From positions 82,765-146,764 of the forward strand of contig JBFIML010000003.1 of the NCBI GenBank assembly GCA_041611735.1: a stretch of DNA of 64,000 nt, in the 5' to 3' direction. The notes beneath the pieces are model-generated. The model was not told the origin of the DNA and did not search any database. It saw only the letters and a list, made by a program, of their open reading frames with translations. The DNA comes from Myxococcota bacterium. GTDB taxonomy: Bacteria > Myxococcota_A > UBA9160 > PR03. The translations under genes were made by a program, and so were the position numbers. Shown piece by piece: positions 1-64,000 of the stretch. Numbering within the stretch: the stretch's first letter is position 1; the number at the start of each line of letters is the position of its first letter.

Positions 1-808
1 GGCCGCGGTGCGCCATGCCGATCACGAACTCCCGGACGCCGAAATCGGGGGCAGTCTCCACCAGGCTGTCGAGCAGCGGGATCAGCGACTCGGCCCCTTC
101 CAGGGAGAAGCGCTTCTGGCCCAGGAAGCGGGTGTGGAGGAAGCGCTCGAAGAGCTCCGCCGCGGAGAGCTTCTCGAGGATCCGCAGGCGGTCTTCGAGG
201 TCGAGGGCGGTCTCGTTCTGGGTCTCCTCCATGCGCTTCTGGAGCCAGACCTTGCGTCCGGGGTCCTGGATGTGGGTGAACTCGACGCCCACGGTGCGGC
301 AGTAGGTGGCGCGCAGGCGGTCCAGGATCTCGCGCAGGGTCTGGACGGGCCCGCCGGGGAGGTCTCCGGCGATGACGGGGCGGTCCAGATCCTCGGCGCC
401 GAAGCCGTAGTGGGCCGGATCCAGCTCGGGGAAGTACGAGGCGTGGCCCCCGAGCGGGTCGAAGTCCGCCACGCGATGGCCGCGCGCCCGGTAGGAGTGG
501 ATCAGGCGCAGGACGCGCGCGTGCTTCTCGGCGTCGCGACGGTCGAGGGGGGTCTCGGGAGGGGCGGGGGCAGGCTCCGCCCGGGCAGCAGCCTCCGCGG
601 CCCGGGGCGGGGACGCTCCGGGCTCGAAGAGCTGGCGCCAGCTCGGGTCCACCGAGCTGGGGTCCACCTCGTAGCGCTGGCGGATCTCCTCCACCAGGGC
701 GGCGTTCACCCCGAAGCCGGCCAGTTCCTCCGAGTGCGGTTCGGAATCGCCTCGGGGGGGGGTCTCCTCGCGTTCGGAGGCCTGCTCTGGCCGCCCTTCG
801 GTAGGCAT
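1..808 (-). CDS. sucA: 2-oxoglutarate dehydrogenase E1 component, N-terminal part (runs off the left edge)
   Basis: Manual translation from ATG at 808 gives GVNAALVEEIRQRYEVDPSSVDPSWRQLF and VLRLIHSYRARGHRVADFDPLG, the typical SucA N-terminal motifs. Absent from the ORF track because there is no stop in the window. Confidence 0.88.
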   Translation of the reverse strand, partial: MPTEGRPEQASEREETPPRGDSEPHSEELAGFGVNAALVEEIRQRYEVDPSSVDPSWRQLFEPGASPPRAAEAAARAEPAPAPPETPLDRRDAEKHARVLRLIHSYRARGHRVADFDPLGGHASYFPELDPAHYGFGAEDLDRPVIAGDLPGGPVQTLREILDRLRATYCRTVGVEFTHIQDPGRKVWLQKRMEETQNETALDLEDRLRILEKLSAAELFERFLHTRFLGQKRFSLEGAESLIPLLDSLVETAPDFGVREFVIGMAHRG

Positions 809-1015
809 CGGGGACTCGGCTCCTCGCTCGAGCGCGGCGTCGCAGCGCCTGCCGCTCGCCTTCTCATGTGTACAACACGGTCATCGGTAGTTCCACGCCG
901 GCTCCTGAGCGGCACGCTGGCCGGCGTGAGACGGGCGAAGCCTCGGAGAGGTTCACGACGGGCCGGCGCGGGGCCGTGCTAGGCTGATTCGCCCCTGCAA
1001 GAGGCGCCGGAGGCC

Positions 1016-1405
1016 ATGGAGCCGCTCTCGCTCTTCGTGATCTGCGCCCTGATCGGAATCGTCGCGGGGACCCTGGGCGGTCTGCTCGGCGTCGGGGGTG
1101 GCGTGGTGATGGTCCCCGCCTTCCTGCGACTGCTCGGCATGCCGGCCCGGGAGGCGGTCGGCACCTCCATGGCGGTCATCCTCTTCACCGCCCTGGTGGC
1201 GGCAGGCCGCCACTATCAACTCGGCCACGTGAACCCCCGCATCGTGGCCGTGGTGGCGGGGACGGCCATGGCCGGCGGCTGGCTGGGCGCCACCTTGACC
1301 TCCCGGCTGCCAGACCGACAGCTGCGGATCCTCTTCGCCCTGTTCCTGATGGCGGTCGCCATCCAGATGCTGACGCGGGCTCTTCGGGCCGACGCATCCT
1401 CCTGA
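1016..1405 (+). CDS. Sulfite exporter TauE/SafE (TSUP) family membrane protein, half-size
   Basis: GLLGVGGGVVMVP and AVGTS motifs, about 4 TM helices, GGAGG RBS. Confidence 0.8.
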   Translation: MEPLSLFVICALIGIVAGTLGGLLGVGGGVVMVPAFLRLLGMPAREAVGTSMAVILFTALVAAGRHYQLGHVNPRIVAVVAGTAMAGGWLGATLTSRLPDRQLRILFALFLMAVAIQMLTRALRADASS

Positions 1406-1545
1406 AGGACCGAACATGGGGTGGATCTACCCCGATAGAATGCTTCTTCGCATATCTTCGATCAAGTACAACTTTTTTCATTGACGGATGGGTCGTTTCC
1501 CAGCTCTGATAGGATCCGCAGCGATCCCATGGGAGGGGCCGCCCG

Positions 1546-2400
1546 ATGCGGGTCGGGCCCCGAAGAAAAGCCTCGCGGCTCCTTGGAGCGGTGCTGGTCG
1601 CCCTGGCGGGCGCCCTCGCGCTCTCCTCGCACCCCCGGCAGACCGTCCCGTCGGACGCCGCCTCCGCCGGGGCGTCCGAGCCGCCGGGGCCGCCGGTGGT
1701 CACGGCCCTCGGACGTCTCGAACCGCGCCACGGAATCCGCCGTCTGGCCGGCCCCTCGCGGCCGGTGGCCGTCGTCGACCGGCTCCTGGTCGAGGAGGGC
1801 GACCGGGTGCAGGCGGGACAGATCGTTGCGCTCCTCGACGACGAGGCCCTGCGCGAGGCGGACATCACCCGCGCCGCGGCGCGCCTGCGCAACGCCCAGG
1901 CCGAGCTGCGCCGGCACGTGGCCCTCTACGAGGAGCGGGTCATCTCCGACGCCGCGCGGGAGAGGTTGGAGCTCGAGATGGAGCTCGCCGGCGCCCGGCT
2001 GCGAAGCGCTCACACCGAGCTGGAGCGGACGCGCGTGCGGTCGCCCGTGGACGGGCAGGTGATCGACATCCACGCCCGCGCGGGCGAGCGGGTGGGGCCC
2101 GAGGGCATCCTGGAAATCGGTGAGACGGACCAGATGTATGCCATCGCGGAGGTCTACGAGACCGATGTGGCGCGGCTGCGGCCCGGCCAGCGGGCGACCG
2201 TCCGCAGCCCGGCCCTGCCCCTGCCCCTGCAAGGCAGCATCGACCGCATCGGCCTGAAGGTGGGCAAGATGGACCAGCTCGGGACCGATCCCGCCGCCCG
2301 CACCGACGCCCGGGTCGTGGAGGTCGACGTGCGTCTCGAGGAGAGCCCCGTCGCGGCCCCGTACAGCCTGATGCAGGTGGAGGTGGTGTTCGAGCCGTGA
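1546..2400 (+). CDS. devB: DevB-like membrane fusion protein (HlyD family periplasmic adaptor)
   Basis: N-terminal TM, VTALGRLEP, LLVEEGDRVQAGQ, VRSPVDGQV, AEVYETDV, DARVVEVDVRL. Confidence 0.8.
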   Translation: MRVGPRRKASRLLGAVLVALAGALALSSHPRQTVPSDAASAGASEPPGPPVVTALGRLEPRHGIRRLAGPSRPVAVVDRLLVEEGDRVQAGQIVALLDDEALREADITRAAARLRNAQAELRRHVALYEERVISDAARERLELEMELAGARLRSAHTELERTRVRSPVDGQVIDIHARAGERVGPEGILEIGETDQMYAIAEVYETDVARLRPGQRATVRSPALPLPLQGSIDRIGLKVGKMDQLGTDPAARTDARVVEVDVRLEESPVAAPYSLMQVEVVFEP

Positions 2401-3569
2401 ACCATCCGCTCGCAACGCTCGCCAGGCTGCCGTTGGGGTGGCTGCAGCTCCGCAAGGACAAGCCACGTCTGCTGGTGGCGATCGCCGGCGTCGCCTTCGC
2501 AGTGATCCTCATCCTGATGCAGCTCGGATTCCGTGAATCCATGTTCGCGAGCGCAGTCCGCTACCACGAACACCTTCGCTACGACGTCGTCCTGCTTAGC
2601 TCCGAGACCGCCTTCATCGTCCAACCCCATCCCTTCTCCAGCCGTCGGCTCTACCAGGCGCTCGGCGCGCCCGGCGTCGCCTCCGTGGCCCCGATCTACG
2701 CGGGCCTCGGCGACTGGAGGAACCCGCACAACGGAGATCGGACCTCCATCTACGTGGTCGGTGTCCGCCCGGAAGACGACCCCCTGGAGCTGCCCGGCCT
2801 CGCGGTGCCGCTGGGGCGTACCGCCCTCGCGGACTTCGTCCTCTTCGACGAGGCTTCGCGCCCGGACTACGGCCCCATTGCAGCGGAGCTCCGCGCGGGC
2901 GGCCCCGTGACCGCCGAGCTCAACAACCGTGAAGTCTCCGTGGTGGGCCTCTTCCAGCTCGGCACCTCGTTCGGCATCTCGGGAAGCGTGATCACCAGCG
3001 ACGCCAACTTCCTGCGCTTGTTTCCGTTCCGAACCCGCGGCCTGATCGACTTCGGTCTGGTCCGCCTCCATCCCGGGGCAGACCCGGATCGGGTCCGCGA
3101 TGCGCTGCGTGCGAGCCTCCCCGGCGACGTCCTGGTCTTCACGCGCTCCGACTTCATCGCCCGCGAGCGCACCTACTGGGACACCTACACACCCATCGGA
3201 TACGTGTTCGCGTTCGGCGTGATGATCGGGCTGGTCGTCGGGTCCATCATCGTCTACCAGATCCTGTTTGCGGACGTGACAGACCACCTCCCGGAGTACG
3301 CCACCCTCAAGGCCATGGGCTACTCGGACACCTTCCTGGGCGTCGTCGTGATCCAGCAGGCTTCGATTCTCGCGACCCTGGGCTACCTGCCCGGCGTCGC
3401 CATCGCCCTCGGGCTCTACCAGACCGCGGGGCGGGCCACGCGCCTGCCCCTGGAGATGACCTGGGAGCGCGCCGCCGGCGTCTTCGTCCTCACGCTGGCC
3501 ATGTGCTCGCTCTCCGCCTTGATGGCGCTCCGCAAGGTGCGTGCGGCGGATCCCGCGGACGTGTTCTGA
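2397..3569 (+). CDS. devC: DevC-like ABC exporter permease (FtsX family)
   Basis: LGWLQLRKDKPRLLVAIAGVAFAVILILMQLGF; IVYQILFADVTDHLPEYATLKAMGY; ends ADPADVF; GTGA overlap with devB. Confidence 0.88.
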   Translation: MNHPLATLARLPLGWLQLRKDKPRLLVAIAGVAFAVILILMQLGFRESMFASAVRYHEHLRYDVVLLSSETAFIVQPHPFSSRRLYQALGAPGVASVAPIYAGLGDWRNPHNGDRTSIYVVGVRPEDDPLELPGLAVPLGRTALADFVLFDEASRPDYGPIAAELRAGGPVTAELNNREVSVVGLFQLGTSFGISGSVITSDANFLRLFPFRTRGLIDFGLVRLHPGADPDRVRDALRASLPGDVLVFTRSDFIARERTYWDTYTPIGYVFAFGVMIGLVVGSIIVYQILFADVTDHLPEYATLKAMGYSDTFLGVVVIQQASILATLGYLPGVAIALGLYQTAGRATRLPLEMTWERAAGVFVLTLAMCSLSALMALRKVRAADPADVF

Positions 3570-4903
3570 TGCACGAAGCAGCACCCATCGTGCTCCGGGG
3601 GGTCAATCACTTCTACGGAGAGGGGCCCCTGCGCAGACAGATCCTCCACGACATCAGCGTGGAGATCGACGCCGGGCAGATCGTCATCGTCACGGGCCCC
3701 TCCGGCTCCGGGAAGACGACCCTGCTGATGCTGGTCGGCGCGCTGCGATCCCCCCAGGAGGGCAGCGTGCGCGTGCTGGACCGCGAGCTGCGGGGTGCGC
3801 GGACGGACGTCCTCGAGGAGGTACGCACCCGCATCGGATACGTGTTCCAGGCCCACAATCTCCTGGATGCGTTGACGGCGCAGCAGAACGTCATGATGTC
3901 GCTGCTGCTTCATCCGGGCGTACCGCAGCGAGAAGCTCGAGCCCGGGCGGCCGAGGCGCTGTCGACGGTCTCCCTCGCCGACAAGCTGGAGGTCCGGCCG
4001 GCGCGGCTCTCCGGCGGACAGCGCCAGCGCGTGGCCATCGCCCGGGCGCTGGCGCACGGTCCGCGCATCATCCTCGCCGACGAGCCCACCGCGTCACTGG
4101 ACAAGAAGTCCGGGCGGGACGTGGCCGATTTGATCCGGCGGCTCGCCCGGGAGCACCGGGTGACCGTCCTCCTGGTCACCCATGACAATCGGATCCTCGA
4201 CATCGCCGACCGGATCCTCCATCTGGAAGACGGCCGACTCCAGTCGCTCACCGACGCGGTCCTGCTCAGCACCCAGCTCATGATGGGCACCCTGGCCGAC
4301 CACAAGCGCAAGGGCGGAATCGACCGCCAGTTGGAGGGCATGACGGACGACGACTTCCTCGCCTGGCTCGACGAGGCGACGGCGGAGTCGAAGCGCTTCC
4401 TCGAGGTGACCCGTCTCGCCCAGAGTGATGCCTTCGAGAGCATGCTGGAGCAGGTCCTGCGCGCCGCCACGTTCCGCTTTGCACGGATGGCGCAGGTGGA
4501 GCGGGCCTCCCTGTTCCTGGTCGACCCGGAGCGACGCGATCTCTTGATCAAGGTGGCCCGGGAGGAAGGAGGTCGGCCGCTGGAGGCGCGCCTGCCCATG
4601 GATCGGGGCATTGCCGGTCACGTGGCGACCAGCGGCCGCAGCCTGCGGGTGGACGACGCCTATGCGCACCCGCTCTTCAATCGGGAAGTGGACCAGCAGA
4701 CCGGCTTCCGAACCCGGACGATCCTTTGTGTCCCGATCCGGAATGCGTCGGGCGAGGTCTTCGCCGTCGCCCAGTTGTTGAACCGGATCGACGGTCGGCT
4801 CTTCGACGCGGCGGACGAGGAGCGCTTTGGCGATTTCGTGGCTTCCATCGGCGTCGTGCTCGAGAGCTGGCTCGAGATGCAGGCGCGCAGGGAGGTGGCC
4901 TGA
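3569..4903 (+). CDS. devA: DevA-like ABC ATPase fused to a C-terminal GAF domain
   Basis: ATG overlaps the devC stop (TGATG). Walker A GPSGSGKT, LSGGQRQR, ILADEPT, VTHD. C-terminus GIAGHVA...VDDAYAHPLFNREVDQQTGFRTRTILCVPI...NRIDGRLFDAADE is GAF-like. Confidence 0.88.
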   Translation: MHEAAPIVLRGVNHFYGEGPLRRQILHDISVEIDAGQIVIVTGPSGSGKTTLLMLVGALRSPQEGSVRVLDRELRGARTDVLEEVRTRIGYVFQAHNLLDALTAQQNVMMSLLLHPGVPQREARARAAEALSTVSLADKLEVRPARLSGGQRQRVAIARALAHGPRIILADEPTASLDKKSGRDVADLIRRLAREHRVTVLLVTHDNRILDIADRILHLEDGRLQSLTDAVLLSTQLMMGTLADHKRKGGIDRQLEGMTDDDFLAWLDEATAESKRFLEVTRLAQSDAFESMLEQVLRAATFRFARMAQVERASLFLVDPERRDLLIKVAREEGGRPLEARLPMDRGIAGHVATSGRSLRVDDAYAHPLFNREVDQQTGFRTRTILCVPIRNASGEVFAVAQLLNRIDGRLFDAADEERFGDFVASIGVVLESWLEMQARREVA

Positions 4904-5689
4904 GTGGATCTGGCGCAGGCGGGCAGATCGGGTCGGGCGAGCCTCGCCGCATTGGCGTCGCGTACGGAACGCACGCTCATCGTGCTCACGCTCTTCACCT
5001 ACTACTGCATCGGCTACTTCCGCATCGGGAATGGCCCGACCGACGTCGAGTACACCCTGCTCACGGCCCTCGACCGCCGGATCCCCTTCGTTCCCGAGTC
5101 GATCTTCGTCTACGCGTCGGTGTACTTCCTGCTGCTTCTCCCGCTGTTCGTGGTGCGCTGCCCGGCGCTGCTTCGCCGGGTGGCGCTGGGCTACGCGATC
5201 ACGATCGGCGTGGCGTTCGCGTCGTTCCTGGCCTGGCCCGTCACGTCGCTGGGGTTGCGGGCCGACCTGACCGCCCTCGACCCGGCGCATTTCACGACCT
5301 GGGGAATGCGCACCCTGTATGCCCTGGACCCGCCCCGGAACCTGTTTCCTTCGCTGCACGTGGCCGTGGCGGCGCTGGCGGCGCTGGCCGCTCACAAGGC
5401 AGGATCACCCTCGGCCCGCGTCGCGATTCCCTGGGTCGGGGCCATTGCCATCTCCACCTGCACGGTCAAGCAGCACTTCTGGGTCGACGGCGCAGTGGGC
5501 CTGCTGGTCGGGGCGGCGGTGTACGCGCTGTTGGTGAGGCCGTTCGCGGCGGAGACCCGGCGGCGCCACGAGATCGCCTTCCCCTGGCTCGGTCCTACCT
5601 CGTTCCTGGGCACCGTCGTGGGCGGCTATCTCGGCTTCTACGCCGCCTTCCGCCTGGGGGTGGAGCCCTGGACCTGGCTGGGGCCGTGA
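4904..5689 (+). CDS. PAP2-superfamily membrane protein (inositol phosphorylceramide synthase-like)
   Basis: Multiple TMs; DPPRNLFPSLHVA and TVKQHFWVDG motifs; directly follows the devA stop. Confidence 0.75.
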   Translation: MDLAQAGRSGRASLAALASRTERTLIVLTLFTYYCIGYFRIGNGPTDVEYTLLTALDRRIPFVPESIFVYASVYFLLLLPLFVVRCPALLRRVALGYAITIGVAFASFLAWPVTSLGLRADLTALDPAHFTTWGMRTLYALDPPRNLFPSLHVAVAALAALAAHKAGSPSARVAIPWVGAIAISTCTVKQHFWVDGAVGLLVGAAVYALLVRPFAAETRRRHEIAFPWLGPTSFLGTVVGGYLGFYAAFRLGVEPWTWLGP

Positions 5690-5701
5690 CGCGCCGCGGT
5701 C

Positions 5702-6586
5702 CTACTCCCCGGCGGCCGCCGCGGCGCGGATCTCGGCCACCACGAGCTCCGGACGCTGCATGGGGATCAGGTGCCCCGTGTCGGCGTCCACCACCTCCGC
5801 CGCGCGCATGCCGGCGGCGAGCTTCTCGTAGGCGGCGCGCGAGAAGTCCCCGTGCCGGGCCCAGAGGATCCGGGTCGGCGCCAGGACCTGGGCCGCCAGG
5901 CCGAAGACGTCCAGGCTTCCGCTGTTCTCGAAGATGGTGGCCTCCACCTCCGGCGAGCACTTGAGCGTCACCCGGCCGTCCGGCAGCTCCCGCAGCCCGT
6001 CCGCCGCGTAGGCGTCCAGGGCCTGCGGATCCCAGCCCGCAAAGAAGCGGCGTCGGGCCCAGCTGGCGCGCGCTTCGTCGCGGCTCGGCCAGATCTCCCG
6101 TCGGCGACGGGCCGTGGCGGCCAGCAGGCGGATGCGCCGCATGCGGTCGGGGTCCGGCCGCATTCCGGGCGGGAGCGGCAGCACCGGATCGAGGAGCAGC
6201 AGCCGCCCGAAGAGCTCGGGCCGCCGGGCGGCGGCGGCGAGCGTGGCGGTGCCCCCGAAGGAGTGTCCGACGCCCACCGCCACCCGGCCGTCCGGATGCT
6301 CGGCGGCGAGGCGGGCGGCCACCTCCACCAGGTCGTCCACGAAGCGGTCCCAGAGGAAGGCCCGGGTCTCCGGGGGGCGGTCCGAGTCCCCGTGGCCGCG
6401 AGCGTCGATCGCCACCACCCGATGGCGTCCCGCCAGGGCCTCGGCCACCGGCGTCCACAACCCGGCGCAGAAGCCGTTGGCATGGTGCAGGAGGACGAGA
6501 GGACCCCGATCCCCCCACTCGGCGAGGGCGAGCACGAGCCCCGCGTCGGCGAGGCGCAGGCGACGTCGACGCGGGGCCCGCGTCAT
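5702..6586 (-). CDS. Alpha/beta fold hydrolase
   Basis: HHANGF, DARGHGDS, nucleophile elbow GHSFGG, C-terminal TGHLIPMQRP; start taken at ATG 6586. Confidence 0.85.
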   Translation of the reverse strand: MTRAPRRRRLRLADAGLVLALAEWGDRGPLVLLHHANGFCAGLWTPVAEALAGRHRVVAIDARGHGDSDRPPETRAFLWDRFVDDLVEVAARLAAEHPDGRVAVGVGHSFGGTATLAAAARRPELFGRLLLLDPVLPLPPGMRPDPDRMRRIRLLAATARRRREIWPSRDEARASWARRRFFAGWDPQALDAYAADGLRELPDGRVTLKCSPEVEATIFENSGSLDVFGLAAQVLAPTRILWARHGDFSRAAYEKLAAGMRAAEVVDADTGHLIPMQRPELVVAEIRAAAAAGE

Positions 6587-6611
6587 CCGGGCTGCGAGCT
6601 GCCGACGACGC

Positions 6612-7139
6612 CTAGCGAGCGGGGGCCAGGGCGCCCGCCAGGAGCGCCGGGCGGCCGTCCACGTCGCCGACGCGGGCCAGCAGGGTCCCGTCCTCCGCGT
6701 GGGCAGCCACCGCATTCGCCTCCCGCACCAGGCGGAAGCGACGCTCGAAGCCGTCCGTACCCCGGATCGCCACGGCGATGGCGCCGTCCGCCTGGAGGGT
6801 CAGCGTCGCCTGGGAGCCATCCGGACCCTGAACCACGCGCGTGGCGCCCGCGGCGTGGGGCTGCACCGGGTTCTCCCCCGTCCAGAACTCGATCGAGTTG
6901 GTGATCAACGCGTCGATCCAAGCTGCCAGCCCGTAGATCGGAATCACGTTCAGCACCAGGAAGACGAACCAGCGCATCCACTTGTCGGGGCTCACCTGCT
7001 GGTTGAAGTGGTAGACGTTGCGCACCAGCTGGAAGCGCCCGAAGCACCCCACCGTGGCGAGCGGCAGGAAGGCCAGGAGCAGCCCCGCCCCGGCGAACCG
7101 CCGCCAGGCGTTCGATCCGAGCCAGCCGTTCTCGTGCAT
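6612..7139 (-). CDS. DUF3332-family protein (possible lipoprotein)
   Basis: Signal peptide ending VGC; GCFGRFQL, PIYG...DALITNSIEFWTGENP. Confidence 0.75.
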   Translation of the reverse strand: MHENGWLGSNAWRRFAGAGLLLAFLPLATVGCFGRFQLVRNVYHFNQQVSPDKWMRWFVFLVLNVIPIYGLAAWIDALITNSIEFWTGENPVQPHAAGATRVVQGPDGSQATLTLQADGAIAVAIRGTDGFERRFRLVREANAVAAHAEDGTLLARVGDVDGRPALLAGALAPAR

Positions 7140-7249
7140 CGCGATCCCCCCTTTTCCTTCGTGGGCGGGCGCAGTCTACCACTCCGGGTGCGGTCGGCTG
7201 CCCCGCTGGGAAGCGGCGTCCCGCCCCGCGCCGTGGTTCACTGGTGGGC

Positions 7250-8098
7250 ATGGGCAGGGCAGCGCGCCGTGGGGCCGGGGCCCAACCCCGGGGCCCGTAT
7301 CTCGCCGGCGCCTTGCGCGCCGAGTTCGACGCCTGGCTCGCCGCGACCGTGGCGCGCTTCGTGCCGCCCCTCGTTTTCCGGGAGGTGCGCAAGGGGGTCC
7401 AGGCCCTCTCGTCCCTGTACGTGGAGCGGCGCGGCGAGGGGGAGCTGGCAGCCCGGGCCCGGTCGGGGAGTGGAAAGCGGGCGGCGCTGGCCACCTACTA
7501 CGCGCCGCTCCACTTTCTGGCCGTACACCACGCCCTGGCCCGCATCGGACCGGCGCGGCTCGGCGTCGTGGAGCGCCTGATCGACCTGGGCTGCGGCACG
7601 GGAGCGGCGGGGGCCGCCGTGGCCTGCGCTTTCGAGAAACGCCCCGAGACGCTGGCCGTGGACTGCTCCGGCTTCGCCCTGGCGGAGGCTCGACGCACCC
7701 ACGCGGCCTTCCGCATCCCGGCCCGCACGCGCCGCGGTGCGCTTCCGGGCGCCGCATCCACGCCGCGCCCGGGCGAGCTGGTGTTCCTGGGCTGGACCGT
7801 GAACGAGCTCGACGACGCCGAACGCCGGGAGCTCCTGACGACGCTGGCGGCGGGCCTCGCGGCGGGAGCTCGGCTGCTGGTGGTGGAGCCCCTGGCGGGA
7901 CGCGTCGCTCCCTGGTGGCCGGCCTGGCGGGAGCACCTGGCCCCGCTCCGGGTCCAGGAGCATCGGATCAAGCTGCGGCTGGTGCTTCCGGAGTGGATCG
8001 CGCGGCTCGACCGGGCGGCAGGCCTCGACCACGGGGAGCTCGGGGCGCGGTTGCTGGCCGGACCGCTCCGGCCCGACGCGTCCGGGTCGCCGTCCTGA
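7250..8098 (+). CDS. Class I SAM-dependent methyltransferase (Rsm22-like)
   Basis: ALATYYAP, IDLGCGTG, NEL, LLVVEP motifs; start 7244 or 7250. Confidence 0.7.
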   Translation: MGRAARRGAGAQPRGPYLAGALRAEFDAWLAATVARFVPPLVFREVRKGVQALSSLYVERRGEGELAARARSGSGKRAALATYYAPLHFLAVHHALARIGPARLGVVERLIDLGCGTGAAGAAVACAFEKRPETLAVDCSGFALAEARRTHAAFRIPARTRRGALPGAASTPRPGELVFLGWTVNELDDAERRELLTTLAAGLAAGARLLVVEPLAGRVAPWWPAWREHLAPLRVQEHRIKLRLVLPEWIARLDRAAGLDHGELGARLLAGPLRPDASGSPS

Positions 8099-9105
8099 GC
8101 CCGGCGCCGTTCGTCTCCGTGCTGCTCCCGGCCCGCGACGCCGCCGCAACGCTCCCGGCCTGCCTCGCCAGCGTGCGGCGCCAGAGCGAGACCCGCTTCG
8201 AGTGCGTGGTGGTGGACGACGGCTCGCGCGACGCCACCCGGGCCCGCGCCCGGGCGGTGGCGGCGTGCGACCCGCGCTTCCGGGTGATCGCCCAGCCGGC
8301 CCGCGGCCTGGTCCCGGCGCTCCAGGCCGGCCTGGCCCGCTGCCGGGGCCGCTACGTGGCGCGCATGGACGCCGACGACGTCATGCACCGACGCCGCCTG
8401 GAGCTCCAGGCGGCCGCCCTCGAGGCGGCCCCCCGGCTGGCCGGCGTCGGCTGCCACGTGCGGGTCTTTCCGCGCCGCGAGCTGCGCGACGGCCTGCGCG
8501 ACTACGAGCGCTGGCTGCGCGGCATCGACTCCCCGCGCCGCGTGCGGGAGGAGGCCTTCGTCGAGTGTCCCCTGCCGCACCCCACCTGGATGCTGCGCCG
8601 CGACGTCCTCGCCACGGTGGGCTACCGGGATGCGGGCTGGCCCGAGGACTACGACCTCCTGCTGCGGCTCCTGCAACGCGGCGGAGAGCTGGGCGTGGTG
8701 CCTCGCCGCCTGCTGGCCTGGCGCGACCGGCCCGAGCGCCTGTGGCGAACGAGCGGCGCCTACTCCCCGCTGCGCTTCCTGGCCTGCAAGGCCGCCTTCC
8801 TGGCCCAGGGGTTGTTGGCACGCGACGAGCGCTACGTCCTGTGGGGCTACGGCGAGACGGGCAAGGCGCTGCGCCGGGCGCTGCTCGCTCACGGCAAGCG
8901 CCCGGCCTGGATCGTGGAGCTCCATCCCGGGCGCCTGGGCGAGCACATCCACGGGGCTCCGGTGGTGCGCCCCGAGCGCCTGCCGGGCCTGCCCCGCCAT
9001 CCGATCGTGGCGGCGGTCGCGGGGAGCTTCGCGCGCGGCGAGATCCGCGGGATGCTCGCCCGCCTCGGCTTCCGGGAGCTGGTGGACTTCGTGTGCGCCG
9101 CCTGA
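8095..9105 (+). CDS. Glycosyltransferase family 2 with C-terminal Rossmann-like segment
   Basis: VSVLLPARD, VVDDGSRD, ARMDADD, PEDYDL, VLWGYGETGK. Start uncertain: CTG 8095 overlapping the upstream stop, or GTG 8119. Confidence 0.85.
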   Translation: MSPAPFVSVLLPARDAAATLPACLASVRRQSETRFECVVVDDGSRDATRARARAVAACDPRFRVIAQPARGLVPALQAGLARCRGRYVARMDADDVMHRRRLELQAAALEAAPRLAGVGCHVRVFPRRELRDGLRDYERWLRGIDSPRRVREEAFVECPLPHPTWMLRRDVLATVGYRDAGWPEDYDLLLRLLQRGGELGVVPRRLLAWRDRPERLWRTSGAYSPLRFLACKAAFLAQGLLARDERYVLWGYGETGKALRRALLAHGKRPAWIVELHPGRLGEHIHGAPVVRPERLPGLPRHPIVAAVAGSFARGEIRGMLARLGFRELVDFVCAA

Positions 9106-9114
9106 CGCGGCGGC

Positions 9115-9795
9115 TCACGGCGCTCCGGTCTGCGGCGCCTGCTCCAGGCGCAGCGTGCGCAGGTCCCGCAGCAGGAGATCCTCCGAGAGGAAGCCCGCAC
9201 TGTAGATGTTGCGCACCTGGCCCCGCGCATCCACCAGGAAGACCTTGAGCACGTGACGCAGCAGACCCGTGGCGTGGCCCCGGGCATCCACCAGGGCGAG
9301 CACGTCCTGGCCGTAGTCTTCCAGGACGGGCTCCAGCTCGGCGCCGCTGCGGGCGGTGAGGAAGCGCCAGTCGGCCTGGGGTGCGAGGGCCCGGCGCAGG
9401 ACGCCCATGCGCTCCGGCGTATCGTGGGCCGGGTCGAAGCTCACGGTCACCAGCCGCACGTGCGGGGCGAGCTGCGGGTCGGCGGCCAGGCGACGGTCCA
9501 CGGCCTGGAGGACGGCCAGGGCGCTCGGGCAGACGTCGGGGCAGTGGGTATACACGAAGGACACCAGGGCCAGCGCGCCGGGGTCGCGGGCGAGGAGCGC
9601 TGCGGGGTGGCCGTCGGGATCCAGCAGCCGATGCTCCGTCACCGTCCCGATGGGCGGGAGCTCGTAGCTCCCGGGCTCGGGGAGCGAGACGGGCGCCGAG
9701 GCCGGCCGCGGCGCGGGCGGCGCCGCCGGCCCGTGGGCGGATGCCGCCGCCGCGAGGGCGAGCCCCGCCACGAGTGCCACCGCGGCGCGTCTCAC
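9115..9795 (-). CDS. SCO1/SenC family copper chaperone
   Basis: Signal peptide; FVYTHCPDVCP (CxxxC), VSFDPAHDTP, conserved His in RHVLKVFLVD; GTG overlaps the mtoX stop. Confidence 0.9.
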   Translation of the reverse strand: MRRAAVALVAGLALAAAASAHGPAAPPAPRPASAPVSLPEPGSYELPPIGTVTEHRLLDPDGHPAALLARDPGALALVSFVYTHCPDVCPSALAVLQAVDRRLAADPQLAPHVRLVTVSFDPAHDTPERMGVLRRALAPQADWRFLTARSGAELEPVLEDYGQDVLALVDARGHATGLLRHVLKVFLVDARGQVRNIYSAGFLSEDLLLRDLRTLRLEQAPQTGAP

Positions 9796-11105
9796 CGGCC
9801 GCCCCCCAGCCCCGGGACCCCCTGGCTCGCCACCCGCCCGCGATAGAAGCCCTCGGCGCCGAAGCGCATGATGTGCGGGCGCCCGAGCTCCGCGGCCCGG
9901 AAGTCCACGGCGAAGCTGGGCTCCAGGCGCTGCCCGTCCCAGCGGAACGCCTTCAGGAACTGCTCGTCGTCCTCGCCCGGCTTGTCCCAGCTGGCCAGCA
10001 GGGAGGAGGTGAAGTAGACCCGCTTGCCATCCCAGGACTGGGAGACCATGTTCACCTGCTTGCCGATCTTGCGCTCGTGGACCTGCTTCGGCTGACGCGG
10101 GTTCGAGACGTCGAAGACGCGCACCATCCCGTCCATGAAGCTGTCCACGAACAGGAAGCGATCGTCGGCGGAGAGGCTGATGTCCACCGGGAGCGGCGTC
10201 TTGGCCGGGTCTCCCACGTCGGCCACCGCCACGGCCTCGAAGGTCCCGTCCGGCTTCAGGAAGACGCCCCAGATCTTGGAGGTGAGGGCCGTCGAGGTGA
10301 AGGCGTAGTCGTGACGCGGCTGGAGCGCCCAGCGGATCTCGAGGGGCGCACCCGGCACCTCCAGCACCTGGAGCGGCTTCCGCGCATGGTAGTCCCACAC
10401 CACCATGGTGTTGCCGAACTCCTTCATGGCCTCCGGATCCTGGATCAGCTGGCGCAGGTCCCGCATGTAGTTCTTCTTGCCGGTGAAGGAGGAGGTGAGC
10501 ATGCGGTTCAGGTTCGCGTTCACCCGCACGTCGTAGCCGTACTCGGCGCCCTCGGGCATCCAGATGGTGCGCACCGGCTCGCCGGCATTGCTGTACTCGA
10601 CGAGGGCGGTGCGCCCGCCGAGGTCGCGGTCGTTGGAAAGGCCGCTGATCAGCATGCGGCCCGGCAGGGCGTAGAAGGTGTGGGGCCCCACGACACCACC
10701 GGAGCGCTCGACGAAGTCCTCGATGCGTCTGGCCAGGCGCGGGCGGGCGGGGTCCGAGGCCACGTCGAAGACGAAGATCGCGCTGGTGTCGAGGCCGCCC
10801 ATCCAGAGGTGGCGCCGGTCGTCGCTGAAGCCGCCGTGGTGGGCCTCGTGGCGGCCTCCCACGGAGACCGAGGACACCACCTGGCCGTAGTCCGGGCGCG
10901 CCGGATTCGCACCCACCGTCACCAGCTTGTCGGAGCCGTCGCCGAGCCCCGGCACGCCGAGGGTCCAGACGTAGACGTAGTCCTCCTGGCCCACGAGCTT
11001 GGGCAGGTAGGGGGACTGGCAGGTTTCGTCGGCCAGGGACGCGCCGGGCAGCGTCCATGCGACCACGAAACCCAGGGCAGGCAGCAGGGCTCGCAGGCCT
11101 CGCAT
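9792..11105 (-). CDS. mtoX: Methanethiol oxidase (selenium-binding protein SBP56 family), secreted
   Basis: Signal peptide then DETCQSPY...GQEDYVYVWTLG, GGRHEAHH, VGPHTFYALPGRM, GAPLEIRW, SSLLASWD; coupled to a SCO gene as in described mtoX clusters. Confidence 0.82.
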   Translation of the reverse strand: MRGLRALLPALGFVVAWTLPGASLADETCQSPYLPKLVGQEDYVYVWTLGVPGLGDGSDKLVTVGANPARPDYGQVVSSVSVGGRHEAHHGGFSDDRRHLWMGGLDTSAIFVFDVASDPARPRLARRIEDFVERSGGVVGPHTFYALPGRMLISGLSNDRDLGGRTALVEYSNAGEPVRTIWMPEGAEYGYDVRVNANLNRMLTSSFTGKKNYMRDLRQLIQDPEAMKEFGNTMVVWDYHARKPLQVLEVPGAPLEIRWALQPRHDYAFTSTALTSKIWGVFLKPDGTFEAVAVADVGDPAKTPLPVDISLSADDRFLFVDSFMDGMVRVFDVSNPRQPKQVHERKIGKQVNMVSQSWDGKRVYFTSSLLASWDKPGEDDEQFLKAFRWDGQRLEPSFAVDFRAAELGRPHIMRFGAEGFYRGRVASQGVPGLGGGR

Positions 11106-11253
11106 GGGGGGATCCTCCGTGCGCCGATCCTATCACCGTTGCGCCGCCCTCAGGCCACGAGATCCGCGACCCGGCTTGGACGGGGCCCGCCCACCACCTC
11201 GTCCGGATCGGCGGGGGTGGGCACCGCCCGGATCGGGGGATCGAGCCCGCGCT

Positions 11254-11772
11254 TCATAACTTCGAGCCCAGGCTCCAGCCGCTCGCGTGGGGCGCCAGGA
11301 AGATCACGCGAAGCGTCAGACGGCTGTGAAGCCAGCGGCCCTCCACGCGTCGATACTCGTCCTCCTCCACGCCCGCCAGCCAGTGGGGGACGCCGTCGCG
11401 GGTGGTGCAGGGGGCCAGCACGTCCCAGCGGGCGCGCGCCCGGTCGTCCTCCACCTCGATGCGGGGCTTCACGAAGTAGTGCCACGAGAAGCGCAGCGTG
11501 GGCCGGGCGAAGCGGGCCTCGATGGCCGCCCGACCGCGGCAGCTGCCCAGGGCCGGGCCTCCGTCCCAGACCGCGTCCACGGTGAAGAGCGCTGCGATCT
11601 CCCGCGCGATGTGCGCCAGCTCGTCGTCGGCGCGCGGAGCGCCGTCGGCGTAGCGGCTGTCGGCCAGCTCGCCATAGCGGGCCTTGAGCCGTTCGATGGA
11701 CTGGACGTCCTCCGCGCGTCGCAGGCGACGCTCCAGGGCGCGGACCGTTGCCTCGAGCTCCTGGATGTCCAT
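11254..11772 (-). CDS. SnoaL/NTF2-like domain protein
   Basis: EDVQSIERLKARY...LFTVDAVWDG...GRAAI...HYFVKPRIEV...DEYRRVEGRW. Confidence 0.8.
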   Translation of the reverse strand: MDIQELEATVRALERRLRRAEDVQSIERLKARYGELADSRYADGAPRADDELAHIAREIAALFTVDAVWDGGPALGSCRGRAAIEARFARPTLRFSWHYFVKPRIEVEDDRARARWDVLAPCTTRDGVPHWLAGVEEDEYRRVEGRWLHSRLTLRVIFLAPHASGWSLGSKL

Positions 11773-11823
11773 GCGCGGCTCTCCCTGCCGGGGCGGTTTC
11801 GGGACCGTGGTACGATACCAGCG

Positions 11824-13062
11824 ATGCGACGGCGCCTCCCCGTGCGGCTCTACAACCAGGTGCAGCGGGGAATCGCCCGTTTGGGCCGTCGGCCGCCCCC
11901 CCTGGCCGCCAGCGAGGAGCGGCTCCGGGAGAAGGCGCGTCGCGCCACCGGCTGCGACGACCCCGGCGACCCTCGCTTCCTGGACGGGCTGCGCGTGCTG
12001 CTCCACGCCTACGACGAGGAGGCGCGCCTCAACCCCTTCGGGCGCTTCATGGTGGAGCAGCAGCTGCTGGCCGTGCTGAAGAGCCATCTCGCGGTGCGGG
12101 GCCAGCTGGCCCGCGATCCCTCGTTGCGTTCCGCCGCGGTGCGGCGCCCGCTCTTCGTGCTCGGCCTGCCGCGCACCGGCACCACGGCCCTCCACCACCT
12201 GCTCGCCCAGGATCCGGCCCAGCAGGTGCTCGAGTACTGGCTGGCGGCGGCGCCGGGGCCCCGGCCGGCCCGGGACCGCTGGGCCCGCGACCCGCGCTTC
12301 CGGGAGGCCCAGCGGGGGCTGCGCTTCACCTACTGGCTGGACCCGGACCTGAAGGCGATGCACTGGATGACCGCCGACGGCCCCGAGGAGTGCCGCCAGC
12401 TCTTCATGCAGTGCTTCACCGACGACACCTTCGACTCGAACGCCACCATCCCGAGCTACACCAAGTGGTACGCCCAGCAGGACATGCGCCCGACCTATGC
12501 CTGGCACCGCGACGTGCTGGCGCTCGTGCAGTCCAGCGCACCGGAGCGGCGCTGGGTGCTCAAGTATCCGGCCCATCTGGCCCACCTGCAGGTACTGCTG
12601 GAGACCTACCCGGACGCCTGCATCCTCCAGACCCATCGGGATCCGGCCCGCGTGCTGCCCTCCCTCTGCAGCCTGGTCAGCGGCTGGCGCAGCCTCTACG
12701 AGGACGGCGTGGAGGAGCGCGCGGTGGCGCGCTGGCAGGTGGATCTGTGGGCGGAACGCATGCAGCACGCCCTGCGCGTGCGGGAGGGGGCGGATCCCCG
12801 CCGCTTCTTCGATCTTCACTTCGGCGAGCTGGTGGCGGACCCGGTGGACGCGGTGCGGCGCGCCTACGCACACTTTGGCTTCCCTTGGAGCGACGAGGTC
12901 GAGCGGCGCATGGGCGCCTGGCAGGCCGCAAACCCCCAGGGCCGTCACGGGGAGCACCGCTACTCGGCGGCACGCTTCGGCCTCTCCGAGGAAGAGATCG
13001 CCGAGCGCTTCGCACCCTACCTGCAGCGCTTCGGGGTGACCCGGGAGGCCGCGGCAGCCTAA
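11824..13062 (+). CDS. Sulfotransferase family protein
   Basis: PAPS-binding loop LGLPRTGTTALH, GPEEC, WVLKYPAH, THRDP. Confidence 0.9.
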   Translation: MRRRLPVRLYNQVQRGIARLGRRPPPLAASEERLREKARRATGCDDPGDPRFLDGLRVLLHAYDEEARLNPFGRFMVEQQLLAVLKSHLAVRGQLARDPSLRSAAVRRPLFVLGLPRTGTTALHHLLAQDPAQQVLEYWLAAAPGPRPARDRWARDPRFREAQRGLRFTYWLDPDLKAMHWMTADGPEECRQLFMQCFTDDTFDSNATIPSYTKWYAQQDMRPTYAWHRDVLALVQSSAPERRWVLKYPAHLAHLQVLLETYPDACILQTHRDPARVLPSLCSLVSGWRSLYEDGVEERAVARWQVDLWAERMQHALRVREGADPRRFFDLHFGELVADPVDAVRRAYAHFGFPWSDEVERRMGAWQAANPQGRHGEHRYSAARFGLSEEEIAERFAPYLQRFGVTREAAAA

Positions 13063-14174
13063 CCCGGCTCGAGACCGGCGCGCAGCCCCGCGAGCTTCAC
13101 CACCCGGGTGCGGGGCTCCGGATGCTCCCGCGCTCCCACCCAGCGCAGGCACATGGTGCCGCGGCGGTGGCCCGCGGTCTCGAGCCAGTTCTCCACGCCG
13201 GGGTCCTCGTGAGCCACGACGATCCGCACCGAGCCGTCCGAACGCCGGCGGGCGGCGTGGTGATTCAGGGCGATGCGGTGGAAGCGGTAGTCCAGCGACT
13301 CCATCCAGTGGTTGTTGAGCTGGAAGTTCCAGTACTCACAAGCCGGCGGCGTCACCTCCACCAGCAAGGCCTCGTCCGGCTCGAGCTCCCAGTAGCCGTG
13401 GTAGTAGACGATGTTCGGATCGCCGTGGGCGGCCGCCGCCTGCTTCGGATCGAAGCGTGGCAGCTGGTTCTTGCGGCGGGCAAAGCCCTCGGCCCAGTCG
13501 GCGAAGAGCGCGGCGGTCCCCGCCACGTAGGAGGCCGCGGCGGCGAGCCCCTGATCCAGGAGCTCGGCCGTCCAGGGAGCCGGGGCGCCGCGCGCTCCGA
13601 TGCGCTCGATGCGAAGCTCGGCGATGCGCTCGCGGCTGCGATCCTGGAAGGTCTGCCGTACGATCAGGGAGGACGTGTCGGGCGCCATGGGCAGCCAGTT
13701 GCCGGGGCGCTTCTCGCTGGAGAGCACCAGCTCGAGACTGCCGTCCGCACCGATCTGCATCGAACCGGCGTCCAGGTAGCCGGTCTGCGCCATGCGCCCG
13801 CCGCCCCCGTAGCGGCCCGCATAGGTGCCGAAGCCCAGGTAGTGCACCGTGCCTCGCGTCCCCGACAGGCGATACGCGTGGGTGCCGCTCACCGCGGCGC
13901 TCTGGTAGTGGTTGTCCGGATTGTCGGCGCCGATCTTCACCGTCTCGTGGGCGGGCCGCCGCAGCACCGGGAACAGGGGGTCGGCGAACTCGAGGTACGA
14001 CTCGAGCGCCACCCGGGTGAGCCGGCTCAGGTAGCGGAAGCCCTCGGCCCGGTCCAAGGGATCCCGGGGCGAGCCCTCGCGCAGGATCACGTCGCCCGCG
14101 CGCTCGAGGGCCCGGCAGAACTCCGACCAGCAGGTGCCGTCCAGGACGCGACGCCGCGCGCGCTCCGGGTCCAT
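13059..14174 (-). CDS. DUF1214-domain protein
   Basis: RAEGFRYLSRL, GADNPDNHY, YRLSGTRG, IVRQTFQD, YWNFQL..WMESLDY, DPGVENWL. Confidence 0.78.
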   Translation of the reverse strand: MDPERARRRVLDGTCWSEFCRALERAGDVILREGSPRDPLDRAEGFRYLSRLTRVALESYLEFADPLFPVLRRPAHETVKIGADNPDNHYQSAAVSGTHAYRLSGTRGTVHYLGFGTYAGRYGGGGRMAQTGYLDAGSMQIGADGSLELVLSSEKRPGNWLPMAPDTSSLIVRQTFQDRSRERIAELRIERIGARGAPAPWTAELLDQGLAAAASYVAGTAALFADWAEGFARRKNQLPRFDPKQAAAAHGDPNIVYYHGYWELEPDEALLVEVTPPACEYWNFQLNNHWMESLDYRFHRIALNHHAARRRSDGSVRIVVAHEDPGVENWLETAGHRRGTMCLRWVGAREHPEPRTRVVKLAGLRAGLEPG

Positions 14175-14179
14175 CCGGC

Positions 14180-15316
14180 TCAGGCCGCCGGCGCGTCCAG
14201 CACCGCCCGGGCCACCTGCTCCTCCAGGTAGCGCGTGTCGCCCCAGGAGAGCTCGAGCTGCTTGGCGCGCCGGAAGTAGAGCTGGATGTCGTACTCGGTG
14301 GTGAAGCCTACGCCGCCCCAGACCTGCTGGGCCATGGCCGTGACGTCCCGGAAGGTGCGGCAGGCGAACAGCTTCGCCATGGGGGCCAGGCGCTCGATGG
14401 ACCGGCCCGTGGCTCGCGCCGAGGCCGCCTGGTGGACGAGGGTCGTGGCGCCGTCCACGGCGGTCTGGGCGTCGGCCAGGTAGTGGGAGATGGCCTGGAA
14501 GGCGCCGAGCGGCTTGCCGAACTGGTGGCGCTGCTTGGCGTACTCCACGGTGATCTCGAGGGAGCGCGCCGCGCCGCCCACGGCCTGGGCCGCCAGCAGC
14601 ACGATGCCGTCCAGCCAGACCTGCCGCCAGGCGGCCCAGCCCGAGCGCTCGGGGCCGATGCGATCCGCGCCGGGCACCGGCACGTCCTCGAAGACGACTT
14701 CGTACTGGGCGTCGGCGGCCAGGCTCCGCTGCTGGGTGAGGGTGATGCCGGGCGAACTGGGATCCACCAGGAAGAGGTCCACGTCCTCGGGTCGCGGGCC
14801 GCTGCGGGCCAGCACCAGCAGGCGGCTGGCGGTGCTGGCGAAGGGCACGTGGCGCTTCTTGCCGCTGAGCCGCACCCCGTCATCCGCCGGGCGCGCCGCG
14901 AGCCGTACGCCGCGAGGCCCCGGGCTGCCCTTCGGCTCGAGCCAGGCGGGGGCGAGCCGGGCATCGCCCGCCGCGATCGGCGCGAGCCACCGGCGCTGCT
15001 GCTCGCCGGAGCCCGCTGCCAGCAGCACACCGGCCCCCATCACGGCGCTCCCGAAGTGCGGCGAGGGGGCCAGGGAGCGGCCGAACTCCTCGTAGAGGAT
15101 CGCAGCCTCGAGCAGGGACTGTCCGGCGCCCCCCTGGTCTTCCGGGATCAGCACGCCGAGCAGCCCGAGCTGCGCCAGCTGCTTCCAGAACTCCGGAGCG
15201 TAGCCCGTCGGGTCGTCCTCCAGCGCCCGCACGCGTTGCAGCGGGCAGTGCTCCTCGCAGACCCGACGCACCATCTCGCGCAGCAGCTGTTGCTCTTCGC
15301 TGAACTCGAGATCCAT
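14180..15316 (-). CDS. Acyl-CoA dehydrogenase family protein (probable partner subunit of a heteromeric ACAD)
   Basis: MDLEFSEEQQLL, YAKQRHQFGKPLGAFQAISH, QVWGGVGFTTEYDIQLYFRRA. Confidence 0.9.
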   Translation of the reverse strand: MDLEFSEEQQLLREMVRRVCEEHCPLQRVRALEDDPTGYAPEFWKQLAQLGLLGVLIPEDQGGAGQSLLEAAILYEEFGRSLAPSPHFGSAVMGAGVLLAAGSGEQQRRWLAPIAAGDARLAPAWLEPKGSPGPRGVRLAARPADDGVRLSGKKRHVPFASTASRLLVLARSGPRPEDVDLFLVDPSSPGITLTQQRSLAADAQYEVVFEDVPVPGADRIGPERSGWAAWRQVWLDGIVLLAAQAVGGAARSLEITVEYAKQRHQFGKPLGAFQAISHYLADAQTAVDGATTLVHQAASARATGRSIERLAPMAKLFACRTFRDVTAMAQQVWGGVGFTTEYDIQLYFRRAKQLELSWGDTRYLEEQVARAVLDAPAA

Positions 15317-15329
15317 GGGGAGCTCCTCT

Positions 15330-15812
15330 TCACGGCGTCCAGCCCTCGCCGCGGCGCTTCCAGGGATTGTCGCCCTGGCGGGTCGGGAGTGCGATGCGGG
15401 CCCGGCATTCGGTGGCCGTCTGGTCTCCCGCCGCCAGCGTCACCGCCACCTCCACCCAGCCGCACCCCGCGGCGTCCGTCTCCACCTGCTCCACCACGCC
15501 GCGCAGGCGCATGCGATCCCCCGGGAAGACGGAGGCCTTCATGCGGAACTTCATGCGCCCCACGCGGCCCGTGGGGCCACTCCAGTCGGTGAGGTAGCGC
15601 TCGAACCAGGCGGCCTGGTTCGGCGTGTTCATGAACACGTCGCGGACGCCGTTGCGCTGGATGGCGAAGTCCCGGTCGTGGTGCATGGGACGCCAGTCGC
15701 GGCTGGCCAGGGCGCCGAGGATCACGGTCGTAGCCGTCACTTCCACCACGAGCGGCGGGAGCTCGTCGCCGACCTTCACGCGGTCCAGGTGCAGGGACGG
15801 GAAGCCGCTCAC
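15330..15812 (-). CDS. MaoC-like (R)-hydratase, ChsH1-like
   Basis: VGDELPPL, hydratase motif SRDWRPMHHDRDFA, DVFMN, VFPGD; GTG overlaps the upstream stop. Confidence 0.8.
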   Translation of the reverse strand: MSGFPSLHLDRVKVGDELPPLVVEVTATTVILGALASRDWRPMHHDRDFAIQRNGVRDVFMNTPNQAAWFERYLTDWSGPTGRVGRMKFRMKASVFPGDRMRLRGVVEQVETDAAGCGWVEVAVTLAAGDQTATECRARIALPTRQGDNPWKRRGEGWTP

Positions 15813-16318
15813 GGGTCCCTCCGGTAGCCGAAGCCCGTGTAGCTCTCGCGGCCCACGAACTCGCCGTCCTGGTTCACGTACTCCACGTCGATCACCCAGA
15901 AGCGTCCGCTGCCGAGCCGCGTCCGCTTGGCGTCGCTCACGGAGCGCAGCACCTGCCAGGTGCGCAGGCGATCGCCGGGCCGCACGGGCTCGCCGAAGAC
16001 CATCTCGTTGTCGGAGATCACCGCCTCGGGCAGCGCGAGCTTCTCCTTCAGGTCGAAGTGCACCTGGAGCGGCTGGCGCGGAGCCCGACGGCCGGGCGCC
16101 CAGTGGTGGGGCCGGAACCAGACCGAGAGCATGCTGGGCGGGGCGATCCAGCCGTCGGTGAGATCGCGCGCCACCTCCTCGTCCCAATAGAGCGGGTTGC
16201 CGTTCTCGACGGAGGCGCAGCTCGTGAGCACGTAGCCGCGCTCCACCTGGAACTCGCCCTCCTCCTCGTAGCGGCGCTGGCCGATCCAGCCCCGCACCAC
16301 CGCGGGAAGCTCGCTCAC
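15809..16318 (-). CDS. MaoC/FAS1-like dehydratase-domain protein (like the N-terminal half of ChsH2)
   Basis: VENGNPLYWDE, IAPPSML, EPVRPGDRL, SDAKRTRLGSGRF, YVNQDGE. Confidence 0.78.
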   Translation of the reverse strand: MSELPAVVRGWIGQRRYEEEGEFQVERGYVLTSCASVENGNPLYWDEEVARDLTDGWIAPPSMLSVWFRPHHWAPGRRAPRQPLQVHFDLKEKLALPEAVISDNEMVFGEPVRPGDRLRTWQVLRSVSDAKRTRLGSGRFWVIDVEYVNQDGEFVGRESYTGFGYRRDP

Positions 16319-17475
16319 GCCACCACGCCCTGGGCCAGCAGCTTCTCGAGCTCCGGCGTCCCCATGCCCGCTGCCCGCAACAGGGCCTCGGTGTCGGTGC
16401 GCTCGGGGTCCGGCAGCGGCATGGCCCTGCGCTCCGCGCCCGCCAGCACGGGGGCGAGCTGGCGCACGCGACCGTGACGGGGATGCTCCGCCTCGACGAA
16501 GGCCCCGCGGCCCGCCAGCTGCGGGTGCTCCACCAGCTCGGGAACGGTCAGGACCGGGGCCACGCAGGTGTCCGCCGCCGCGAGCCGCGCCACCCATGCG
16601 TCCCGGTCGTCCCGCGCAAAGGCCCGGCGCAGGTCGGCCCGGATCGCGTCCTGGCGGGCCTCGTCCAGCTGGTGCGGGATCCAGCCCTCGAGATCGAGCG
16701 CCCGGCACAGGTTGGCCCAGAAGACCGGCTCCAGGGCCGCCACCGCCAGCCAGCGCCCGTCACGGGCCGGGTAGAGCTCGTAGCAGGCGTAGCCCCCGGT
16801 GAGCAGCGAGCAGCCGGGCCCCGGGACCTGGCCGGTGGCCAGGTACTCGTCCACCGCCAGCGCCATCAGGTGCAGCACGCCCTCCGCCACCGCCACGTCC
16901 AGGTGTCGCCCGCGACCGCTCTCGCGCCGCCGAAGCAGCGCAGCCAGGATCGCGATGGCCGCGTGCATGCCGCCGGCGGCCGCGTCCGCCACGGTGGCCC
17001 CCGGGAGCGCCGGACCCCCGTCGGCCCGGCGGCCGGAGCAGGCCAGGAAGCCCCCCAGGGCCAGGTAGTCGAGATCGTGGCCGGCCCAGGCGGCGGCGGG
17101 ACCGTCCTGGCCGTAGCCGCTGGTCGAGCAGTAGACGATCGCCGGGTTCACGCGGCGCACGTCCTCGTAGCCGACGCCGAGACGCCGGGCCACACCGGGG
17201 CGGAAGCTTTCGACCACCACGTCGGCCTTGGCGGCGAGCCGCAGGAAGGCCGCACGGCCCTCGGGAGCCTTCAGGTCGATGCAGACCCGCTTCGCGCCGC
17301 GACCGGCGCCGTAGGCCCACCAGGGCGGCTCCGTCCCGACGCCGCGCCGGGGGGGCGCTGCCACCTTCACCAGCGTGGCGCCGTAGTCCGCCAGGATGCG
17401 TGTGCAGCGGGCAGCGGGACCCACGCTGGAGAAGTCGAGCACGCTGACGTCCTGGAGGAGACCCGCGGAAGCCAT
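16315..17475 (-). CDS. Class III CoA-transferase (alpha-methylacyl-CoA racemase-like)
   Basis: VLDFSSVGPA, DLKAPEG, ESFRPGV, SGYGQDGP, AGHDLDY (the GHD motif typical of racemases). Confidence 0.85.
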   Translation of the reverse strand: MASAGLLQDVSVLDFSSVGPAARCTRILADYGATLVKVAAPPRRGVGTEPPWWAYGAGRGAKRVCIDLKAPEGRAAFLRLAAKADVVVESFRPGVARRLGVGYEDVRRVNPAIVYCSTSGYGQDGPAAAWAGHDLDYLALGGFLACSGRRADGGPALPGATVADAAAGGMHAAIAILAALLRRRESGRGRHLDVAVAEGVLHLMALAVDEYLATGQVPGPGCSLLTGGYACYELYPARDGRWLAVAALEPVFWANLCRALDLEGWIPHQLDEARQDAIRADLRRAFARDDRDAWVARLAAADTCVAPVLTVPELVEHPQLAGRGAFVEAEHPRHGRVRQLAPVLAGAERRAMPLPDPERTDTEALLRAAGMGTPELEKLLAQGVVA

Positions 17476-17477
17476 GC

Positions 17478-18662
17478 CTAGAAGTTCTTGGGAAGGCCCA
17501 GCTTGCGGCGCGCGATGATGTTCTTCTGGATCTCGGAGGCGCCGCCGCCGATGGTGTCGATGACCGAGTATCGGTAGCTCATCTCGGGCCGCCCGCGCAG
17601 CGGCGCCCCCGGCGTGCGCAGCCGCAGCTGGCCGCCGGGCCCCACCACGTCGAGAGTCGCGTCGGCCAGCCGCTGGGAGAGCTGCGTGGCGTAGAGCTTG
17701 TACTCGGAGGCCTCCACGGTGGGCGGCTTTCCGCCCTGCATGGAACGGGCCACGAAGCGCAGGCCCAGGCCGCGGGCCACCTCCATCCAGGTGGCCAGCC
17801 ACGCCAGGGTCCGGCGCACGATCGGGTCGTCGCGCAGCGGCTCCCCGTCGCGCGTCTCCGCCTCGACGTACTCGATCAGCTCCTCGAAGCGCTGCTGGAT
17901 GGGCGAGAAGGTGAACATCGTGAAGCGCTCGAGGTCGAGGGCCTCGGAGACGTACTGGAAGCCGCGATTCAACTCTCCCACCACGTAGTCGTCGGAAACG
18001 AAGACGTCGTCGAAGTAGACCGCGTTGGTCCGCTCGTCCCCGATGGTGGGCATGGCCTGGATCGTGAGGCCCGGGTGGTCCATGGGGATCAGGAAGAGCG
18101 TGATGCCCTGGTGCTTCGACGCGGGGTCCGTGCGCGCCCCGACCCAGTACCAGTCGGCGAAGTGGGCGGAGGTGGTCCAGATCTTCTGACCGTTCAGCAC
18201 CCAGCCGCATCGCGCGTCGTCGCGGGTGGCGCGGAGCTGCATGTTGGCGGCGTCCGAGCCGGCCTGGGGCTCGCTGTAGCCGATGGCGAACTCGATCTCG
18301 GCGCGCACGATGCGGGGCAGGAACTCGCGCTTCAGCCGCTCGCTCCCGTGGCGGATCAGGGTCTTGCCGACGATGCCGGCGCCCTTGCCGATCTGCGGGC
18401 AGCCGCGCCGGGCCAGGGCCTCGTTCAGGAGGTACTCGTAGACGCCTTCCTTCTCCTGGCCGCCGTACTCCCGGGGCCAGCTCATGCCGATCCAGCCCCG
18501 GGCGGCCAGCTGCTTCATGAAGGCGCGCCGGGCGGGCGTGTCCACGATCTGCGCCATGTTCTCGCGCGTCACGTCCGCCACGTCCTGGGTGGCGTGCTCG
18601 TCGAGGAACTTCTCCACCTCCTCGGCGAAGGCGCGCTCCTCGTCGGAGAACTCGAAGTCCAC
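17478..18662 (-). CDS. Acyl-CoA dehydrogenase
   Basis: WPREYGG, IGYSEPQAGSD, NGQKIWTTSAH, TIGGGASEIQKNII; GTG start with GGAGGAG RBS. Confidence 0.92.
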   Translation of the reverse strand: MDFEFSDEERAFAEEVEKFLDEHATQDVADVTRENMAQIVDTPARRAFMKQLAARGWIGMSWPREYGGQEKEGVYEYLLNEALARRGCPQIGKGAGIVGKTLIRHGSERLKREFLPRIVRAEIEFAIGYSEPQAGSDAANMQLRATRDDARCGWVLNGQKIWTTSAHFADWYWVGARTDPASKHQGITLFLIPMDHPGLTIQAMPTIGDERTNAVYFDDVFVSDDYVVGELNRGFQYVSEALDLERFTMFTFSPIQQRFEELIEYVEAETRDGEPLRDDPIVRRTLAWLATWMEVARGLGLRFVARSMQGGKPPTVEASEYKLYATQLSQRLADATLDVVGPGGQLRLRTPGAPLRGRPEMSYRYSVIDTIGGGASEIQKNIIARRKLGLPKNF

Positions 18663-18688
18663 GGCAAGCTCCTCCCGGGTCGGCCTAT

Positions 18689-18711
18689 TTACGGAACGTA
18701 GCGTATTGTAA
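18689..18711. promoter_or_regulatory. Candidate operator palindrome copy 1 (TTA-CGGAACG-TAG-CGTATTG-TAA), overlapping a minus-strand -10 box TACAAT
   Basis: Degenerate match to the palindromes at 44730 and 49096; lies between divergent operons. Confidence 0.55.
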
Positions 18712-18797
18712 TCCGAGAGGGTCTTTCCCCGCGGGGGATCCAGCCTGGGGAGGGTCGGGCTGCGATACGCTCGGGCCCCAACGGCGGGAGGCGGTGG

Positions 18798-20048
18798 ATG
18801 CGCGTCGACGAGGTCCTCCACGAGGAGCGCGCCCGGTGGGGCAAGCCCCTGGACGGGGTGCGCGTGCTGGCCCTGGAGCAGATGCAGGCCCTTCCCTATG
18901 CGACCCAGCTCCTCGCCCGCCTGGGCGCCGACGTGGTGAAGGTCGAGCCGCCCGGGCGGGGCGACTCGGGACGCGCCTCCCAGCCGGCCCTCACGGACTC
19001 CGACGGGCGAAGCGTGGGCGCCACCTTCCTGCGCAACAACCTCTCCAAGCGCAGCATCGCCGTCGACCTCAAACACGAGGTCGGCCGGGAGCTGGTCAAG
19101 CGGCTGGTCCCCCACTTCGACGTGGTGGCCGAGAACTTCAAGGCCGGCGCCCTGGAGAAGCTCGGCCTCGGCTACGAGGCCCTGGCCGCCGGAGCACCGC
19201 GCCTCGTCTACGTCTCGATCTCCGGCTTCGGCAGCCGAACCGGCAGCCCCTACGCCGCGTGGCCGGCCTACGCGCCCATCGCCGAGGCCATGGCGGGCCT
19301 GTACGAACCGAACCGCAAGCCGGGCGAGCCGCCGCCGGTGGTGGTGGCGGGCGCCCTGGGCGACGTGGCGAGCGCACTGTTCGCGGTGATCGGCGTGCTC
19401 GCGGCCCTGCGTCAGCGCGAGCGCACCGGCGTCGGCCAGCAGGTGGACGTGGCCATGCTCGACGCCATGCTGGCCGTCTCCGACATGCCGCCCTTCCTGT
19501 GGTCCATGGGCGCGCCGACCCAGTGGGCGGCGGCGGGGCACCTGGCCCTGTGCGCCGCCTTCCAGGCGCGCGACGGCTGGTTCGTGGTGGCGGTCTTCCG
19601 GGAGCACCACTTCGAGCGCCTGGCCCACGCGCTGGGACACCCGGAGTGGATCGGCGACCCGCGCTTCGCCACCCGCGAGGGCTGGGCGAAGCACACCGAC
19701 GCGGTGATCCGGCCGGCCCTGGAGGCCTGGGCAGCCACACGCACCAAGCTCCAGGCGGCCCGGGAGCTGAGCGAGCACGGGATCGCCGCGGGCCCGAGCC
19801 AGACGGCGGAGGATCTCCACGCCGACCCCCACGTGCGCGCCCACCACATGCTGATCGAGGTGCCGCGTCCCGACGGCGGGCGCCCGTTCCTGGTGGTCGG
19901 GAACCCCGTCAAGCTCTCCCACATGGCCGAGGGGCCCGTGCGCCGCTTCCCGCGCCTCGGCGAGCACACCGACGACGTGCTGCGCGCCACCCTGGGCCTG
20001 GCCGAGGCGGAGCTGGCGGAGCTGCGCGCCCAGGGAGCCATCGCATGA
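18798..20048 (+). CDS. Class III CoA-transferase (CaiB/BaiF family)
   Basis: PLDGVRVL, LGADVVKVE, KRSIAVDLK, ENFKAG, SISGFG. Confidence 0.9.
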   Translation: MRVDEVLHEERARWGKPLDGVRVLALEQMQALPYATQLLARLGADVVKVEPPGRGDSGRASQPALTDSDGRSVGATFLRNNLSKRSIAVDLKHEVGRELVKRLVPHFDVVAENFKAGALEKLGLGYEALAAGAPRLVYVSISGFGSRTGSPYAAWPAYAPIAEAMAGLYEPNRKPGEPPPVVVAGALGDVASALFAVIGVLAALRQRERTGVGQQVDVAMLDAMLAVSDMPPFLWSMGAPTQWAAAGHLALCAAFQARDGWFVVAVFREHHFERLAHALGHPEWIGDPRFATREGWAKHTDAVIRPALEAWAATRTKLQAARELSEHGIAAGPSQTAEDLHADPHVRAHHMLIEVPRPDGGRPFLVVGNPVKLSHMAEGPVRRFPRLGEHTDDVLRATLGLAEAELAELRAQGAIA

Positions 20049-21196
20049 AGGGCCGCACGCGCGGCGCCAGGCACCGCCAGGCGGTCGTGGTCGGGATCCA
20101 CGCGCTTCCCTTCTCCAAGGACATGGGCATGACCGAGCGCAAGAGCGGGGCCCTGGCCATCCTGGGCGCCCTGCGGGACGCGGGCCTCGCGGTGGCGGAC
20201 GTGGACGGCATGTTCCGCTTCGTGTGGGAAGGCACCACCGAGATGGAGATGGCGCGCATCCTGGGCGTGCGCAACCTGCGCGCCTTCGGCGAGGTGGACT
20301 ACGGGGGTGGCGCGGGCGCCCCCACCGTCGCCCACGCGGCGCTGGCCATCGAGAACGATCTGGCGGACGTGGTGGTGGTGTGGCGCGCCCGCAACCGGAG
20401 CTCCGGTGGACGGCCCTGGGCGGCCCAGCTCCAGGCCAGCGGTCAGGACCAGTTCGAGCGGCCCTACCACGTGGTGCGTCCCGTGGACGGCATGGCCTTC
20501 CACACCCGCTACTGGATCCACCGCTATGGCTGGACGCCCGAGGTGCTGGGGCGGGTGGCGGTCACCCAGCGCGCCCACGCCCGGCGCAACCCCATGGCGC
20601 TCATGCAGAAGCCCATGAGCCTGGACGACTACCTGGCCGCCCGCCCGATCGCCGACCCCCTGCGCCTGTTCGACTGCTGCCTGGAGACGGACGGCGCCCT
20701 GGCCCTGGTGCTGACCAGCGCCGAGCGCGCCCGGGACCTGGACGCCACCCCCGTCTACGTGACCGGCTTCGCCATGGGAAGCGGACCCCAGATGACGGCC
20801 ATGACCTTCTTCTACGGGCCCGAGCTCGGCGCGACGCCGAACCGTTGGGTGGCACCGGAGCTCTGGCGCAACACGGGCCTCTCGCCCCGCGACATGGACG
20901 TGGTGCAGATCTACGATGCCTTCACTCCGCAGATCCCGATCGCTTTCGAGGAGTACGGTTTCTGTGGCGAGGGCGCGGCTCCGGCCTGGATGGCCGAGGA
21001 GCGGAACCCGCCCTACAACACCAGCGGCGGCGGCCTCTCGGAGGCCTACGTGCATGGCTTCAACCTCCTGGTGGAAGGCGTGCGGCAGGTGCGCGGGACC
21101 TCCACCTCCCAGGTGCCGGACGTGCGTCACTCCCTGGTGACGAGCGGAAACGTGGTCCCGACCGGGGCCATCGTGTTCTCGAAGGATGCGTGGTGA
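20045..21196 (+). CDS. Thiolase-fold lipid-transfer protein (Ltp2-like aldolase)
   Basis: YGGGAG in place of the thiolase Cys, LFDCCLETDG, QIYDAFT, NTSGGGLSEAYVHG, EGVRQVRG. Confidence 0.82.
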   Translation: MKGRTRGARHRQAVVVGIHALPFSKDMGMTERKSGALAILGALRDAGLAVADVDGMFRFVWEGTTEMEMARILGVRNLRAFGEVDYGGGAGAPTVAHAALAIENDLADVVVVWRARNRSSGGRPWAAQLQASGQDQFERPYHVVRPVDGMAFHTRYWIHRYGWTPEVLGRVAVTQRAHARRNPMALMQKPMSLDDYLAARPIADPLRLFDCCLETDGALALVLTSAERARDLDATPVYVTGFAMGSGPQMTAMTFFYGPELGATPNRWVAPELWRNTGLSPRDMDVVQIYDAFTPQIPIAFEEYGFCGEGAAPAWMAEERNPPYNTSGGGLSEAYVHGFNLLVEGVRQVRGTSTSQVPDVRHSLVTSGNVVPTGAIVFSKDAW

Positions 21197-21654
21197 GCGC
21201 GGCGGGCTTCGACCCGGCCCGCGCCTTTCCGGTGCCGGTCCCGGACGCCGACACGCAGCCCTTCTGGGACGCCTGCCAGCGGCGGGAGCTCCAGATCCAA
21301 CGCTGCGGCGATTGCGGCGCGTGGCTGTGGCAGCCTCGCCCGATCTGCTCCTCCTGCCAGGCGCCGGAACCCGCCTGGACGCGCGTCTCCGGCGACGGCG
21401 CCATCGCCTCCTGGATCGTGCTGCGCCCGCCCACGCTCCCGGCCTACGCGGACAAGGTCCCGTTCGTGGTGTTGCTGGTCGAGCTGGACGAGGGCGTGCG
21501 CCTGCTCGGCTACCTGGTGGACGACGCGGGAGACCTGCTACGGACCGACGGCGAGGCCGAGGGGGTCGCCATCGGGCGCCGGGTGGCGCTGCGCTTCCAC
21601 GACCAGGCGGGCACGCTGCTCGCCTCCTGGACGCTGGTGGGAGAAGGTCCGTGA
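21193..21654 (+). CDS. DUF35 Zn-ribbon/OB-fold protein
   Basis: PFWDAC...IQRCGDCG...PRPICSSC; VELDEGVRL; GTG overlaps the upstream stop. Confidence 0.88.
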   Translation: MSAAGFDPARAFPVPVPDADTQPFWDACQRRELQIQRCGDCGAWLWQPRPICSSCQAPEPAWTRVSGDGAIASWIVLRPPTLPAYADKVPFVVLLVELDEGVRLLGYLVDDAGDLLRTDGEAEGVAIGRRVALRFHDQAGTLLASWTLVGEGP

Positions 21655-22193
21655 AGCACTTCGAAGCCATCCAGACCGCCCTGGAGCGCATCGCCGGGGC
21701 GCGACGGCTGCGCGAGGGCGGCGCCGACGAGGCCGAGCTCCAGGGCTTCGCCGCCCTCCTGACCCAGCTCGATGGCCACGTGCGCGAGACGATCCAGGAG
21801 GAGACCGCCGACCGGGCGCTGGCGGTGATCCGCAAGCTCGAGACCGGCGCCCGCCTCGGGGAGGACGACCTCGAGCTGATCCGCCTGTGGATGGTGAGCG
21901 ACGCCGAGTTCTACGTGCAGCTGGAGAACGACCACCCGAACTGGGAGGAGGAGCTCGGGCGGCTGGCCGACGTCCTGGGAGGCCACCGGCGCTCGGTTCT
22001 CACCCTGGAGAACCTGGGCCGCATCCGCGGGACCCTGCGCGACGCCCTGCGCGTGGTGCAGGACCTGGTCTACTTCGAACAGCAGAAGCGACGGATCCGC
22101 GACTTCGAAGCCGCCATCCGACGGCTCGGCCGCGAGGACCGGCTCGCCCTGGCGCGCCTGCTGCAGCAGAAGCTCGAATCCGACGCGATGTGA
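21651..22193 (+). CDS. Hypothetical helical protein (180 aa)
   Basis: GTG overlaps the DUF35 stop; protein-like composition and GC3-rich codons; no motif recognised. Confidence 0.7.
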   Translation: MKHFEAIQTALERIAGARRLREGGADEAELQGFAALLTQLDGHVRETIQEETADRALAVIRKLETGARLGEDDLELIRLWMVSDAEFYVQLENDHPNWEEELGRLADVLGGHRRSVLTLENLGRIRGTLRDALRVVQDLVYFEQQKRRIRDFEAAIRRLGREDRLALARLLQQKLESDAM

Positions 22194-22199
22194 GCCCGC

Positions 22200-23438
22200 C
22201 TAGAGCTCGTCCTTCACGAAGCGGCCGCCCTTCAGGATCGCCTCGAGGCGTGAGCGGTCCTGGAGGACGGTCACGTCGGCGCTCGGGTCGCCCGCCACCA
22301 CCAGCAGGTCGGCGAGCTTGCCCTCGGCGACGCCGCCGAGCTCGTCTCCCCGGCGCATCAGCTCCGCCCCGTTCCGGGTGGCCCAGCGGATCACGTCGAG
22401 GGCCGGGATGCCCACCGTGTTCACGTAGAGGTCCAGCTCCTCCGCGTAGGTCCCGTGGGGCATCATCAGGAGCCCGTAGTCGTCGCCCAGCACGAGCTTC
22501 ACGCCGGCGGCGTTCGCCTCGGGCAGCATCTTGCGCATGTTGTCGAAGTCGCCGCGGATGGGCCGCAGCTGCTCCGGCGTGGCCTGGGCCACGTTGTCCA
22601 CGTCCCCGAGCAGCTTCTTCAGGAACAGCATGCTCGGGGCGAGGAACGTGCCCGCGCGCAGCATCGCGTCGATCACCTCGGCGTCGAGCTCGTCGCCGTG
22701 GTCGATCACGTCCACGCCGAGCTCGATGCACTCGAGCATCAGGTGCTTCCAGGGACAGTGGGCCCGCACCAGCTTGCCGCGCTCGTGGGCGGCCTCCACG
22801 GCGGCGCGCAGCTCGTCGCGGGAGAGTCCCCGGGTGGTGTTCGGCTCGGGGATCCCGTGTCCGCCGCTCGGGAAGAGCTTGATGATCTCGGCGCCGCGTC
22901 GGATCTCGGTGCGCACCTGCTTGCGAAATGCGTCCGGGCCGTCGCAGAGCAGGTGCCCGCCCGGGTTCCCGACCTCCCACCACCAGTCTCCCAGGGCGTT
23001 GTAGTCGCCGGTGGTGTCGAGCCCGTGGCTTCCCGCCAGGATGCGCGGCCCCTCGATCAGGCCGTCGTCGATGGCCATCTTGAGCTGGGCGTCGATGTCG
23101 TGGGGTCCGCCCGCCGAGACGACCCCCGTGAAGCCGCACAGCAGCGCCGTGCGCACGTTGTTCGCCGCCGCGATGGCCAGATAGGCCGGCGGCTTCTCGG
23201 TTCCCAGGGGAACCGGCTGCATGCTCACGTTCTGGTAGCTGGCATGGTAGTGGCAGGTGATGAGCCCGGGCATGAGGGTCCGGCCGGCCAGGTCGATCAC
23301 CCGGTCGTCCGGACGCGGAGCCGGGCCGCGCTCGCCGACGGCGACGATGCGCTCCCCCTCCACGACCACGGTGCTCCCCGAGCGGGGCGGACGCTCTCCA
23401 TCCAGCAGGTTGGCTCCCCGGAATACGATCCGCGACAT
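22200..23438 (-). CDS. Metal-dependent amidohydrolase (Xaa-Pro dipeptidase-like subgroup)
   Basis: MPGLITCHYH, GAEIIK, VRAH, IDHG, GDD, EGKLADLLVVAGDP. Confidence 0.88.
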   Translation of the reverse strand: MSRIVFRGANLLDGERPPRSGSTVVVEGERIVAVGERGPAPRPDDRVIDLAGRTLMPGLITCHYHASYQNVSMQPVPLGTEKPPAYLAIAAANNVRTALLCGFTGVVSAGGPHDIDAQLKMAIDDGLIEGPRILAGSHGLDTTGDYNALGDWWWEVGNPGGHLLCDGPDAFRKQVRTEIRRGAEIIKLFPSGGHGIPEPNTTRGLSRDELRAAVEAAHERGKLVRAHCPWKHLMLECIELGVDVIDHGDELDAEVIDAMLRAGTFLAPSMLFLKKLLGDVDNVAQATPEQLRPIRGDFDNMRKMLPEANAAGVKLVLGDDYGLLMMPHGTYAEELDLYVNTVGIPALDVIRWATRNGAELMRRGDELGGVAEGKLADLLVVAGDPSADVTVLQDRSRLEAILKGGRFVKDEL

Positions 23439-23467
23439 GTTCGGCTCCTCTCTCGCCCTCTCGCCGC

Positions 23468-26400
23468 TCAGCGGCCAACGGACGGGGCGGGCGCCCGGAG
23501 GCGGAAAGCCGCCAGGAGCTCGGCCTCCTTCTCCTTGGCCTCCGCCAGGTGGCGCTCCTTCACCAGGTCGAAGCCTCGCACGAGCTCCGGCAGGCTCGCA
23601 ATCTGGACCGCCAGGTCGTGGCTCTGCGGAGAAAGGCCGTCGAGCAGCTCCGCCAGGGTGGCTTCGTACTCGCGGATCAGGGCGCGCTCGCGGCGGCGGT
23701 GCGCCGTCCAGCCGAAGGGGTCGAGGAGCGTTCCGCGCAGGAAGCGGCCCCGGGCCAGCAGCCGGAGCACCGGGAAGATCCAGGGCCCCAGGGCGTACTT
23801 GCGCGCGCGGCCGGTCTCCGGGTCGCGGCGGTTCGCGATCTGCGGCGCCAGGTGCAGCTCGACCCGGAAGTCACCCTCGAACTCCTGCGCGATCTGGCGC
23901 CGGAAGGAGCCGTCCGTCCACAGGCGTGCCACCTCGTACTCGTCCTTGTAGGCCAGGAGCTTGAAGTAGTAGCGGGCCACGGCCTCGGCCAGGCGCGTCT
24001 CGCCAGCCACCCGCTGGCGCTCGCGGGTGGCCACCCGCTCCACCCGCTCGGCGTAGCGGCGCGCATAGGCCGCGTCCTGGTAGCCGGTCAGGAACTCCAC
24101 GCGGTGCGCCACCAGCCGCTCCAGGCCCGCCGGAGCCTCCCGCTCCGGCGCAGGGGGCCGCGCCACCGGCTCCACCGCGCCGAGATCGTGGGCGGCGAGA
24201 CGGCCCCAGGCGAAGGCGCGCCGGTTCATCTCCACCGCCTGCCCGTTGAGCTCGATGGCGCGCTCCAGGGCGCCCCGCCCCACCGGCAGCCGGCCGCGCT
24301 GCCAGGCATGACCCACCAGGAAGAGGTTCGTGGCCAGGGCGTCGCCCAGCAGGGCGGTGGCCAGCTGCGTGGCCGGCAGGAACTCCGCGTCGCCTTCGCC
24401 CACGGCCTCGCGGATCGCCTCCTCCATGGCGCGGGAGGAGAGGTCGAGGTCCGGGTGGGTGGCGAAGTCGGAGGTCGGCGAGACGTGGGTGTTGACCACC
24501 GCCGCCGTGCGCCCCTTGGCCATGGCGGCCAGGCTCTCGGCCCCCGAAGCCACCACGATGTCGCAGCCGAGCACGAGGTCCGCCGCCCCGGCCGGGATGC
24601 GGGTGGCGTGCAGGTCCTCGGGGCGCCGGGCGATGCGCACGTGGCTCGTGACGGGTCCGTTCTTCTGGGCGAGACCCGTCACGTCGAGGACCGAGCAGCC
24701 CCGGCCCTCCAGGTGGGCCGCCATTCCGAGCAGGGCCCCGATGGTGACGACGCCGGTGCCGCCGATGCCCGTGATGAGCACGTTGCAGGGCCGCGCCAGG
24801 TCCGAGAGGGCCGGCTCCGGGAGACCCGCGAAGATCGCCTCTCCACCCGGATCCGCGGCGGCGCGAGCCGCCCGCCGCAGACGCCCGCCCCGCACCGTGA
24901 CGAAGCTCGGGCAGTAGCCCTTGAGGCACGAATAGTCCTTGTTGCAGGAGGATTGGTTGATGCGCCGCTTGCGTCCGAACTCGGTCTCGACGGGCTCGAT
25001 GGAGATACAGTTCGACTGCACGCTGCAGTCTCCGCACCCCTCGCAGACGAGCTCGTTGATCACCACGCGGCGCTCCGGTTCCGGGAAGCTGCCCCGCTTG
25101 CGCAGGCGGCGCGCCTCGGCGGCGCAGGTCTGGTCGTAGACGAGGGCCGTGACCCCGGGAATCGCGCGCAGCTCGCGCTGCACCCGCTCGAGCTCGTCCC
25201 GATGATGGACGCTCACGCCCCTGGGAAACCGCGCGCTGCGCGGATACTTGTCCGGCGCGTCGCTCACCACGGCGATGCGCCGCACGCCCTCGGCGTCGAG
25301 CTGGCGCACGATCTCGGGCACGGTGACCTCGCCCTGGATCGACTCGCCCTCGATGGGCTGGCCGCCGGTCATGGCCACGGCCCCGTTCGCCAGGATCTTG
25401 TAGGTGATGTTCACCCCCGCCGTGACGGCGGCCCGGATGGCCAGCAGCCCGGAGTGGAAGTAGGTGCCGTCGCCCAGGTTCTGGAACACGTGGGGGGTCT
25501 CGGTGAAAGGCGCGGCGCCGATCCAGTTGGCACCCTCGCCGCCCATCTGGGTGACCGCGAGGGTGCGGCGTTCGGGCAGCCAGACCGCCATGCCGTGGCA
25601 GCCGATCCCCCCCAGCGCGAAGGAGTCCTCGGGCACCACGGTGGAGGTGTTGTGGGGGCAGCCGGAGCAGAAGGCGGGCAGCCGCGTCAGCGCGGCGGCC
25701 CGGCCCGGGGCCGCGTCCGGCGCTGGCGGTCGCAGCCAGGCCGCCGCCTCCGGGACGCGTCGCTCGATCCAGCGACGCAGGACCTGCGCCACCCGGGGCG
25801 GTGAGAGCTCGCCCTCGGCGGGAACCAGCGCCTCGCCGCGCTCGTCCGTCTTGCCCAGCAGACGCGGCCGGGGATCCTGGTTGTAGAGCAGCCGCGCAAG
25901 CTGCTCCTCCAGGAGCGGGCGCTTCTCCTCCACCACCAGCAGGTCCTGGAGCCCGCGGGCAAAGCGCAACGCCCCCTGTGGCTCGAGGGGCCAGGTGAGG
26001 GCGACCTTGTAGACGACGAGTCCGAGCTCCCGCGCGTGCGCCTCGTCGACGCCGAGCTCCGCGAGCGCCTGGCGCACGTCCCCGTAGGTCTTGCCGGCGG
26101 TCACGATGCCGAGACGGGGCCGGGGCGCGTCCCACACCACCCGGTCGAGACCGTTGGCGCGCACGAAGGCGCGCACGGCCTCGAGCCGCTGCTGGTAGAG
26201 CCGTCTCTCCACGGCCAGGGGCAGGTTCGCCCAGCCGATGTGGAGCCCCTCGGCGGGGGGCTGGAAGTCCTGGGGCGCGACGACGCGCACCCGGTCCGGG
26301 CCGACCTCCACCGAGCGCGCACTGTCCACCGTGTCGGTCAGACACTTCATGGCGACCCAGCAGCCCGAGAAGCGCGAGAGCGCCCAGCCCTGGAGCCCGA

Positions 26401-26956
26401 GATCCAGGTACTCCTGCACGTCGGCGGGGTTGAGGATCGGGATCCCGCAATGGATCAGGGCGGGCTCGCTCTGGTGGGCGATGGAGGAGGAGCGTGCCGC
26501 CGGGTCGTCGCCACACAGCACGAGCACGCCGCCCCGGGGCGCGGCGCCGGCGTAGTTGCCGTGCTTGAGCGCGTCGCAGGAGCGGTCCACGCCGGGGCCC
26601 TTGCCGTACCAGATGGCGAAGACGCCGTCGTAGCGCGCGTCCGCGAAGAGGCTGGCCTGCTGGGAGCCCCACACCGCCGTGGCGGCCAGATCCTCGTTCA
26701 CGCCGGGCTGGAAGCGGATGCGGTGCTCGTCGAGGAGCGCCTGGGCCCGCCACAGGGCCAGGTCATAGGTGCCGAGCGGCGAGCCGCGGTAGCCGGAGAC
26801 GAAGCCCGCCGTCCGCAGGCCTGCGGCCCGGTCCCGGCGCGCCTGCTCCAGGGGCAGCCGCGCGAGGGCCTGTACCCCGGTGAGGTACACGCGTCCCGAC
26901 TCGCGCGTGTAGCGGTGCTCGAGCTCGTAGCTGGCGTCGAAAGCCGGGCCGTTCAT
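23468..26956 (-). CDS. Indolepyruvate:ferredoxin oxidoreductase family protein (fused subunits)
   Basis: GFVSGYRGSPLG, NEDLAATA, FCSGCPHN, GDGTYFHSG, CEGCGDC..SNC, CLKGYCPSF, YKDEYEVARL. Confidence 0.93.
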   Translation of the reverse strand: MNGPAFDASYELEHRYTRESGRVYLTGVQALARLPLEQARRDRAAGLRTAGFVSGYRGSPLGTYDLALWRAQALLDEHRIRFQPGVNEDLAATAVWGSQQASLFADARYDGVFAIWYGKGPGVDRSCDALKHGNYAGAAPRGGVLVLCGDDPAARSSSIAHQSEPALIHCGIPILNPADVQEYLDLGLQGWALSRFSGCWVAMKCLTDTVDSARSVEVGPDRVRVVAPQDFQPPAEGLHIGWANLPLAVERRLYQQRLEAVRAFVRANGLDRVVWDAPRPRLGIVTAGKTYGDVRQALAELGVDEAHARELGLVVYKVALTWPLEPQGALRFARGLQDLLVVEEKRPLLEEQLARLLYNQDPRPRLLGKTDERGEALVPAEGELSPPRVAQVLRRWIERRVPEAAAWLRPPAPDAAPGRAAALTRLPAFCSGCPHNTSTVVPEDSFALGGIGCHGMAVWLPERRTLAVTQMGGEGANWIGAAPFTETPHVFQNLGDGTYFHSGLLAIRAAVTAGVNITYKILANGAVAMTGGQPIEGESIQGEVTVPEIVRQLDAEGVRRIAVVSDAPDKYPRSARFPRGVSVHHRDELERVQRELRAIPGVTALVYDQTCAAEARRLRKRGSFPEPERRVVINELVCEGCGDCSVQSNCISIEPVETEFGRKRRINQSSCNKDYSCLKGYCPSFVTVRGGRLRRAARAAADPGGEAIFAGLPEPALSDLARPCNVLITGIGGTGVVTIGALLGMAAHLEGRGCSVLDVTGLAQKNGPVTSHVRIARRPEDLHATRIPAGAADLVLGCDIVVASGAESLAAMAKGRTAAVVNTHVSPTSDFATHPDLDLSSRAMEEAIREAVGEGDAEFLPATQLATALLGDALATNLFLVGHAWQRGRLPVGRGALERAIELNGQAVEMNRRAFAWGRLAAHDLGAVEPVARPPAPEREAPAGLERLVAHRVEFLTGYQDAAYARRYAERVERVATRERQRVAGETRLAEAVARYYFKLLAYKDEYEVARLWTDGSFRRQIAQEFEGDFRVELHLAPQIANRRDPETGRARKYALGPWIFPVLRLLARGRFLRGTLLDPFGWTAHRRRERALIREYEATLAELLDGLSPQSHDLAVQIASLPELVRGFDLVKERHLAEAKEKEAELLAAFRLRAPAPSVGR

Positions 26957-26998
26957 GGGCGGAGTCCGATTCTAGCACCGCAGGCCACGGCGAAGCGC

Positions 26999-27892
26999 TC
27001 AGCGGCCCTTCGTCTCGCGCTCCTCGAGCGAGAAGGCTCCGCGCCCGAGCTGGTCACGGATCGGCGTGAACTCCGGCATCAGCATGGCGCGTCGCTGCCA
27101 GTTGGCACCGTCCACGACCAGCGTGGCCCCGCTCACGTAGGCGGCGTAGGGCGAGGCCAGGAAGGTGGCCGCCCAGCCGAGCTCGCGGGGGTGCCCCACG
27201 CGGCCGGCGGGTGCGCGCGCCCCCTCGCCCTCCCCGCGGCCGGGCACGCCGCGGATCGCCGCCGCTTCGTCCTCGTGTGGCATGAGGCCGGGCACCAGGC
27301 CATTCACGCGGATCCCGTAGGGTGCCCATTCGACAGCGAGCGTCTCGGTCAGGTTCTTCACGCCCGCCTTGGCCGCCGCCGAATGCGCAAATCCCGGCCC
27401 GCCGGTCCAGGCGTAGGAGGCGCCCACGTTCACGATCGACCCGGGAGCGCCCGCCGCCAGGTGGCGGCGGGCGAACTCCCGCGAGCAGAAGAAGGTGCCG
27501 TGCAGGACGATCTCCACCACTGCGCGCCAGCCGTTGGGGCTGAGATCCTCGGCTGGCACCGGAAAGTTGCCAGCCGCGTTGTTGACCAGGGTGCCGGGCA
27601 GGCCGAGCTCCGCCTCGACGCGGTCGAAGGCCGCCGCCACCGCCTCGGGGCGCCGCACGTCGCACCCGACGCCGAGGCCCCGGCCGCCGGCTTCCCGCAC
27701 GGCCGCCAGGCCCGCGGCCTGGTGATCCGCGTCGCGGCTCAAGACCGCCACCGCCGCTCCGAGGCGTGCGAACTCCACGGCCACGGCCTTGCCGAGACCC
27801 GTGCCGCCTCCGGTCACCACCACAGTATGTCCCTCGAAGGTGCCCCGCGGCAGGGCCGACGCGCCCAGCGCGGGCGGCTCCGGCAGGCCCAT
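26999..27892 (-). CDS. SDR oxidoreductase (2,4-dienoyl-CoA reductase-like)
   Basis: VTGGGTGLG, NNAAGNF, HSAAAKAGV, LAVEW. Confidence 0.85.
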   Translation of the reverse strand: MGLPEPPALGASALPRGTFEGHTVVVTGGGTGLGKAVAVEFARLGAAVAVLSRDADHQAAGLAAVREAGGRGLGVGCDVRRPEAVAAAFDRVEAELGLPGTLVNNAAGNFPVPAEDLSPNGWRAVVEIVLHGTFFCSREFARRHLAAGAPGSIVNVGASYAWTGGPGFAHSAAAKAGVKNLTETLAVEWAPYGIRVNGLVPGLMPHEDEAAAIRGVPGRGEGEGARAPAGRVGHPRELGWAATFLASPYAAYVSGATLVVDGANWQRRAMLMPEFTPIRDQLGRGAFSLEERETKGR

Positions 27893-28010
27893 GCGCTCCT
27901 CCCCGGCGCGTGCGACGCGCGTGGCCGGGAAGTCTCACCGACGCGGCCCGGGCCCGTCAAACCCGCGCGGCGCGAGCAGCCGGCGGATCGTGCCGGTAGT
28001 ATGCCCGCCC

Positions 28011-28973
28011 GTGCGTCGCCCTCCCTCCTGGCTCCGCCTCGCGCTCGGGAACCTGCTCCTGCTCGGCGTCCTGGCGGCCCTGGTCTTCGTCGCCGGCGAG
28101 CTCTACTACCGCTTCGTATACGACGAGCCGGATGGGTTCGGGGTGACCCTGGTGGAGCAGGCCTGGATGCGCCGCCACTACCGATTGAACCGCGCCGGGA
28201 TCCGCGATTCGATCGACGAGTATGCCCAGCGCCCGCTCCCGGGCCGACCGCGCATCACCTTCTTCGGCGATTCCTTCACCAACGGGCACGGGGTGGAGGA
28301 CGTGGAGGAGCGCTTCGCCAACCGCATCCGCGCGCGACGGCCCGACTGGGAGGTGCACGTCTTCGCCGCCGGGGGGCTCGACACCGGCCACCATCTCGAG
28401 CAGCTGCAACGCTTCGCCGAGGTAGGCTACGGCTTCGACCACCTGGTGCTCGTCAACTGCCTGAACGACATCGCCGACCTGGTGCCGGAGTGGGAAGCCA
28501 TCCGCGAGCGGATCTGGAATGCGCCGGACCCGGGCTTCTGGGTGCGCAACAGCTTCTTCGTGAATCTGGTCTACTACCGCTGGAAGGCGCGCTTCGACCC
28601 GGCACTGTCCGACTACTTCTACTTCGTGCGCGAAGCCTACGCGGGCCCAATCTGGGAGCAGCAGGCCGGGCGCCTGCAGCGAATCCGGGACGTGGTGCAC
28701 GGTGCCGGGGGACGCCTGCGGGCGGTCACGTTTCCCTTCGTGCACGCGCTCGGCCCGGACTACCGGTTTGCGGTGGCGCACGAGCGCCTGGGCGCCCGGT
28801 GGCGGGAGCTCGGGGTTCCGCACCTGGACCTGCTCCGCAGCTTCGAGGCCCTCGAAGCCTCGGAGCTGGTCGTGAGCCGCCACGACCCCCACCCCAACGA
28901 ACGGGCCCACGAGCTGGCCTCCCACGCCATCGAGGGGTTCCTCCAAGCGAACCTCCAGGCGGGCCGGCGCTAG
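28011..28973 (+). CDS. Membrane-anchored SGNH/GDSL hydrolase
   Basis: N-terminal TM; FFGDSFTNG, LND, DPHPN. Confidence 0.82.
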   Translation: MRRPPSWLRLALGNLLLLGVLAALVFVAGELYYRFVYDEPDGFGVTLVEQAWMRRHYRLNRAGIRDSIDEYAQRPLPGRPRITFFGDSFTNGHGVEDVEERFANRIRARRPDWEVHVFAAGGLDTGHHLEQLQRFAEVGYGFDHLVLVNCLNDIADLVPEWEAIRERIWNAPDPGFWVRNSFFVNLVYYRWKARFDPALSDYFYFVREAYAGPIWEQQAGRLQRIRDVVHGAGGRLRAVTFPFVHALGPDYRFAVAHERLGARWRELGVPHLDLLRSFEALEASELVVSRHDPHPNERAHELASHAIEGFLQANLQAGRR

Positions 28974-28980
28974 CGCGACC

Positions 28981-30105
28981 TCATGGCGCTCGTCGCACGG
29001 GGCGCGCTCCCGCCTCGGGCAGGGGCTCGTAGAAGTCGGGCCCCAGTGCATCGAGGAGCAGCTCGGCGACCACGGCGTTCCCGTACGGGCTCCAGTGGTA
29101 GTCGCAGCGGTGGAAGTAGCCGGCCCAGTCGCGCGTGCGCCGCGCCATGCCCGGGAGCAGGTCCACCAGCCGGAACCCCAGGCGCTGCGTCAGCGGGGAA
29201 AGCCGCGCGGCCAGCGGGGGTGGGCCGGAGCGGGCGAAGCGCTGCAGCTCGGCCAGGGTCGGGATCAGCACCACCGCCACCGGGCGCCCGTCCGCCGAGT
29301 CGGCCAGCCGTTCCAGCACGCCGACCAGCAGCCGGAGCTGTCGCTCGCTGAAGTCGTAGTAGCCGGAGGGCAGCTCGCTGCGGGCGGCCCGCGGGCGCAC
29401 GCTCCGCCAGCCCTCCCGGAGCGCGTTCCAGGCATAGGAGTGGCGGCGCAGCAGGCGCATCGCCCGGGGCTCCCGCAGGTCCCGGTGGTGCCAGCGGGGC
29501 GCGTCTCCCACCAGATAGGGGCGCCAGCGGTAGTCGTAGTCCTCGAGCCTCACAGCCCGCTCCAGGTCGAGGTCGACGAAGTCGTTGGTGGGGAGCACGC
29601 CCAGCAGGATTGCCGCGTGATCGAAGCGCGTGGCCAGCTCGCGGTGCACCAGGTAGGCCTGGTAGGGGCCGAAGTGCGCCATGGCGAAGTTCAGGTGCTC
29701 GAGGCCGGTGGCGGCCTCGAGCCGCTCCGAGACGCGCTGGGCGCGCTCCACGCCCCAGCCCTCCAGGAAGGAATCTCCCAGCACGACCACCCGGGGCCGG
29801 GGGGAGCGGAGTGCGCGCTCCACGTCGCGGGCGCCCACGGAGTTGGTGCGATAGGTGACCCGGAAGCAGGCGCTCCGGTGCTCCCACTCCGCGTTCGGGT
29901 GGTGCCAGACCCCGAAGTCCGGGTGGTCGCCCTGCCAGAAGGCCGGACCTGCCCGCGGCGGACGCGGCGTGTGCAGCACGCCGGCCTCCACCAGGCCGAG
30001 GGTGCCGAGCTCGAGGAGTGCCGCCGTACCGGCGGCGAGGCCCGCCAGCGCCAGCAGGCGCGCAAGGCGGCGGCTCCGACCCCTCTGCCTGCGCCTGTCG
30101 ATCAC
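28981..30105 (-). CDS. Membrane-anchored SGNH/GDSL hydrolase
   Basis: N-terminal TM; TNSVGARD, VLGDSFLEG, TND, DYHWS; GTG start at 30105. Confidence 0.82.
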   Translation of the reverse strand: MIDRRRQRGRSRRLARLLALAGLAAGTAALLELGTLGLVEAGVLHTPRPPRAGPAFWQGDHPDFGVWHHPNAEWEHRSACFRVTYRTNSVGARDVERALRSPRPRVVVLGDSFLEGWGVERAQRVSERLEAATGLEHLNFAMAHFGPYQAYLVHRELATRFDHAAILLGVLPTNDFVDLDLERAVRLEDYDYRWRPYLVGDAPRWHHRDLREPRAMRLLRRHSYAWNALREGWRSVRPRAARSELPSGYYDFSERQLRLLVGVLERLADSADGRPVAVVLIPTLAELQRFARSGPPPLAARLSPLTQRLGFRLVDLLPGMARRTRDWAGYFHRCDYHWSPYGNAVVAELLLDALGPDFYEPLPEAGARPVRRAP

Positions 30106-30122
30106 GCTGGGCCCGCGACCCG

Positions 30123-31790
30123 CTAGCCGGGGTTCGCCGCCTGGGCCGGCACGGCCTCGAGGAGGGCGCGCTCGGCGCGTTCCAGCATGATGCGGTGGAT
30201 CTTCCGTCCGGGATCCAGCTCGGCGGCCCGCGCGAAGGCCTGGCGCGCCCGCTCGGGACGTCCGAGCTCGAGGGACGCCACGCCCAGGTGGTGCAGGACG
30301 GTCTTCTCGTCGGGGTTGATGCCGAGCGCCGCCTCGTAGGCCGCGGCCGCCTCGTTCCAACGACCCTGGCGCGCGTGGAACGACCCGAGCGCATGCCAGG
30401 CCCCCACCGTCGGGTGCAGCGCGATCGCCTGCTGGTATTCGACCAGGGCCGCGTAGGACTGCCCGCTCCGCTCCAGCGCGCTGCCGAGGGTCACGTGGAG
30501 CGCGGGCCCGTCGCGACCGATCCAGTCCAGCCGCTTGGCGGCGGTGCGGGCGCGTGCCAGGTCGCCGCTGGCGATCGCCCGCCGCGCCGCTTCCTGCTCG
30601 AAGTGCGCGAGGAGCACGATTCCCAGGCAGGCGGCTCCGGTCGCCCACACCCCGCGGCCGAGCCACGAGTGGCGCGGCGCCCCGGTCGAGGCGGGGGCCT
30701 CGCGCGGACGCAGCAGCACGCGCGCGATGCGTCCGCTGCGCAGCTTCCAGATCGCCCCGTCCAGCACGAAGTGGTGCAGATTCACGGCCGACGCCACCAG
30801 CAGGCCGAGGCCCGCCTCGAAGGGCAGGCGCCCCAGGGCCCCGGGCGCGAAGACGAGCGCCGGGACCGTCCAGATCGCCATCCCCGCCAACAGGATCTTG
30901 CCGAGGTAGGGGAGCTGCCCGCTCCAGTCGCCGGAGGCCCGGGCGTAGTACGACGTCACCCAGACGTATTGCACCGAGTGGGCGATGGCGATCCACAGGA
31001 AGTAGTAGGGCCCGTTGCTGGCCTGCCAGGGCTCGATGCCCGTCGGAATCTTCCACACGCGCAGCGCCAGCGGGATCGAGAACCAGAGCGCCTGGGAGAA
31101 GGCGAGCGTCGCCGTGGGCACGAGATCGGCGAGGGAGCCGCGCCGCAGCAGCAGCACCGCCGCCACCCCCAGCGCCAACCCATAGGCGGCGGCCGCCAGG
31201 GCGAAGCCGACGTTGGCCACGACGGCCGGGATCCCGAAGTTGATGAAGTGGTACGACGACGAGTCGTAGGCCACGGGCGTGTAGCTGCTGGCGTCGGCCC
31301 CGCTGTGGATGGCCAGCACCGTCATCACGTAGGAGAGGATGAACGAGGCGTAGAGCGCGCGTTTGATGGCGGGCGTGATCTCGATGCCACGCCGACGCAG
31401 GAACATGACCGCGAGGCCGTAATTCTGCCCCGTGTAGTGCCAGGGGCTCCAGGTGAGATAGAGCGTCACGATCCAGGAGCCCACCAGCGCGTTGTGCACG
31501 CCGACCGCGAACGCCAGGCCGAGCAGCAGCGTCGCGTGGAGCGCGAAGAACGCGTAGGCGCGACGGTCCTCGGCCCGCTCGTAGACGCGCACCAGGGTGG
31601 CGCCGTAGTGGGGGACCCCGAAGAGCAGCACCGCGAAGGGCATCAGGGCCGCCGCGCCGCCTTCGCGGATCTGGGTGCCGGCCCCCGTCATCAGGGCGAA
31701 GGCGATCACGTACCACAGCCCGCATCCGATCAGGAGGTCGGGCAGGGGCCCGTAGAGCCAGCGGCCGGCGCGGGCAGCGGGGGTCGCCAT
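30123..31790 (-). CDS. Polytopic membrane protein with His motifs and C-terminal TPR repeats
   Basis: About 10 TMs with PHYGAT, WHYTGQNYG, HSVQY, HHFVLDGAIWK; C-terminal TPRs (YQQAIALHP, YEAALGINP, FARAAELDP). Confidence 0.8.
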   Translation of the reverse strand: MATPAARAGRWLYGPLPDLLIGCGLWYVIAFALMTGAGTQIREGGAAALMPFAVLLFGVPHYGATLVRVYERAEDRRAYAFFALHATLLLGLAFAVGVHNALVGSWIVTLYLTWSPWHYTGQNYGLAVMFLRRRGIEITPAIKRALYASFILSYVMTVLAIHSGADASSYTPVAYDSSSYHFINFGIPAVVANVGFALAAAAYGLALGVAAVLLLRRGSLADLVPTATLAFSQALWFSIPLALRVWKIPTGIEPWQASNGPYYFLWIAIAHSVQYVWVTSYYARASGDWSGQLPYLGKILLAGMAIWTVPALVFAPGALGRLPFEAGLGLLVASAVNLHHFVLDGAIWKLRSGRIARVLLRPREAPASTGAPRHSWLGRGVWATGAACLGIVLLAHFEQEAARRAIASGDLARARTAAKRLDWIGRDGPALHVTLGSALERSGQSYAALVEYQQAIALHPTVGAWHALGSFHARQGRWNEAAAAYEAALGINPDEKTVLHHLGVASLELGRPERARQAFARAAELDPGRKIHRIMLERAERALLEAVPAQAANPG

Positions 31791-31897
31791 GCGGGGATTA
31801 TCTCACGCCTCCCCGGTCGGCCGCGAGCCCCGGGGGGTCGGCGCCCACGGCGCCCGCTACGCTGGCGGCCGTCGCGTCCTCGCGCGCGGCGGGAGCC

Positions 31898-33865
31898 ATG
31901 GCCATCCGCAAGCGGACTCGCATCGCAGTTGCCGTCGGGCTGCTGCTCGCCGCCCACGCCGCGGCAGCCGTGCATGCCCTCTCGGTGCACGCGGTCACCG
32001 TGGACGAGGTGGCTCACCTGCCGGCGGGCATCTCCTACTGGGAGACCGGCTCCTTCGCCCTCTATCACCACAACCCGCCGCTCGTGAAGCTGCTGGCGGC
32101 GCTGCCGGCCCTGGCCCTGCATCCGGTGGTCCCCGGGCCGCCCGGCCCCGGCGTCACCCACTTCGAGTACGGCTGGTCCTTCATGTACGCCAACGCCGAG
32201 CGCTATCAGCGCATCTACTTCGCAGCGCGGTTGGTGGGGGTCGGGCTCTCGCTGCTGGCGGGTCTCGTGCTCTTCGCCTGGGGACAGGCGCTGTTCGGCA
32301 CGACCGCGGGGCTGCTGGCGCTCGCGCTCTGGAGCCTTTGCCCGAACGTCCTGGCCCACTCCGGTGTCGTCACCATGGATCTCGGATTGGCGGCGGCCTT
32401 CCTGGTGGCCGGCTGGGCCCTGTGGCGCCACCTGCGCCGTCCGAGCCCGGCGAGTGCCGTGCTCTGGGGCGCGGCCCTCGGCCTGGCGCTCCTCACGAAG
32501 TTCACTGCCCTGCTGCTGCTCGGGATCTGGCCGGCGCTGGCCGGGGTGCAGGGCATGCTCCGCCTGCGCAGCGGAGCGGTGCGTGGGGGGCGTCGGGTCC
32601 TCGACGCGGCCGGGCGCAGTGCGGCGCGCTGCGCCCTGGCTCTCGCGGCGCTGCTGGGGGTCGTGAATGCCGGTTATGGCTTCGAGGGCAGCGGGCGTCG
32701 CTTGGACCGCTTCGCCTTCGAGAGCGCCGATCTGACGCGGTCCGCGCCGCGCCCCGGCGCGCGGAGCACCGCGCCCGAGCGCCGCAATCGCTTCGAGGCG
32801 AGCCCGTTGGGAGCGCTTCCGGTTCCGCTGCCCGAACACTTCGTGCTGGGGATCGACGCCACCCGACGACACACGGAGGGGGTCTACCGCACCTACCTTG
32901 GCGGCGAGTGGCGTCGCGGCGGCTGGCACCGCTACTACCTGGTGACGCTGCTGCTCAAGGTTCCCGTCGGGACCTGGCTCCTGTTCGGTGTGGCCCTCGC
33001 CGCCGCAGCGACGCAGGCTCGCTTCCGCGCCGATGCCACCTCGGAGCTGGTGATCGGGGGCATCCCCGCCGCGACCCTCGCGGCCGTGAGCCTGGGGACC
33101 GACGTGAACCTGGGCCTGCGCTACGTGCTGCCGGTGCTGCCGTTCTGGCTGCTCTGGATCGCGCGTCTCGGCCGTGCCGTGGAGCAGCGGGCGCGCTGGC
33201 GCTGGATCGTGCCCGCGGCGCTGCTGGCGAACCTGCTCTCCGTGGCTCGCGTCCACCCGCACCACCTCTCCTACTTCAACGAGCCGGCCGGGGGGCCCGA
33301 GAACGGCGCGCGGCACCTGCTCGACTCGAACCTGGACTGGGGCCAGGACCTGCTGCTGCTCGACGACTGGCTCCGGCTTCATCGCCCCGGCGTCCCGGTC
33401 GGCCTGGCCTACTTCGGCGGCGTCGATCCCGGGATCCTGCCGGCTCAGGGACGCGGCTTCCCCTTCCATCTGGCGCCGCCGGGGCGAGCCGCGGACCTGC
33501 GGCTGATGGGGGCCGCCCCCGACGGACGCCTGGCCGCCTGGCTCGGCACGGTGTGGGACCCGAAGCGCACGGGCCGGCGCCCGCTGCGGCGCGAGCTGGA
33601 AGCGGCGCTCGGGCTTCCCAGCGGACCCCAGCCGGGGCTCTACGCGATCAGCGTCAACTTCCTGTACGGCTACGCCTACCGCGTGCGGGACGCTGAGGGA
33701 AACCTCTGGTATGCGGGGCCCGATGCCTTCGGCTGGCTGCGAACCCTCGAGCCCGTGGGGCGCGCCGGCCATTCGATCTTCTTGTACGAGGTCTCGCTCG
33801 AGGAGGCGAAGCGGGCGCGGGCGTCGCTCGGTCTGCCCCCCCTCGAGCACGCACCCGACGCCTGA
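31898..33865 (+). CDS. GT-C fold glycosyltransferase (ArnT/PMT, GT39-like)
   Basis: TVDEVAH (DE motif after TM1), HNPPLVK, TKFT, RYVLP, YFNE, DSNLDWGQDL. Confidence 0.8.
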   Translation: MAIRKRTRIAVAVGLLLAAHAAAAVHALSVHAVTVDEVAHLPAGISYWETGSFALYHHNPPLVKLLAALPALALHPVVPGPPGPGVTHFEYGWSFMYANAERYQRIYFAARLVGVGLSLLAGLVLFAWGQALFGTTAGLLALALWSLCPNVLAHSGVVTMDLGLAAAFLVAGWALWRHLRRPSPASAVLWGAALGLALLTKFTALLLLGIWPALAGVQGMLRLRSGAVRGGRRVLDAAGRSAARCALALAALLGVVNAGYGFEGSGRRLDRFAFESADLTRSAPRPGARSTAPERRNRFEASPLGALPVPLPEHFVLGIDATRRHTEGVYRTYLGGEWRRGGWHRYYLVTLLLKVPVGTWLLFGVALAAAATQARFRADATSELVIGGIPAATLAAVSLGTDVNLGLRYVLPVLPFWLLWIARLGRAVEQRARWRWIVPAALLANLLSVARVHPHHLSYFNEPAGGPENGARHLLDSNLDWGQDLLLLDDWLRLHRPGVPVGLAYFGGVDPGILPAQGRGFPFHLAPPGRAADLRLMGAAPDGRLAAWLGTVWDPKRTGRRPLRRELEAALGLPSGPQPGLYAISVNFLYGYAYRVRDAEGNLWYAGPDAFGWLRTLEPVGRAGHSIFLYEVSLEEAKRARASLGLPPLEHAPDA

Positions 33866-33910
33866 CCGCTGCTTGAGACGGGCGCGCCCTCCGATACCCT
33901 CGCGCTCGCC

Positions 33911-36034
33911 GTGATCTCGCGCGGACGCCTGGTTCGGATCGTCGCGACCCTGTTCGCCGCAGGCGCCCTCGCCTACGTCGCCTTCCCCCTGCTGCGCCTG
34001 TGCGGCGGACCCATCGGAACCGCCGACGCCTGGTGGCACCTGAAGATGGGGGAGGTGTACGCGACCCAGGGGCCGTGGCCGGACGGCGATCCGCTGCTCC
34101 ACACCGCCCACGCGGACGCCCCGGTGCAGCACGAGTGGGCCTTCGACGTGGCCCTGCACGGCGTGGACCGTCACTTCGGGCTGGAAGGAGTGCGCGTGGT
34201 CCACGTGCTGGCAGTTGCGGGCATCCTGGCCCTCGCGGCTTCGGCGTTCCGGCGCGAGAGCCGCACGCTCCTCGACGCGTGCTTCGCCACCACCGTCTTC
34301 GTGGTCCTGGCCTGGTGGCGGCTCATCCAGCTGCGCCCGGACCTCGTGAGCATCCCCGCCACCCTGCTCTTCCATCGGCTGCTGCTCGAGCGGGAGCGCC
34401 CGGCTTCGGCTGCCCGCATCGCGGCGGTGGCCGCACTCCTGCTGGTCTGGGTCAACGCCCATTCGCTGTTCGCCATTGGACCCCTGCTCGGCCTGGCGGC
34501 GCTTCTCGGCCTGGCGCTGCGGGCCGGCCTGCGCCGCTGGGCCGGCGCGGCGGTGGGGCCGGGAAGCGAGGCCGCCCAGGCGCGCCGCCTGGGCGCGGCC
34601 CTGGTCGTGGGCACGCTGGCGACGCTCGTCAATCCGCGCGGGATCGGACAGCACCTCACCTTCTTCACCTCCTCGCGCGAGGCCGCCATCTGGGCCATCT
34701 CCGACGAGTGGATGCACTTCGATCCCTTCGAGTGGCGCGGCTACGGGGACGCGGTGAGCCTGCCCACCTGGATCGCGGCCGACGCGGTGATGCTGACCTT
34801 CGCCGTGGCAGCGTGGCTGGCGTTCCGGCGCTTCGTGCGAAGCCCGTCGGCGGAGGGCCTCCGGGCCAGCGACCCCGTGCTGTTCGGACTCGGCGCCGCC
34901 GGCGTGGTGGCCGCGCTGGTCTCGGTGCGCTTTCTCTGGATGCTGGTCTTCCCCCTGCTCTTCGTGCTGCGCTTCCGGCGCCTCGTGCTCGCGCCCGGCT
35001 CCCGGCCGGGCGTCGCCCTCGCCCCGCTGCTGGCGGTGGTTGCCGTGGCGCTGGCGGCGATCTTCCCGCGCATCGAGGGCTTCCGGGCCCGCGCTGCCCG
35101 GGTTCCCTCCACCCTCTCCAGCTACCTGGCCACGTCCTACGACGGGGAGAAGTTCCACGAGGAGGCGGTGCGGTTCCTGGAGGAGACCGGCGTCGAGGGC
35201 AACCTGTTCAACGTCTACCCCATGGGCGGCTTCCTCGAGTACCGGGTCGGACCGCGGCTGCGCACCTTCGTGGACGGGCGCACCGAGCACTACCCGGCCG
35301 ACGTGCTCGAGGATTACTTCCGCATCACGGAGATGCGCGGCACGCGCCCGGGCGAGAGCTTCCTCGACGTGCTGGAGCGGCGCGGCGTGGATCTCTTCGT
35401 GGGAGTCGGCCTGCCGAGTCTCATGGCCGGACGCCGCTACACGAGCGCCCATCTGGAGCGCGCGCCGGGCTGGATCCTCGTGTCCCGTTCCCTGCGGCAC
35501 GGCGTCTACCTGCGCGCGAACGCCCGCAACCGCGAGAACCTGAGCCGCATCGCGGCCTACTACCAGCGGGAGTCGGTGCCCTTCGACCCGGAGCGGGGTC
35601 TCGACCCGGGCGAGGTGATCCTGCGGCGGCCGCTCTGGGCGGAAGCCCACGGCATGGTGCCGACGAGCTACGGCGTCCTGGTCGCCGCCACCCGCAGCCC
35701 GGACCCAGGGCGGCGCTTCGCGGCGCTGCAGCGCATCGGCCTCGGCTATGCGCTGGTGGGAAGCTACACGGAGCAGCTCCGCATCGAGCGCGAAGCGATC
35801 GCCTTGAACCCGCGCAGCCCGGGCCCGCGCCGCCGTCTGGTCTACGGGCTGCTCCGCCTGGATCGTCCGGAGGAGGCCCTCGAGGCGGCGCTCGCCCTCC
35901 AGGCTCTCGACCCTCAGGACCCCCTCGCGCATCGTTACGTGAGTGCGGTCCGGGAGTACCTGGCGCGGCGGGGAAGCGACGACCGGGAGGAGGGGCCACC
36001 GCAGGCGGTCGTCAACCGGCTTCCCCTGGTTTGA
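33911..36034 (+). CDS. GT-C-like polytopic membrane protein with C-terminal TPR
   Basis: DAWWHLKMG, HEWAFD, RPDL, WVNAHS, TFVDGRTEHY; TPR-like end (AIALNPRS). Confidence 0.68.
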   Translation: MISRGRLVRIVATLFAAGALAYVAFPLLRLCGGPIGTADAWWHLKMGEVYATQGPWPDGDPLLHTAHADAPVQHEWAFDVALHGVDRHFGLEGVRVVHVLAVAGILALAASAFRRESRTLLDACFATTVFVVLAWWRLIQLRPDLVSIPATLLFHRLLLERERPASAARIAAVAALLLVWVNAHSLFAIGPLLGLAALLGLALRAGLRRWAGAAVGPGSEAAQARRLGAALVVGTLATLVNPRGIGQHLTFFTSSREAAIWAISDEWMHFDPFEWRGYGDAVSLPTWIAADAVMLTFAVAAWLAFRRFVRSPSAEGLRASDPVLFGLGAAGVVAALVSVRFLWMLVFPLLFVLRFRRLVLAPGSRPGVALAPLLAVVAVALAAIFPRIEGFRARAARVPSTLSSYLATSYDGEKFHEEAVRFLEETGVEGNLFNVYPMGGFLEYRVGPRLRTFVDGRTEHYPADVLEDYFRITEMRGTRPGESFLDVLERRGVDLFVGVGLPSLMAGRRYTSAHLERAPGWILVSRSLRHGVYLRANARNRENLSRIAAYYQRESVPFDPERGLDPGEVILRRPLWAEAHGMVPTSYGVLVAATRSPDPGRRFAALQRIGLGYALVGSYTEQLRIEREAIALNPRSPGPRRRLVYGLLRLDRPEEALEAALALQALDPQDPLAHRYVSAVREYLARRGSDDREEGPPQAVVNRLPLV

Positions 36035-36071
36035 GGCCGCGGGTGGTAGGCTTGCGCCGGGAGGAGAGCGC

Positions 36072-36872
36072 GTGACGCCGAGCCCGCCGCCGCGCGAGCT
36101 GGACACGGGGACCGAGCACCTGCGGGCCCGGGTCGAGGAGCGCGTGGGCGTCCTCACCCTGAACCGGCCCGAGGCCCGCAACGCCCTCTCGCTGCAGATG
36201 AAGCAGGCTCTGCGCAGTCTGGTTCCCCGGCTCGGCGAAGATCCGGAAGTGGGCTGTCTCCTGCTGACGGGCGCCGGCCGGGCCTTCTGTGCCGGCGGCG
36301 ACACCAAGCTGATGGCCCAGGGGCCGCCGCCCTCGCGCGAGGACCGCCTGCGGCTGCTGCACCAGGAGCACGAGGTGCCGGCGGCGCTGCACGCCCTGGC
36401 CAAGCCGGTGGTGGCGGCGCTGCCGGGCCCGGCTGCGGGCGCGGGGCTCTCCCTGGCCCTGGCCTGCGACATCCGCATCGCCGCGGAGAGCGCGTTCGTC
36501 ACCACGGCGTACGTGCGCCTGGCTCTCTCCGGCGACTATGGAGGCAGCTGGTTCCTGACCCGCCTGGTGGGCCCCGCCCGCGCGCGGGAGCTCTACTTCA
36601 CGTCGGATCGCGTCGGCGCCCGGGAGTGCGAGCGCCTCGGGATCGTGAACCGGGTCGTCCCGGACGAACGGCTCCAGGAGGAGGCCTGGGCCCTGGCGCG
36701 TCGCCTGGCCGCCGGCCCGCCCGTCGCGCTCCGCTACATGAAGGACAATCTGAACCGGGCGTTGCAGGACGACCTGGAGACCTGCCTCGCCCTCGAGGCC
36801 GAGCGCATGGTGGACAGCGCCTTCACCCCGGACCACCGCAAGGCCGCGGGGGACCGAGGGGGAGGTTCTTGA
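36072..36872 (+). CDS. Enoyl-CoA hydratase/isomerase; the stop codon is supplied by repeat element A
   Basis: LNRPEARNAL, FCAGGD, AAGAGLSLALACD, GDYGGSW; ends abnormally as DHRKAAGDRGGGS. Confidence 0.88.
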   Translation: MTPSPPPRELDTGTEHLRARVEERVGVLTLNRPEARNALSLQMKQALRSLVPRLGEDPEVGCLLLTGAGRAFCAGGDTKLMAQGPPPSREDRLRLLHQEHEVPAALHALAKPVVAALPGPAAGAGLSLALACDIRIAAESAFVTTAYVRLALSGDYGGSWFLTRLVGPARARELYFTSDRVGARECERLGIVNRVVPDERLQEEAWALARRLAAGPPVALRYMKDNLNRALQDDLETCLALEAERMVDSAFTPDHRKAAGDRGGGS

Positions 36873-36949
36873 CGAATCGACTTCTCCTCGAGGGTCTCTA
36901 CCAGAGGCGACAGGGGTGAAGGGAAGGTCAAGTCGTCAGGAACGTCCCC
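36859..36949. repeat. 91-bp inverted-repeat element A (REPIN/MITE-like)
   Basis: Left arm GGGGAGGTTCTTGACGAATCGACTTCTCC; right arm GGGAAGGTCAAGTCGTCAGGAACGTCCCC; 33-nt spacer. Confidence 0.85.
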
Positions 36950-36967
36950 GAGACCGAGGAGACCCCG

Positions 36968-37750
36968 ATGGCTTCCGAGACGATCCAGCTCGAGTACGAC
37001 GGGCCGCTGGCGATCATGAGCAACAACCGGCCCGAGAAGCACAACGCCGCCAACGACGAGATGGACGCGCGGCTGTGGGAGATCCTGGAGGAGCTGCACC
37101 GCCGGGAGGGGCTGCGGGCGGTGGTCTGGCGCGGCAACGGGCCGTCCTTCTCCTCCGGCCGCGACGTGACCGAGCTCGGCGTGCGCCAGGACGACGCGGG
37201 CCACCTCGATTTCATCGAGCGCGGGCACCGCGGCGCGCGCCGCCTGCTCACCCTCCCGGCGCCGGTGGTGGTGGCCCTCAAGGGCTGGGTGATCGGGGGA
37301 TCCTTCGAGCGGGCGCTGCTCTGCGATCTGCGCGTGGCCGGCGAGAGCGCCAGGATGCGGCTGCCGGAGATCCTCCATGGGGTCGTTCCGGACTCAGGCG
37401 GGACGGCACGGCTCCTCCAGATGGCGGGTCACGGGCTCGCCGCCGACCTGGCCCTGACGGGTCGGGTGATGACCGCGGAGGAGGCGCTGCGCCACGGCGT
37501 CGTCTCGCGCGTCGTGCCCGACGAGAGGCTGGACGAGACCGCCCTGGAGATCGCCCGCGCCATCGCCGGCGCACCGGCCTTCACGGTGCGCATGTTCCGC
37601 CGCACGCTCGCCCGCCTGGCGGACCCCCTGGTGGAGCGCTCCCTGGGCGAGGAGGCGCTCACCCAGTCGCTGGTCTTCGGCTCGCGCGACTACGCGGAGA
37701 TGAAGGCGGCCCGCGCCGAGCAGCGCGAGCCGAGCTACCAGGGCCGTTGA
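36968..37750 (+). CDS. Enoyl-CoA hydratase/isomerase
   Basis: NRPEKHNA, FSSGRD, IGGSFE, LPE..HGVVPDSGG, ends REPSYQGR. Confidence 0.88.
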   Translation: MASETIQLEYDGPLAIMSNNRPEKHNAANDEMDARLWEILEELHRREGLRAVVWRGNGPSFSSGRDVTELGVRQDDAGHLDFIERGHRGARRLLTLPAPVVVALKGWVIGGSFERALLCDLRVAGESARMRLPEILHGVVPDSGGTARLLQMAGHGLAADLALTGRVMTAEEALRHGVVSRVVPDERLDETALEIARAIAGAPAFTVRMFRRTLARLADPLVERSLGEEALTQSLVFGSRDYAEMKAARAEQREPSYQGR

Positions 37751-37761
37751 CCCTCCGCACT

Positions 37762-39306
37762 CTAGGGCCGCGCGCTCCAGGCGCGGGGCCCGAGCTGCGC
37801 GTGCAGCTCGCCCTGAACCTCCTCGACCCACGCGCAGCCGCGCGGGCGTGTCTCGCGGGGATCGATCAGGTCGTGCACGCCGAAGTCTCCGGCGCGCGGA
37901 AAGATCGACTGCGCCGCCGCCAGCTCCTCCTCGAGCTCGCGCCGACGCGCCTCGGGGTCCGGCGCGGCGGCGATCTCGCGGCGGAAGGCGAGCGCCACGC
38001 CCCCCTCCACCGGCAGCGCGCCGCTCTCCGCCGACGGCCAGGCCAACACCGTCGCCCGGGGCCCCACGTGCGCCCCCACCGCCACCCCGAACGCCTTGCG
38101 CACGACGACCGCCAGCCAGGGAACCCGGCTCTGGGCCACCGCAAAGATCGCCTCCATGCCGAAGCGGATCGTGGCCTCGCGCTCCGCCTCGGTGCCGATC
38201 ATGAAGCCGGGCTCGTCCACGAAGCTCACCACGGGCAGGTGGAAGGCGTCGCAGGTCTCCACCCAGCGGCGCACCTTGCGCGCACCCCGGGCCGTCATGG
38301 CGCCGCCCTCGTGATGGCAGTCGTTGGCGAGGACTCCGACCGGATGCCCGGCCAGGCGGGCGAGCCCGGTGATCTGGCTGCGTCCGTAGAGCGGCGACGT
38401 CTCGAAGAAGGAGCCCGGGTCCACCACCAGCTCCACCAGGCGACGCATCTTGTAGGCGCGACGCCGGCTGCGGGGCACCAGGGAGAGCAGTTCCTCCTCA
38501 CGCCGATCGGCCGGGTCGTCCGCCGGGCGGACGGGCGGCGCCTCGCCCACGTGGCTGGGCAGGTAGCCGAGGAAGCTGCGGATCTGGCGGAAGGCGTCCG
38601 CCTCGTCGTCGGCCCCGTTGTCGACCACGCCGCTGCGCAGGTGCACCTCGGCGCCGCCGAGCTCCTCCTTGGTGACGCGACGGCCGAGGGCCCGCTCCAC
38701 CAGCAGTGGCCCGGCGGTCAGCACCTGGGCGGTCTTCCGGGTCATGAGCGAGAAGTGCGACGCCACCAGCCGGGCGGCGGGAAAGCCCGCCACGGGACCG
38801 AGAGCCGCGCACACCACCGGCACCGAGGCAAGGGCCTCCACGCACAGGCGGTTCAGGGGCGAATCCGAGACCAGGTCGTAGCCGGAGCGGCCCCGCACCC
38901 CGCTCGCCCCCTCCACCGAGGCGCCACCCCCTTCCAGGAGGCGGACCAGGGGCACCCGCCGCCGGATGGCCAGCTCGTCGGCGAACTGGGCCTTGCGCAG
39001 GCCGGCCGGCCCGTAGGCGCCCCCGCGCAGGGTAAAGTCGTCGCCCGCCACCACGCAGGGCCGGCCGTCCACACGGGCCAGGCCCACCACCAGGTTGGCC
39101 GGCGTGAAGCCCTCGGCGCCGGGCTCCCCGTGGCCGGCGACCTCCCCGTACTCCCGGAAGCTCCCCGGATCGACCAGGGCCTGGACGCGCTCCCGGACGC
39201 TCAGGCGACCCTTCTCGTGCTGACGGGCGACGGCTTCGGGGCCGCCCTGCTCCCGGGCCCGGGCCCGGCGGCGCTCGATCTCGTCCACCTCGGGCTTCCA
39301 GCTCAC
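37762..39306 (-). CDS. Acyl-CoA carboxylase carboxyltransferase (beta) subunit
   Basis: QHEKGRLSVRER, DFTLRGG, ELGGAEVH, FVDEPGFMIGTEAE, IDPRETR; GTG start at 39306. Confidence 0.9.
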   Translation of the reverse strand: MSWKPEVDEIERRRARAREQGGPEAVARQHEKGRLSVRERVQALVDPGSFREYGEVAGHGEPGAEGFTPANLVVGLARVDGRPCVVAGDDFTLRGGAYGPAGLRKAQFADELAIRRRVPLVRLLEGGGASVEGASGVRGRSGYDLVSDSPLNRLCVEALASVPVVCAALGPVAGFPAARLVASHFSLMTRKTAQVLTAGPLLVERALGRRVTKEELGGAEVHLRSGVVDNGADDEADAFRQIRSFLGYLPSHVGEAPPVRPADDPADRREEELLSLVPRSRRRAYKMRRLVELVVDPGSFFETSPLYGRSQITGLARLAGHPVGVLANDCHHEGGAMTARGARKVRRWVETCDAFHLPVVSFVDEPGFMIGTEAEREATIRFGMEAIFAVAQSRVPWLAVVVRKAFGVAVGAHVGPRATVLAWPSAESGALPVEGGVALAFRREIAAAPDPEARRRELEEELAAAQSIFPRAGDFGVHDLIDPRETRPRGCAWVEEVQGELHAQLGPRAWSARP

Positions 39307-39439
39307 GCGGGCACGATACCACGGCGAAAACCGCCACTTGCCGGAGCGCACAGAGTGTGGGAAAGTGCCAACCCCCGAGAAGTGCGCCCATCCCTTCCCC
39401 GGGCCATCGAATCTGCACCCGCTGACGAGGGATCTCGCC

Positions 39440-42400
39440 ATGCCCCCGGAACTCCGCACCGGGCTCCTCGGAGCCTGCGCCGCCTTCCTGCTCGCCGTTC
39501 CCGCCTCCGCCAACGCCCCCTCGTTCATCACCTTCGAGACGGGACCGGTGCGACCCCTCGCCCTCGCACCGGGCGGCGGGCACCTGTTCGCGGTCAACAC
39601 GCCGGACGCCCGGCTGGAGATCTTCCGGGTCGGTCCAGGCGGCATCGCCCACGAAGGCTCGGTGTCCGTGGGCCTCGAGCCCGCGGCGGTGGCCGCCCGC
39701 ACCGACGACGAGGTCTGGGTGGTGAACCACCTCTCGGACAGCGTGAGCATCGTGGACGTGCGAGCGCGTCGCGTGGTGCGCACGCTGCTCGTGGGCGACG
39801 AGCCCCGCGACATCGTTTTCGCCGCGGGACGCGCCTTCGTCACCACGGCACACCGCGGACAGCATCGGACGCACCCGTCGATCGCTCACGTTCCCGGGGC
39901 GGGCGACCCGAAGCTCACCACGCCGGGAGTGCCACGAGCGGACGTCTGGGTGTTCGACGCGGCTCGCCCGGGCCCAGGACCGGGCGGCACGCCGCTGCGC
40001 ATCGTGGAGCTCTTCGGCGACACCCCCCGCGCCCTGGCCGTGAGCCCGGACGGCCGCACCGTCTACTCTGCGGTCTTCCACTCCGGGAACCAGACCGCCA
40101 CCGTGCCGGAAGGAGCCGTTTGCGACGGCTTCGAGCCCTGGGAGCCGTGCCAGGTGCGAGAGGTCGCCATGCCCGGCGGCAATCCCGGTCCCGCCGAGAG
40201 CCACGACGGCACCCCCGCCCCCGAGGTGGGACTGATCGTGAGGGTCGCGGACGGTCACTGGAAGGACGAGCTGGGCCGCGTCTGGGACGCGGCCGTCCCC
40301 TTCCGTCTGCCAGACCTGGACGTCTTCGCCCTCGACGCGTCCTCCCTGGAGCCGAAGCGCTCCTACCCGCACGTCGGGACCGTCCTGTTCAACATGGTCA
40401 CCAATCCCCGGACCGGCGCGCTCTACGTCTCCAACACCGAGGCCCGCAACGAAGTGCGCTTCGAGGGGGCGGGTGAAGCCGGGGGGAGCACGGTGCAGGG
40501 GCGTCTGCACGAGGCACGCATCACCGTGATCGCGGAGGGCGGCGTGCGACCACGACATCTGAACAAGCACATCGACTACGACGCACGGCCAGCACCGGCG
40601 GGCATGAAGGAGCACAGCCTGGCCACCCCCGTCGACATGGTCGTGAGCCGCGACGGGAAGACCCTCTACGTGGCGGCCTTCGGCTCGCGCAAGGTTGGCG
40701 TCCTGCCCACGGCTGCCCTCGAGGACGACAGCTTCGACCCCAGGCTCCTGAGCGCCCGCTACATCGCGCTGGGCGAGGATCCCGACGACCTCGTGACCGG
40801 CGGCGGGCCGAGCGGCCTTGCCCTGGACGAGCCCCGCGGCCGCCTCTACGTGCTGACCCGCTTCGACAACGCGGTGGCGGTGGTGGACCTGGCGGCGCGT
40901 TCGGTGGTGCAGCGGGTGGCGCTCTCCCACGCAGAGCCCGCCTGGGTGGTGGAAGGACGTCCCTTCCTCTACGACGCTCGCTTCTCGTCCAGCAACGGGG
41001 AGGCGTCCTGCGCCAGCTGCCACGTGTTCGGCGACCTGGACAGCCTGGCCTGGGATCTCGGCGACCCGGACGCGGAGGTCGGCTTCAACCCGATGCCGAT
41101 CCGGCTGGGCGGACTCATCGAGTTCGTGCAGCGGCTCCCCGGCAGCGGCGGCTTGTTCACGATCATCAATGGCACTGGGGGCCTGCGCGACTTCCACCCC
41201 ATGAAGGGACCCATGACCACGCAGACCCTGCGCGGCATGGTGAATAGCGGCCACATGCACTGGCGCGGAGACCGGGCGGATGGCTTCTTCGGCCTGGACG
41301 ACCCGAACACCAACGATGCGGAGCTCTCCTTCAAGAACTTCATCGTGGCCTTCCCGGGCCTGCTGGGGAGCGAGAAGGTGCTGACGGATCCGGAGCTGCA
41401 GCGGGGCATGCAGGCCTTCACGGACTTCACCCTGGAGATCACCCTACCCCCGAACCCGGTGCGGGCCCTGGACAACTCGTTGAACTCCGAGCAGGCGGCC
41501 GGACGTGAGTTCTACATGGGTGGGCCGGACCCGGACTTCCCCCACTTCTCCGACGGCGTTCCCTCCCAGATCCTGAGCACCCTGGTGGGAGGCGAGCCCA
41601 CCGCCTTCACCTGCAACGACTGCCATCGGCTGGATCCGGCCCGGGGCCACTTCGGCACCGACGGCGCGGCGAGCTTCGAGGCCGAGCAGCAGATCCTCAA
41701 GATTCCGCACCTGCGCAACTTGTATCAGAAGGTCGGGATGTTCGGACACGCGGCGGTGCCCTTCTTCGACGTGGGGGACAACGGCTTCCAGGGCGACCAG
41801 GTGCGCGGCTTCGGCTTCCTCCACGACGGCAGCACCGACACCATGTTCCGCTTCCTGCACGCCACCGTGTTCTCCCGGGACGCGTTCCGGATCGAGGGCC
41901 CGATCGGAAACCTGCTGGGCGTCGACTTCGACCGCGTCGGTTTCCAGGATGACGAGCAACGGCGCGAGATGGAGAGCTTCATGTTCGCCTTCGACACGGA
42001 TCTCGCCCCTGTGGTGGGTCAACAGGTGACGCTCAGCGCGGACAACGCCGAGGCCGTGGGCTCGCGCATCGACCTGCTGCTCGAGCGCTCGCAGACGCCC
42101 TTCGTCTCGAAGATCCTGGGTGAGGGCGCCGCCGAGTGCGACCTGGTGGTGAAGGGCAGCCCGGAAGGCCAGCCGCGCGGCTGGCTGCACGAGGGCAACG
42201 GCGTGTTCCGGTCCGACGACGGCGGCAGCACCGACGCAGCGGAGCTGCGCCGGCTCGCCCGGCGGGCGCCGCTCACCTGGACCTGCGTGCCGCCGGGTTC
42301 CGGCCGCCGCATGGCCATCGACCGGGACGAGGACGGGCGCCTGGACGCGCGTGACAACTGCCCCGCCGCGGCGAACGATGCCCAGACGGATCGGGACGCG

Positions 42401-42808
42401 GACGGCGTGGGCGACGTCTGCGACCGCTGCCCGGCGCTGGCGGACGCGGACCAGCTGGACACGGACGCCGACGGGGTCGGCGACGTCTGCGACCACCGCT
42501 GCCCGGGCCTCGGACCCACGACCCTCGAGCGGCTGGTGAGGAGCTCCGGACGCCCGGGGAATCCGGTCCAGATCCGGGGCACGGGCTTCGGGCCGCGGGT
42601 CCAGGTCTGGTTCGGGAACGAGCGCTCGCCGGAGGTGCGGGTGCTGGGCCCCGGCCGGCTGCTCGCCACGGTTCCGGACGCGACGCCCGGTCCGCGTGCG
42701 GTGCGGGTCGTGAATCCCGAAGGCTGCCGCTCCCCGGAGACGCTCCCCTTCACGATCCAGCCGCGCCCCGGCTCGTCCGGCAAGCCGCATGCCCCTGGAC
42801 CTGCGTGA
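39440..42808 (+). CDS. Secreted YVTN/YncE beta-propeller + di-heme cytochrome c peroxidase-like domain + TSP3 repeats + IPT/TIG domain
   Basis: Signal peptide; WVVNHLSDSVSIVD propeller blades; CASCH and CNDCH heme motifs; KIPHLRNL, FLHDGS; DNCP...DRDADGVGDVCD repeats; GTGFG...VVNP TIG. Confidence 0.8.
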   Translation: MPPELRTGLLGACAAFLLAVPASANAPSFITFETGPVRPLALAPGGGHLFAVNTPDARLEIFRVGPGGIAHEGSVSVGLEPAAVAARTDDEVWVVNHLSDSVSIVDVRARRVVRTLLVGDEPRDIVFAAGRAFVTTAHRGQHRTHPSIAHVPGAGDPKLTTPGVPRADVWVFDAARPGPGPGGTPLRIVELFGDTPRALAVSPDGRTVYSAVFHSGNQTATVPEGAVCDGFEPWEPCQVREVAMPGGNPGPAESHDGTPAPEVGLIVRVADGHWKDELGRVWDAAVPFRLPDLDVFALDASSLEPKRSYPHVGTVLFNMVTNPRTGALYVSNTEARNEVRFEGAGEAGGSTVQGRLHEARITVIAEGGVRPRHLNKHIDYDARPAPAGMKEHSLATPVDMVVSRDGKTLYVAAFGSRKVGVLPTAALEDDSFDPRLLSARYIALGEDPDDLVTGGGPSGLALDEPRGRLYVLTRFDNAVAVVDLAARSVVQRVALSHAEPAWVVEGRPFLYDARFSSSNGEASCASCHVFGDLDSLAWDLGDPDAEVGFNPMPIRLGGLIEFVQRLPGSGGLFTIINGTGGLRDFHPMKGPMTTQTLRGMVNSGHMHWRGDRADGFFGLDDPNTNDAELSFKNFIVAFPGLLGSEKVLTDPELQRGMQAFTDFTLEITLPPNPVRALDNSLNSEQAAGREFYMGGPDPDFPHFSDGVPSQILSTLVGGEPTAFTCNDCHRLDPARGHFGTDGAASFEAEQQILKIPHLRNLYQKVGMFGHAAVPFFDVGDNGFQGDQVRGFGFLHDGSTDTMFRFLHATVFSRDAFRIEGPIGNLLGVDFDRVGFQDDEQRREMESFMFAFDTDLAPVVGQQVTLSADNAEAVGSRIDLLLERSQTPFVSKILGEGAAECDLVVKGSPEGQPRGWLHEGNGVFRSDDGGSTDAAELRRLARRAPLTWTCVPPGSGRRMAIDRDEDGRLDARDNCPAAANDAQTDRDADGVGDVCDRCPALADADQLDTDADGVGDVCDHRCPGLGPTTLERLVRSSGRPGNPVQIRGTGFGPRVQVWFGNERSPEVRVLGPGRLLATVPDATPGPRAVRVVNPEGCRSPETLPFTIQPRPGSSGKPHAPGPA

Positions 42809-43406
42809 ACTCGTCGCGCCGGGCCACACGGCGCTCCTGACCCAGGAGTGCCAGCGGGGCGTCGCGGGCGACCTCTCGGCCCTGCCGGAGCTGGCGGAGG
42901 CGGCCCGCGCCGTGCTTCCGCACGTCGGCCAGCTGGTCCGGGGGGCGCGCGCGGCCGGCGTCCGGGTGATCCACTGCACGGCGGAGCGGCGTTCCGACGG
43001 CCTGGGCGCCAATGCGAACGCGCGCATCTTCCAGTACATGGCCCGAGCCGGAACCAAGCTCCTGCCCGGCTCGCCGGCCGCCGAGCTCGTGCCGGAGATC
43101 GAGGCGGCGGCCTCGGATCTCGTCCTGCCGCGACTGCACGGCCTGTCGCCCTTCCACGCCACGGAGCTCGACCCGATCCTGCGCAACCTGGGCGTGCGAA
43201 CGGTCGTCGCGGTGGGCGTGTCCGTGAACGTGGCGATCCAGAACCTGGCCTTCGACGCGGTGAACGCCGCCTACCAGGTGGTGATCCCGCGCGACGCAGT
43301 GGCGGGCTTCCCGCCGGAGTACGCCGAGGCGGTCTTCCAGCACACCCTCGGCGCCGTGGCGACGCTCGTGACCACCGCCGAGCTGCTGGCCGCCTGGAGG
43401 CCGTAG
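42789..43406 (+). CDS. Isochorismatase/cysteine hydrolase family protein with non-canonical triad
   Basis: TALLTQECQRG, ELDPILRNLGV, GVSVNVAI, DAV motifs. Confidence 0.82.
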   Translation: MPLDLRELVAPGHTALLTQECQRGVAGDLSALPELAEAARAVLPHVGQLVRGARAAGVRVIHCTAERRSDGLGANANARIFQYMARAGTKLLPGSPAAELVPEIEAAASDLVLPRLHGLSPFHATELDPILRNLGVRTVVAVGVSVNVAIQNLAFDAVNAAYQVVIPRDAVAGFPPEYAEAVFQHTLGAVATLVTTAELLAAWRP

Positions 43407-43482
43407 CGGCGGTCTCGGCGCGAGGACCCCTGGGGTGGGCGCCGAGGCGTGGTTGAGCCGCTTGCGGCGCGGGCGGCGGGCC

Positions 43483-44679
43483 TCAGTGCGGGCGCTTGGG
43501 CTCGAAGCGGATCGGCATCGACTCCCAGCCCTGCACGAACTCCGTGCGCAGGCGCCGGAGGCGGTCCTCCTGCACTTCGTAGTCGGGCATCTGCCGCAGC
43601 ATCACCTCGAGGCACAGCTTGCCCTCCATGCGGGCGAAGTGGGCCCCGAGGCAGGAATGGATGCCGTGGCCGAAGGAGAGGATGCGCCGGGCGCGCCGCT
43701 GCACGTCGAAGACGTCCGGGTCCGGAAACTCCCGGTCGTCGCGGTTGGCGGAGGCGAACAGGAACAGCACCACCTGGCCCTTGCGCAGGGTCTGGCCGTG
43801 GAGCGTAACGTCGCGCAGCAGGGTGCGGCCCAGGAACTGGGTGGGCATGTCGTAGCGGAGGATCTCGTTGAAGGCGTCGGGCAGCAGCGCCGGGTCCTTG
43901 GCGCAGGCGGCCCGCTGGTCCGGGTGCTGGAAGAGCCGGTAGACGCCGTTCGAGAATACCTTGGGGAAGGTCTCCGAGCCGCCGATCATGAGCATCGAGA
44001 GGTGCGAGGCGATCTCCGGGTCGGCGAGCGGGCGCCCGCCCACCTCGGCGGCCAGGAAGGCGCTCACCACGTCCTCCCGGTCGCCCGCGGCGCGGCGCCG
44101 CTCCCTCACCAGCTGCTCGAAGTAGGCGTTGAGCTCCATGGCCGCCGCGACCCCGTCCTCGGTCATGCCCTCGACACCCTCCTCCCGGGCGAAGAAGCGG
44201 TCCACGAGCCCCTTCAACATGGGGCCATCCTCGAGGGGGAAGCCGTTGGCCAGGCACGCCACGTTCACCGAGACCCGGGACGCCACCTCCCCGAAGACGT
44301 CGCACTGGCCCCGGGGCGCCACCGCGCCGAAGGCCTCCTCCACGAACTCGCGGATCTTCGCCTCCAGGGAGGCGACCCGGCCGGGCGTGAAGAACTTGCG
44401 GATCTGGGCGCGAAGCTCCGTGTGGGCCGGCGGGTCCATCAGGTTGAGCATGGGGGTCACGGGCTGGATCCGGGTCAGCAGCTGGCCTGGCGTCGTCCCC
44501 TGGGCGGTGGAGTAGGACTCCCCGTCCATGGACGCGTTCCAGACGTCCTCGAAGCGCGAGAGCGCCCAGCAGTCCCAGCGCTCGACGTGATGGCAGGGCG
44601 ACTCGTCGCGCAGCCGTTTGTAGACCGGGTGGGGATCCTGCATCACTTGCGGGGAGAAGGGGTCGTAGTCCACCGACAT
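43483..44679 (-). CDS. Cytochrome P450
   Basis: MDPPAHTELR, GGSET, EILR, SANRD, FGHGIHSCLG. Confidence 0.95.
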   Translation of the reverse strand: MSVDYDPFSPQVMQDPHPVYKRLRDESPCHHVERWDCWALSRFEDVWNASMDGESYSTAQGTTPGQLLTRIQPVTPMLNLMDPPAHTELRAQIRKFFTPGRVASLEAKIREFVEEAFGAVAPRGQCDVFGEVASRVSVNVACLANGFPLEDGPMLKGLVDRFFAREEGVEGMTEDGVAAAMELNAYFEQLVRERRRAAGDREDVVSAFLAAEVGGRPLADPEIASHLSMLMIGGSETFPKVFSNGVYRLFQHPDQRAACAKDPALLPDAFNEILRYDMPTQFLGRTLLRDVTLHGQTLRKGQVVLFLFASANRDDREFPDPDVFDVQRRARRILSFGHGIHSCLGAHFARMEGKLCLEVMLRQMPDYEVQEDRLRRLRTEFVQGWESMPIRFEPKRPH

Positions 44680-44729
44680 CGGGTCTCTCCGGGGGCGTCC
44701 ATGCCACGGGCGGCGCGGGCGCGGTAAGG

Positions 44730-44752
44730 TTTCGAGACGCAGCGTATCGTAG
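44730..44752. promoter_or_regulatory. Candidate operator palindrome copy 2 (TTT-CGAGACG-CAG-CGTATCG-TAG), overlapping a minus-strand -10 box TACGAT
   Basis: One mismatch to CGATACG-N3-CGTATCG; lies between the divergent P450 and LLM genes. Confidence 0.62.
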
Positions 44753-44808
44753 TGCGGCCGGGCCGATCCCGCCCCTGCCTGGGGACGGCCGGCCGCGGGG
44801 AGGCGCCG

Positions 44809-45642
44809 GTGCGCATCGGGATCACGATCTTCGCCACGGACCGGAGCATGAGTCCGCTGGAGCTGGCCCGGGAAGCCGAGGCGCGGGGCTTCCACTCCCT
44901 CTACCTGCCGGAGCACACCCACATCCCGGTGAGCCGGCGCACGCCGCCGCCCACCGGCGAGGCGGAGCTGCCCGAGGAGTACAGACGCACCCTGGACCCC
45001 TTCGTGACCCTCGCCGCGGCGGCGGCCGTGACGGAGCGCATCCGGCTCGGCACGGGCATCGCGCTGGTGGCCCAGCACGACCCCATCAACCTGGCCAAGC
45101 AGGTGGCCACGCTCGACTGGCTCTCCGGCGGACGGGTCGTACTCGGCATCGGCTTCGGCTGGAACCGGGAGGAGATGCAGGACCACGGCGTGGATCCGCG
45201 TCGGCGCCGGGCGCTCGTGCGCGAGAAGGTGCTCGCCATGCAGGCGCTCTGGAGCCAGGAGGTAGCGGAGTACCAGGGCGAGTGGGTGCGCTTCGAGCCG
45301 AGCTGGGCCTGGCCCAAGCCGCTGCAGCAACCGCATCCGCCGCTCCTGATCGGCGGCGCCGCTGGCCCGACCCTGTTCGCGCACGTGGCCGAGTACGCCG
45401 ACGGCTGGATGCCCGTGGGCGGCTCGGGTCTCAAGCAAGCGCTCCCGCGCCTGCGGCACGCCTTCGAAGAGCGCGGCCGCGACCCCGACGCGCTGCGCGT
45501 CGTGCCCATGGGGGTCGTCCCGGATCCCGGCAAGCTCGCCTACTACGCCGAGCTCGGCGTCAGCGAAACGGTGCTGCGCGTTCCCTCCGCGCCGCGCGAC
45601 GCGGTGCTCCCGGTGCTCGACGACTACGCGCGGCATGTCTAG
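44809..45642 (+). CDS. LLM-class (probably F420-dependent) oxidoreductase
   Basis: EARGFHSLYLPEHTHIP, LDPFVTL, AKQVATLD, GFGWNREE, PKPLQQPHPP. Confidence 0.88.
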   Translation: MRIGITIFATDRSMSPLELAREAEARGFHSLYLPEHTHIPVSRRTPPPTGEAELPEEYRRTLDPFVTLAAAAAVTERIRLGTGIALVAQHDPINLAKQVATLDWLSGGRVVLGIGFGWNREEMQDHGVDPRRRRALVREKVLAMQALWSQEVAEYQGEWVRFEPSWAWPKPLQQPHPPLLIGGAAGPTLFAHVAEYADGWMPVGGSGLKQALPRLRHAFEERGRDPDALRVVPMGVVPDPGKLAYYAELGVSETVLRVPSAPRDAVLPVLDDYARHV

Positions 45643-45681
45643 CGAGGAGCGAGAGCCGAGGGGCGCAGGCACGCGGGAGCG

Positions 45682-46650
45682 CTAGCGCAGCTTCGCCACG
45701 ATCTCCCGGCCGAAGCGTGCCACCGCCTCGGCCCAGGCGGCGCGCGAATCCGCGGGCAGCACCACCGTGAGCCAGGTGACACCCAGGGCGGAGAGCTCCG
45801 CCGCGCTGTCGAGGAAGCGGGTCGGCTCCACGCGACCCGACGAGTCGCGGTCGAGGCCGAAGGGGACGAAGCAGACGTCGAGGGGCTGCGTCCGCCCCAC
45901 GCTCTCGGCGTGGGCGCGCAGGTAGGCCAGGCGCTCCGCCAGGTCCGCCACGCTCTCGAGCGGAGCAGTGCGCAGGTGGGGCGCCGTCCTGGCGGCGGTC
46001 GGGAAGGGCATCCAGCCGTCGCCGAGCTCGACCGCCCGCCGGATGGCCCGGCGGCTGTTGCCCCCCACCCAGACGGGCGGATGGGGCTTCTGACGGGGGC
46101 GCGGCAGCATGGTGTTCCCGGCCGCCGCAAAGCCGCGTCCCTGGAAACGGACCCCTTCCTCGGTCCAGGCCCGCTTCAGGGCCCGGATGCCCTCGTCGAT
46201 GGCCTCGTTGCGCACCTCGAAGTCGGCGCCCAGGGCGGCAAACTCGCTCTTCAGGTAGCCGGCCGCGACCCCCAGCACGAGACGTCCGCCCGAGAGGACG
46301 TCGAGGGTGGCGGCGGCCTTCGCCACCAGGAAGGGGTTGCGGTAGGCGAGCACCAGGACGTGGGTCTGGAGGCGCAGGCGCGTCGTGGCGGCGGCGGCGA
46401 AGGAGAGCGCCACGAAGGGATCCAGCGCGTGGTGCCCCCCGGCCGCGAGCCAGCGGTCGCCCGGGAAGGGATGGTCCGTGACGAAGCAGGCGTCGAAGCC
46501 CGCCGCCTCGGCCGCCCGCGCCATCTCCGCCACCGCCCCGGCCGTGAGGAACTCGTCCGGGCGATCCACCCGATCCGTGGGCAACTGCACCGAGAAGCAG
46601 AGCGGGGGACGTTCTCGACTGATTGACTCTTCGGAAGCCACCTGGGTCAT
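45682..46650 (-). CDS. LLM-class (probably F420-dependent) oxidoreductase; N-terminus lies in repeat element B1
   Basis: GFDACFVTDHP, LDPFVAL, YRNPFL, ATLDVLSGGR, PRPRQKPHPP; start 46650 or 46641, both inside the repeat. Confidence 0.88.
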   Translation of the reverse strand: MTQVASEESISRERPPLCFSVQLPTDRVDRPDEFLTAGAVAEMARAAEAAGFDACFVTDHPFPGDRWLAAGGHHALDPFVALSFAAAATTRLRLQTHVLVLAYRNPFLVAKAAATLDVLSGGRLVLGVAAGYLKSEFAALGADFEVRNEAIDEGIRALKRAWTEEGVRFQGRGFAAAGNTMLPRPRQKPHPPVWVGGNSRRAIRRAVELGDGWMPFPTAARTAPHLRTAPLESVADLAERLAYLRAHAESVGRTQPLDVCFVPFGLDRDSSGRVEPTRFLDSAAELSALGVTWLTVVLPADSRAAWAEAVARFGREIVAKLR

Positions 46651-46769
46651 GCTGATCCGCGCTGCCGGGCAGTCGATTCATCGACAACGGCCGGGTTTGC
46701 CTTTTCGGGAGGCCTCGGCGAGCATAACCTACCGAGTTTGCGAAAAGTCAGTCAGTCGAGAACGTCCCC
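46605..46769. repeat. Composite of two overlapping inverted-repeat elements: B1 46605-46694 and B2 about 46679-46769
   Basis: Outer arms GGGGACGTTCTCGACTGATTGACTCTTCG and CGAAAAGTCAGTCAGTCGAGAACGTCCCC (27/29 complementary); degenerate inner arms at 46670-46694 and 46697-46707. Confidence 0.82.
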
Positions 46770-47969
46770 ATGGATCTGCGTTACTCGGAGTCGGACGAGC
46801 GGTTTCGCGGCGAGCTGCGCAAGTGGTTGGCGGAGGCGGTCCCCGCCCACGGGCCGCCGCCCCCGGCCCACGACTGGGCCGCACGGCGCGCCTACGACAC
46901 CGGCTGGCAGCGCAAGCTCCACGACGCCGGCTATGCCGGCATCCACTGGCCCACCGAGTACGGCGGTCGCGGCGCCTCGCCCACGGAGCAGCTGGTCTAC
47001 CACGAGGAGATGGCCCGGGCCGGCGCGCCCTACATCGGGGTGAACTTCGTCGGCATGCTGCACGGCGGCCCGACGCTCGTCGCCGAGGGCACACCCGAGC
47101 AGAAGGCGCGCCACCTGCCGCGCATCCTGCGCGGCGAGGAGGTCTGGTGCCAGGGCTTCTCGGAGCCTGGCGCCGGCTCGGACCTGGCCGCGCTCCAGAC
47201 CCGTGCGGTACGCGACGGCGACGACTACGTCGTGACCGGCCACAAGGTCTGGTGCTCCTTCGCCCAGGTGGCGGACTTCGGCGAGCTCCTGGTGCGGACG
47301 AACCCGGAAGTGCCCAAGCACCAGGGCATCACCTGGCTCGTCCTGCCCATGGATCGGCCCGGCATCGAGATCCGACCGCTCCCGACCCTGGCCGGCGAAG
47401 GGGAGTTCAGCGAGGTGTTCCTGGAAGGCGTGCGCGTCCCGGTGGCGAACCGTGTGGGTGCCGAGAACGACGGCTGGCGCGTCACGAACGTGACGCTCCG
47501 CTTCGAGCGCGGCACCGCCTTCGCCATGGAGATCATCCAGCTCGGGGAGTTCGTGGCGGGCCTGGCACGCGTCGCGAAGCGGGTCACCCGTCACCACGCG
47601 CCGGCCTGGGAGGACGCGGGGCTGCGTCGCGAGATCGGCCGCGCCGCCGCGGAGGTGGATGCCCTGTGGGCCATGGTGAAGCTCTCGGTCTGCAAGGCCA
47701 GCGCAACGGGCGTCCCCGGCCTCGAGGGATCCGCCGTGAAGCTCCACTACAGCGAGCTCTACCAGCGAGTGACGGAGCTCGGGCTTCGGCTCCTCGGCCG
47801 CGCGGCCCTGTCCCGGGACGACGTGGCCGGCCTTCCCGTGAAGCCCCTGCTGTTCGAGGCCCTCAAGTCCCTGAACGCGACCATCGCCGCGGGCACCTCC
47901 CAGATCCAGCGCAACATCGTCGGGGAGCGCATCCTCGGCCTCCCGCGGGAGCCGCGGGCCCGTTCGTGA
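46770..47969 (+). CDS. Acyl-CoA dehydrogenase
   Basis: WPTEYGG, WCQGFSEPGAGSDL, GHKVWCS, TIAAGTSQIQRNI; ATG abuts element B and the stop lies in element C. Confidence 0.92.
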   Translation: MDLRYSESDERFRGELRKWLAEAVPAHGPPPPAHDWAARRAYDTGWQRKLHDAGYAGIHWPTEYGGRGASPTEQLVYHEEMARAGAPYIGVNFVGMLHGGPTLVAEGTPEQKARHLPRILRGEEVWCQGFSEPGAGSDLAALQTRAVRDGDDYVVTGHKVWCSFAQVADFGELLVRTNPEVPKHQGITWLVLPMDRPGIEIRPLPTLAGEGEFSEVFLEGVRVPVANRVGAENDGWRVTNVTLRFERGTAFAMEIIQLGEFVAGLARVAKRVTRHHAPAWEDAGLRREIGRAAAEVDALWAMVKLSVCKASATGVPGLEGSAVKLHYSELYQRVTELGLRLLGRAALSRDDVAGLPVKPLLFEALKSLNATIAAGTSQIQRNIVGERILGLPREPRARS

Positions 47970-48046
47970 CTGATTGACTTTTCGGACGGGGTCGATGAGC
48001 ATGGCTTCACTTCTCGGCGAAAAGTCGATCAGTGAAGAACGTCCCC
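47956..48046. repeat. 91-bp inverted-repeat element C
   Basis: Left arm GGGCCCGTTCGTGACTGATTGACTTTTCG; right arm CGAAAAGTCGATCAGTGAAGAACGTCCCC; 33-nt spacer. Confidence 0.85.
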
Positions 48047-48056
48047 GGAGCGGGCG

Positions 48057-49034
48057 ATGGACTTCCGGCTGAGCCAGGACCAGGAGGCGCTGCGCGAGGG
48101 AATCCGCGTCTTCTGCGCGGGGCGTTTTCCGACCGAGCGGCTTCCGGAGCTCGGCAAGCAGGGGACCCTGGACCGGGAGCTCTGGCGCGAGCTCGCCGAG
48201 ATGGGCGTCTTCTCCTTGCGGCGGCCGGAGCAGGAAGGAGGCGTCGGGCTCGGCTGCGCCGAAGCCGTGCTGGTCTTCGCCGAGCTGGGACGACGTCTCG
48301 TGCCGGGCCCGCTGGTATGGACGCAGCTCGCGGCGGAGTGGCTTCCACCGGCGGCGTCGGGCGAGCGGGTCGTGACGGGCCTCGACCGGGCGAACGGGGA
48401 GCCACACCTCGTCGAGCACCTGGCAGTGGCGGACGCGGTACTCGTGCTCCGGCAAGACGGGGTCCATCGCGTGGATCCCCAGACGCTCCGCGCCGAGGCC
48501 GTGGCGACGCCCCTCGACCCGCTGACCCCCGTGCACCACGTCCTCGAGCTCGCCGCCGGCGAGCGCCTGGCCGGCCCCGAGGCGGCGACCCGCCTGCGCC
48601 TGGAGGGCGCGGCCCTGGCGGCGGCCCAGCTCCTCGGCATCGCCGAGGCCACCCAGGAGCTGGCCACCGCCTACGCCTCGCAGCGCCACCAGTTCGGACG
48701 CGCCATCGGCTCCTTCCAGGCGGTGAAGCACCTGCTGGCGGACGCCTACGTGCGCCAGGAGCTGGCGCGGGCCGCGGTCTACGCGGCGGGGGCCACACTG
48801 GACGACCCGGAGGTCGGCGACGTGGCGCGGGCCGTCTCGGCCGCCAAGCTCGTGGCCGGGGAGGCCGCCCTCGCCAACGCCCGTACCTGCATCCAGGTGC
48901 ACGGAGGCATGGGGTACACCTGGGAGGTCCCGGCGCACTTCTATCTGAAGCGGGCCTGGGTGCTGGAGAACGCCTTCGGGACCGCGGCCCACCACGCCGA
49001 CGACGTGGCCACCGGCCTGGCGACGCGCGCCTGA
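48057..49034 (+). CDS. Acyl-CoA dehydrogenase family protein (short partner subunit)
   Basis: MDFRLSQDQ, RHQFGRAIGSFQAVKH, QVHGGMGYTWE. Confidence 0.88.
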   Translation: MDFRLSQDQEALREGIRVFCAGRFPTERLPELGKQGTLDRELWRELAEMGVFSLRRPEQEGGVGLGCAEAVLVFAELGRRLVPGPLVWTQLAAEWLPPAASGERVVTGLDRANGEPHLVEHLAVADAVLVLRQDGVHRVDPQTLRAEAVATPLDPLTPVHHVLELAAGERLAGPEAATRLRLEGAALAAAQLLGIAEATQELATAYASQRHQFGRAIGSFQAVKHLLADAYVRQELARAAVYAAGATLDDPEVGDVARAVSAAKLVAGEAALANARTCIQVHGGMGYTWEVPAHFYLKRAWVLENAFGTAAHHADDVATGLATRA

Positions 49035-49078
49035 GCGACCGCCCGGTCGGCCCTGAGCGGGCGCCTCCCCCGACCTTT

Positions 49079-49107
49079 TTGACGCCCCTCCGGACTTCCG
49101 ATACGTT
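49079..49107 (+). promoter_or_regulatory. Sigma70-type promoter TTGACG-N17-TACGTT upstream of the SDR-thiolase operon
   Basis: -35 at 49079-49084, 17-nt spacer, -10 at 49102-49107. Confidence 0.6.
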
Positions 49108-49118
49108 GCGTATCGAAA
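49096..49118. promoter_or_regulatory. Candidate operator palindrome copy 3 (TTC-CGATACG-TTG-CGTATCG-AAA)
   Basis: Perfect 7-3-7 inverted repeat at 49099-49115 covering the predicted -10 box. Confidence 0.68.
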
Positions 49119-49168
49119 AGCCGGCGCCCGGGAGCGCCGGCCCGGAGGCGGGGGCAGGGGAGCGGGCG

Positions 49169-50065
49169 ATGGCGATCCTCGACGGCAAGGCCGCCGTGGT
49201 GACGGGCAGTGGGCGCGGCATCGGACGCGGCCACTGCCTCCAGCTGGCGGCCCAGGGCGCCGCCGTGGTCGTGAACGACGTGGACGAGGCCGAGGCCCGC
49301 AAGGTCGCCGACGAGATCGCGGCCCAGGGCGGTCGAGCCATCCCGAACGGCGACGACGTGGCCAGCCGGGAGGGCGCCCGTCGTCTCGTCGCCCAGTGCG
49401 TGGACGAGTTCGGTGCCATCCACGCGCTGGTGAACAACGCCGGGAACGCCCGCGACCGCTCCTTCCTCAAGATGAGCGACGACGAGTTCGAAGCCGTCTT
49501 CCGTGTGCACGTGCTCGGCACCTTCCGCTGTGGTCAGGAGGCGGCGCTCCGCATGCGCGACCAGGGCAGCGGCGGCGCCATCGTGAACACGGTCTCGGCA
49601 GCCCACTTCGGGAACTTCGGGCAGACGAACTACGCGGCCGCCAAGGGCGCGATCGCGTCCATGACCTACACCTGGGCCGTCGAGCTGGCGCGCTACGGAA
49701 TCCGCGTGAACGCCATCAGCCCCCTGGGCACCACGCGCATGTCCGAGACCGCGCAGGCCACGGGTCCGGACGGAAGACCGCTGGAGTTGCCCTTCATCGA
49801 CCCGACTTTGAATGGGCCCTTCGTGGCCTACCTGTGCAGCGACGAGGCGGACTGGATCACCGGCCAGGTCTTCGGAACCGGCGGCGAGCGCGTGGTCGTC
49901 CTCGAGCAGCCGCGCTACGGAACCGGCATGTTCCGGTCCGGCGGCTGGCCGGTGGAGGAGCTGCGCCGGCACTTCCGGACCCAGCTCGGCGACAAGCTGG
50001 AGCCCTTCGGCCTGATGAAGCGGCCCTATGCCTTCCACGGCGGCGTGAAGCCGCACAAGAGCTGA
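49169..50065 (+). CDS. SDR oxidoreductase (MFE-2/3-hydroxyacyl-CoA dehydrogenase-like)
   Basis: VTGSGRGIG, VVND, NNAG, GNFGQTNYAAAK. Confidence 0.9.
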   Translation: MAILDGKAAVVTGSGRGIGRGHCLQLAAQGAAVVVNDVDEAEARKVADEIAAQGGRAIPNGDDVASREGARRLVAQCVDEFGAIHALVNNAGNARDRSFLKMSDDEFEAVFRVHVLGTFRCGQEAALRMRDQGSGGAIVNTVSAAHFGNFGQTNYAAAKGAIASMTYTWAVELARYGIRVNAISPLGTTRMSETAQATGPDGRPLELPFIDPTLNGPFVAYLCSDEADWITGQVFGTGGERVVVLEQPRYGTGMFRSGGWPVEELRRHFRTQLGDKLEPFGLMKRPYAFHGGVKPHKS

Positions 50066-51474
50066 TGCCCGGCATCGTCTCGTACGGGGCCTACGTGCCG
50101 CCCACCCGGCTCGGCCTCTCCGCCCGGGCCGGCCGGCCGGCCCGGGAGGGCGAGCCCGAGAAGGCCGTGGCCTGGAGCGACGAGGACGCCGTCACCATGG
50201 GGGTGGCGGCGGCGCGGAACTGCCTGACGGGCTTCGCGCGCGACGAGATCGACGCGCTCTTCTTCGCCACCACGAGCCATCCCTTCCGCGAGAAGCAGAC
50301 GGCAGCCTTGGTGGCAAGGGCCCTCGGCATGCGCCGCGACGTGCGCACCGTGGACCTGGCCGGCTCGCTGCGAGCCGGTCTGGGAGCGCTGCGCAGCGCC
50401 GCCGATGCGGTGGCAGCAGGCTCGGCGCTTCGCGCTCTGGTGGTAGCGAGCGATTGCCGCATGGCGGCGCCCGGCTCGCCCCTGGAACGAAACCTGGGCG
50501 ACGGCGCCGCCGCCTTCCTGCTGGGCGAGCGAGACGCGATCGCCACCCTCGACGCGGCCCACGCGGTGGCGGACGAGATCGTGGACGTCTGGCGCGGCGT
50601 GGGCGACCGCTTCGTGCACGCCTGGGAGGAGCGCTTCGTCCTTCAGGAGGGCTACCTGCCGCGCAGCGTCGAGGCGGTGCAAGGACTCCTCGAAAGGACG
50701 GGGGCGGACGCCTCGGCCTTCGCGCGGGTCGCGCTCTACGCGCCGGACGCGCGTAGCCACGCGGGCGTGGCGCGCGCCCTCGGTCTGCGGGGCGAGCAGC
50801 TGGTGGACCCCCTGTTCGGCAGGCTCGGCAACGCCGGCTGCGCCTTCGCACCGCTGCTGCTGGCCTCGGCCCTGGAAGCGGCGCGCCCTGGCGAGCGCCT
50901 GCTGGTCGTGGGCTACGGCGACGGCGCCGAGGCGCTGGCCGGCACCACGACCGCGCACCTGGAGAAGCTCGGCCCGCGTCGTGGCGTGGCCTGGCACCTG
51001 GCGCGGCGGCGCCCGGTCCGAAGCTACGCGCACTACCAGCGCTCCCGCGACCTCGAAGCCGCAGAGTGGGAGCGCGGTGGCGACCCGGGCCTCTCCGCCA
51101 CCGTCCACTTCCGCGAGCGCGACGAGGATCTGGCCCTGACCGGCCAGAAGTGCCGGCGCTGCGGCGCCGTCCAGTTTCCGAAGCAGCGGGTCTGCGAGAC
51201 CTGCTTCGCCAAGGACGACTTCGACCCCCATTCCTTGGCGGAGCGCACCGGCCGGGTGGTCACCTGGACCTTCGATCATTTCTTCCCGACCCCCGAGCCA
51301 CCCACCATCGTGACGGTGAGCGAGGTAGACGGCGCCCGGCTCCACCTCCAGCTCGTGGACACGAGGCCCGAGGACGTGCGCCCCGGCCTGCCCGTGGCGT
51401 TCAGCTTCCGCCGCATCCACGAGGTGGGCGGGCGTCCCAACTACTACTGGAAGGCGATCCCGCTTCCCGAGTGA
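50065..51474 (+). CDS. HMG-CoA synthase-like domain (no catalytic Cys) fused to DUF35 Zn-ribbon/OB-fold
   Basis: GIVSYGAYVP, DEDAVTMG, GDGAAA, GNAG, YGDG; C-terminal CRRCG...CETC, FRRIH, NYYWK. Confidence 0.82.
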   Translation: MPGIVSYGAYVPPTRLGLSARAGRPAREGEPEKAVAWSDEDAVTMGVAAARNCLTGFARDEIDALFFATTSHPFREKQTAALVARALGMRRDVRTVDLAGSLRAGLGALRSAADAVAAGSALRALVVASDCRMAAPGSPLERNLGDGAAAFLLGERDAIATLDAAHAVADEIVDVWRGVGDRFVHAWEERFVLQEGYLPRSVEAVQGLLERTGADASAFARVALYAPDARSHAGVARALGLRGEQLVDPLFGRLGNAGCAFAPLLLASALEAARPGERLLVVGYGDGAEALAGTTTAHLEKLGPRRGVAWHLARRRPVRSYAHYQRSRDLEAAEWERGGDPGLSATVHFRERDEDLALTGQKCRRCGAVQFPKQRVCETCFAKDDFDPHSLAERTGRVVTWTFDHFFPTPEPPTIVTVSEVDGARLHLQLVDTRPEDVRPGLPVAFSFRRIHEVGGRPNYYWKAIPLPE

Positions 51475-51481
51475 GGCTCCC

Positions 51482-52636
51482 ATGCGCGAGGACGCGATCC
51501 GCGACCAGGTGGCCGTCGTCGGCGTAGGCTGCTCCCAGTTCGGCGAGAACTGGGACCAGAGCCCCGCCGACATGATCGTCGACGCCGCCTACGAAGCCTA
51601 CGCCGACGCCGGCATCGAGAAGCCCCAGGAGCAGATCGACGCGGTCTTCACCGGCTCGATCTACTCGAACAAGGGGCCCCACGAGTGCAGCGACGCCCTC
51701 AAGCTCTGGAAGCCGGTCACCCTGGTCTCCAACTACTGCGCTACGGGCACCGACGCCTTCCGCTGCGGCGTGATGTCCATCGTGGCCGGCATCTACGACG
51801 TGGTCCTGGTGGTGGGCTACGACAAACCCAAGGACCGCGGCGTGGCTGGCCCCAGCGTGGTGATGAGCCAGGTGCGCGACCTGCCCCAGACGCCCGCCGG
51901 CTGGTTCTCACTCTGCGCCGCCACCTACTTCGAGAAGTACGGCGCCGGGCGCGAGGACCTGGCCCGCATCGCGGTCAAGAACCACCACAACGGGACGCTG
52001 GCGCCGAAGTCCTTCCTGAAGCGCGAGATCACCGTGGAGGACGTGCTCACTGCGCGCATGATCTCCTGGCCCTTCGGACTCTACGACTGCGCGGCCCAGA
52101 CCGACGGGGCGGCCGCGGCGATCCTGGTGCGGGCGGACCAGGCGAGGCGCTTCCGGAACGACCCGGTCCTGGTGAAGGCCGTGACGGTCTGGGCGGGCCC
52201 GAATCCCCAGAAGGACCCGGGCCACGACTTCCTGTCCTGGAAGCCCACGGTCCACGCGGCCCGGGAGGCCTACCGGCAGGCAGGGATCACGGATGCGCGC
52301 CGCGCAATCGACGTGGCCCAGGTCCACGACTGCTTCACCCTGACCGAGCTGCTCTCCTACGAGGACCTCGGCTTCTGCGAGAAGGGCGCCGCGAAGGAGC
52401 ACATCGCGGGCGGCACTTTCGCGCTGGAAGGCGAGCTTCCGGTCAACACCGATGGCGGACTCAAGAGCTTCGGGCACCCGACCGGCGCCACCGGCGTGCG
52501 CATGATCTACGAGAACGTGCTCCAGCTCCAGGGACGGGCGGGAGGGCGGCAGGTGAAGGATCCTGGCCTGGCGCTCAGCCACAACATCGGCGGCCACCCC
52601 ACGGCCTGCGGCATCGCGATCCTCGGCGCGTCCTGA
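51482..52636 (+). CDS. SCP2-type thiolase (acetyl-CoA acetyltransferase)
   Basis: VSNYCATG, KNHHNG, VHDCFT, NTDGGLKSFGHPTGATG, HNIGG. Confidence 0.9.
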   Translation: MREDAIRDQVAVVGVGCSQFGENWDQSPADMIVDAAYEAYADAGIEKPQEQIDAVFTGSIYSNKGPHECSDALKLWKPVTLVSNYCATGTDAFRCGVMSIVAGIYDVVLVVGYDKPKDRGVAGPSVVMSQVRDLPQTPAGWFSLCAATYFEKYGAGREDLARIAVKNHHNGTLAPKSFLKREITVEDVLTARMISWPFGLYDCAAQTDGAAAAILVRADQARRFRNDPVLVKAVTVWAGPNPQKDPGHDFLSWKPTVHAAREAYRQAGITDARRAIDVAQVHDCFTLTELLSYEDLGFCEKGAAKEHIAGGTFALEGELPVNTDGGLKSFGHPTGATGVRMIYENVLQLQGRAGGRQVKDPGLALSHNIGGHPTACGIAILGAS

Positions 52637-52652
52637 CCGGGGAGGAGGGGCG

Positions 52653-53450
52653 ATGGAGTTCGAGACGATCCGTTACGACAAGCAGGAGCGCGTCGCCACG
52701 CTCACCCTGAACCGCCCAGCACGCCACAACGCCTTCGACCTCCGCATGGCCCGGGAGCTGACCCGGGCCTGGCAGGCGGTGAAGCGGGACCCGGAAGTCG
52801 TGTGCGCGATCGTGACGGGGGCGGGCAACCGGGCCTTCTGCACCGGAGCGGACGTGGCGGACGTGGCAGCGGGCGAGGCCGGCGAGAGCCCGGCGGACTG
52901 GCGCGACTCGCCCTGGCTGCGCCTGACGGCCATCCAGAACCGCTGCTGGAAGCCCGTCGTCACGGCCGTGAACGGGATGTGCTGCGGCGGCGGCCTGCAC
53001 TTCGTGGCGGACAGCGACCTGGTGCTCGCCTCCGAGACCGCGACCTTCTTCGACACCCACGTGAAGGTCGGGCTCGTGTCCGGGCTCGAGCCCGTGGGGC
53101 TCACGCGGCGGCTTCCCCTCGAGGCAGTGCTGCGCATGGCGCTGCTCGGCGGCGCGGAGCGCATGGACGCGCGCCGGGCGCTCGAGCTCGGCCTGGTGGG
53201 CGAGGTGGTGGCGCCGGAGCGGCTGCTGGCGCGAGCCCGGGAGCTCGCCGGGCGGATCGCCCGCCACTCCCCCGCCGCCCTGGCAGGCACCAAGCGCGCC
53301 ATCTGGGAGGGTCTCGATCGGGGCCTCGAGCCGGCCCTGGACCATGCCTGGACCCTGATCCGCAAGCACGATGCGCACCCCGACGTCCGGGAAGGCGCCC
53401 GGGCGTTCGTGGAGAAGCGCCCTCCGCGCTGGGCACCCTTCGCCGGCTAG
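52653..53450 (+). CDS. Enoyl-CoA hydratase/isomerase
   Basis: LNRPARHNA, FCTGAD, VNGMCCGGG, FFDTHVKVG, EGARAFVEKRPP. Confidence 0.9.
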   Translation: MEFETIRYDKQERVATLTLNRPARHNAFDLRMARELTRAWQAVKRDPEVVCAIVTGAGNRAFCTGADVADVAAGEAGESPADWRDSPWLRLTAIQNRCWKPVVTAVNGMCCGGGLHFVADSDLVLASETATFFDTHVKVGLVSGLEPVGLTRRLPLEAVLRMALLGGAERMDARRALELGLVGEVVAPERLLARARELAGRIARHSPAALAGTKRAIWEGLDRGLEPALDHAWTLIRKHDAHPDVREGARAFVEKRPPRWAPFAG

Positions 53451-53453
53451 CGG

Positions 53454-54200
53454 ATGTACGAGCAGATCCGCTTCGAGACGAGCGAGGGCCTCGCCACCCT
53501 CACACTGAACCGCCCGGAGCGGCTCAACGCCTACACGCCGCGCATGGGCGAAGAGCTGGTGGACGCCTTCGGGCGCGCCCGGCAGGACGACGCGGTGCGC
53601 GCAGTGGTCTGGACCGGCGCCGGCCGGGGCTTCTGTGCGGGCGTGGACCTCGAGCTGCTGAAGCAGGCCCGGGCGGGCGCCGGCGGCGACGGCCCGAAGC
53701 TCGGGGAGGAGGCGTTCCTGCGCTCCTTTCCCCTGGAGCTGGCCGCCTACCCGAAGCCCGTGATCGCCGCCGTGAACGGGCCGGCCATCGGCGTCGGGGT
53801 CACCATGATCCTGGGCTGCGACGTGCGCCTCGCCGCCGACACGGCCAGCCTCGGCATGCCCTTCGTGCGGCTCGGGATCCTGCCAGGCCTCGGGAGCAGC
53901 TGGTGGCTGCCGCGGCTGGTGGGGCCGGCGCGCGCTCGGGAGCTGGTCCTCAGCGGGCGCAACGTGCCGGCCCGGGAGGCCGCCGAGATGGGACTCGTGA
54001 ACCGGGTCGTCCCCGCCGACGCCCTGCTCGGCGAGGCGCGCGCCCTCGCACGCGCCATGGCCGAGGCGTCTCCGGAGGCCCTGATGCGGGCCAAGCGCGT
54101 CCTCGACCGGGGCGCGCGCGCCTCCCTGGAGGAGGCCCTGCGTGACGAGCAGACCGAGAGCGAGGCCCTGCGCGCCGCGCTCGCCCCGCGGCGCGGCTAG
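53454..54200 (+). CDS. Enoyl-CoA hydratase/isomerase
   Basis: LNRPERLNA, FCAGVD, VNGPAIGVG, FVRLGILPGLG. Confidence 0.9.
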   Translation: MYEQIRFETSEGLATLTLNRPERLNAYTPRMGEELVDAFGRARQDDAVRAVVWTGAGRGFCAGVDLELLKQARAGAGGDGPKLGEEAFLRSFPLELAAYPKPVIAAVNGPAIGVGVTMILGCDVRLAADTASLGMPFVRLGILPGLGSSWWLPRLVGPARARELVLSGRNVPAREAAEMGLVNRVVPADALLGEARALARAMAEASPEALMRAKRVLDRGARASLEEALRDEQTESEALRAALAPRRG

Positions 54201-54239
54201 CGCGGCGGGTTCCCCAGCCAAGCGACCTGCTCTCCCGGC

Positions 54240-54546
54240 TCGCTGGGATGGGAGAGAAGCACGATGCTCAGACTCCCGATCATCGCCGCCACGGGAGCTG
54301 ACCTACGCCGTAGGTCCGCGGAAAGAGCATCAGCAGCCTGTCTCGGCCCACGCCCGGGTCTCCCGAAATCGAGATTGAAGACCAGACCCGCCAGCGCAAA
54401 CGCGGCGCGCTGGTGACGGGCACACCGTTCAGGCAGGGCAGTGTCCGTATGGTCATGAACGCGTGGTAGATGAAGGCTGGATAGAACAGCCCAACGTAGA
54501 GCGGCAGCCGATTGTGCAGGAACATGACGGAGAACTCACCGTGCCA
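54240..54546 (-). pseudogene. Probable remnant of a membrane protein gene
   Basis: Lower-GC intergenic stretch. The minus frame reads WHGEFSVMFLHNRLPLYVGLFYPAFIYHAFMTIR (protein-like TM segment) with non-coding-looking flanks. Another hydrophobic fragment (AAMIGSLSIVLL) lies in a different frame. Confidence 0.45.
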
Positions 54547-54634
54547 GCGCGGGCGCTGCCCTGCACCGAGCAGGGCCGTCGGGGTCTGGCGTCCGCCACG
54601 GCACCCGCGGCATGCTTCCCTCGGAGGTCGTTTC

Positions 54635-55477
54635 GTGGCAAGCCTCGAGGTCCTGATCGACGGGCTGGCCTTCCCGGAGGGCCCGCGCTGGCGGGAGGGC
54701 AGGCTCTGGTTCTCGGACATGCACCATCACGTGGTGATGACCGTGGACCCGAGCGGCGCGACCGAGGAGGTGGCGCGCGTGGAGGCGCGGCCCTCGGGCC
54801 TGGGCTGGCTCCCGGACGGCCGGCTGCTGGTCGTCTCGATGCTGGATCGGCGCTTGCTGCGGCTCGAGGGGGGCGAGCTGGTGGAGCACGCCGACCTCTC
54901 CGAGCTGGCGCCGTGGCACTGCAACGACATGGTGGTGGACGGCCACGGCCGCGCCTACGTCGGGAACTTCGGGTTCGATCTGGACGGGGGCGAGGAGCCG
55001 CGCAAGACCCCGCTCGTGCTCGTCCATCCGGACGGGCGCGCCGAGGTGGCGGCCGAGGGCCTGCGCTTCCCCAACGGCGCGGTCATCACGCCAGACGGCG
55101 GCACCCTGGTGGTGGGGGAGACCTTCGCCGCGCGGCTCACCGCCTTCCGCATCGGTGAAGACGGGCGTCTCACGGATCGGCGCGAGTGGGCTCGGCTCCA
55201 GGGCGCGGTGCCGGACGGCATCTGTCTCGACGCCGAGGGGGCGATCTGGGTGGCCTGCCCCGTCTCGAACCAGCTCCTCCGCGTGTGCGAGGGCGGCGCG
55301 GTCACCCACCGCATCCCCAGCGACCGCAAAGCCATCGCCTGCATGCTGGGCGGCGACGACGGCCGCACCCTGTTCGCCCTGACGGCACGAACGACGAGCC
55401 CCGACGAGGCGCCGAAGCAGCGTTCCGGACGCGTGGAGCGCGTGCCAGTCGACGTCCCCGGAGCCGGCTGGCCCTAG
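54635..55477 (+). CDS. SMP-30/gluconolactonase/LRE family protein
   Basis: FPEGPRW, WFSDM, CNDMVVD, FPNG, PDGICLDAEG; GGAGG RBS before GTG. Confidence 0.9.
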   Translation: MASLEVLIDGLAFPEGPRWREGRLWFSDMHHHVVMTVDPSGATEEVARVEARPSGLGWLPDGRLLVVSMLDRRLLRLEGGELVEHADLSELAPWHCNDMVVDGHGRAYVGNFGFDLDGGEEPRKTPLVLVHPDGRAEVAAEGLRFPNGAVITPDGGTLVVGETFAARLTAFRIGEDGRLTDRREWARLQGAVPDGICLDAEGAIWVACPVSNQLLRVCEGGAVTHRIPSDRKAIACMLGGDDGRTLFALTARTTSPDEAPKQRSGRVERVPVDVPGAGWP

Positions 55478-55521
55478 CGACGCGCGGGCGTGATAGGATC
55501 GGCCGCGGGCCAAGAGGAGTG

Positions 55522-57081
55522 ATGCTGCTCCACGACTTTCTCGATTTCCTGGGTCGCGAGCACCCCGATCGCCTGTGCATCGAGTGCCACGACCGCCGCC
55601 TCCGCTACGGGGAAGCCCTCGGCCACGCGAACCGCCTGGCCCGGGCGCTGACCTCCAAGGGCCTCGGCCCCGGCGACCGCTTCGCGGTGCTCGCCAAGAA
55701 TTGCCTCGAGTACCCCCTCTTCTACTTTGCGGGCTCCAAGTCCGGCGCGGTGCCGGTGCCGCTCAACTACCGTCTGGCTCCCCCGGAGCTGGCCTACATC
55801 GTGGGCGACGCCCACGCCAAGCTGGTGATCGCGCGCGGCGAGCTGGTCGAGAGCCTCGAGGGCGTGCGCGGCGACCTCGCTGGCGTGGAGACCTGGGTCT
55901 CCCTGGACGGTCCGCGGCCCCCCGGCTGGATCGACTACGCCGAGTGGCTTCAGGGGCAGCCCCACGGGCCGCCCGACCACCGCGGTGACGACCGCGACGA
56001 CCTCTACCAGATGTACACCAGCGGGACGACGGGGCGCCCCAAGGGTGCGGTGCTCACCCACGCGGCCGTGGCCGCCAACCTGATCCAGCAGATGGCGGCG
56101 GTGTCGTCCTCGCCCGACGACCACACCCTGGTGGTCGCCCCCATCTACCACGCGGCGGCGGCCCTCACGGCGATCGGTTCGATCGTGTCCGGCGGGTCGA
56201 TGCTCGTCCACGAGGACTTCTCGCCCGCGGGCGTCGTGCACGCGCTCTCCGAAGCAGGCGTCACGCGCACGACGCTGGTACCCGCCATGATCCAGGCCTG
56301 CCTGGCGCTGGTCCCGGACGTGGCCGAGCGCAACTACGAGAAGCTCCGCCTCATCGTCTACGGCGCTTCGCCCATCGCCGCCGAAGTCCTGCGCCGGGCT
56401 CTCCAGGTGTTCCGCTGTGATTTCACCCAGGGCTACGGCATGACCGAGACCACGGCGACGCTGACCTTCCTCTCCCCGGCGGACCACCGGCGTGCGCTCG
56501 CCGGCAAGCCGGAGCTCCTGCTCTCGGCGGGCCGCCCGATCGCGGGCACCGAGATCCGCATCGTCGATGGTGACGACCGACCCGTGGCCCCGGGCAGCGT
56601 CGGCGAGATCACGGCGCGTGGAGACCAGCTCATGCGCGGCTACTGGAACCTGCCCGAGGCGTCGGCGGACGCGCTCCGGGGAGGATGGATGCACACTGGG
56701 GATGCGGGCATGCTCGATGAGGAGGGCTACCTCTTCATCCAGGACCGGGTGAAGGACATGATCGTCTCGGGCGGCGAGAACGTCTACCCGCGCGAAGTGG
56801 AGAACGTCCTCTTCGAGCACCCCGCGGTGGCCGACGTGGCGGTGATCGGGGTCCCCGACAGCAGGTGGGGCGAGAGCGTGAAGGCGATCGTCGTGCCCCG
56901 CCAGGGCATGGACGCCAGCGCAGAGGACCTCCTCGCGTTCTGCAAGGGCCGCCTGGGCGGATTCAAGCAGCCCCGCTCGGTGGACTTCGTCTCCGCGCTG
57001 CCGCGCAACGCAAGCGGCAAGGTGTTGAAGAAGGATCTGCGCGAAAGGTACTGGCAGGGACGCGATCGACGCGTCTCGTGA
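55522..57081 (+). CDS. Long-chain acyl-CoA ligase (AMP-binding)
   Basis: YTSGTTGRPKG, YGMTE, HTGD, DRVKDMIVSGGENVYP, PRNASGKVLK. Confidence 0.93.
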   Translation: MLLHDFLDFLGREHPDRLCIECHDRRLRYGEALGHANRLARALTSKGLGPGDRFAVLAKNCLEYPLFYFAGSKSGAVPVPLNYRLAPPELAYIVGDAHAKLVIARGELVESLEGVRGDLAGVETWVSLDGPRPPGWIDYAEWLQGQPHGPPDHRGDDRDDLYQMYTSGTTGRPKGAVLTHAAVAANLIQQMAAVSSSPDDHTLVVAPIYHAAAALTAIGSIVSGGSMLVHEDFSPAGVVHALSEAGVTRTTLVPAMIQACLALVPDVAERNYEKLRLIVYGASPIAAEVLRRALQVFRCDFTQGYGMTETTATLTFLSPADHRRALAGKPELLLSAGRPIAGTEIRIVDGDDRPVAPGSVGEITARGDQLMRGYWNLPEASADALRGGWMHTGDAGMLDEEGYLFIQDRVKDMIVSGGENVYPREVENVLFEHPAVADVAVIGVPDSRWGESVKAIVVPRQGMDASAEDLLAFCKGRLGGFKQPRSVDFVSALPRNASGKVLKKDLRERYWQGRDRRVS

Positions 57082-57107
57082 GCCCAGCCGCGATCAGCCC
57101 GGCTGCA

Positions 57108-57141
57108 GCGGCTCCGGCGGCCGGGGCGCCGCCGGAGCCGC
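57108..57141. terminator. 14-bp GC stem-loop between convergent genes (possible bidirectional terminator)
   Basis: GCGGCTCCGGCGGC / 6-nt loop / GCCGCCGGAGCCGC; no U-tract. Confidence 0.5.
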
Positions 57142-57154
57142 CGCGCGCCCTGGG

Positions 57155-57943
57155 TCAGGGCCCCGTCTCGAACTCCACCTCGGAGATCGTCTGGTTTCCA
57201 CTGACCTCCCGGGCGATCACCTCGACCTTGTACTCGGTCGCGGGATCCAGGAACTCCGGAGGCACGGATACGGCCGTGGCCGTGGCCGAAACGTCGACGC
57301 GGAACACCCGCAGCGGGTCGTCCCGCTCCACGACGACCTGGTAGCCCACGATCTCGATCCCCGCCGGCGTCTGGACGGGTTCCCAGCGGACCGTGAAGCC
57401 GTTGGCACTGACCTCGTCCCCGTCCTCGGGAGCGGTGATTTCGGGTGCATCCGGGATGTCGTGGGTCAGCTCCGCGATCCCGAACAGCCTGCCTCCGTCG
57501 AGTGTGTCCCCGAGGAACGAGTAGAAGCCGGCCTGGAAGCGCTCCAGGAAATCCTCGAGGGGCTGCTCCTCGAAGGACGGCTCCGAGCTCTCGAGGAACA
57601 GCTCGGTGATGCCCTGCTGGGCGACGCTACGCTTGCCGCGGAAGTCGGCCACCTTGCGCCCGTCCGGGTCGAAGACGCGGACCCGCTCCCATCCTTCGCC
57701 GTCGAGAAGGATCTGGAGTCCTGCATCGCCGTCCGTGTCGTTGATCTCGATGAAGACCTGGACCTCGGCGAACGGCTCGGACTGCTTGTGGCGGGTGCCC
57801 TGGCTGCCGTCGTCGTTCTTCTTCTTGGCCAGCGCCGGCGTGGCGAGCAGGCCGAGCCCGAGCATCCACACCAGGGCCCAGAGCGCAGCCCGGGCCCCCG
57901 GGCGGGTCCGCGGGACAGCCGGAGTCGTCGAGAGGGTACGCAT
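57155..57943 (-). CDS. Secreted acidic protein with C-terminal fibronectin type III-like domain
   Basis: Signal peptide ending PALA; FIEINDTDGDAG; VRWEPV...GYQVVV...LDPATEYKVEVIA. Confidence 0.72.
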   Translation of the reverse strand: MRTLSTTPAVPRTRPGARAALWALVWMLGLGLLATPALAKKKNDDGSQGTRHKQSEPFAEVQVFIEINDTDGDAGLQILLDGEGWERVRVFDPDGRKVADFRGKRSVAQQGITELFLESSEPSFEEQPLEDFLERFQAGFYSFLGDTLDGGRLFGIAELTHDIPDAPEITAPEDGDEVSANGFTVRWEPVQTPAGIEIVGYQVVVERDDPLRVFRVDVSATATAVSVPPEFLDPATEYKVEVIAREVSGNQTISEVEFETGP

Positions 57944-58036
57944 GGGCGTGGTCTCCGTGGTTCGTTGCGGTTTCCAGCGCGGCGCCTTCGCCCGGTGCGC
58001 AGGCGCCGTCTTCGCCGATTCCACCAGCTCGACAGC

Positions 58037-58104
58037 GCGGAGACCATCCGCCGAGTGTGATAGGCGCTGCTCCGGGGAGCGGAGACCATCCGCCAGGTGT
58101 GATA
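58037..58104. repeat. Two 26-bp direct repeats, 42-bp period, each with a GCGGA-N5-TCCGC hairpin
   Basis: GCGGAGACCATCCGCCGAGTGTGATA (58037-58062) and GCGGAGACCATCCGCCAGGTGTGATA (58079-58104). Confidence 0.85.
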
Positions 58105-58174
58105 CACGGCCCCGCCTTGCCGCTCGGCGCCCGAGGAATCCCCCTGGGGCGAAAGCGGCTGCAACGAAACGGGA

Positions 58175-58852
58175 TCAGGCCGTGCGCTTGCGAGCCTCGA
58201 AGAGCCAGAAGCATCCGTCGAGCAGCATGCGCTCGGCGACGGGCGCTCCGAAGGGAGAGGCGCCGAAGACGGTGCGCGCCTCCTCGGGCGAGAGCGCCTT
58301 GGTGAAGATGCGCGGGTAGATCAGTCGGAAGAACCAGTGACGGAGCCTCTGGCGGTGGGTGGCCACGGCCTCCGGCGGGGCGAGGCGGTTCATCTCCCCG
58401 ATGAAGGCGCGGCCGCCCGGGGCCAGCACGCGATGCAGCTCGCGGAGACCCGCCACCGGGTCGGGCCAGTGCTTGATGGATCCGCTGCTCAAGGCGGCAT
58501 CGAAGCGGCCGTCGGGAAAGGGCAGCCGCGCCACGTCGGCCAGCTCGAAGTGGAGCCGCTCCGCCGCAGGCGATTGCGCCGCGTGCTCCTGCGCCAGCTC
58601 GATCATGGTGGGCGCGAGATCGATGCCCCAGACCTCCGCGTCAGGCAGGCGCTCGGCAATGAGAATGGTGAACTGGCCGGGGCCGCATCCCGCGTCGAGC
58701 AGGCGCCGCACCCCCGCCAGCTCCCCCAGGACATCCTCCACCAGCGCGGGAAGGATCTCCCGAAAGGCCGCCTGGACGCCGCGGTCGTAGCCCCGGGCGA
58801 TCCAGCCGTCCATGGGACCCTTGCCGGTCCGCAACAGGCGAAGCACGCTCAT
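58175..58852 (-). CDS. Class I SAM-dependent methyltransferase (UbiE-like)
   Basis: LDAGCGPG, GIDLAPTM, ADVARLPFPDGRFD, ELHRVLAPGG; ATGA overlap. Confidence 0.88.
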   Translation of the reverse strand: MSVLRLLRTGKGPMDGWIARGYDRGVQAAFREILPALVEDVLGELAGVRRLLDAGCGPGQFTILIAERLPDAEVWGIDLAPTMIELAQEHAAQSPAAERLHFELADVARLPFPDGRFDAALSSGSIKHWPDPVAGLRELHRVLAPGGRAFIGEMNRLAPPEAVATHRQRLRHWFFRLIYPRIFTKALSPEEARTVFGASPFGAPVAERMLLDGCFWLFEARKRTA

Positions 58853-59883
58853 TGTCCCTCCCCTTCCGGTCGTGCCCCACGCAGGCTCTGGACCGCAGTG
58901 GCCCAACGCGCCGGGTCCGCCGCGTAGGGCGCCACCAGGCTCACACGGTCGGCGAAGTCGCCGCAGCGCTCCCGCACCGCCTCCGCCAGCTGGTCGAGCG
59001 GAGCCCGCACCGCCACGAGCTCCAGCAGCTCGTCCGGAACGAGGCTCGCCATGTCGTCCCAGCGGCCTTGCTTGGACAAGCGGTTCAGCTGGGGCTGGAG
59101 CTCGCCGAAGCGGTGGGCCTCGAGCACCACGCGGTAGGCGGGTGTCGAGCCGTAGAAGGCGATCTGCTGACGAACGAAGCGGTCGGCCGTCTCCCGCTCC
59201 GCGTCGTCGGCGCCGCTCACCACCATGAGCTGGACGGCCACCTCGAGGTCCGCTCGGGTGCGGCCGGCCCGGCTGAGACCCCGCTCCAGGGCCGGCAGCG
59301 TCGTCTCGCGCCAGGAGCACCGGGTGTGGAGGGGATGCACGAAGAAGCCATCCGCCACCTCACCGGCCACCTCGGTCATGCGCGGGCCGACCCCGGCCAG
59401 GAAGATGGGCGGGCTTCCGAAGGCGTTCGGACCGGGATCGAAGAACGGCGTCATCAGGGTGTGCTGGTAGAAGTCGCCCCGAAAGTCCAGGCGCTCCCGC
59501 TCGCTCCAGCAGCGCCAGATGGCGCGGATGGCCAGCACCAGCTCGCGCATGCGCGCCGCAGGCCGGGACCACGGCATGCCGAAGCGCTTCTCCACGTGGG
59601 CCCGGATCTGGGAGCCGAGGCCCAGGATGAAGCGCCCCCGCGCCAGCGTCTGCAGGTCCCAGCCCAGGTAGGCCAGCAGCATGGGGTTGCGGGCAAAGGC
59701 CACGGCGATGGCCGTGGAGAGCTCCAGGCGCTCGGTGGCCTGGGCCGCCAGGGCCAGGGGCAGGAACGGGTCGTGGGGGCCCTCGAAGGTGAAGGCGCCG
59801 TCGTAGCCCAGGGCCTCGAGCCGGTGCGCCGTCGGGCCGGCGTCGGCGAGGCTCGCGGGAAGCAGCGCGGCGTCGATCTTCAC
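58849..59883 (-). CDS. LLM-class (probably F420-dependent) oxidoreductase
   Basis: EGPHDPF, AIAVAFARNPM, LGLGSQIRAHVEKRF, HTLMTPFF, QIAFYGSTPAY; GTG abuts element D. Confidence 0.9.
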   Translation of the reverse strand: MKIDAALLPASLADAGPTAHRLEALGYDGAFTFEGPHDPFLPLALAAQATERLELSTAIAVAFARNPMLLAYLGWDLQTLARGRFILGLGSQIRAHVEKRFGMPWSRPAARMRELVLAIRAIWRCWSERERLDFRGDFYQHTLMTPFFDPGPNAFGSPPIFLAGVGPRMTEVAGEVADGFFVHPLHTRCSWRETTLPALERGLSRAGRTRADLEVAVQLMVVSGADDAERETADRFVRQQIAFYGSTPAYRVVLEAHRFGELQPQLNRLSKQGRWDDMASLVPDELLELVAVRAPLDQLAEAVRERCGDFADRVSLVAPYAADPARWATAVQSLRGARPEGEGQ

Positions 59884-59973
59884 GGGGACGCTCTTGACGA
59901 ATTGACTCTTTCCGGAGACGTCATGCAGCGCTCGCACCTCGCGCGAGAAGGTCAATCAGTCAAGAACGTCCCC
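59884..59973. repeat. 90-bp inverted-repeat element D
   Basis: Left arm GGGGACGCTCTTGACGAATTGACTC; right arm AAGGTCAATCAGTCAAGAACGTCCCC; spacer nearly identical to element E. Confidence 0.88.
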
Positions 59974-60357
59974 GGCTTCGATCTCCAGGACGACGCGGTC
60001 GGCCCAGCGGCCGGACATGCGCGCGGCGGTGCGAGCGAGCCGCATCTGCCAGCCGTACTTGCGTTCGAGGAGCGCGAGGCCGGGATCCATGGCGCGCGGG
60101 TCCTCCACGACGCGCGCGCTCGCCTCGATCCAGGGCCCGTGCACCCGCCCCCGCATGTCGCAGGGTGCCAGGCGCACCCGCGGGTTCGCACGCAGGCGCT
60201 TCACCTTGCCTGACTTCCCGTTGGTGTAGACGTACAGCCGCTTCCCATCGCCCGCGATCCAGACGGGCGTCCGCACCTCCCGGCCGCTCCGGCGGAAGGT
60301 CGCCAGGCTGACATAGCGGGGACGTCCTTGACGAATCGACTTCTCGGAAGACGTCAT
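59956..60357 (-). CDS. PPOX-class (probably F420-dependent) split-barrel oxidoreductase; both termini encoded by repeat elements
   Basis: RYVSLATFRRSG...TPVW...SGKVKRLRANPRV...CDMRG...KYG. Confidence 0.88.
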   Translation of the reverse strand: MTSSEKSIRQGRPRYVSLATFRRSGREVRTPVWIAGDGKRLYVYTNGKSGKVKRLRANPRVRLAPCDMRGRVHGPWIEASARVVEDPRAMDPGLALLERKYGWQMRLARTAARMSGRWADRVVLEIEAGDVLD

Positions 60358-60408
60358 GCAGCGCTCACACCTCGCGCGAGAAGAAGTCAATCAGTCGAGA
60401 ACGTCCCC
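60318..60408. repeat. 91-bp inverted-repeat element E
   Basis: Left arm GGGGACGTCCTTGACGAATCGACTTCT; right arm AGAAGTCAATCAGTCGAGAACGTCCCC. Confidence 0.88.
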
Positions 60409-60414
60409 GCCCGC

Positions 60415-60897
60415 TCAGAGCTGCTTGAGGATGGCCTCGGCGCTGCTGGTCTCGAACTTCATGGGCTTCTCGACGGCCAGGTGCTTGACGACGCCGTCCT
60501 GGGCGACGAGCGCGTAGCGCTGCGAACGGGTGCCCATGCCGAACTTCGAGCCGTCCATCTCGAGCCCGACCGCACGGGTGAAGTCCGCGCTCCCGTCCGC
60601 CACGAGCGTCACCGCGTCGCCCACGCGCCGGTCCTTCGCCCAGGCGTCCATCACGAAGGCGTCGTTCACCGAGAGGCACAGGACCGCATCCACGCCCTTC
60701 TTCTTGATCTCTGCGGCCCGCTCCACGAAGCCCGGCAGATGCTTCTCCGAGCACGTGGGCGTGAAAGCTCCCGGCACCGCGAAGAGCACCACCTTCTTGC
60801 CGCCGAAGAGCTCGTCCGTGGTCACGTCCTTCACGCCGTCGCGGGTCACCGCCTTGAGCCGTACCGAGGGGATCTTGTCCCCGACCTGGATCGCCAT
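60415..60897 (-). CDS. Peroxiredoxin (Prx5-type)
   Basis: VPGAFTPTCSEKHLPG, SVNDAFVM, RSQRYA. Confidence 0.93.
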   Translation of the reverse strand: MAIQVGDKIPSVRLKAVTRDGVKDVTTDELFGGKKVVLFAVPGAFTPTCSEKHLPGFVERAAEIKKKGVDAVLCLSVNDAFVMDAWAKDRRVGDAVTLVADGSADFTRAVGLEMDGSKFGMGTRSQRYALVAQDGVVKHLAVEKPMKFETSSAEAILKQL

Positions 60898-60955
60898 GTC
60901 GTTGGCCCTCCTTCTCGGGGACGGATCATAGCTATCTTGGGGACCGAGGAGGACG

Positions 60956-61717
60956 ATGGCCCTGGAAGGCCTCTACGTGGCCGGCTGCTGGGCGATCCTC
61001 GCCTTCGCGGCCGTGACCTTTCCGATGCTCTTCTGGGTGACGGCTCCCTACGGCGGCCGCCACGCCCGGCCCGGCTGGGGACCCACCCTACCCGCCAAGC
61101 TCGGCTGGGTCGTGATGGAGCTCCCGTCCCCCCTGTGTTTCGCCCTGGCTTTCGCGCGGGGAGACCACGCCGGCGAGGCCCTGCCGCTCTTCTTCCTGGG
61201 CCTCTACCAGCTCCACTACCTCCAGCGCACCTTCGTCTTCCCGCTCCTCATGCGGGGCCGCGGCAAGCGCAACCCCTTTGGTCCCGTGGTGATGGCCTTC
61301 GTCTTCAACATCGTGAATGGCACGATCAACGGCTTTGCCGTGGGCGAGATCGCCACCTACGGCTCGGCCTGGCTGGCGGACCCGCGCTTCTGGATCGGGA
61401 CCGCCCTCTTCCTGGCGGGCTACGCCGCCAACCTCCACTCGGATGCGACCCTGCGCGGGCTCCGCAAGCCGGGTGAGAGCGGCTACCGGATCCCCCACGG
61501 CGGGCTGTTCCGCTGGGTCTCGAGCCCGAACTACCTGGGCGAGATCGTCGAGTGGACCGGCTGGGCCATCGCCACCTGGACCTTCGCCGGCCTCGCCTTC
61601 GCGGTCTTCACCTTCGCCAACCTGGCGCCGCGCGCGGTCTCGAATCACCGCTGGTACCAGCAGGAGTTCCCGGACTACCCGAAGGAGCGCTGTGCCCTAG
61701 TCCCCGGAATCTGGTGA
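60956..61717 (+). CDS. 3-oxo-5-alpha-steroid 4-dehydrogenase (steroid 5-alpha-reductase) family membrane protein
   Basis: APYG.H, WVVMELP, HYLQR, NLHSD..LRGLR, YRIPHGGLF, PNYLGEIVEW, NLAPRA..HRWY. Confidence 0.88.
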   Translation: MALEGLYVAGCWAILAFAAVTFPMLFWVTAPYGGRHARPGWGPTLPAKLGWVVMELPSPLCFALAFARGDHAGEALPLFFLGLYQLHYLQRTFVFPLLMRGRGKRNPFGPVVMAFVFNIVNGTINGFAVGEIATYGSAWLADPRFWIGTALFLAGYAANLHSDATLRGLRKPGESGYRIPHGGLFRWVSSPNYLGEIVEWTGWAIATWTFAGLAFAVFTFANLAPRAVSNHRWYQQEFPDYPKERCALVPGIW

Positions 61718-62719
61718 GACCGAGGCCGCCGCCGGCCAGAGGGTGAGGTGGGTGCGACCCCGCACCAGGAAGGAGTCGATCAAGGCAGGTTCCCGTTCGC
61801 GCAGGCTGCGGCCGGGAAGCTCGGGGACCAGCGCCTCCAGGGCCACGCGGGCCTCGAGCCGCGCCAGGGCGGCGCCCAGGCAAGAGTGGATGCCGTGGCC
61901 GAACGCCAGGTGGGCCTTCGTGTCGCGTTCGATGTCGAAGCGATCCGGATCCTCGAAGACGCGCTCGTCGCGATTGGCGGAGCCCAGCAGTGCAGCCACC
62001 AGCGCGCCCCTGGGAAGGCGCGCACCGCCCATCTCCACGTCGCGGGTGACGGTCCGGAAGACCATCTGGATGGGCGGATCGAAGCGCAGGGCTTCCTCCA
62101 CCAGGGCGGGCATCCGCTCCGGGTGACGACAGACCGCGTCCAGCTGGTCCGGGTGGGCGAGGAGCGCATGGACCGCATTGCCGATCAGGTTGGTCGTAGT
62201 CTCGTTCCCGGCGACGAGGAGCAGCACCACGAACTGGATCACGTCGAGTTCGTCCAGTACGCCGTCCTGGCCGGGATCCACCAGCGCGCTGAGGAGATCA
62301 TCCGACGGGTTGCGTCGCCGCTCCCGGACCACCGTGCGTAGATAGGCGTAGAGCTCGCCGAAGCAGCGCAGGTGGCCACTTTCGACCGGATCGTCCTTGG
62401 CCGCTCCCGAGGCAACCGCCACGATGGCGTCGCTCCAGCGTCGGAAGTCCTCGCGTCGCTCGGTCTCGACGCCGAGCATCTCCGCGATGATCTTCAGGGG
62501 AAGCGGACCCATGTTCGCGTTCATGAGCACCGTCCTCATGGCTTCGGAGGAGAAGAGGTCCGGGCTCTTGAGCACGAAGGCCACGTCCTCGTGGCGCGAG
62601 ACGCAGTACACACCCGCCTGCGGGGCCCAATGCACCGGCGCTCGCTCGCGGAGCTCCCGGTACACGGGGTACGGGTCGTGGCGCCAGCGCTTGGAGAAGG
62701 GCTCGTACTCGACGGTCAT
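61697..62719 (-). pseudogene. Cytochrome P450 with an in-frame internal deletion (340 aa)
   Basis: Has AGNETT, EEALR, SANRD and FGHGIHSCLG, but jumps from SSEAMRTVLMNANMG to PLPLKIIAEMLG with no DPPxHxxxR C-helix. Confidence 0.7.
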
Positions 62720-62876
62720 GCAGGCTCCGAGCCCCCCATCGTCCGACCGGCCCGGAACCCTTTGGGGGTCGGCGGAGCCCCGGGATGCCTCGGGGACGAG
62801 AAGGCCCGGCCCGGGGGGTGGCGCGGGAAGGCACCGGCCAGCACCCTCGCCGGGGGACCCGCCGGCGAGGCTGTTC

Positions 62877-63887
62877 GTGGACATCGCCCTCGCGCTGATC
62901 TTCGGGGTGGCTGTGGGCGCGTACCTCCTGGAGCGCCGGCGCCGGAAGATCGGGCCCATGGCGGGCGGTCTCCACGAGTCCATCACGCTGCCGCACACCA
63001 GCGAGTGGGAGCTGTATCACAACAGCTTCTCGCTCTGCTCGAAGAAGCTGCGCGTCTGCCTGGCGGAGCTCGGGCTGGACCATGCGAGCCACCCAATCGA
63101 CCTGATCGAGACCGGCTGCTACGAGAACGTGAGCCGGCGCTTCCTGGCCGTGAATCCCGCCGGGCTCGTCCCGGTGCTGGTGCACCGGGGCCACCCGATC
63201 TACGAGTCCCACGACGAGATCGTCTACGCGGCCCGCCACGCGGGTGAGCACGGTCGCGAGCTCCTGCCCGAGGACCCGGAGATCCGCGCGCTGGTGGAGC
63301 GCTGGGTGGACGTCGCCTCGCTGGTGGGCCGCGACCCGACCCGGGGCACGGACCGGCGCGCCGGCAACTGCATCCCGGGACTCACCGTCCCGCTCTTCGC
63401 CAGCATGGTCCGGTACATCCCGTATCGCCGCTTCCTCCCGGGCCTGCTCTTCCATCCGCAGAAGCGGCGCCCGCTGATGCTCGCCTTGCTCAAGCTCTCC
63501 GGCCTCCATCGCCTCCCCAGGCTCGCGCCCGCCCTGCGGCTCGTCCGCCGCAGCCGTCGGGACATGGCGAAGCACCTGGACGCCCTGGGCGAGCGGCTCG
63601 AGAAGAGTGGAGGCCCGTGGATCGCGGGCCGGGGCTTCACCCTGGCGGACGTGAGCTGGGTCGTGATCCTCGACCGGCTGGTGGAGGCGGACTGGGACTC
63701 CCACTTCTGGGGGGATGGCCGGCGGCCCGCCGTCGCCGCCTACTGGCGGCGGCTCCAGGAGCGTCCGAGCCATGCGGCGGCCATCGTCGCCCAGCGCTGC
63801 CCGACCCTGCTCGACGGCGCCGCGGACCTGAAGGCGGCCAAGCGCCGCGATCCACGTCTCCGCGCGGCCCTCGAAGGGGCCGGCTAG
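62877..63887 (+). CDS. Glutathione S-transferase family protein with N-terminal membrane anchor
   Basis: TM IALALIFGVAVGAYLL; ELYHNSFSLCSKK, NPAGLVPVL, YESHD, FTLADV; start uncertain. Confidence 0.82.
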   Translation: MDIALALIFGVAVGAYLLERRRRKIGPMAGGLHESITLPHTSEWELYHNSFSLCSKKLRVCLAELGLDHASHPIDLIETGCYENVSRRFLAVNPAGLVPVLVHRGHPIYESHDEIVYAARHAGEHGRELLPEDPEIRALVERWVDVASLVGRDPTRGTDRRAGNCIPGLTVPLFASMVRYIPYRRFLPGLLFHPQKRRPLMLALLKLSGLHRLPRLAPALRLVRRSRRDMAKHLDALGERLEKSGGPWIAGRGFTLADVSWVVILDRLVEADWDSHFWGDGRRPAVAAYWRRLQERPSHAAAIVAQRCPTLLDGAADLKAAKRRDPRLRAALEGAG

Positions 63888-64000
63888 TCGCTCGGCTGCT
63901 GCTCGTACTCGTCGAGGTGAGGCCGGCGCATGCTCCACCAGTAGCGCAGGCTCGAGCCGGGCCAGAGCGCAAAGACGCGGCCCTTGTCGTCCTGGTACCA
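63884..64000 (-). CDS. C-terminus of a flavin-dependent (Baeyer-Villiger-type) monooxygenase (enters from the right edge)
   Basis: WYQDDKGRVFALWPGSSLRYWWSMRRPHLDEY resembles BVMO C-termini; stop overlaps the GST stop (CTAG). Confidence 0.6.
   Translation of the reverse strand, partial: WYQDDKGRVFALWPGSSLRYWWSMRRPHLDEYEQQPSD

Follow-up and report, generated by a model that had tools for sequence, protein, structure and literature searches.

The TIRtron/TIRYT repeat families were described by Di Nocera, De Gregorio & Rocco 2013 (PMC3733652), and TIRYTs were equated with the TnpA_REP subclass 2.1 by Quentin et al. 2018 (PMC6006769). In the parts of these papers used here, TIRYT units carry GGGG[AT][CG]A[CG] terminal inverted repeats (TIRs) and DnaA-C-like HTH domains (PMC3733652, PMC6006769). 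Several described traits recur in the family analysed here, i.e., a RAYT-like Y1 gene between long inverted repeats beginning GGGG, a C-terminal Bac_DnaA_C-like HTH in the transposase, and dispersed gene-less intergenic copies, often dimers, with no hairpin inside a single unit (PMC3733652, in part). The REPIN-RAYT system (Bertels & Rainey 2011, PMC3116915) resembles it, as far as the part of that work used here goes, in two inverted conserved units that form a hairpin with a less conserved spacer, and in being non-autonomous, linked to a Y1 transposase and of long vertical persistence. Moreover, REP termini donate stop codons: GTAG REPs give TAG stops to flanking ORFs, and, as here, lie at the C- and N-termini of ORFs and prefer tandem and convergent junctions (PMC3733652, in part).

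The window, i.e., the whole stretch of 64,000 nucleotides that was analysed, contains five copies of such an element (Table 1). Rickettsia palindromic elements are inserted in frame inside ORFs. The parallel drawn to them in the initial annotation is only loosely apt: a palindromic repeat adds residues to probably functional proteins in both cases, but the elements here sit at junctions, where they end or begin an ORF. For E. coli, Liang, Rudd and Deutscher reportedly found in 2015 that REPs near stop codons lower upstream-gene expression through ribosome stalling. Here too a hairpin repeat lies a few nt from the stop, so that a terminating ribosome would meet the stem; however, the stop lies within the 5′ arm.

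Table 1. Elements and flanking genes in the window (an asterisk marks a stop codon)
Feature	Coordinates	Strand	Remarks
Enoyl-CoA hydratase gene	36072..36872	+	Ends ...AAGDRGGGS*, TGA inside arm of copy 1
Element copy 1	36859..36949		91 bp; tandem junction of two enoyl-CoA hydratase genes; stop of upstream gene in left arm
Second enoyl-CoA hydratase gene	36968..37750	+	Native ATG and GAGGAG retained, 18 nt off copy 1
LLM-class F420-type oxidoreductase gene	45682..46650	-	Native start codon lost: CTC where homologues have ATG/GTG
Element copy 2	46605..46769		165 bp; occupies entire divergent LLM gene/ACAD gene junction
Acyl-CoA dehydrogenase (ACAD) gene	46770..47969	+	Native ATG adjoins copy 2; native C-terminus ...REPR kept, then arm-coded ARS*
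Element copy 3	47956..48046		91 bp; between two acyl-CoA dehydrogenase subunit-like genes; stop in left arm
Acyl-CoA dehydrogenase-like partner gene	48057..49034	+	Native start, copy 3 10 nt away
LLM-class oxidoreductase gene	58849..59883	-	Native GTG start (MKIDAALL...), zero spacer to copy 4
14-codon open frame (MTSPERVNSSRASP*)	59880..59924	-	Begins at central ATG of copy 4
Element copy 4	59884..59973		90 bp; left edge adjoins LLM gene GTG start; PPOX stop (GDVLD*) in right arm
PPOX-class F420-type enzyme gene	59956..60357	-	133 aa; N-terminal 13 aa from copy 5, C-terminal GDVLD* from copy 4
Element copy 5	60318..60408		91 bp; gives PPOX gene ATG and 13 N-terminal residues; redoxin stop 6 nt past right edge
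Redoxin/AhpC-type gene	60415..60897	-	Native TGA 6 nt outside copy 5

Composition and family of the elements

Counted over the genome, 39 copies are paired and 8 are solo arms, ~47 in all. An element measures ~90 bp overall and consists of two inverted 28-nt arms (GGGGACGTTCTTGACTGATTGAC...) flanking an unconserved centre of ~35 nt; in copy 2 the centre is longer (109 nt) and the arms can be extended to 49 nt. The arms form AT-rich islands of 46% GC within a genome of 72% GC, with a per-position identity of 49-99%, and the centres are unrelated among copies (median local score 8 vs 7 for shuffles, only 3 pairs above the shuffled maximum), those of copies 5 and 4 being 93% identical. Whole elements are predicted to fold as a long hairpin (-44 to -50 kcal/mol, z = -4.3 to -6.4; copy 1: -47.3 kcal/mol, z = -4.3; copy 4: -49.6 kcal/mol, z = -6.4). 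Single arms show a folding z near 0 and no palindrome of their own and they carry no GTAG tag, which sets them apart from the REPIN-RAYT system as outlined in part of PMC3116915. No Rfam family was matched by the element. In the independent run X5 the contigs across copies 2, 4 and 5 are identical. In a ~91% identical relative (run X9) one contig terminates within the arm at 46632, another bridges copy 3, and small indels are present at the edge of copy 5.

Judged from their sequence, the arms are terminal inverted repeats of RAYT-like TIRYT tyrosine-transposase units, which are seen in other phyla. The arm motif brackets, in inverted orientation, a 330-aa gene with Y1_Tnp and Bac_DnaA_C in locus L013, whose protein contains NHFHLLL and RYIHLNP. 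The same holds for L021, L025, L027 and L028, i.e., both arms are present in 5/39 loci (including L013) and at least one arm in 10/39. The arm motif is also found around the transposase gene in L053, and L056 has two copies of a 90-bp dimer whose centre is conserved. A related transposase scores 62.8 bits and thereby falls below the NCBIfam REP_Tyr_transpos cut-off of 80, a further difference from REPIN-RAYT (PMC3116915, in part). Compared with the TIRYTs of PMC3733652, as far as the part used here describes them, the arm reads GGGGACGT and matches 6/8 positions of the GGGGWSAS tag, a variant that may already be listed in that paper; moreover, the centres here are unconserved and this genome has no detected TIRYT gene. 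In the 95%-complete assembly a Y1 transposase gene was not found (PF01797, 0 matches; tblastn, nothing below E = 2), and no member of the family was found in 192 further genomes of the order, where counts equal those of a reversed-pattern control.

The 28-nt terminal inverted repeats, the length of ~90 bp and the dispersed copies would also suit an ordinary MITE that stems from an insertion sequence with a DDE transposase. However, a target-site duplication is absent, the adjacent repeats in 32 elements (0 nt: 19, 1 nt: 8, 2 nt: 3, 3 nt: 2) being the same as in the cross-pairing control, and every autonomous unit found has the same TIRs around a Y1/HUH gene and not a DDE gene. We regard such an origin as highly improbable.

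Stop codons within the arms and placement at gene ends

Inward, TGA occurs in each of the three frames of the consensus arm (at 12-14, 16-18 and 20-22); the outward reading is free of stops. The initial annotation had assigned three stops of the window to the arms, and each TGA is indeed located there (GGGS* at 36872, ARS* at 47969 and GDVLD* at 59956 on the minus strand). Genes outside the window were called by a codon-usage caller made for this analysis, for which stops are robust and starts approximate. Genome-wide, 35/45 gene 3′ ends facing an arm have their stop inside it, a share (78%) that sets the family apart from the TIRYTs partly described in PMC3733652. The remaining 10/45 lie at -7 to +3 nt of the arm edge, whereas uniform insertion into intergenic gaps would put 5.8% within 7 nt. 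The copies are not placed at random distances from stops, and the assertion that they contact gene termini holds far above chance. The in-arm stop codons are really in use, the used TGA being always intact compared with 79/183 (43%) of the unused ones. No inward-reading ORF crosses an arm, though only 12/78 arms still close all three frames.

Termination takes place 3-7 codons into the arm and leaves tails such as -GRS, -GDVLD and -GTFLTD. Unlike the stops given by GTAG REPs in the part of PMC3733652 used here, those given by the arms are TGA, lie 12-22 nt into the arm in any of three frames and therefore add 3-7 residues. The arm sets in ~0-3 residues from the native C-terminus in 5/6 ends compared with homologues. 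The sixth, the hydratase gene at 36072..36872, is the exception at about -13 residues: it is without ~13 C-terminal residues kept by orthologues (...AF.EKR.PVF[KR]G[RKQ]*; 9/9 orthologue loci), and this alignment shows one real truncation.

Junctions with an element or a solo arm (n = 45) comprise 17 convergent, 21 tandem and 7 divergent ones, differing from all gaps of the genome (485, 2392 and 499, respectively; chi-square p = 3e-5), and at tandem junctions the element lies close against the stop with the start 0-230 nt distant. Such a skew, together with the 45/45 facing stops in or near an arm and the onset of the arms near native C-termini, would be expected if the transposase or its single-strand DNA mechanism inserted the dimer specifically at stops or gene ends, the adjacency being fixed at insertion; furthermore, two paralogous ACAD-ACAD junctions seem to have received their insertions independently. 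That the element targets gene ends, as had been offered, is a live option, but one which we hold to be rather unlikely. The flanks are without a target motif except C at position -1 (40/64 sides), native stops are mostly gone instead of being preserved beside the element, and surviving ones show a variable spacing of 0-7 nt. Also, 8/32 start-facing sides abut within 3 nt, which is unexpected for a stop-specific target. Finally, convergent gaps in this genome are already short (median 9 nt), roughly one in four being an overlap of 4 nt or more, and therefore little specificity would be needed to land on stops. At the site of copy 3, stop and next start of the orthologous junctions overlap or abut (TGATG or TGA-ATG) in 6/10, the remaining gaps being ~2-33 nt; element-free orthologous junctions at the site of copy 2 are 42-92 nt long.

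Start codons and N-termini

Two starts had been described as abutting the element, CCCC being directly followed by ATG (46770) or GTG (59883), and orthologue alignment identifies both as native. At 46770, 10/10 orthologues readable there begin [M/V/L]-[D/N]-L-R-Y, an eleventh locus being masked upstream, and at 59883 9/11 orthologue loci begin M/L/V-K-[IV]-D.

Two other N-termini are read out of the arm in the same frame, as had been noted, giving MTQVASEESISRERP- (ATG at 46650, LLM gene) and MTSSEKSIRQGRP- (ATG at 60357, PPOX gene). The peptide called shared is present in both genes but is merely the same arm in the same frame. That no ATG or GTG lies before the conserved core is correct for the PPOX gene, with zero start codons from arm to core, but not for the LLM gene, in which a GTG is present 14 nt past the element edge, within the conserved first strand. 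Upstream of this strand the sole in-frame starts of the LLM gene are ATG 46650 and GTG 46641, both in the element. LLM homologues start M/V-R-[FV]-[ST]-[VIL]-Q-L-P at this strand in 26/30 cases, the other 4 being called with a longer N-terminus, and the window gene has L-C-F-S-V-Q-L-P at that position; therefore its native start codon is gone. Both genes have lost their native start, and the alignments show an element-derived N-terminus in at least one gene and probably in a second; translation would start from element-internal ATGs. Compared with the GTAG REPs of PMC3733652, as far as described there in part, at least one N-terminal replacement is here backed by homologue alignment and is not an annotation artefact. 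In copy 4, the TGA of the 14-codon frame shares bases with the LLM gene's GTG start (GTGA), and this frame might be used.

Insertion into narrow junctions and the question of domestication

The initial annotation had proposed a domesticated module for translation initiation, termination or mRNA processing. The host may have domesticated the element as a punctuation or regulatory cassette. It would then keep the arms as a module at the junctions of lipid-catabolic operons, possibly as hairpin terminator or insulator, RNA-stability element, protein-binding site or translational-coupling device, and the writing of stops and starts would belong to the function of the element. This is consistent with AT-rich arms conserved around randomised centres, with the transposase gene not found in the genome, with the ~91% identical relative keeping copies at the same loci and with the GTGA overlap in copy 4. 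Moreover, the two arms of one element are more alike than arms across elements (21.9 vs 20.9 of 28 positions; reached by 0/10000 permutations), and the same change is present in both arms 50 times vs 34.8 expected. Acyl-CoA dehydrogenases (9 of 42 genes, p = 1e-7) and AMP-binding ligases (5 of 21, p = 5e-5) are strongly over-represented among the flanking genes, an enrichment that survives a contig-preserving null (41 paralogue pairs vs a mean of 7.2), and elements at both paralogous ACAD-ACAD junctions adjoin GGAGCG, retained at the right edge of copy 3.

However, 194 changes are confined to one arm, Watson-Crick pairing joins only 76-79% of arm positions, and tandem junctions show no sense-strand excess of G-U over A-C (38 vs 29, p = 0.33). 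Neither a U-tract terminator nor a sigma-70-like promoter consensus was found in 46400-48200, and copies occur in all three junction classes. Orthologous operons work without the element, and in one flanking gene a conserved segment of the C-terminus is gone. The null results, including the Rfam search, give no support to a dedicated initiation, termination or processing module, and domestication appears doubtful to us.

We consider it somewhat probable that the loci are gene-less dimers of TIRYT TIRs, and that insertion into minimal junctions together with purifying selection wrote the termini as a by-product. A TIRYT-type transposon, i.e., a RAYT-like Y1/HUH tyrosine-transposase gene with a DnaA-C-like HTH, would have mobilised the dimers in trans, and these would have inserted, without target-site duplication, into the very narrow junctions of a compact genome, insertion presumably coming first and erosion later. 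Where a gene end was struck, or was later deleted together with a now-useless spacer, termination would occur inside the arm, and a gene with a lost start might be rescued by an in-frame ATG within the element. Purifying selection would preserve the single TGA in use, the other two decaying. Against this by-product origin stand the failure to find a Y1 transposase gene in the 95%-complete assembly, the incomplete match to the published tag, and the conservation of arms next to unrelated centres, which is unexpected for plain decay of a selfish repeat. The ACAD/AMP-binding enrichment is likewise left unexplained by a pure by-product model. Furthermore, 0/45 facing stops lie more than 7 nt away, which is more extreme than a filter of tolerated insertions predicts, and therefore a target preference or efficient spacer loss would be needed.

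As a summary, a dedicated translation module is not supported for this repeat. The arms are TIRYT TIRs and not a new module, and stop donation by repeats is already published (PMC3733652, in part). The writing of gene termini would be a known side-effect of such repeats, which is here unusually systematic.

Architecture and class of the repeat element

The repeat copies of the window consist of two inverted arms of 28 nt (consensus GGGGACGTTCTTGACTGATTGACTTTTC) and of a centre between them that varies by copy. The genome assembly, of which the window is part of contig C3, comprises 4.09 Mb in 118 contigs with 72% GC and a completeness of 95%. Fuzzy searching resulted in 67 arms at no more than six mismatches, and a profile search with pairing in 39 paired elements of 70–165 bp, mostly 80–93 bp, plus eight strong solo arms. 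Arm identity is 49–99% per position at an arm GC of 46%. The centres are unrelated between copies: their median local alignment score is 8 versus 7 for shuffled centres, and only three pairs exceed the shuffled maximum, two of these being same-contig neighbours, among them window copies 4 and 5. Moreover, the two arms of an element are more alike than arms of different elements (21.9 versus 20.9 of 28 positions, reached by none of 10,000 permutations), and identical changes in both arms were observed 50 times versus 34.8 expected; 194 changes are confined to one arm.

Coordinates of the repeat copies and of beta-oxidation-type flanking genes in the window
Feature	Position	Genes at the copy
Element copy 1	36859–36949	two enoyl-CoA hydratase
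Element copy 2	46605–46769	LLM, ACAD
Element copy 3	47956–48046	ACAD, ACAD-like
Element copy 4	59884–59973	LLM, PPOX
Element copy 5	60318–60408	PPOX, redoxin
Beta-oxidation-type flanking genes	36072–37750	
Beta-oxidation-type flanking genes	45682–49034	
Beta-oxidation-type flanking genes	58849–59883	

The centre of copy 2 (46633–46741) is unusually long with 109 nt, similar in length to the orthologous native divergent intergenic region (42–92 nt); it includes the palindrome GTCGATTCATCGAC, and the arms of this copy can be extended to 49 nt at 80% complementarity. By eye, no convincing similarity was seen between the centres of copies 1–3 and the orthologous junctions, the relatives from other genera being too distant to decide.

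Exact matches to the arm motif are present in MAGs of other phyla at 34–54% GC, and in two MAGs the motif lies 30–55 nt upstream of a Y1_Tnp gene. Both arms flank a Y1 gene in inverted orientation in five of the 39 loci of this gene family fetched from other genomes (L013, L021, L025, L027 and L028), and at least one arm lies beside a Y1 gene in 10 of them; the metagenome contig L053 has the same arrangement. The transposase of L013 has 330 aa with an NHFHLLL (HUH) and an RYIHLNP (Tyr) motif, it matches Y1_Tnp (1.2e-11) and, weakly and below Pfam's cut-off, Bac_DnaA_C at its C-terminus (2.7e-5). Dimers of 89–91 bp that carry no gene but share a conserved centre are found in a different organism (L056). 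The arrangement of a transposase gene with flanking terminal inverted repeats (TIRs) was named TIRtron/TIRYT by Di Nocera et al. (2013; PMC3733652), who describe that the TIRs share GGGGWSAS and that dispersed TIR repeats form dimers in the manner of REPs. The arm start GGGGACGT agrees with this tag, GGGG[AT][CG]A[CG], at six of eight positions. The C-terminal HTH of TIRYTs is described as being of the Bac_DnaA_C, HTH_23 or HTH_28 type (PMC3733652, PMC6006769), and Quentin et al. (2018; PMC6006769) equate TIRYT with TnpA_REP subclass 2.1, carrying Bac_DnaA_C or HTH extensions. Judged by its sequence, the element is a member of this known TIRYT/REPIN-like class.

Across 32 elements, no target-site duplication was found beyond the cross-pairing control, the longest word shared by the 12-nt flanks averaging 3.31 in own pairs versus 3.29 in cross pairs, which is consistent with a Y1 single-strand mechanism. 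The only flank signal is a C at position −1 (40 of 64 sides). In the 118 contigs of the 95% complete own genome, a Y1 gene was detected neither with PF01797 (no match) nor by tblastn (best E 2.4).

As in REP/REPIN-RAYT systems, the two inverted units of the element form a hairpin doublet, whole elements being predicted to fold as RNA into long hairpins (−44 to −50 kcal/mol, z = −4.3 to −6.4). However, where REP units are short palindromes with a GTAG (or CGTC) tag, the arm is not a palindrome by itself, single 49-nt arms having no folding advantage over shuffles (z = 0.24 and 0.74), it carries no GTAG tag, and the arm-bounded transposase is not a RAYT equivalog, the L013 protein reaching 62.8 bits with the NCBIfam REP-associated tyrosine transposase model NF047646, below its 80-bit cut-off. 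Rickettsia palindromic elements, to which the repeats had been likened, lie in-frame within an ORF and are flanked by coding sequence on either side, whereas here all 39 paired copies are located at gene junctions. A DDE-type MITE is improbable given the lack of a target-site duplication and the Y1 gene in the parent units found. An intrinsic terminator, a GC-rich hairpin ahead of a U tract, was rejected: 46400–48200 holds no terminator-like site, and CCCC, then flanking DNA, comes after the arms. A sigma-70 promoter scan of the same interval gave no site, and Rfam covariance models gave no match at E ≤ 1 in 36000–61000.

The loci from other organisms show further arrangements. In L056 (1529–2254), a Y1 transposase gene copy is cut after 23 codons by an 89-bp dimer, and a second dimer with a centre of about 90% identity lies 500 nt away. 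The 145-kb metagenome contig L055 carries six single arms in one orientation (200–3420), three of them fused to another shared module (...CGTCGGTTCGCGTACCGACGGACG...), resembling a mosaic repeat. Short tandem repeats directly precede the left TIR, i.e., GGGCAAAAG-like units in L013 (1420–1446) and two units of AAAGAAGATA in L010.

Stop and start codons at the arms

The observation of the initial annotation that the repeats touch gene termini is right and statistically strong. All stops, starts and peptides quoted there are present in the sequence, and genome-wide the distances of the copies from stops are far from random. Genes were called with our own codon-usage caller (3539 genes, 90% coding density), for which stops are robust and starts approximate. 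Gene 3′ ends face an arm in 45 cases. In 35 of these the stop lies within the arm (34 TGA, one TAG), its last base being at arm position 14 (12 cases), 18 (15), 22 (6) and 17 or 24 (2); in the remaining 10 genes the native stop survives, between −7 and +3 nt relative to the edge. For uniform insertion into intergenic gaps, 5.8% of points are expected to be no more than 7 nt away from the facing stop. The donation of stops by such repeats is an already published property (PMC3733652). On the start-facing sides, 8 of 32 abut the arm within 3 nt, and most others lie 10–50 nt off; seven of these eight starts come from our caller, the eighth, GTG 59883, having been placed by orthologues. Ten of the 78 arms (e.g., C8:28727 and C8:73459) are a ...CATTGAC variant with an ATG that faces outward at 19 nt from the edge and the frame of which is identical to that of the N-terminal peptide noted initially (M-S-Q-E-R-P).

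The consensus arm carries TGA at positions 12–14, 16–18 and 20–22 and thereby in all three inward frames; read outward, 58 of 78 arms are free of stops. Individual arms have decayed, 12 of 78 still stopping all three frames. Over 72 arms in consensus register, 79 of 183 unused TGAs are intact (43%), and so are 33 of 33 TGAs that lie in frame with the incoming gene. As a used TGA is by definition the first stop, it is the lack of read-through that provides the real test: no incoming ORF passes its arm, which has a probability of about 1e-12 given 43% intact. These sequence data are taken as evidence that the in-arm stops are in use and maintained by selection, which might have acted either as the element inserted or subsequently.

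Comparison with homologues bears on which termini of the window genes are native. The orthologues of the ACAD gene 46770–47969, all from other genera, begin with [M/V/L]-[D/N]-L-R-Y at exactly the same point (10 loci readable there), which shows that the ATG abutting the arm at 46770 is native. Similarly, GTG 59883 abutting copy 4 is native since 9 of 11 orthologue loci of the LLM gene 58849–59883 begin with M/L/V-K-[IV]-D. For the LLM gene 45682–46650, homologues start with M/V-R-[FV]-[ST]-[VIL]-Q-L-P in 26 of 30 cases, four having a longer called N-terminus; the window gene reads L-C-F-S-V-Q-L-P there, two nucleotides from the arm, so that the native start is lost. Its in-frame starts ATG 46650 and GTG 46641 both lie within the element. 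The initial claim that no ATG or GTG lies between the element and the conserved core of this gene has to be narrowed, as a GTG exists 14 nt downstream (46591), but its use would cost four conserved residues. In the PPOX gene 59956–60357, the conserved core R-Y-V-S-L-A-T-F begins right at the arm edge (20-sequence alignment), and the next in-frame start would remove invariant residues; this gene would read out of the element as had been proposed. Its C-terminal core ends with ...EIE and the arm supplies GDVLD*.

At the other 3′ ends, the ACAD protein retains its native ...REPR followed by the arm-coded ARS*, and GGAGCG plus 4 nt are left before the next ATG downstream. In 6 of 10 orthologue loci of this junction the stop overlaps or abuts the start (TGATG or TGA-ATG), the others having a gap of about 2–33 nt. 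The hydratase gene 36072–36872 is without about 13 conserved C-terminal residues (...AF.EKR.PVF[KR]G[RKQ]*) found in all nine orthologue loci; a partial arm-like GGGGAC lies 10 nt before the arm. In a convergent pair on contig C54, both native ends are kept to within 0–2 residues before the arm, the orthologous gaps being 9, 15, −4 and 83 nt (four of nine loci keep the neighbour).

Two further observations concern the window junctions. Copy 4 contains a 14-codon ORF from a central ATG (59880–59924, minus strand), the TGA of which overlaps the LLM GTG start as GTGA, an arrangement characteristic of termination-reinitiation coupling. Orthologous LLM/ACAD divergent junctions (L058–L067) share a recurring ACGAT[AT]C-like intergenic motif, e.g., CGATATACGATACG, which may be a promoter or operator in these related genera; it is absent from the element-filled junction of the window.

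Insertion into tight junctions and age of the copies

Convergent gaps in this genome have a median of 9 nt, about a quarter overlapping by at least 4 nt, and the medians of tandem and divergent gaps are 22 and 153 nt. The 45 junctions bearing an element or a solo arm comprise 17 convergent, 21 tandem and 7 divergent ones, compared to 485, 2392 and 499 among all junctions (chi-square p = 3e-5). Insertion into such very tight junctions would land on or beside stops, and, whatever the frame, the stops of the arm would take the harm out of hits in the last codons or of a later spacer loss. The truncation of the hydratase and the indel-rich edge of copy 5 in a relative, described below, fit such erosion. 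However, a target preference, i.e., insertion favouring gene ends as the initial annotation had suggested, is a serious rival, since none of the 45 ends lies more than 7 nt from the stop, which a simple tolerance filter alone does not predict.

As for the distribution of the repeat, the arm was not found at three or fewer mismatches in any of 40 relatives. A relaxed arm pattern gave 36 matches in the own genome and single matches in 12 of 192 genomes of the order, compared to 14 for the reversed-pattern control, and blastn of five arm-bearing metagenome loci against the own genome gave no match. Contigs from the independent sequencing run X5 are identical to the window over copies 2, 4 and 5. 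In run X9, a relative of about 91% identity has a contig ending within the arm at 46632, another that spans copy 3 and differs in net length by 9 nt, and short indels where copy 5 ends on the right; the insertions therefore predate that divergence.

Flanking genes and a possible role for the host

Two families are strongly over-represented among the 73 flanking genes, acyl-CoA dehydrogenases with 9 of the 42 in the genome (p = 1e-7) and AMP-binding ligases with 5 of 21 (p = 5e-5), other families being SDR (3), enoyl-CoA hydratase (2), LLM (2) and thiolase-like (2). The enrichment holds against a contig-preserving null as well: the flanking genes form 41 paralogue pairs, where 1000 such draws gave 7.2 on average and 34 at most. 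That copies are simply tolerated near any large paralogue family was discarded as the only cause, since the largest one, with 135 genes, has one flanking member and a 37-gene family none. Selection for pairing at the RNA level was not detected in tandem junctions (sense-strand G-U versus A-C 38 versus 29, p = 0.33), and this lack of a G-U excess counts against an RNA role.

The conserved arms with scrambled centres, the likeness of arm pairs, the gene-family enrichment, the paralogue pairs and the ORF of copy 4 argue for the repeats being more than selfish DNA. Of the domesticated module proposed initially, the use of the stops and at least one element-derived N-terminus, probably two, stand, but domestication itself is possible rather than demonstrated. 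It appears improbable, although conceivable, that a streamlined myxobacterium co-opted fossil TIRYT repeats as a standard intergenic cassette of lipid-catabolic operons. The host would then retain the AT-rich arms and leave the loop to drift, the upstream gene's stop, supplied within the 5′ arm of the hairpin, would let the terminating ribosome melt the stem, and some copies would also give a small ORF or an ATG handing ribosomes to the downstream gene.

As a summary, the data show, together with a signature of selection, how a selfish hairpin repeat can replace native stops and starts in a genome where intergenic DNA is almost nil. This raises the question why the arms are conserved and the copies concentrated at acyl-CoA dehydrogenase and ligase genes with no transposase found. 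The TIR motif of 24–28 nt is nearly invariant across phyla with 34–72% GC and tied to transposases of the TIRYT kind that bear a DnaA-like HTH. In genomes of this kind, repeat DNA encodes dozens of protein C-termini as well as a few N-termini, so that repeat masking or start-codon rules can mis-call them.
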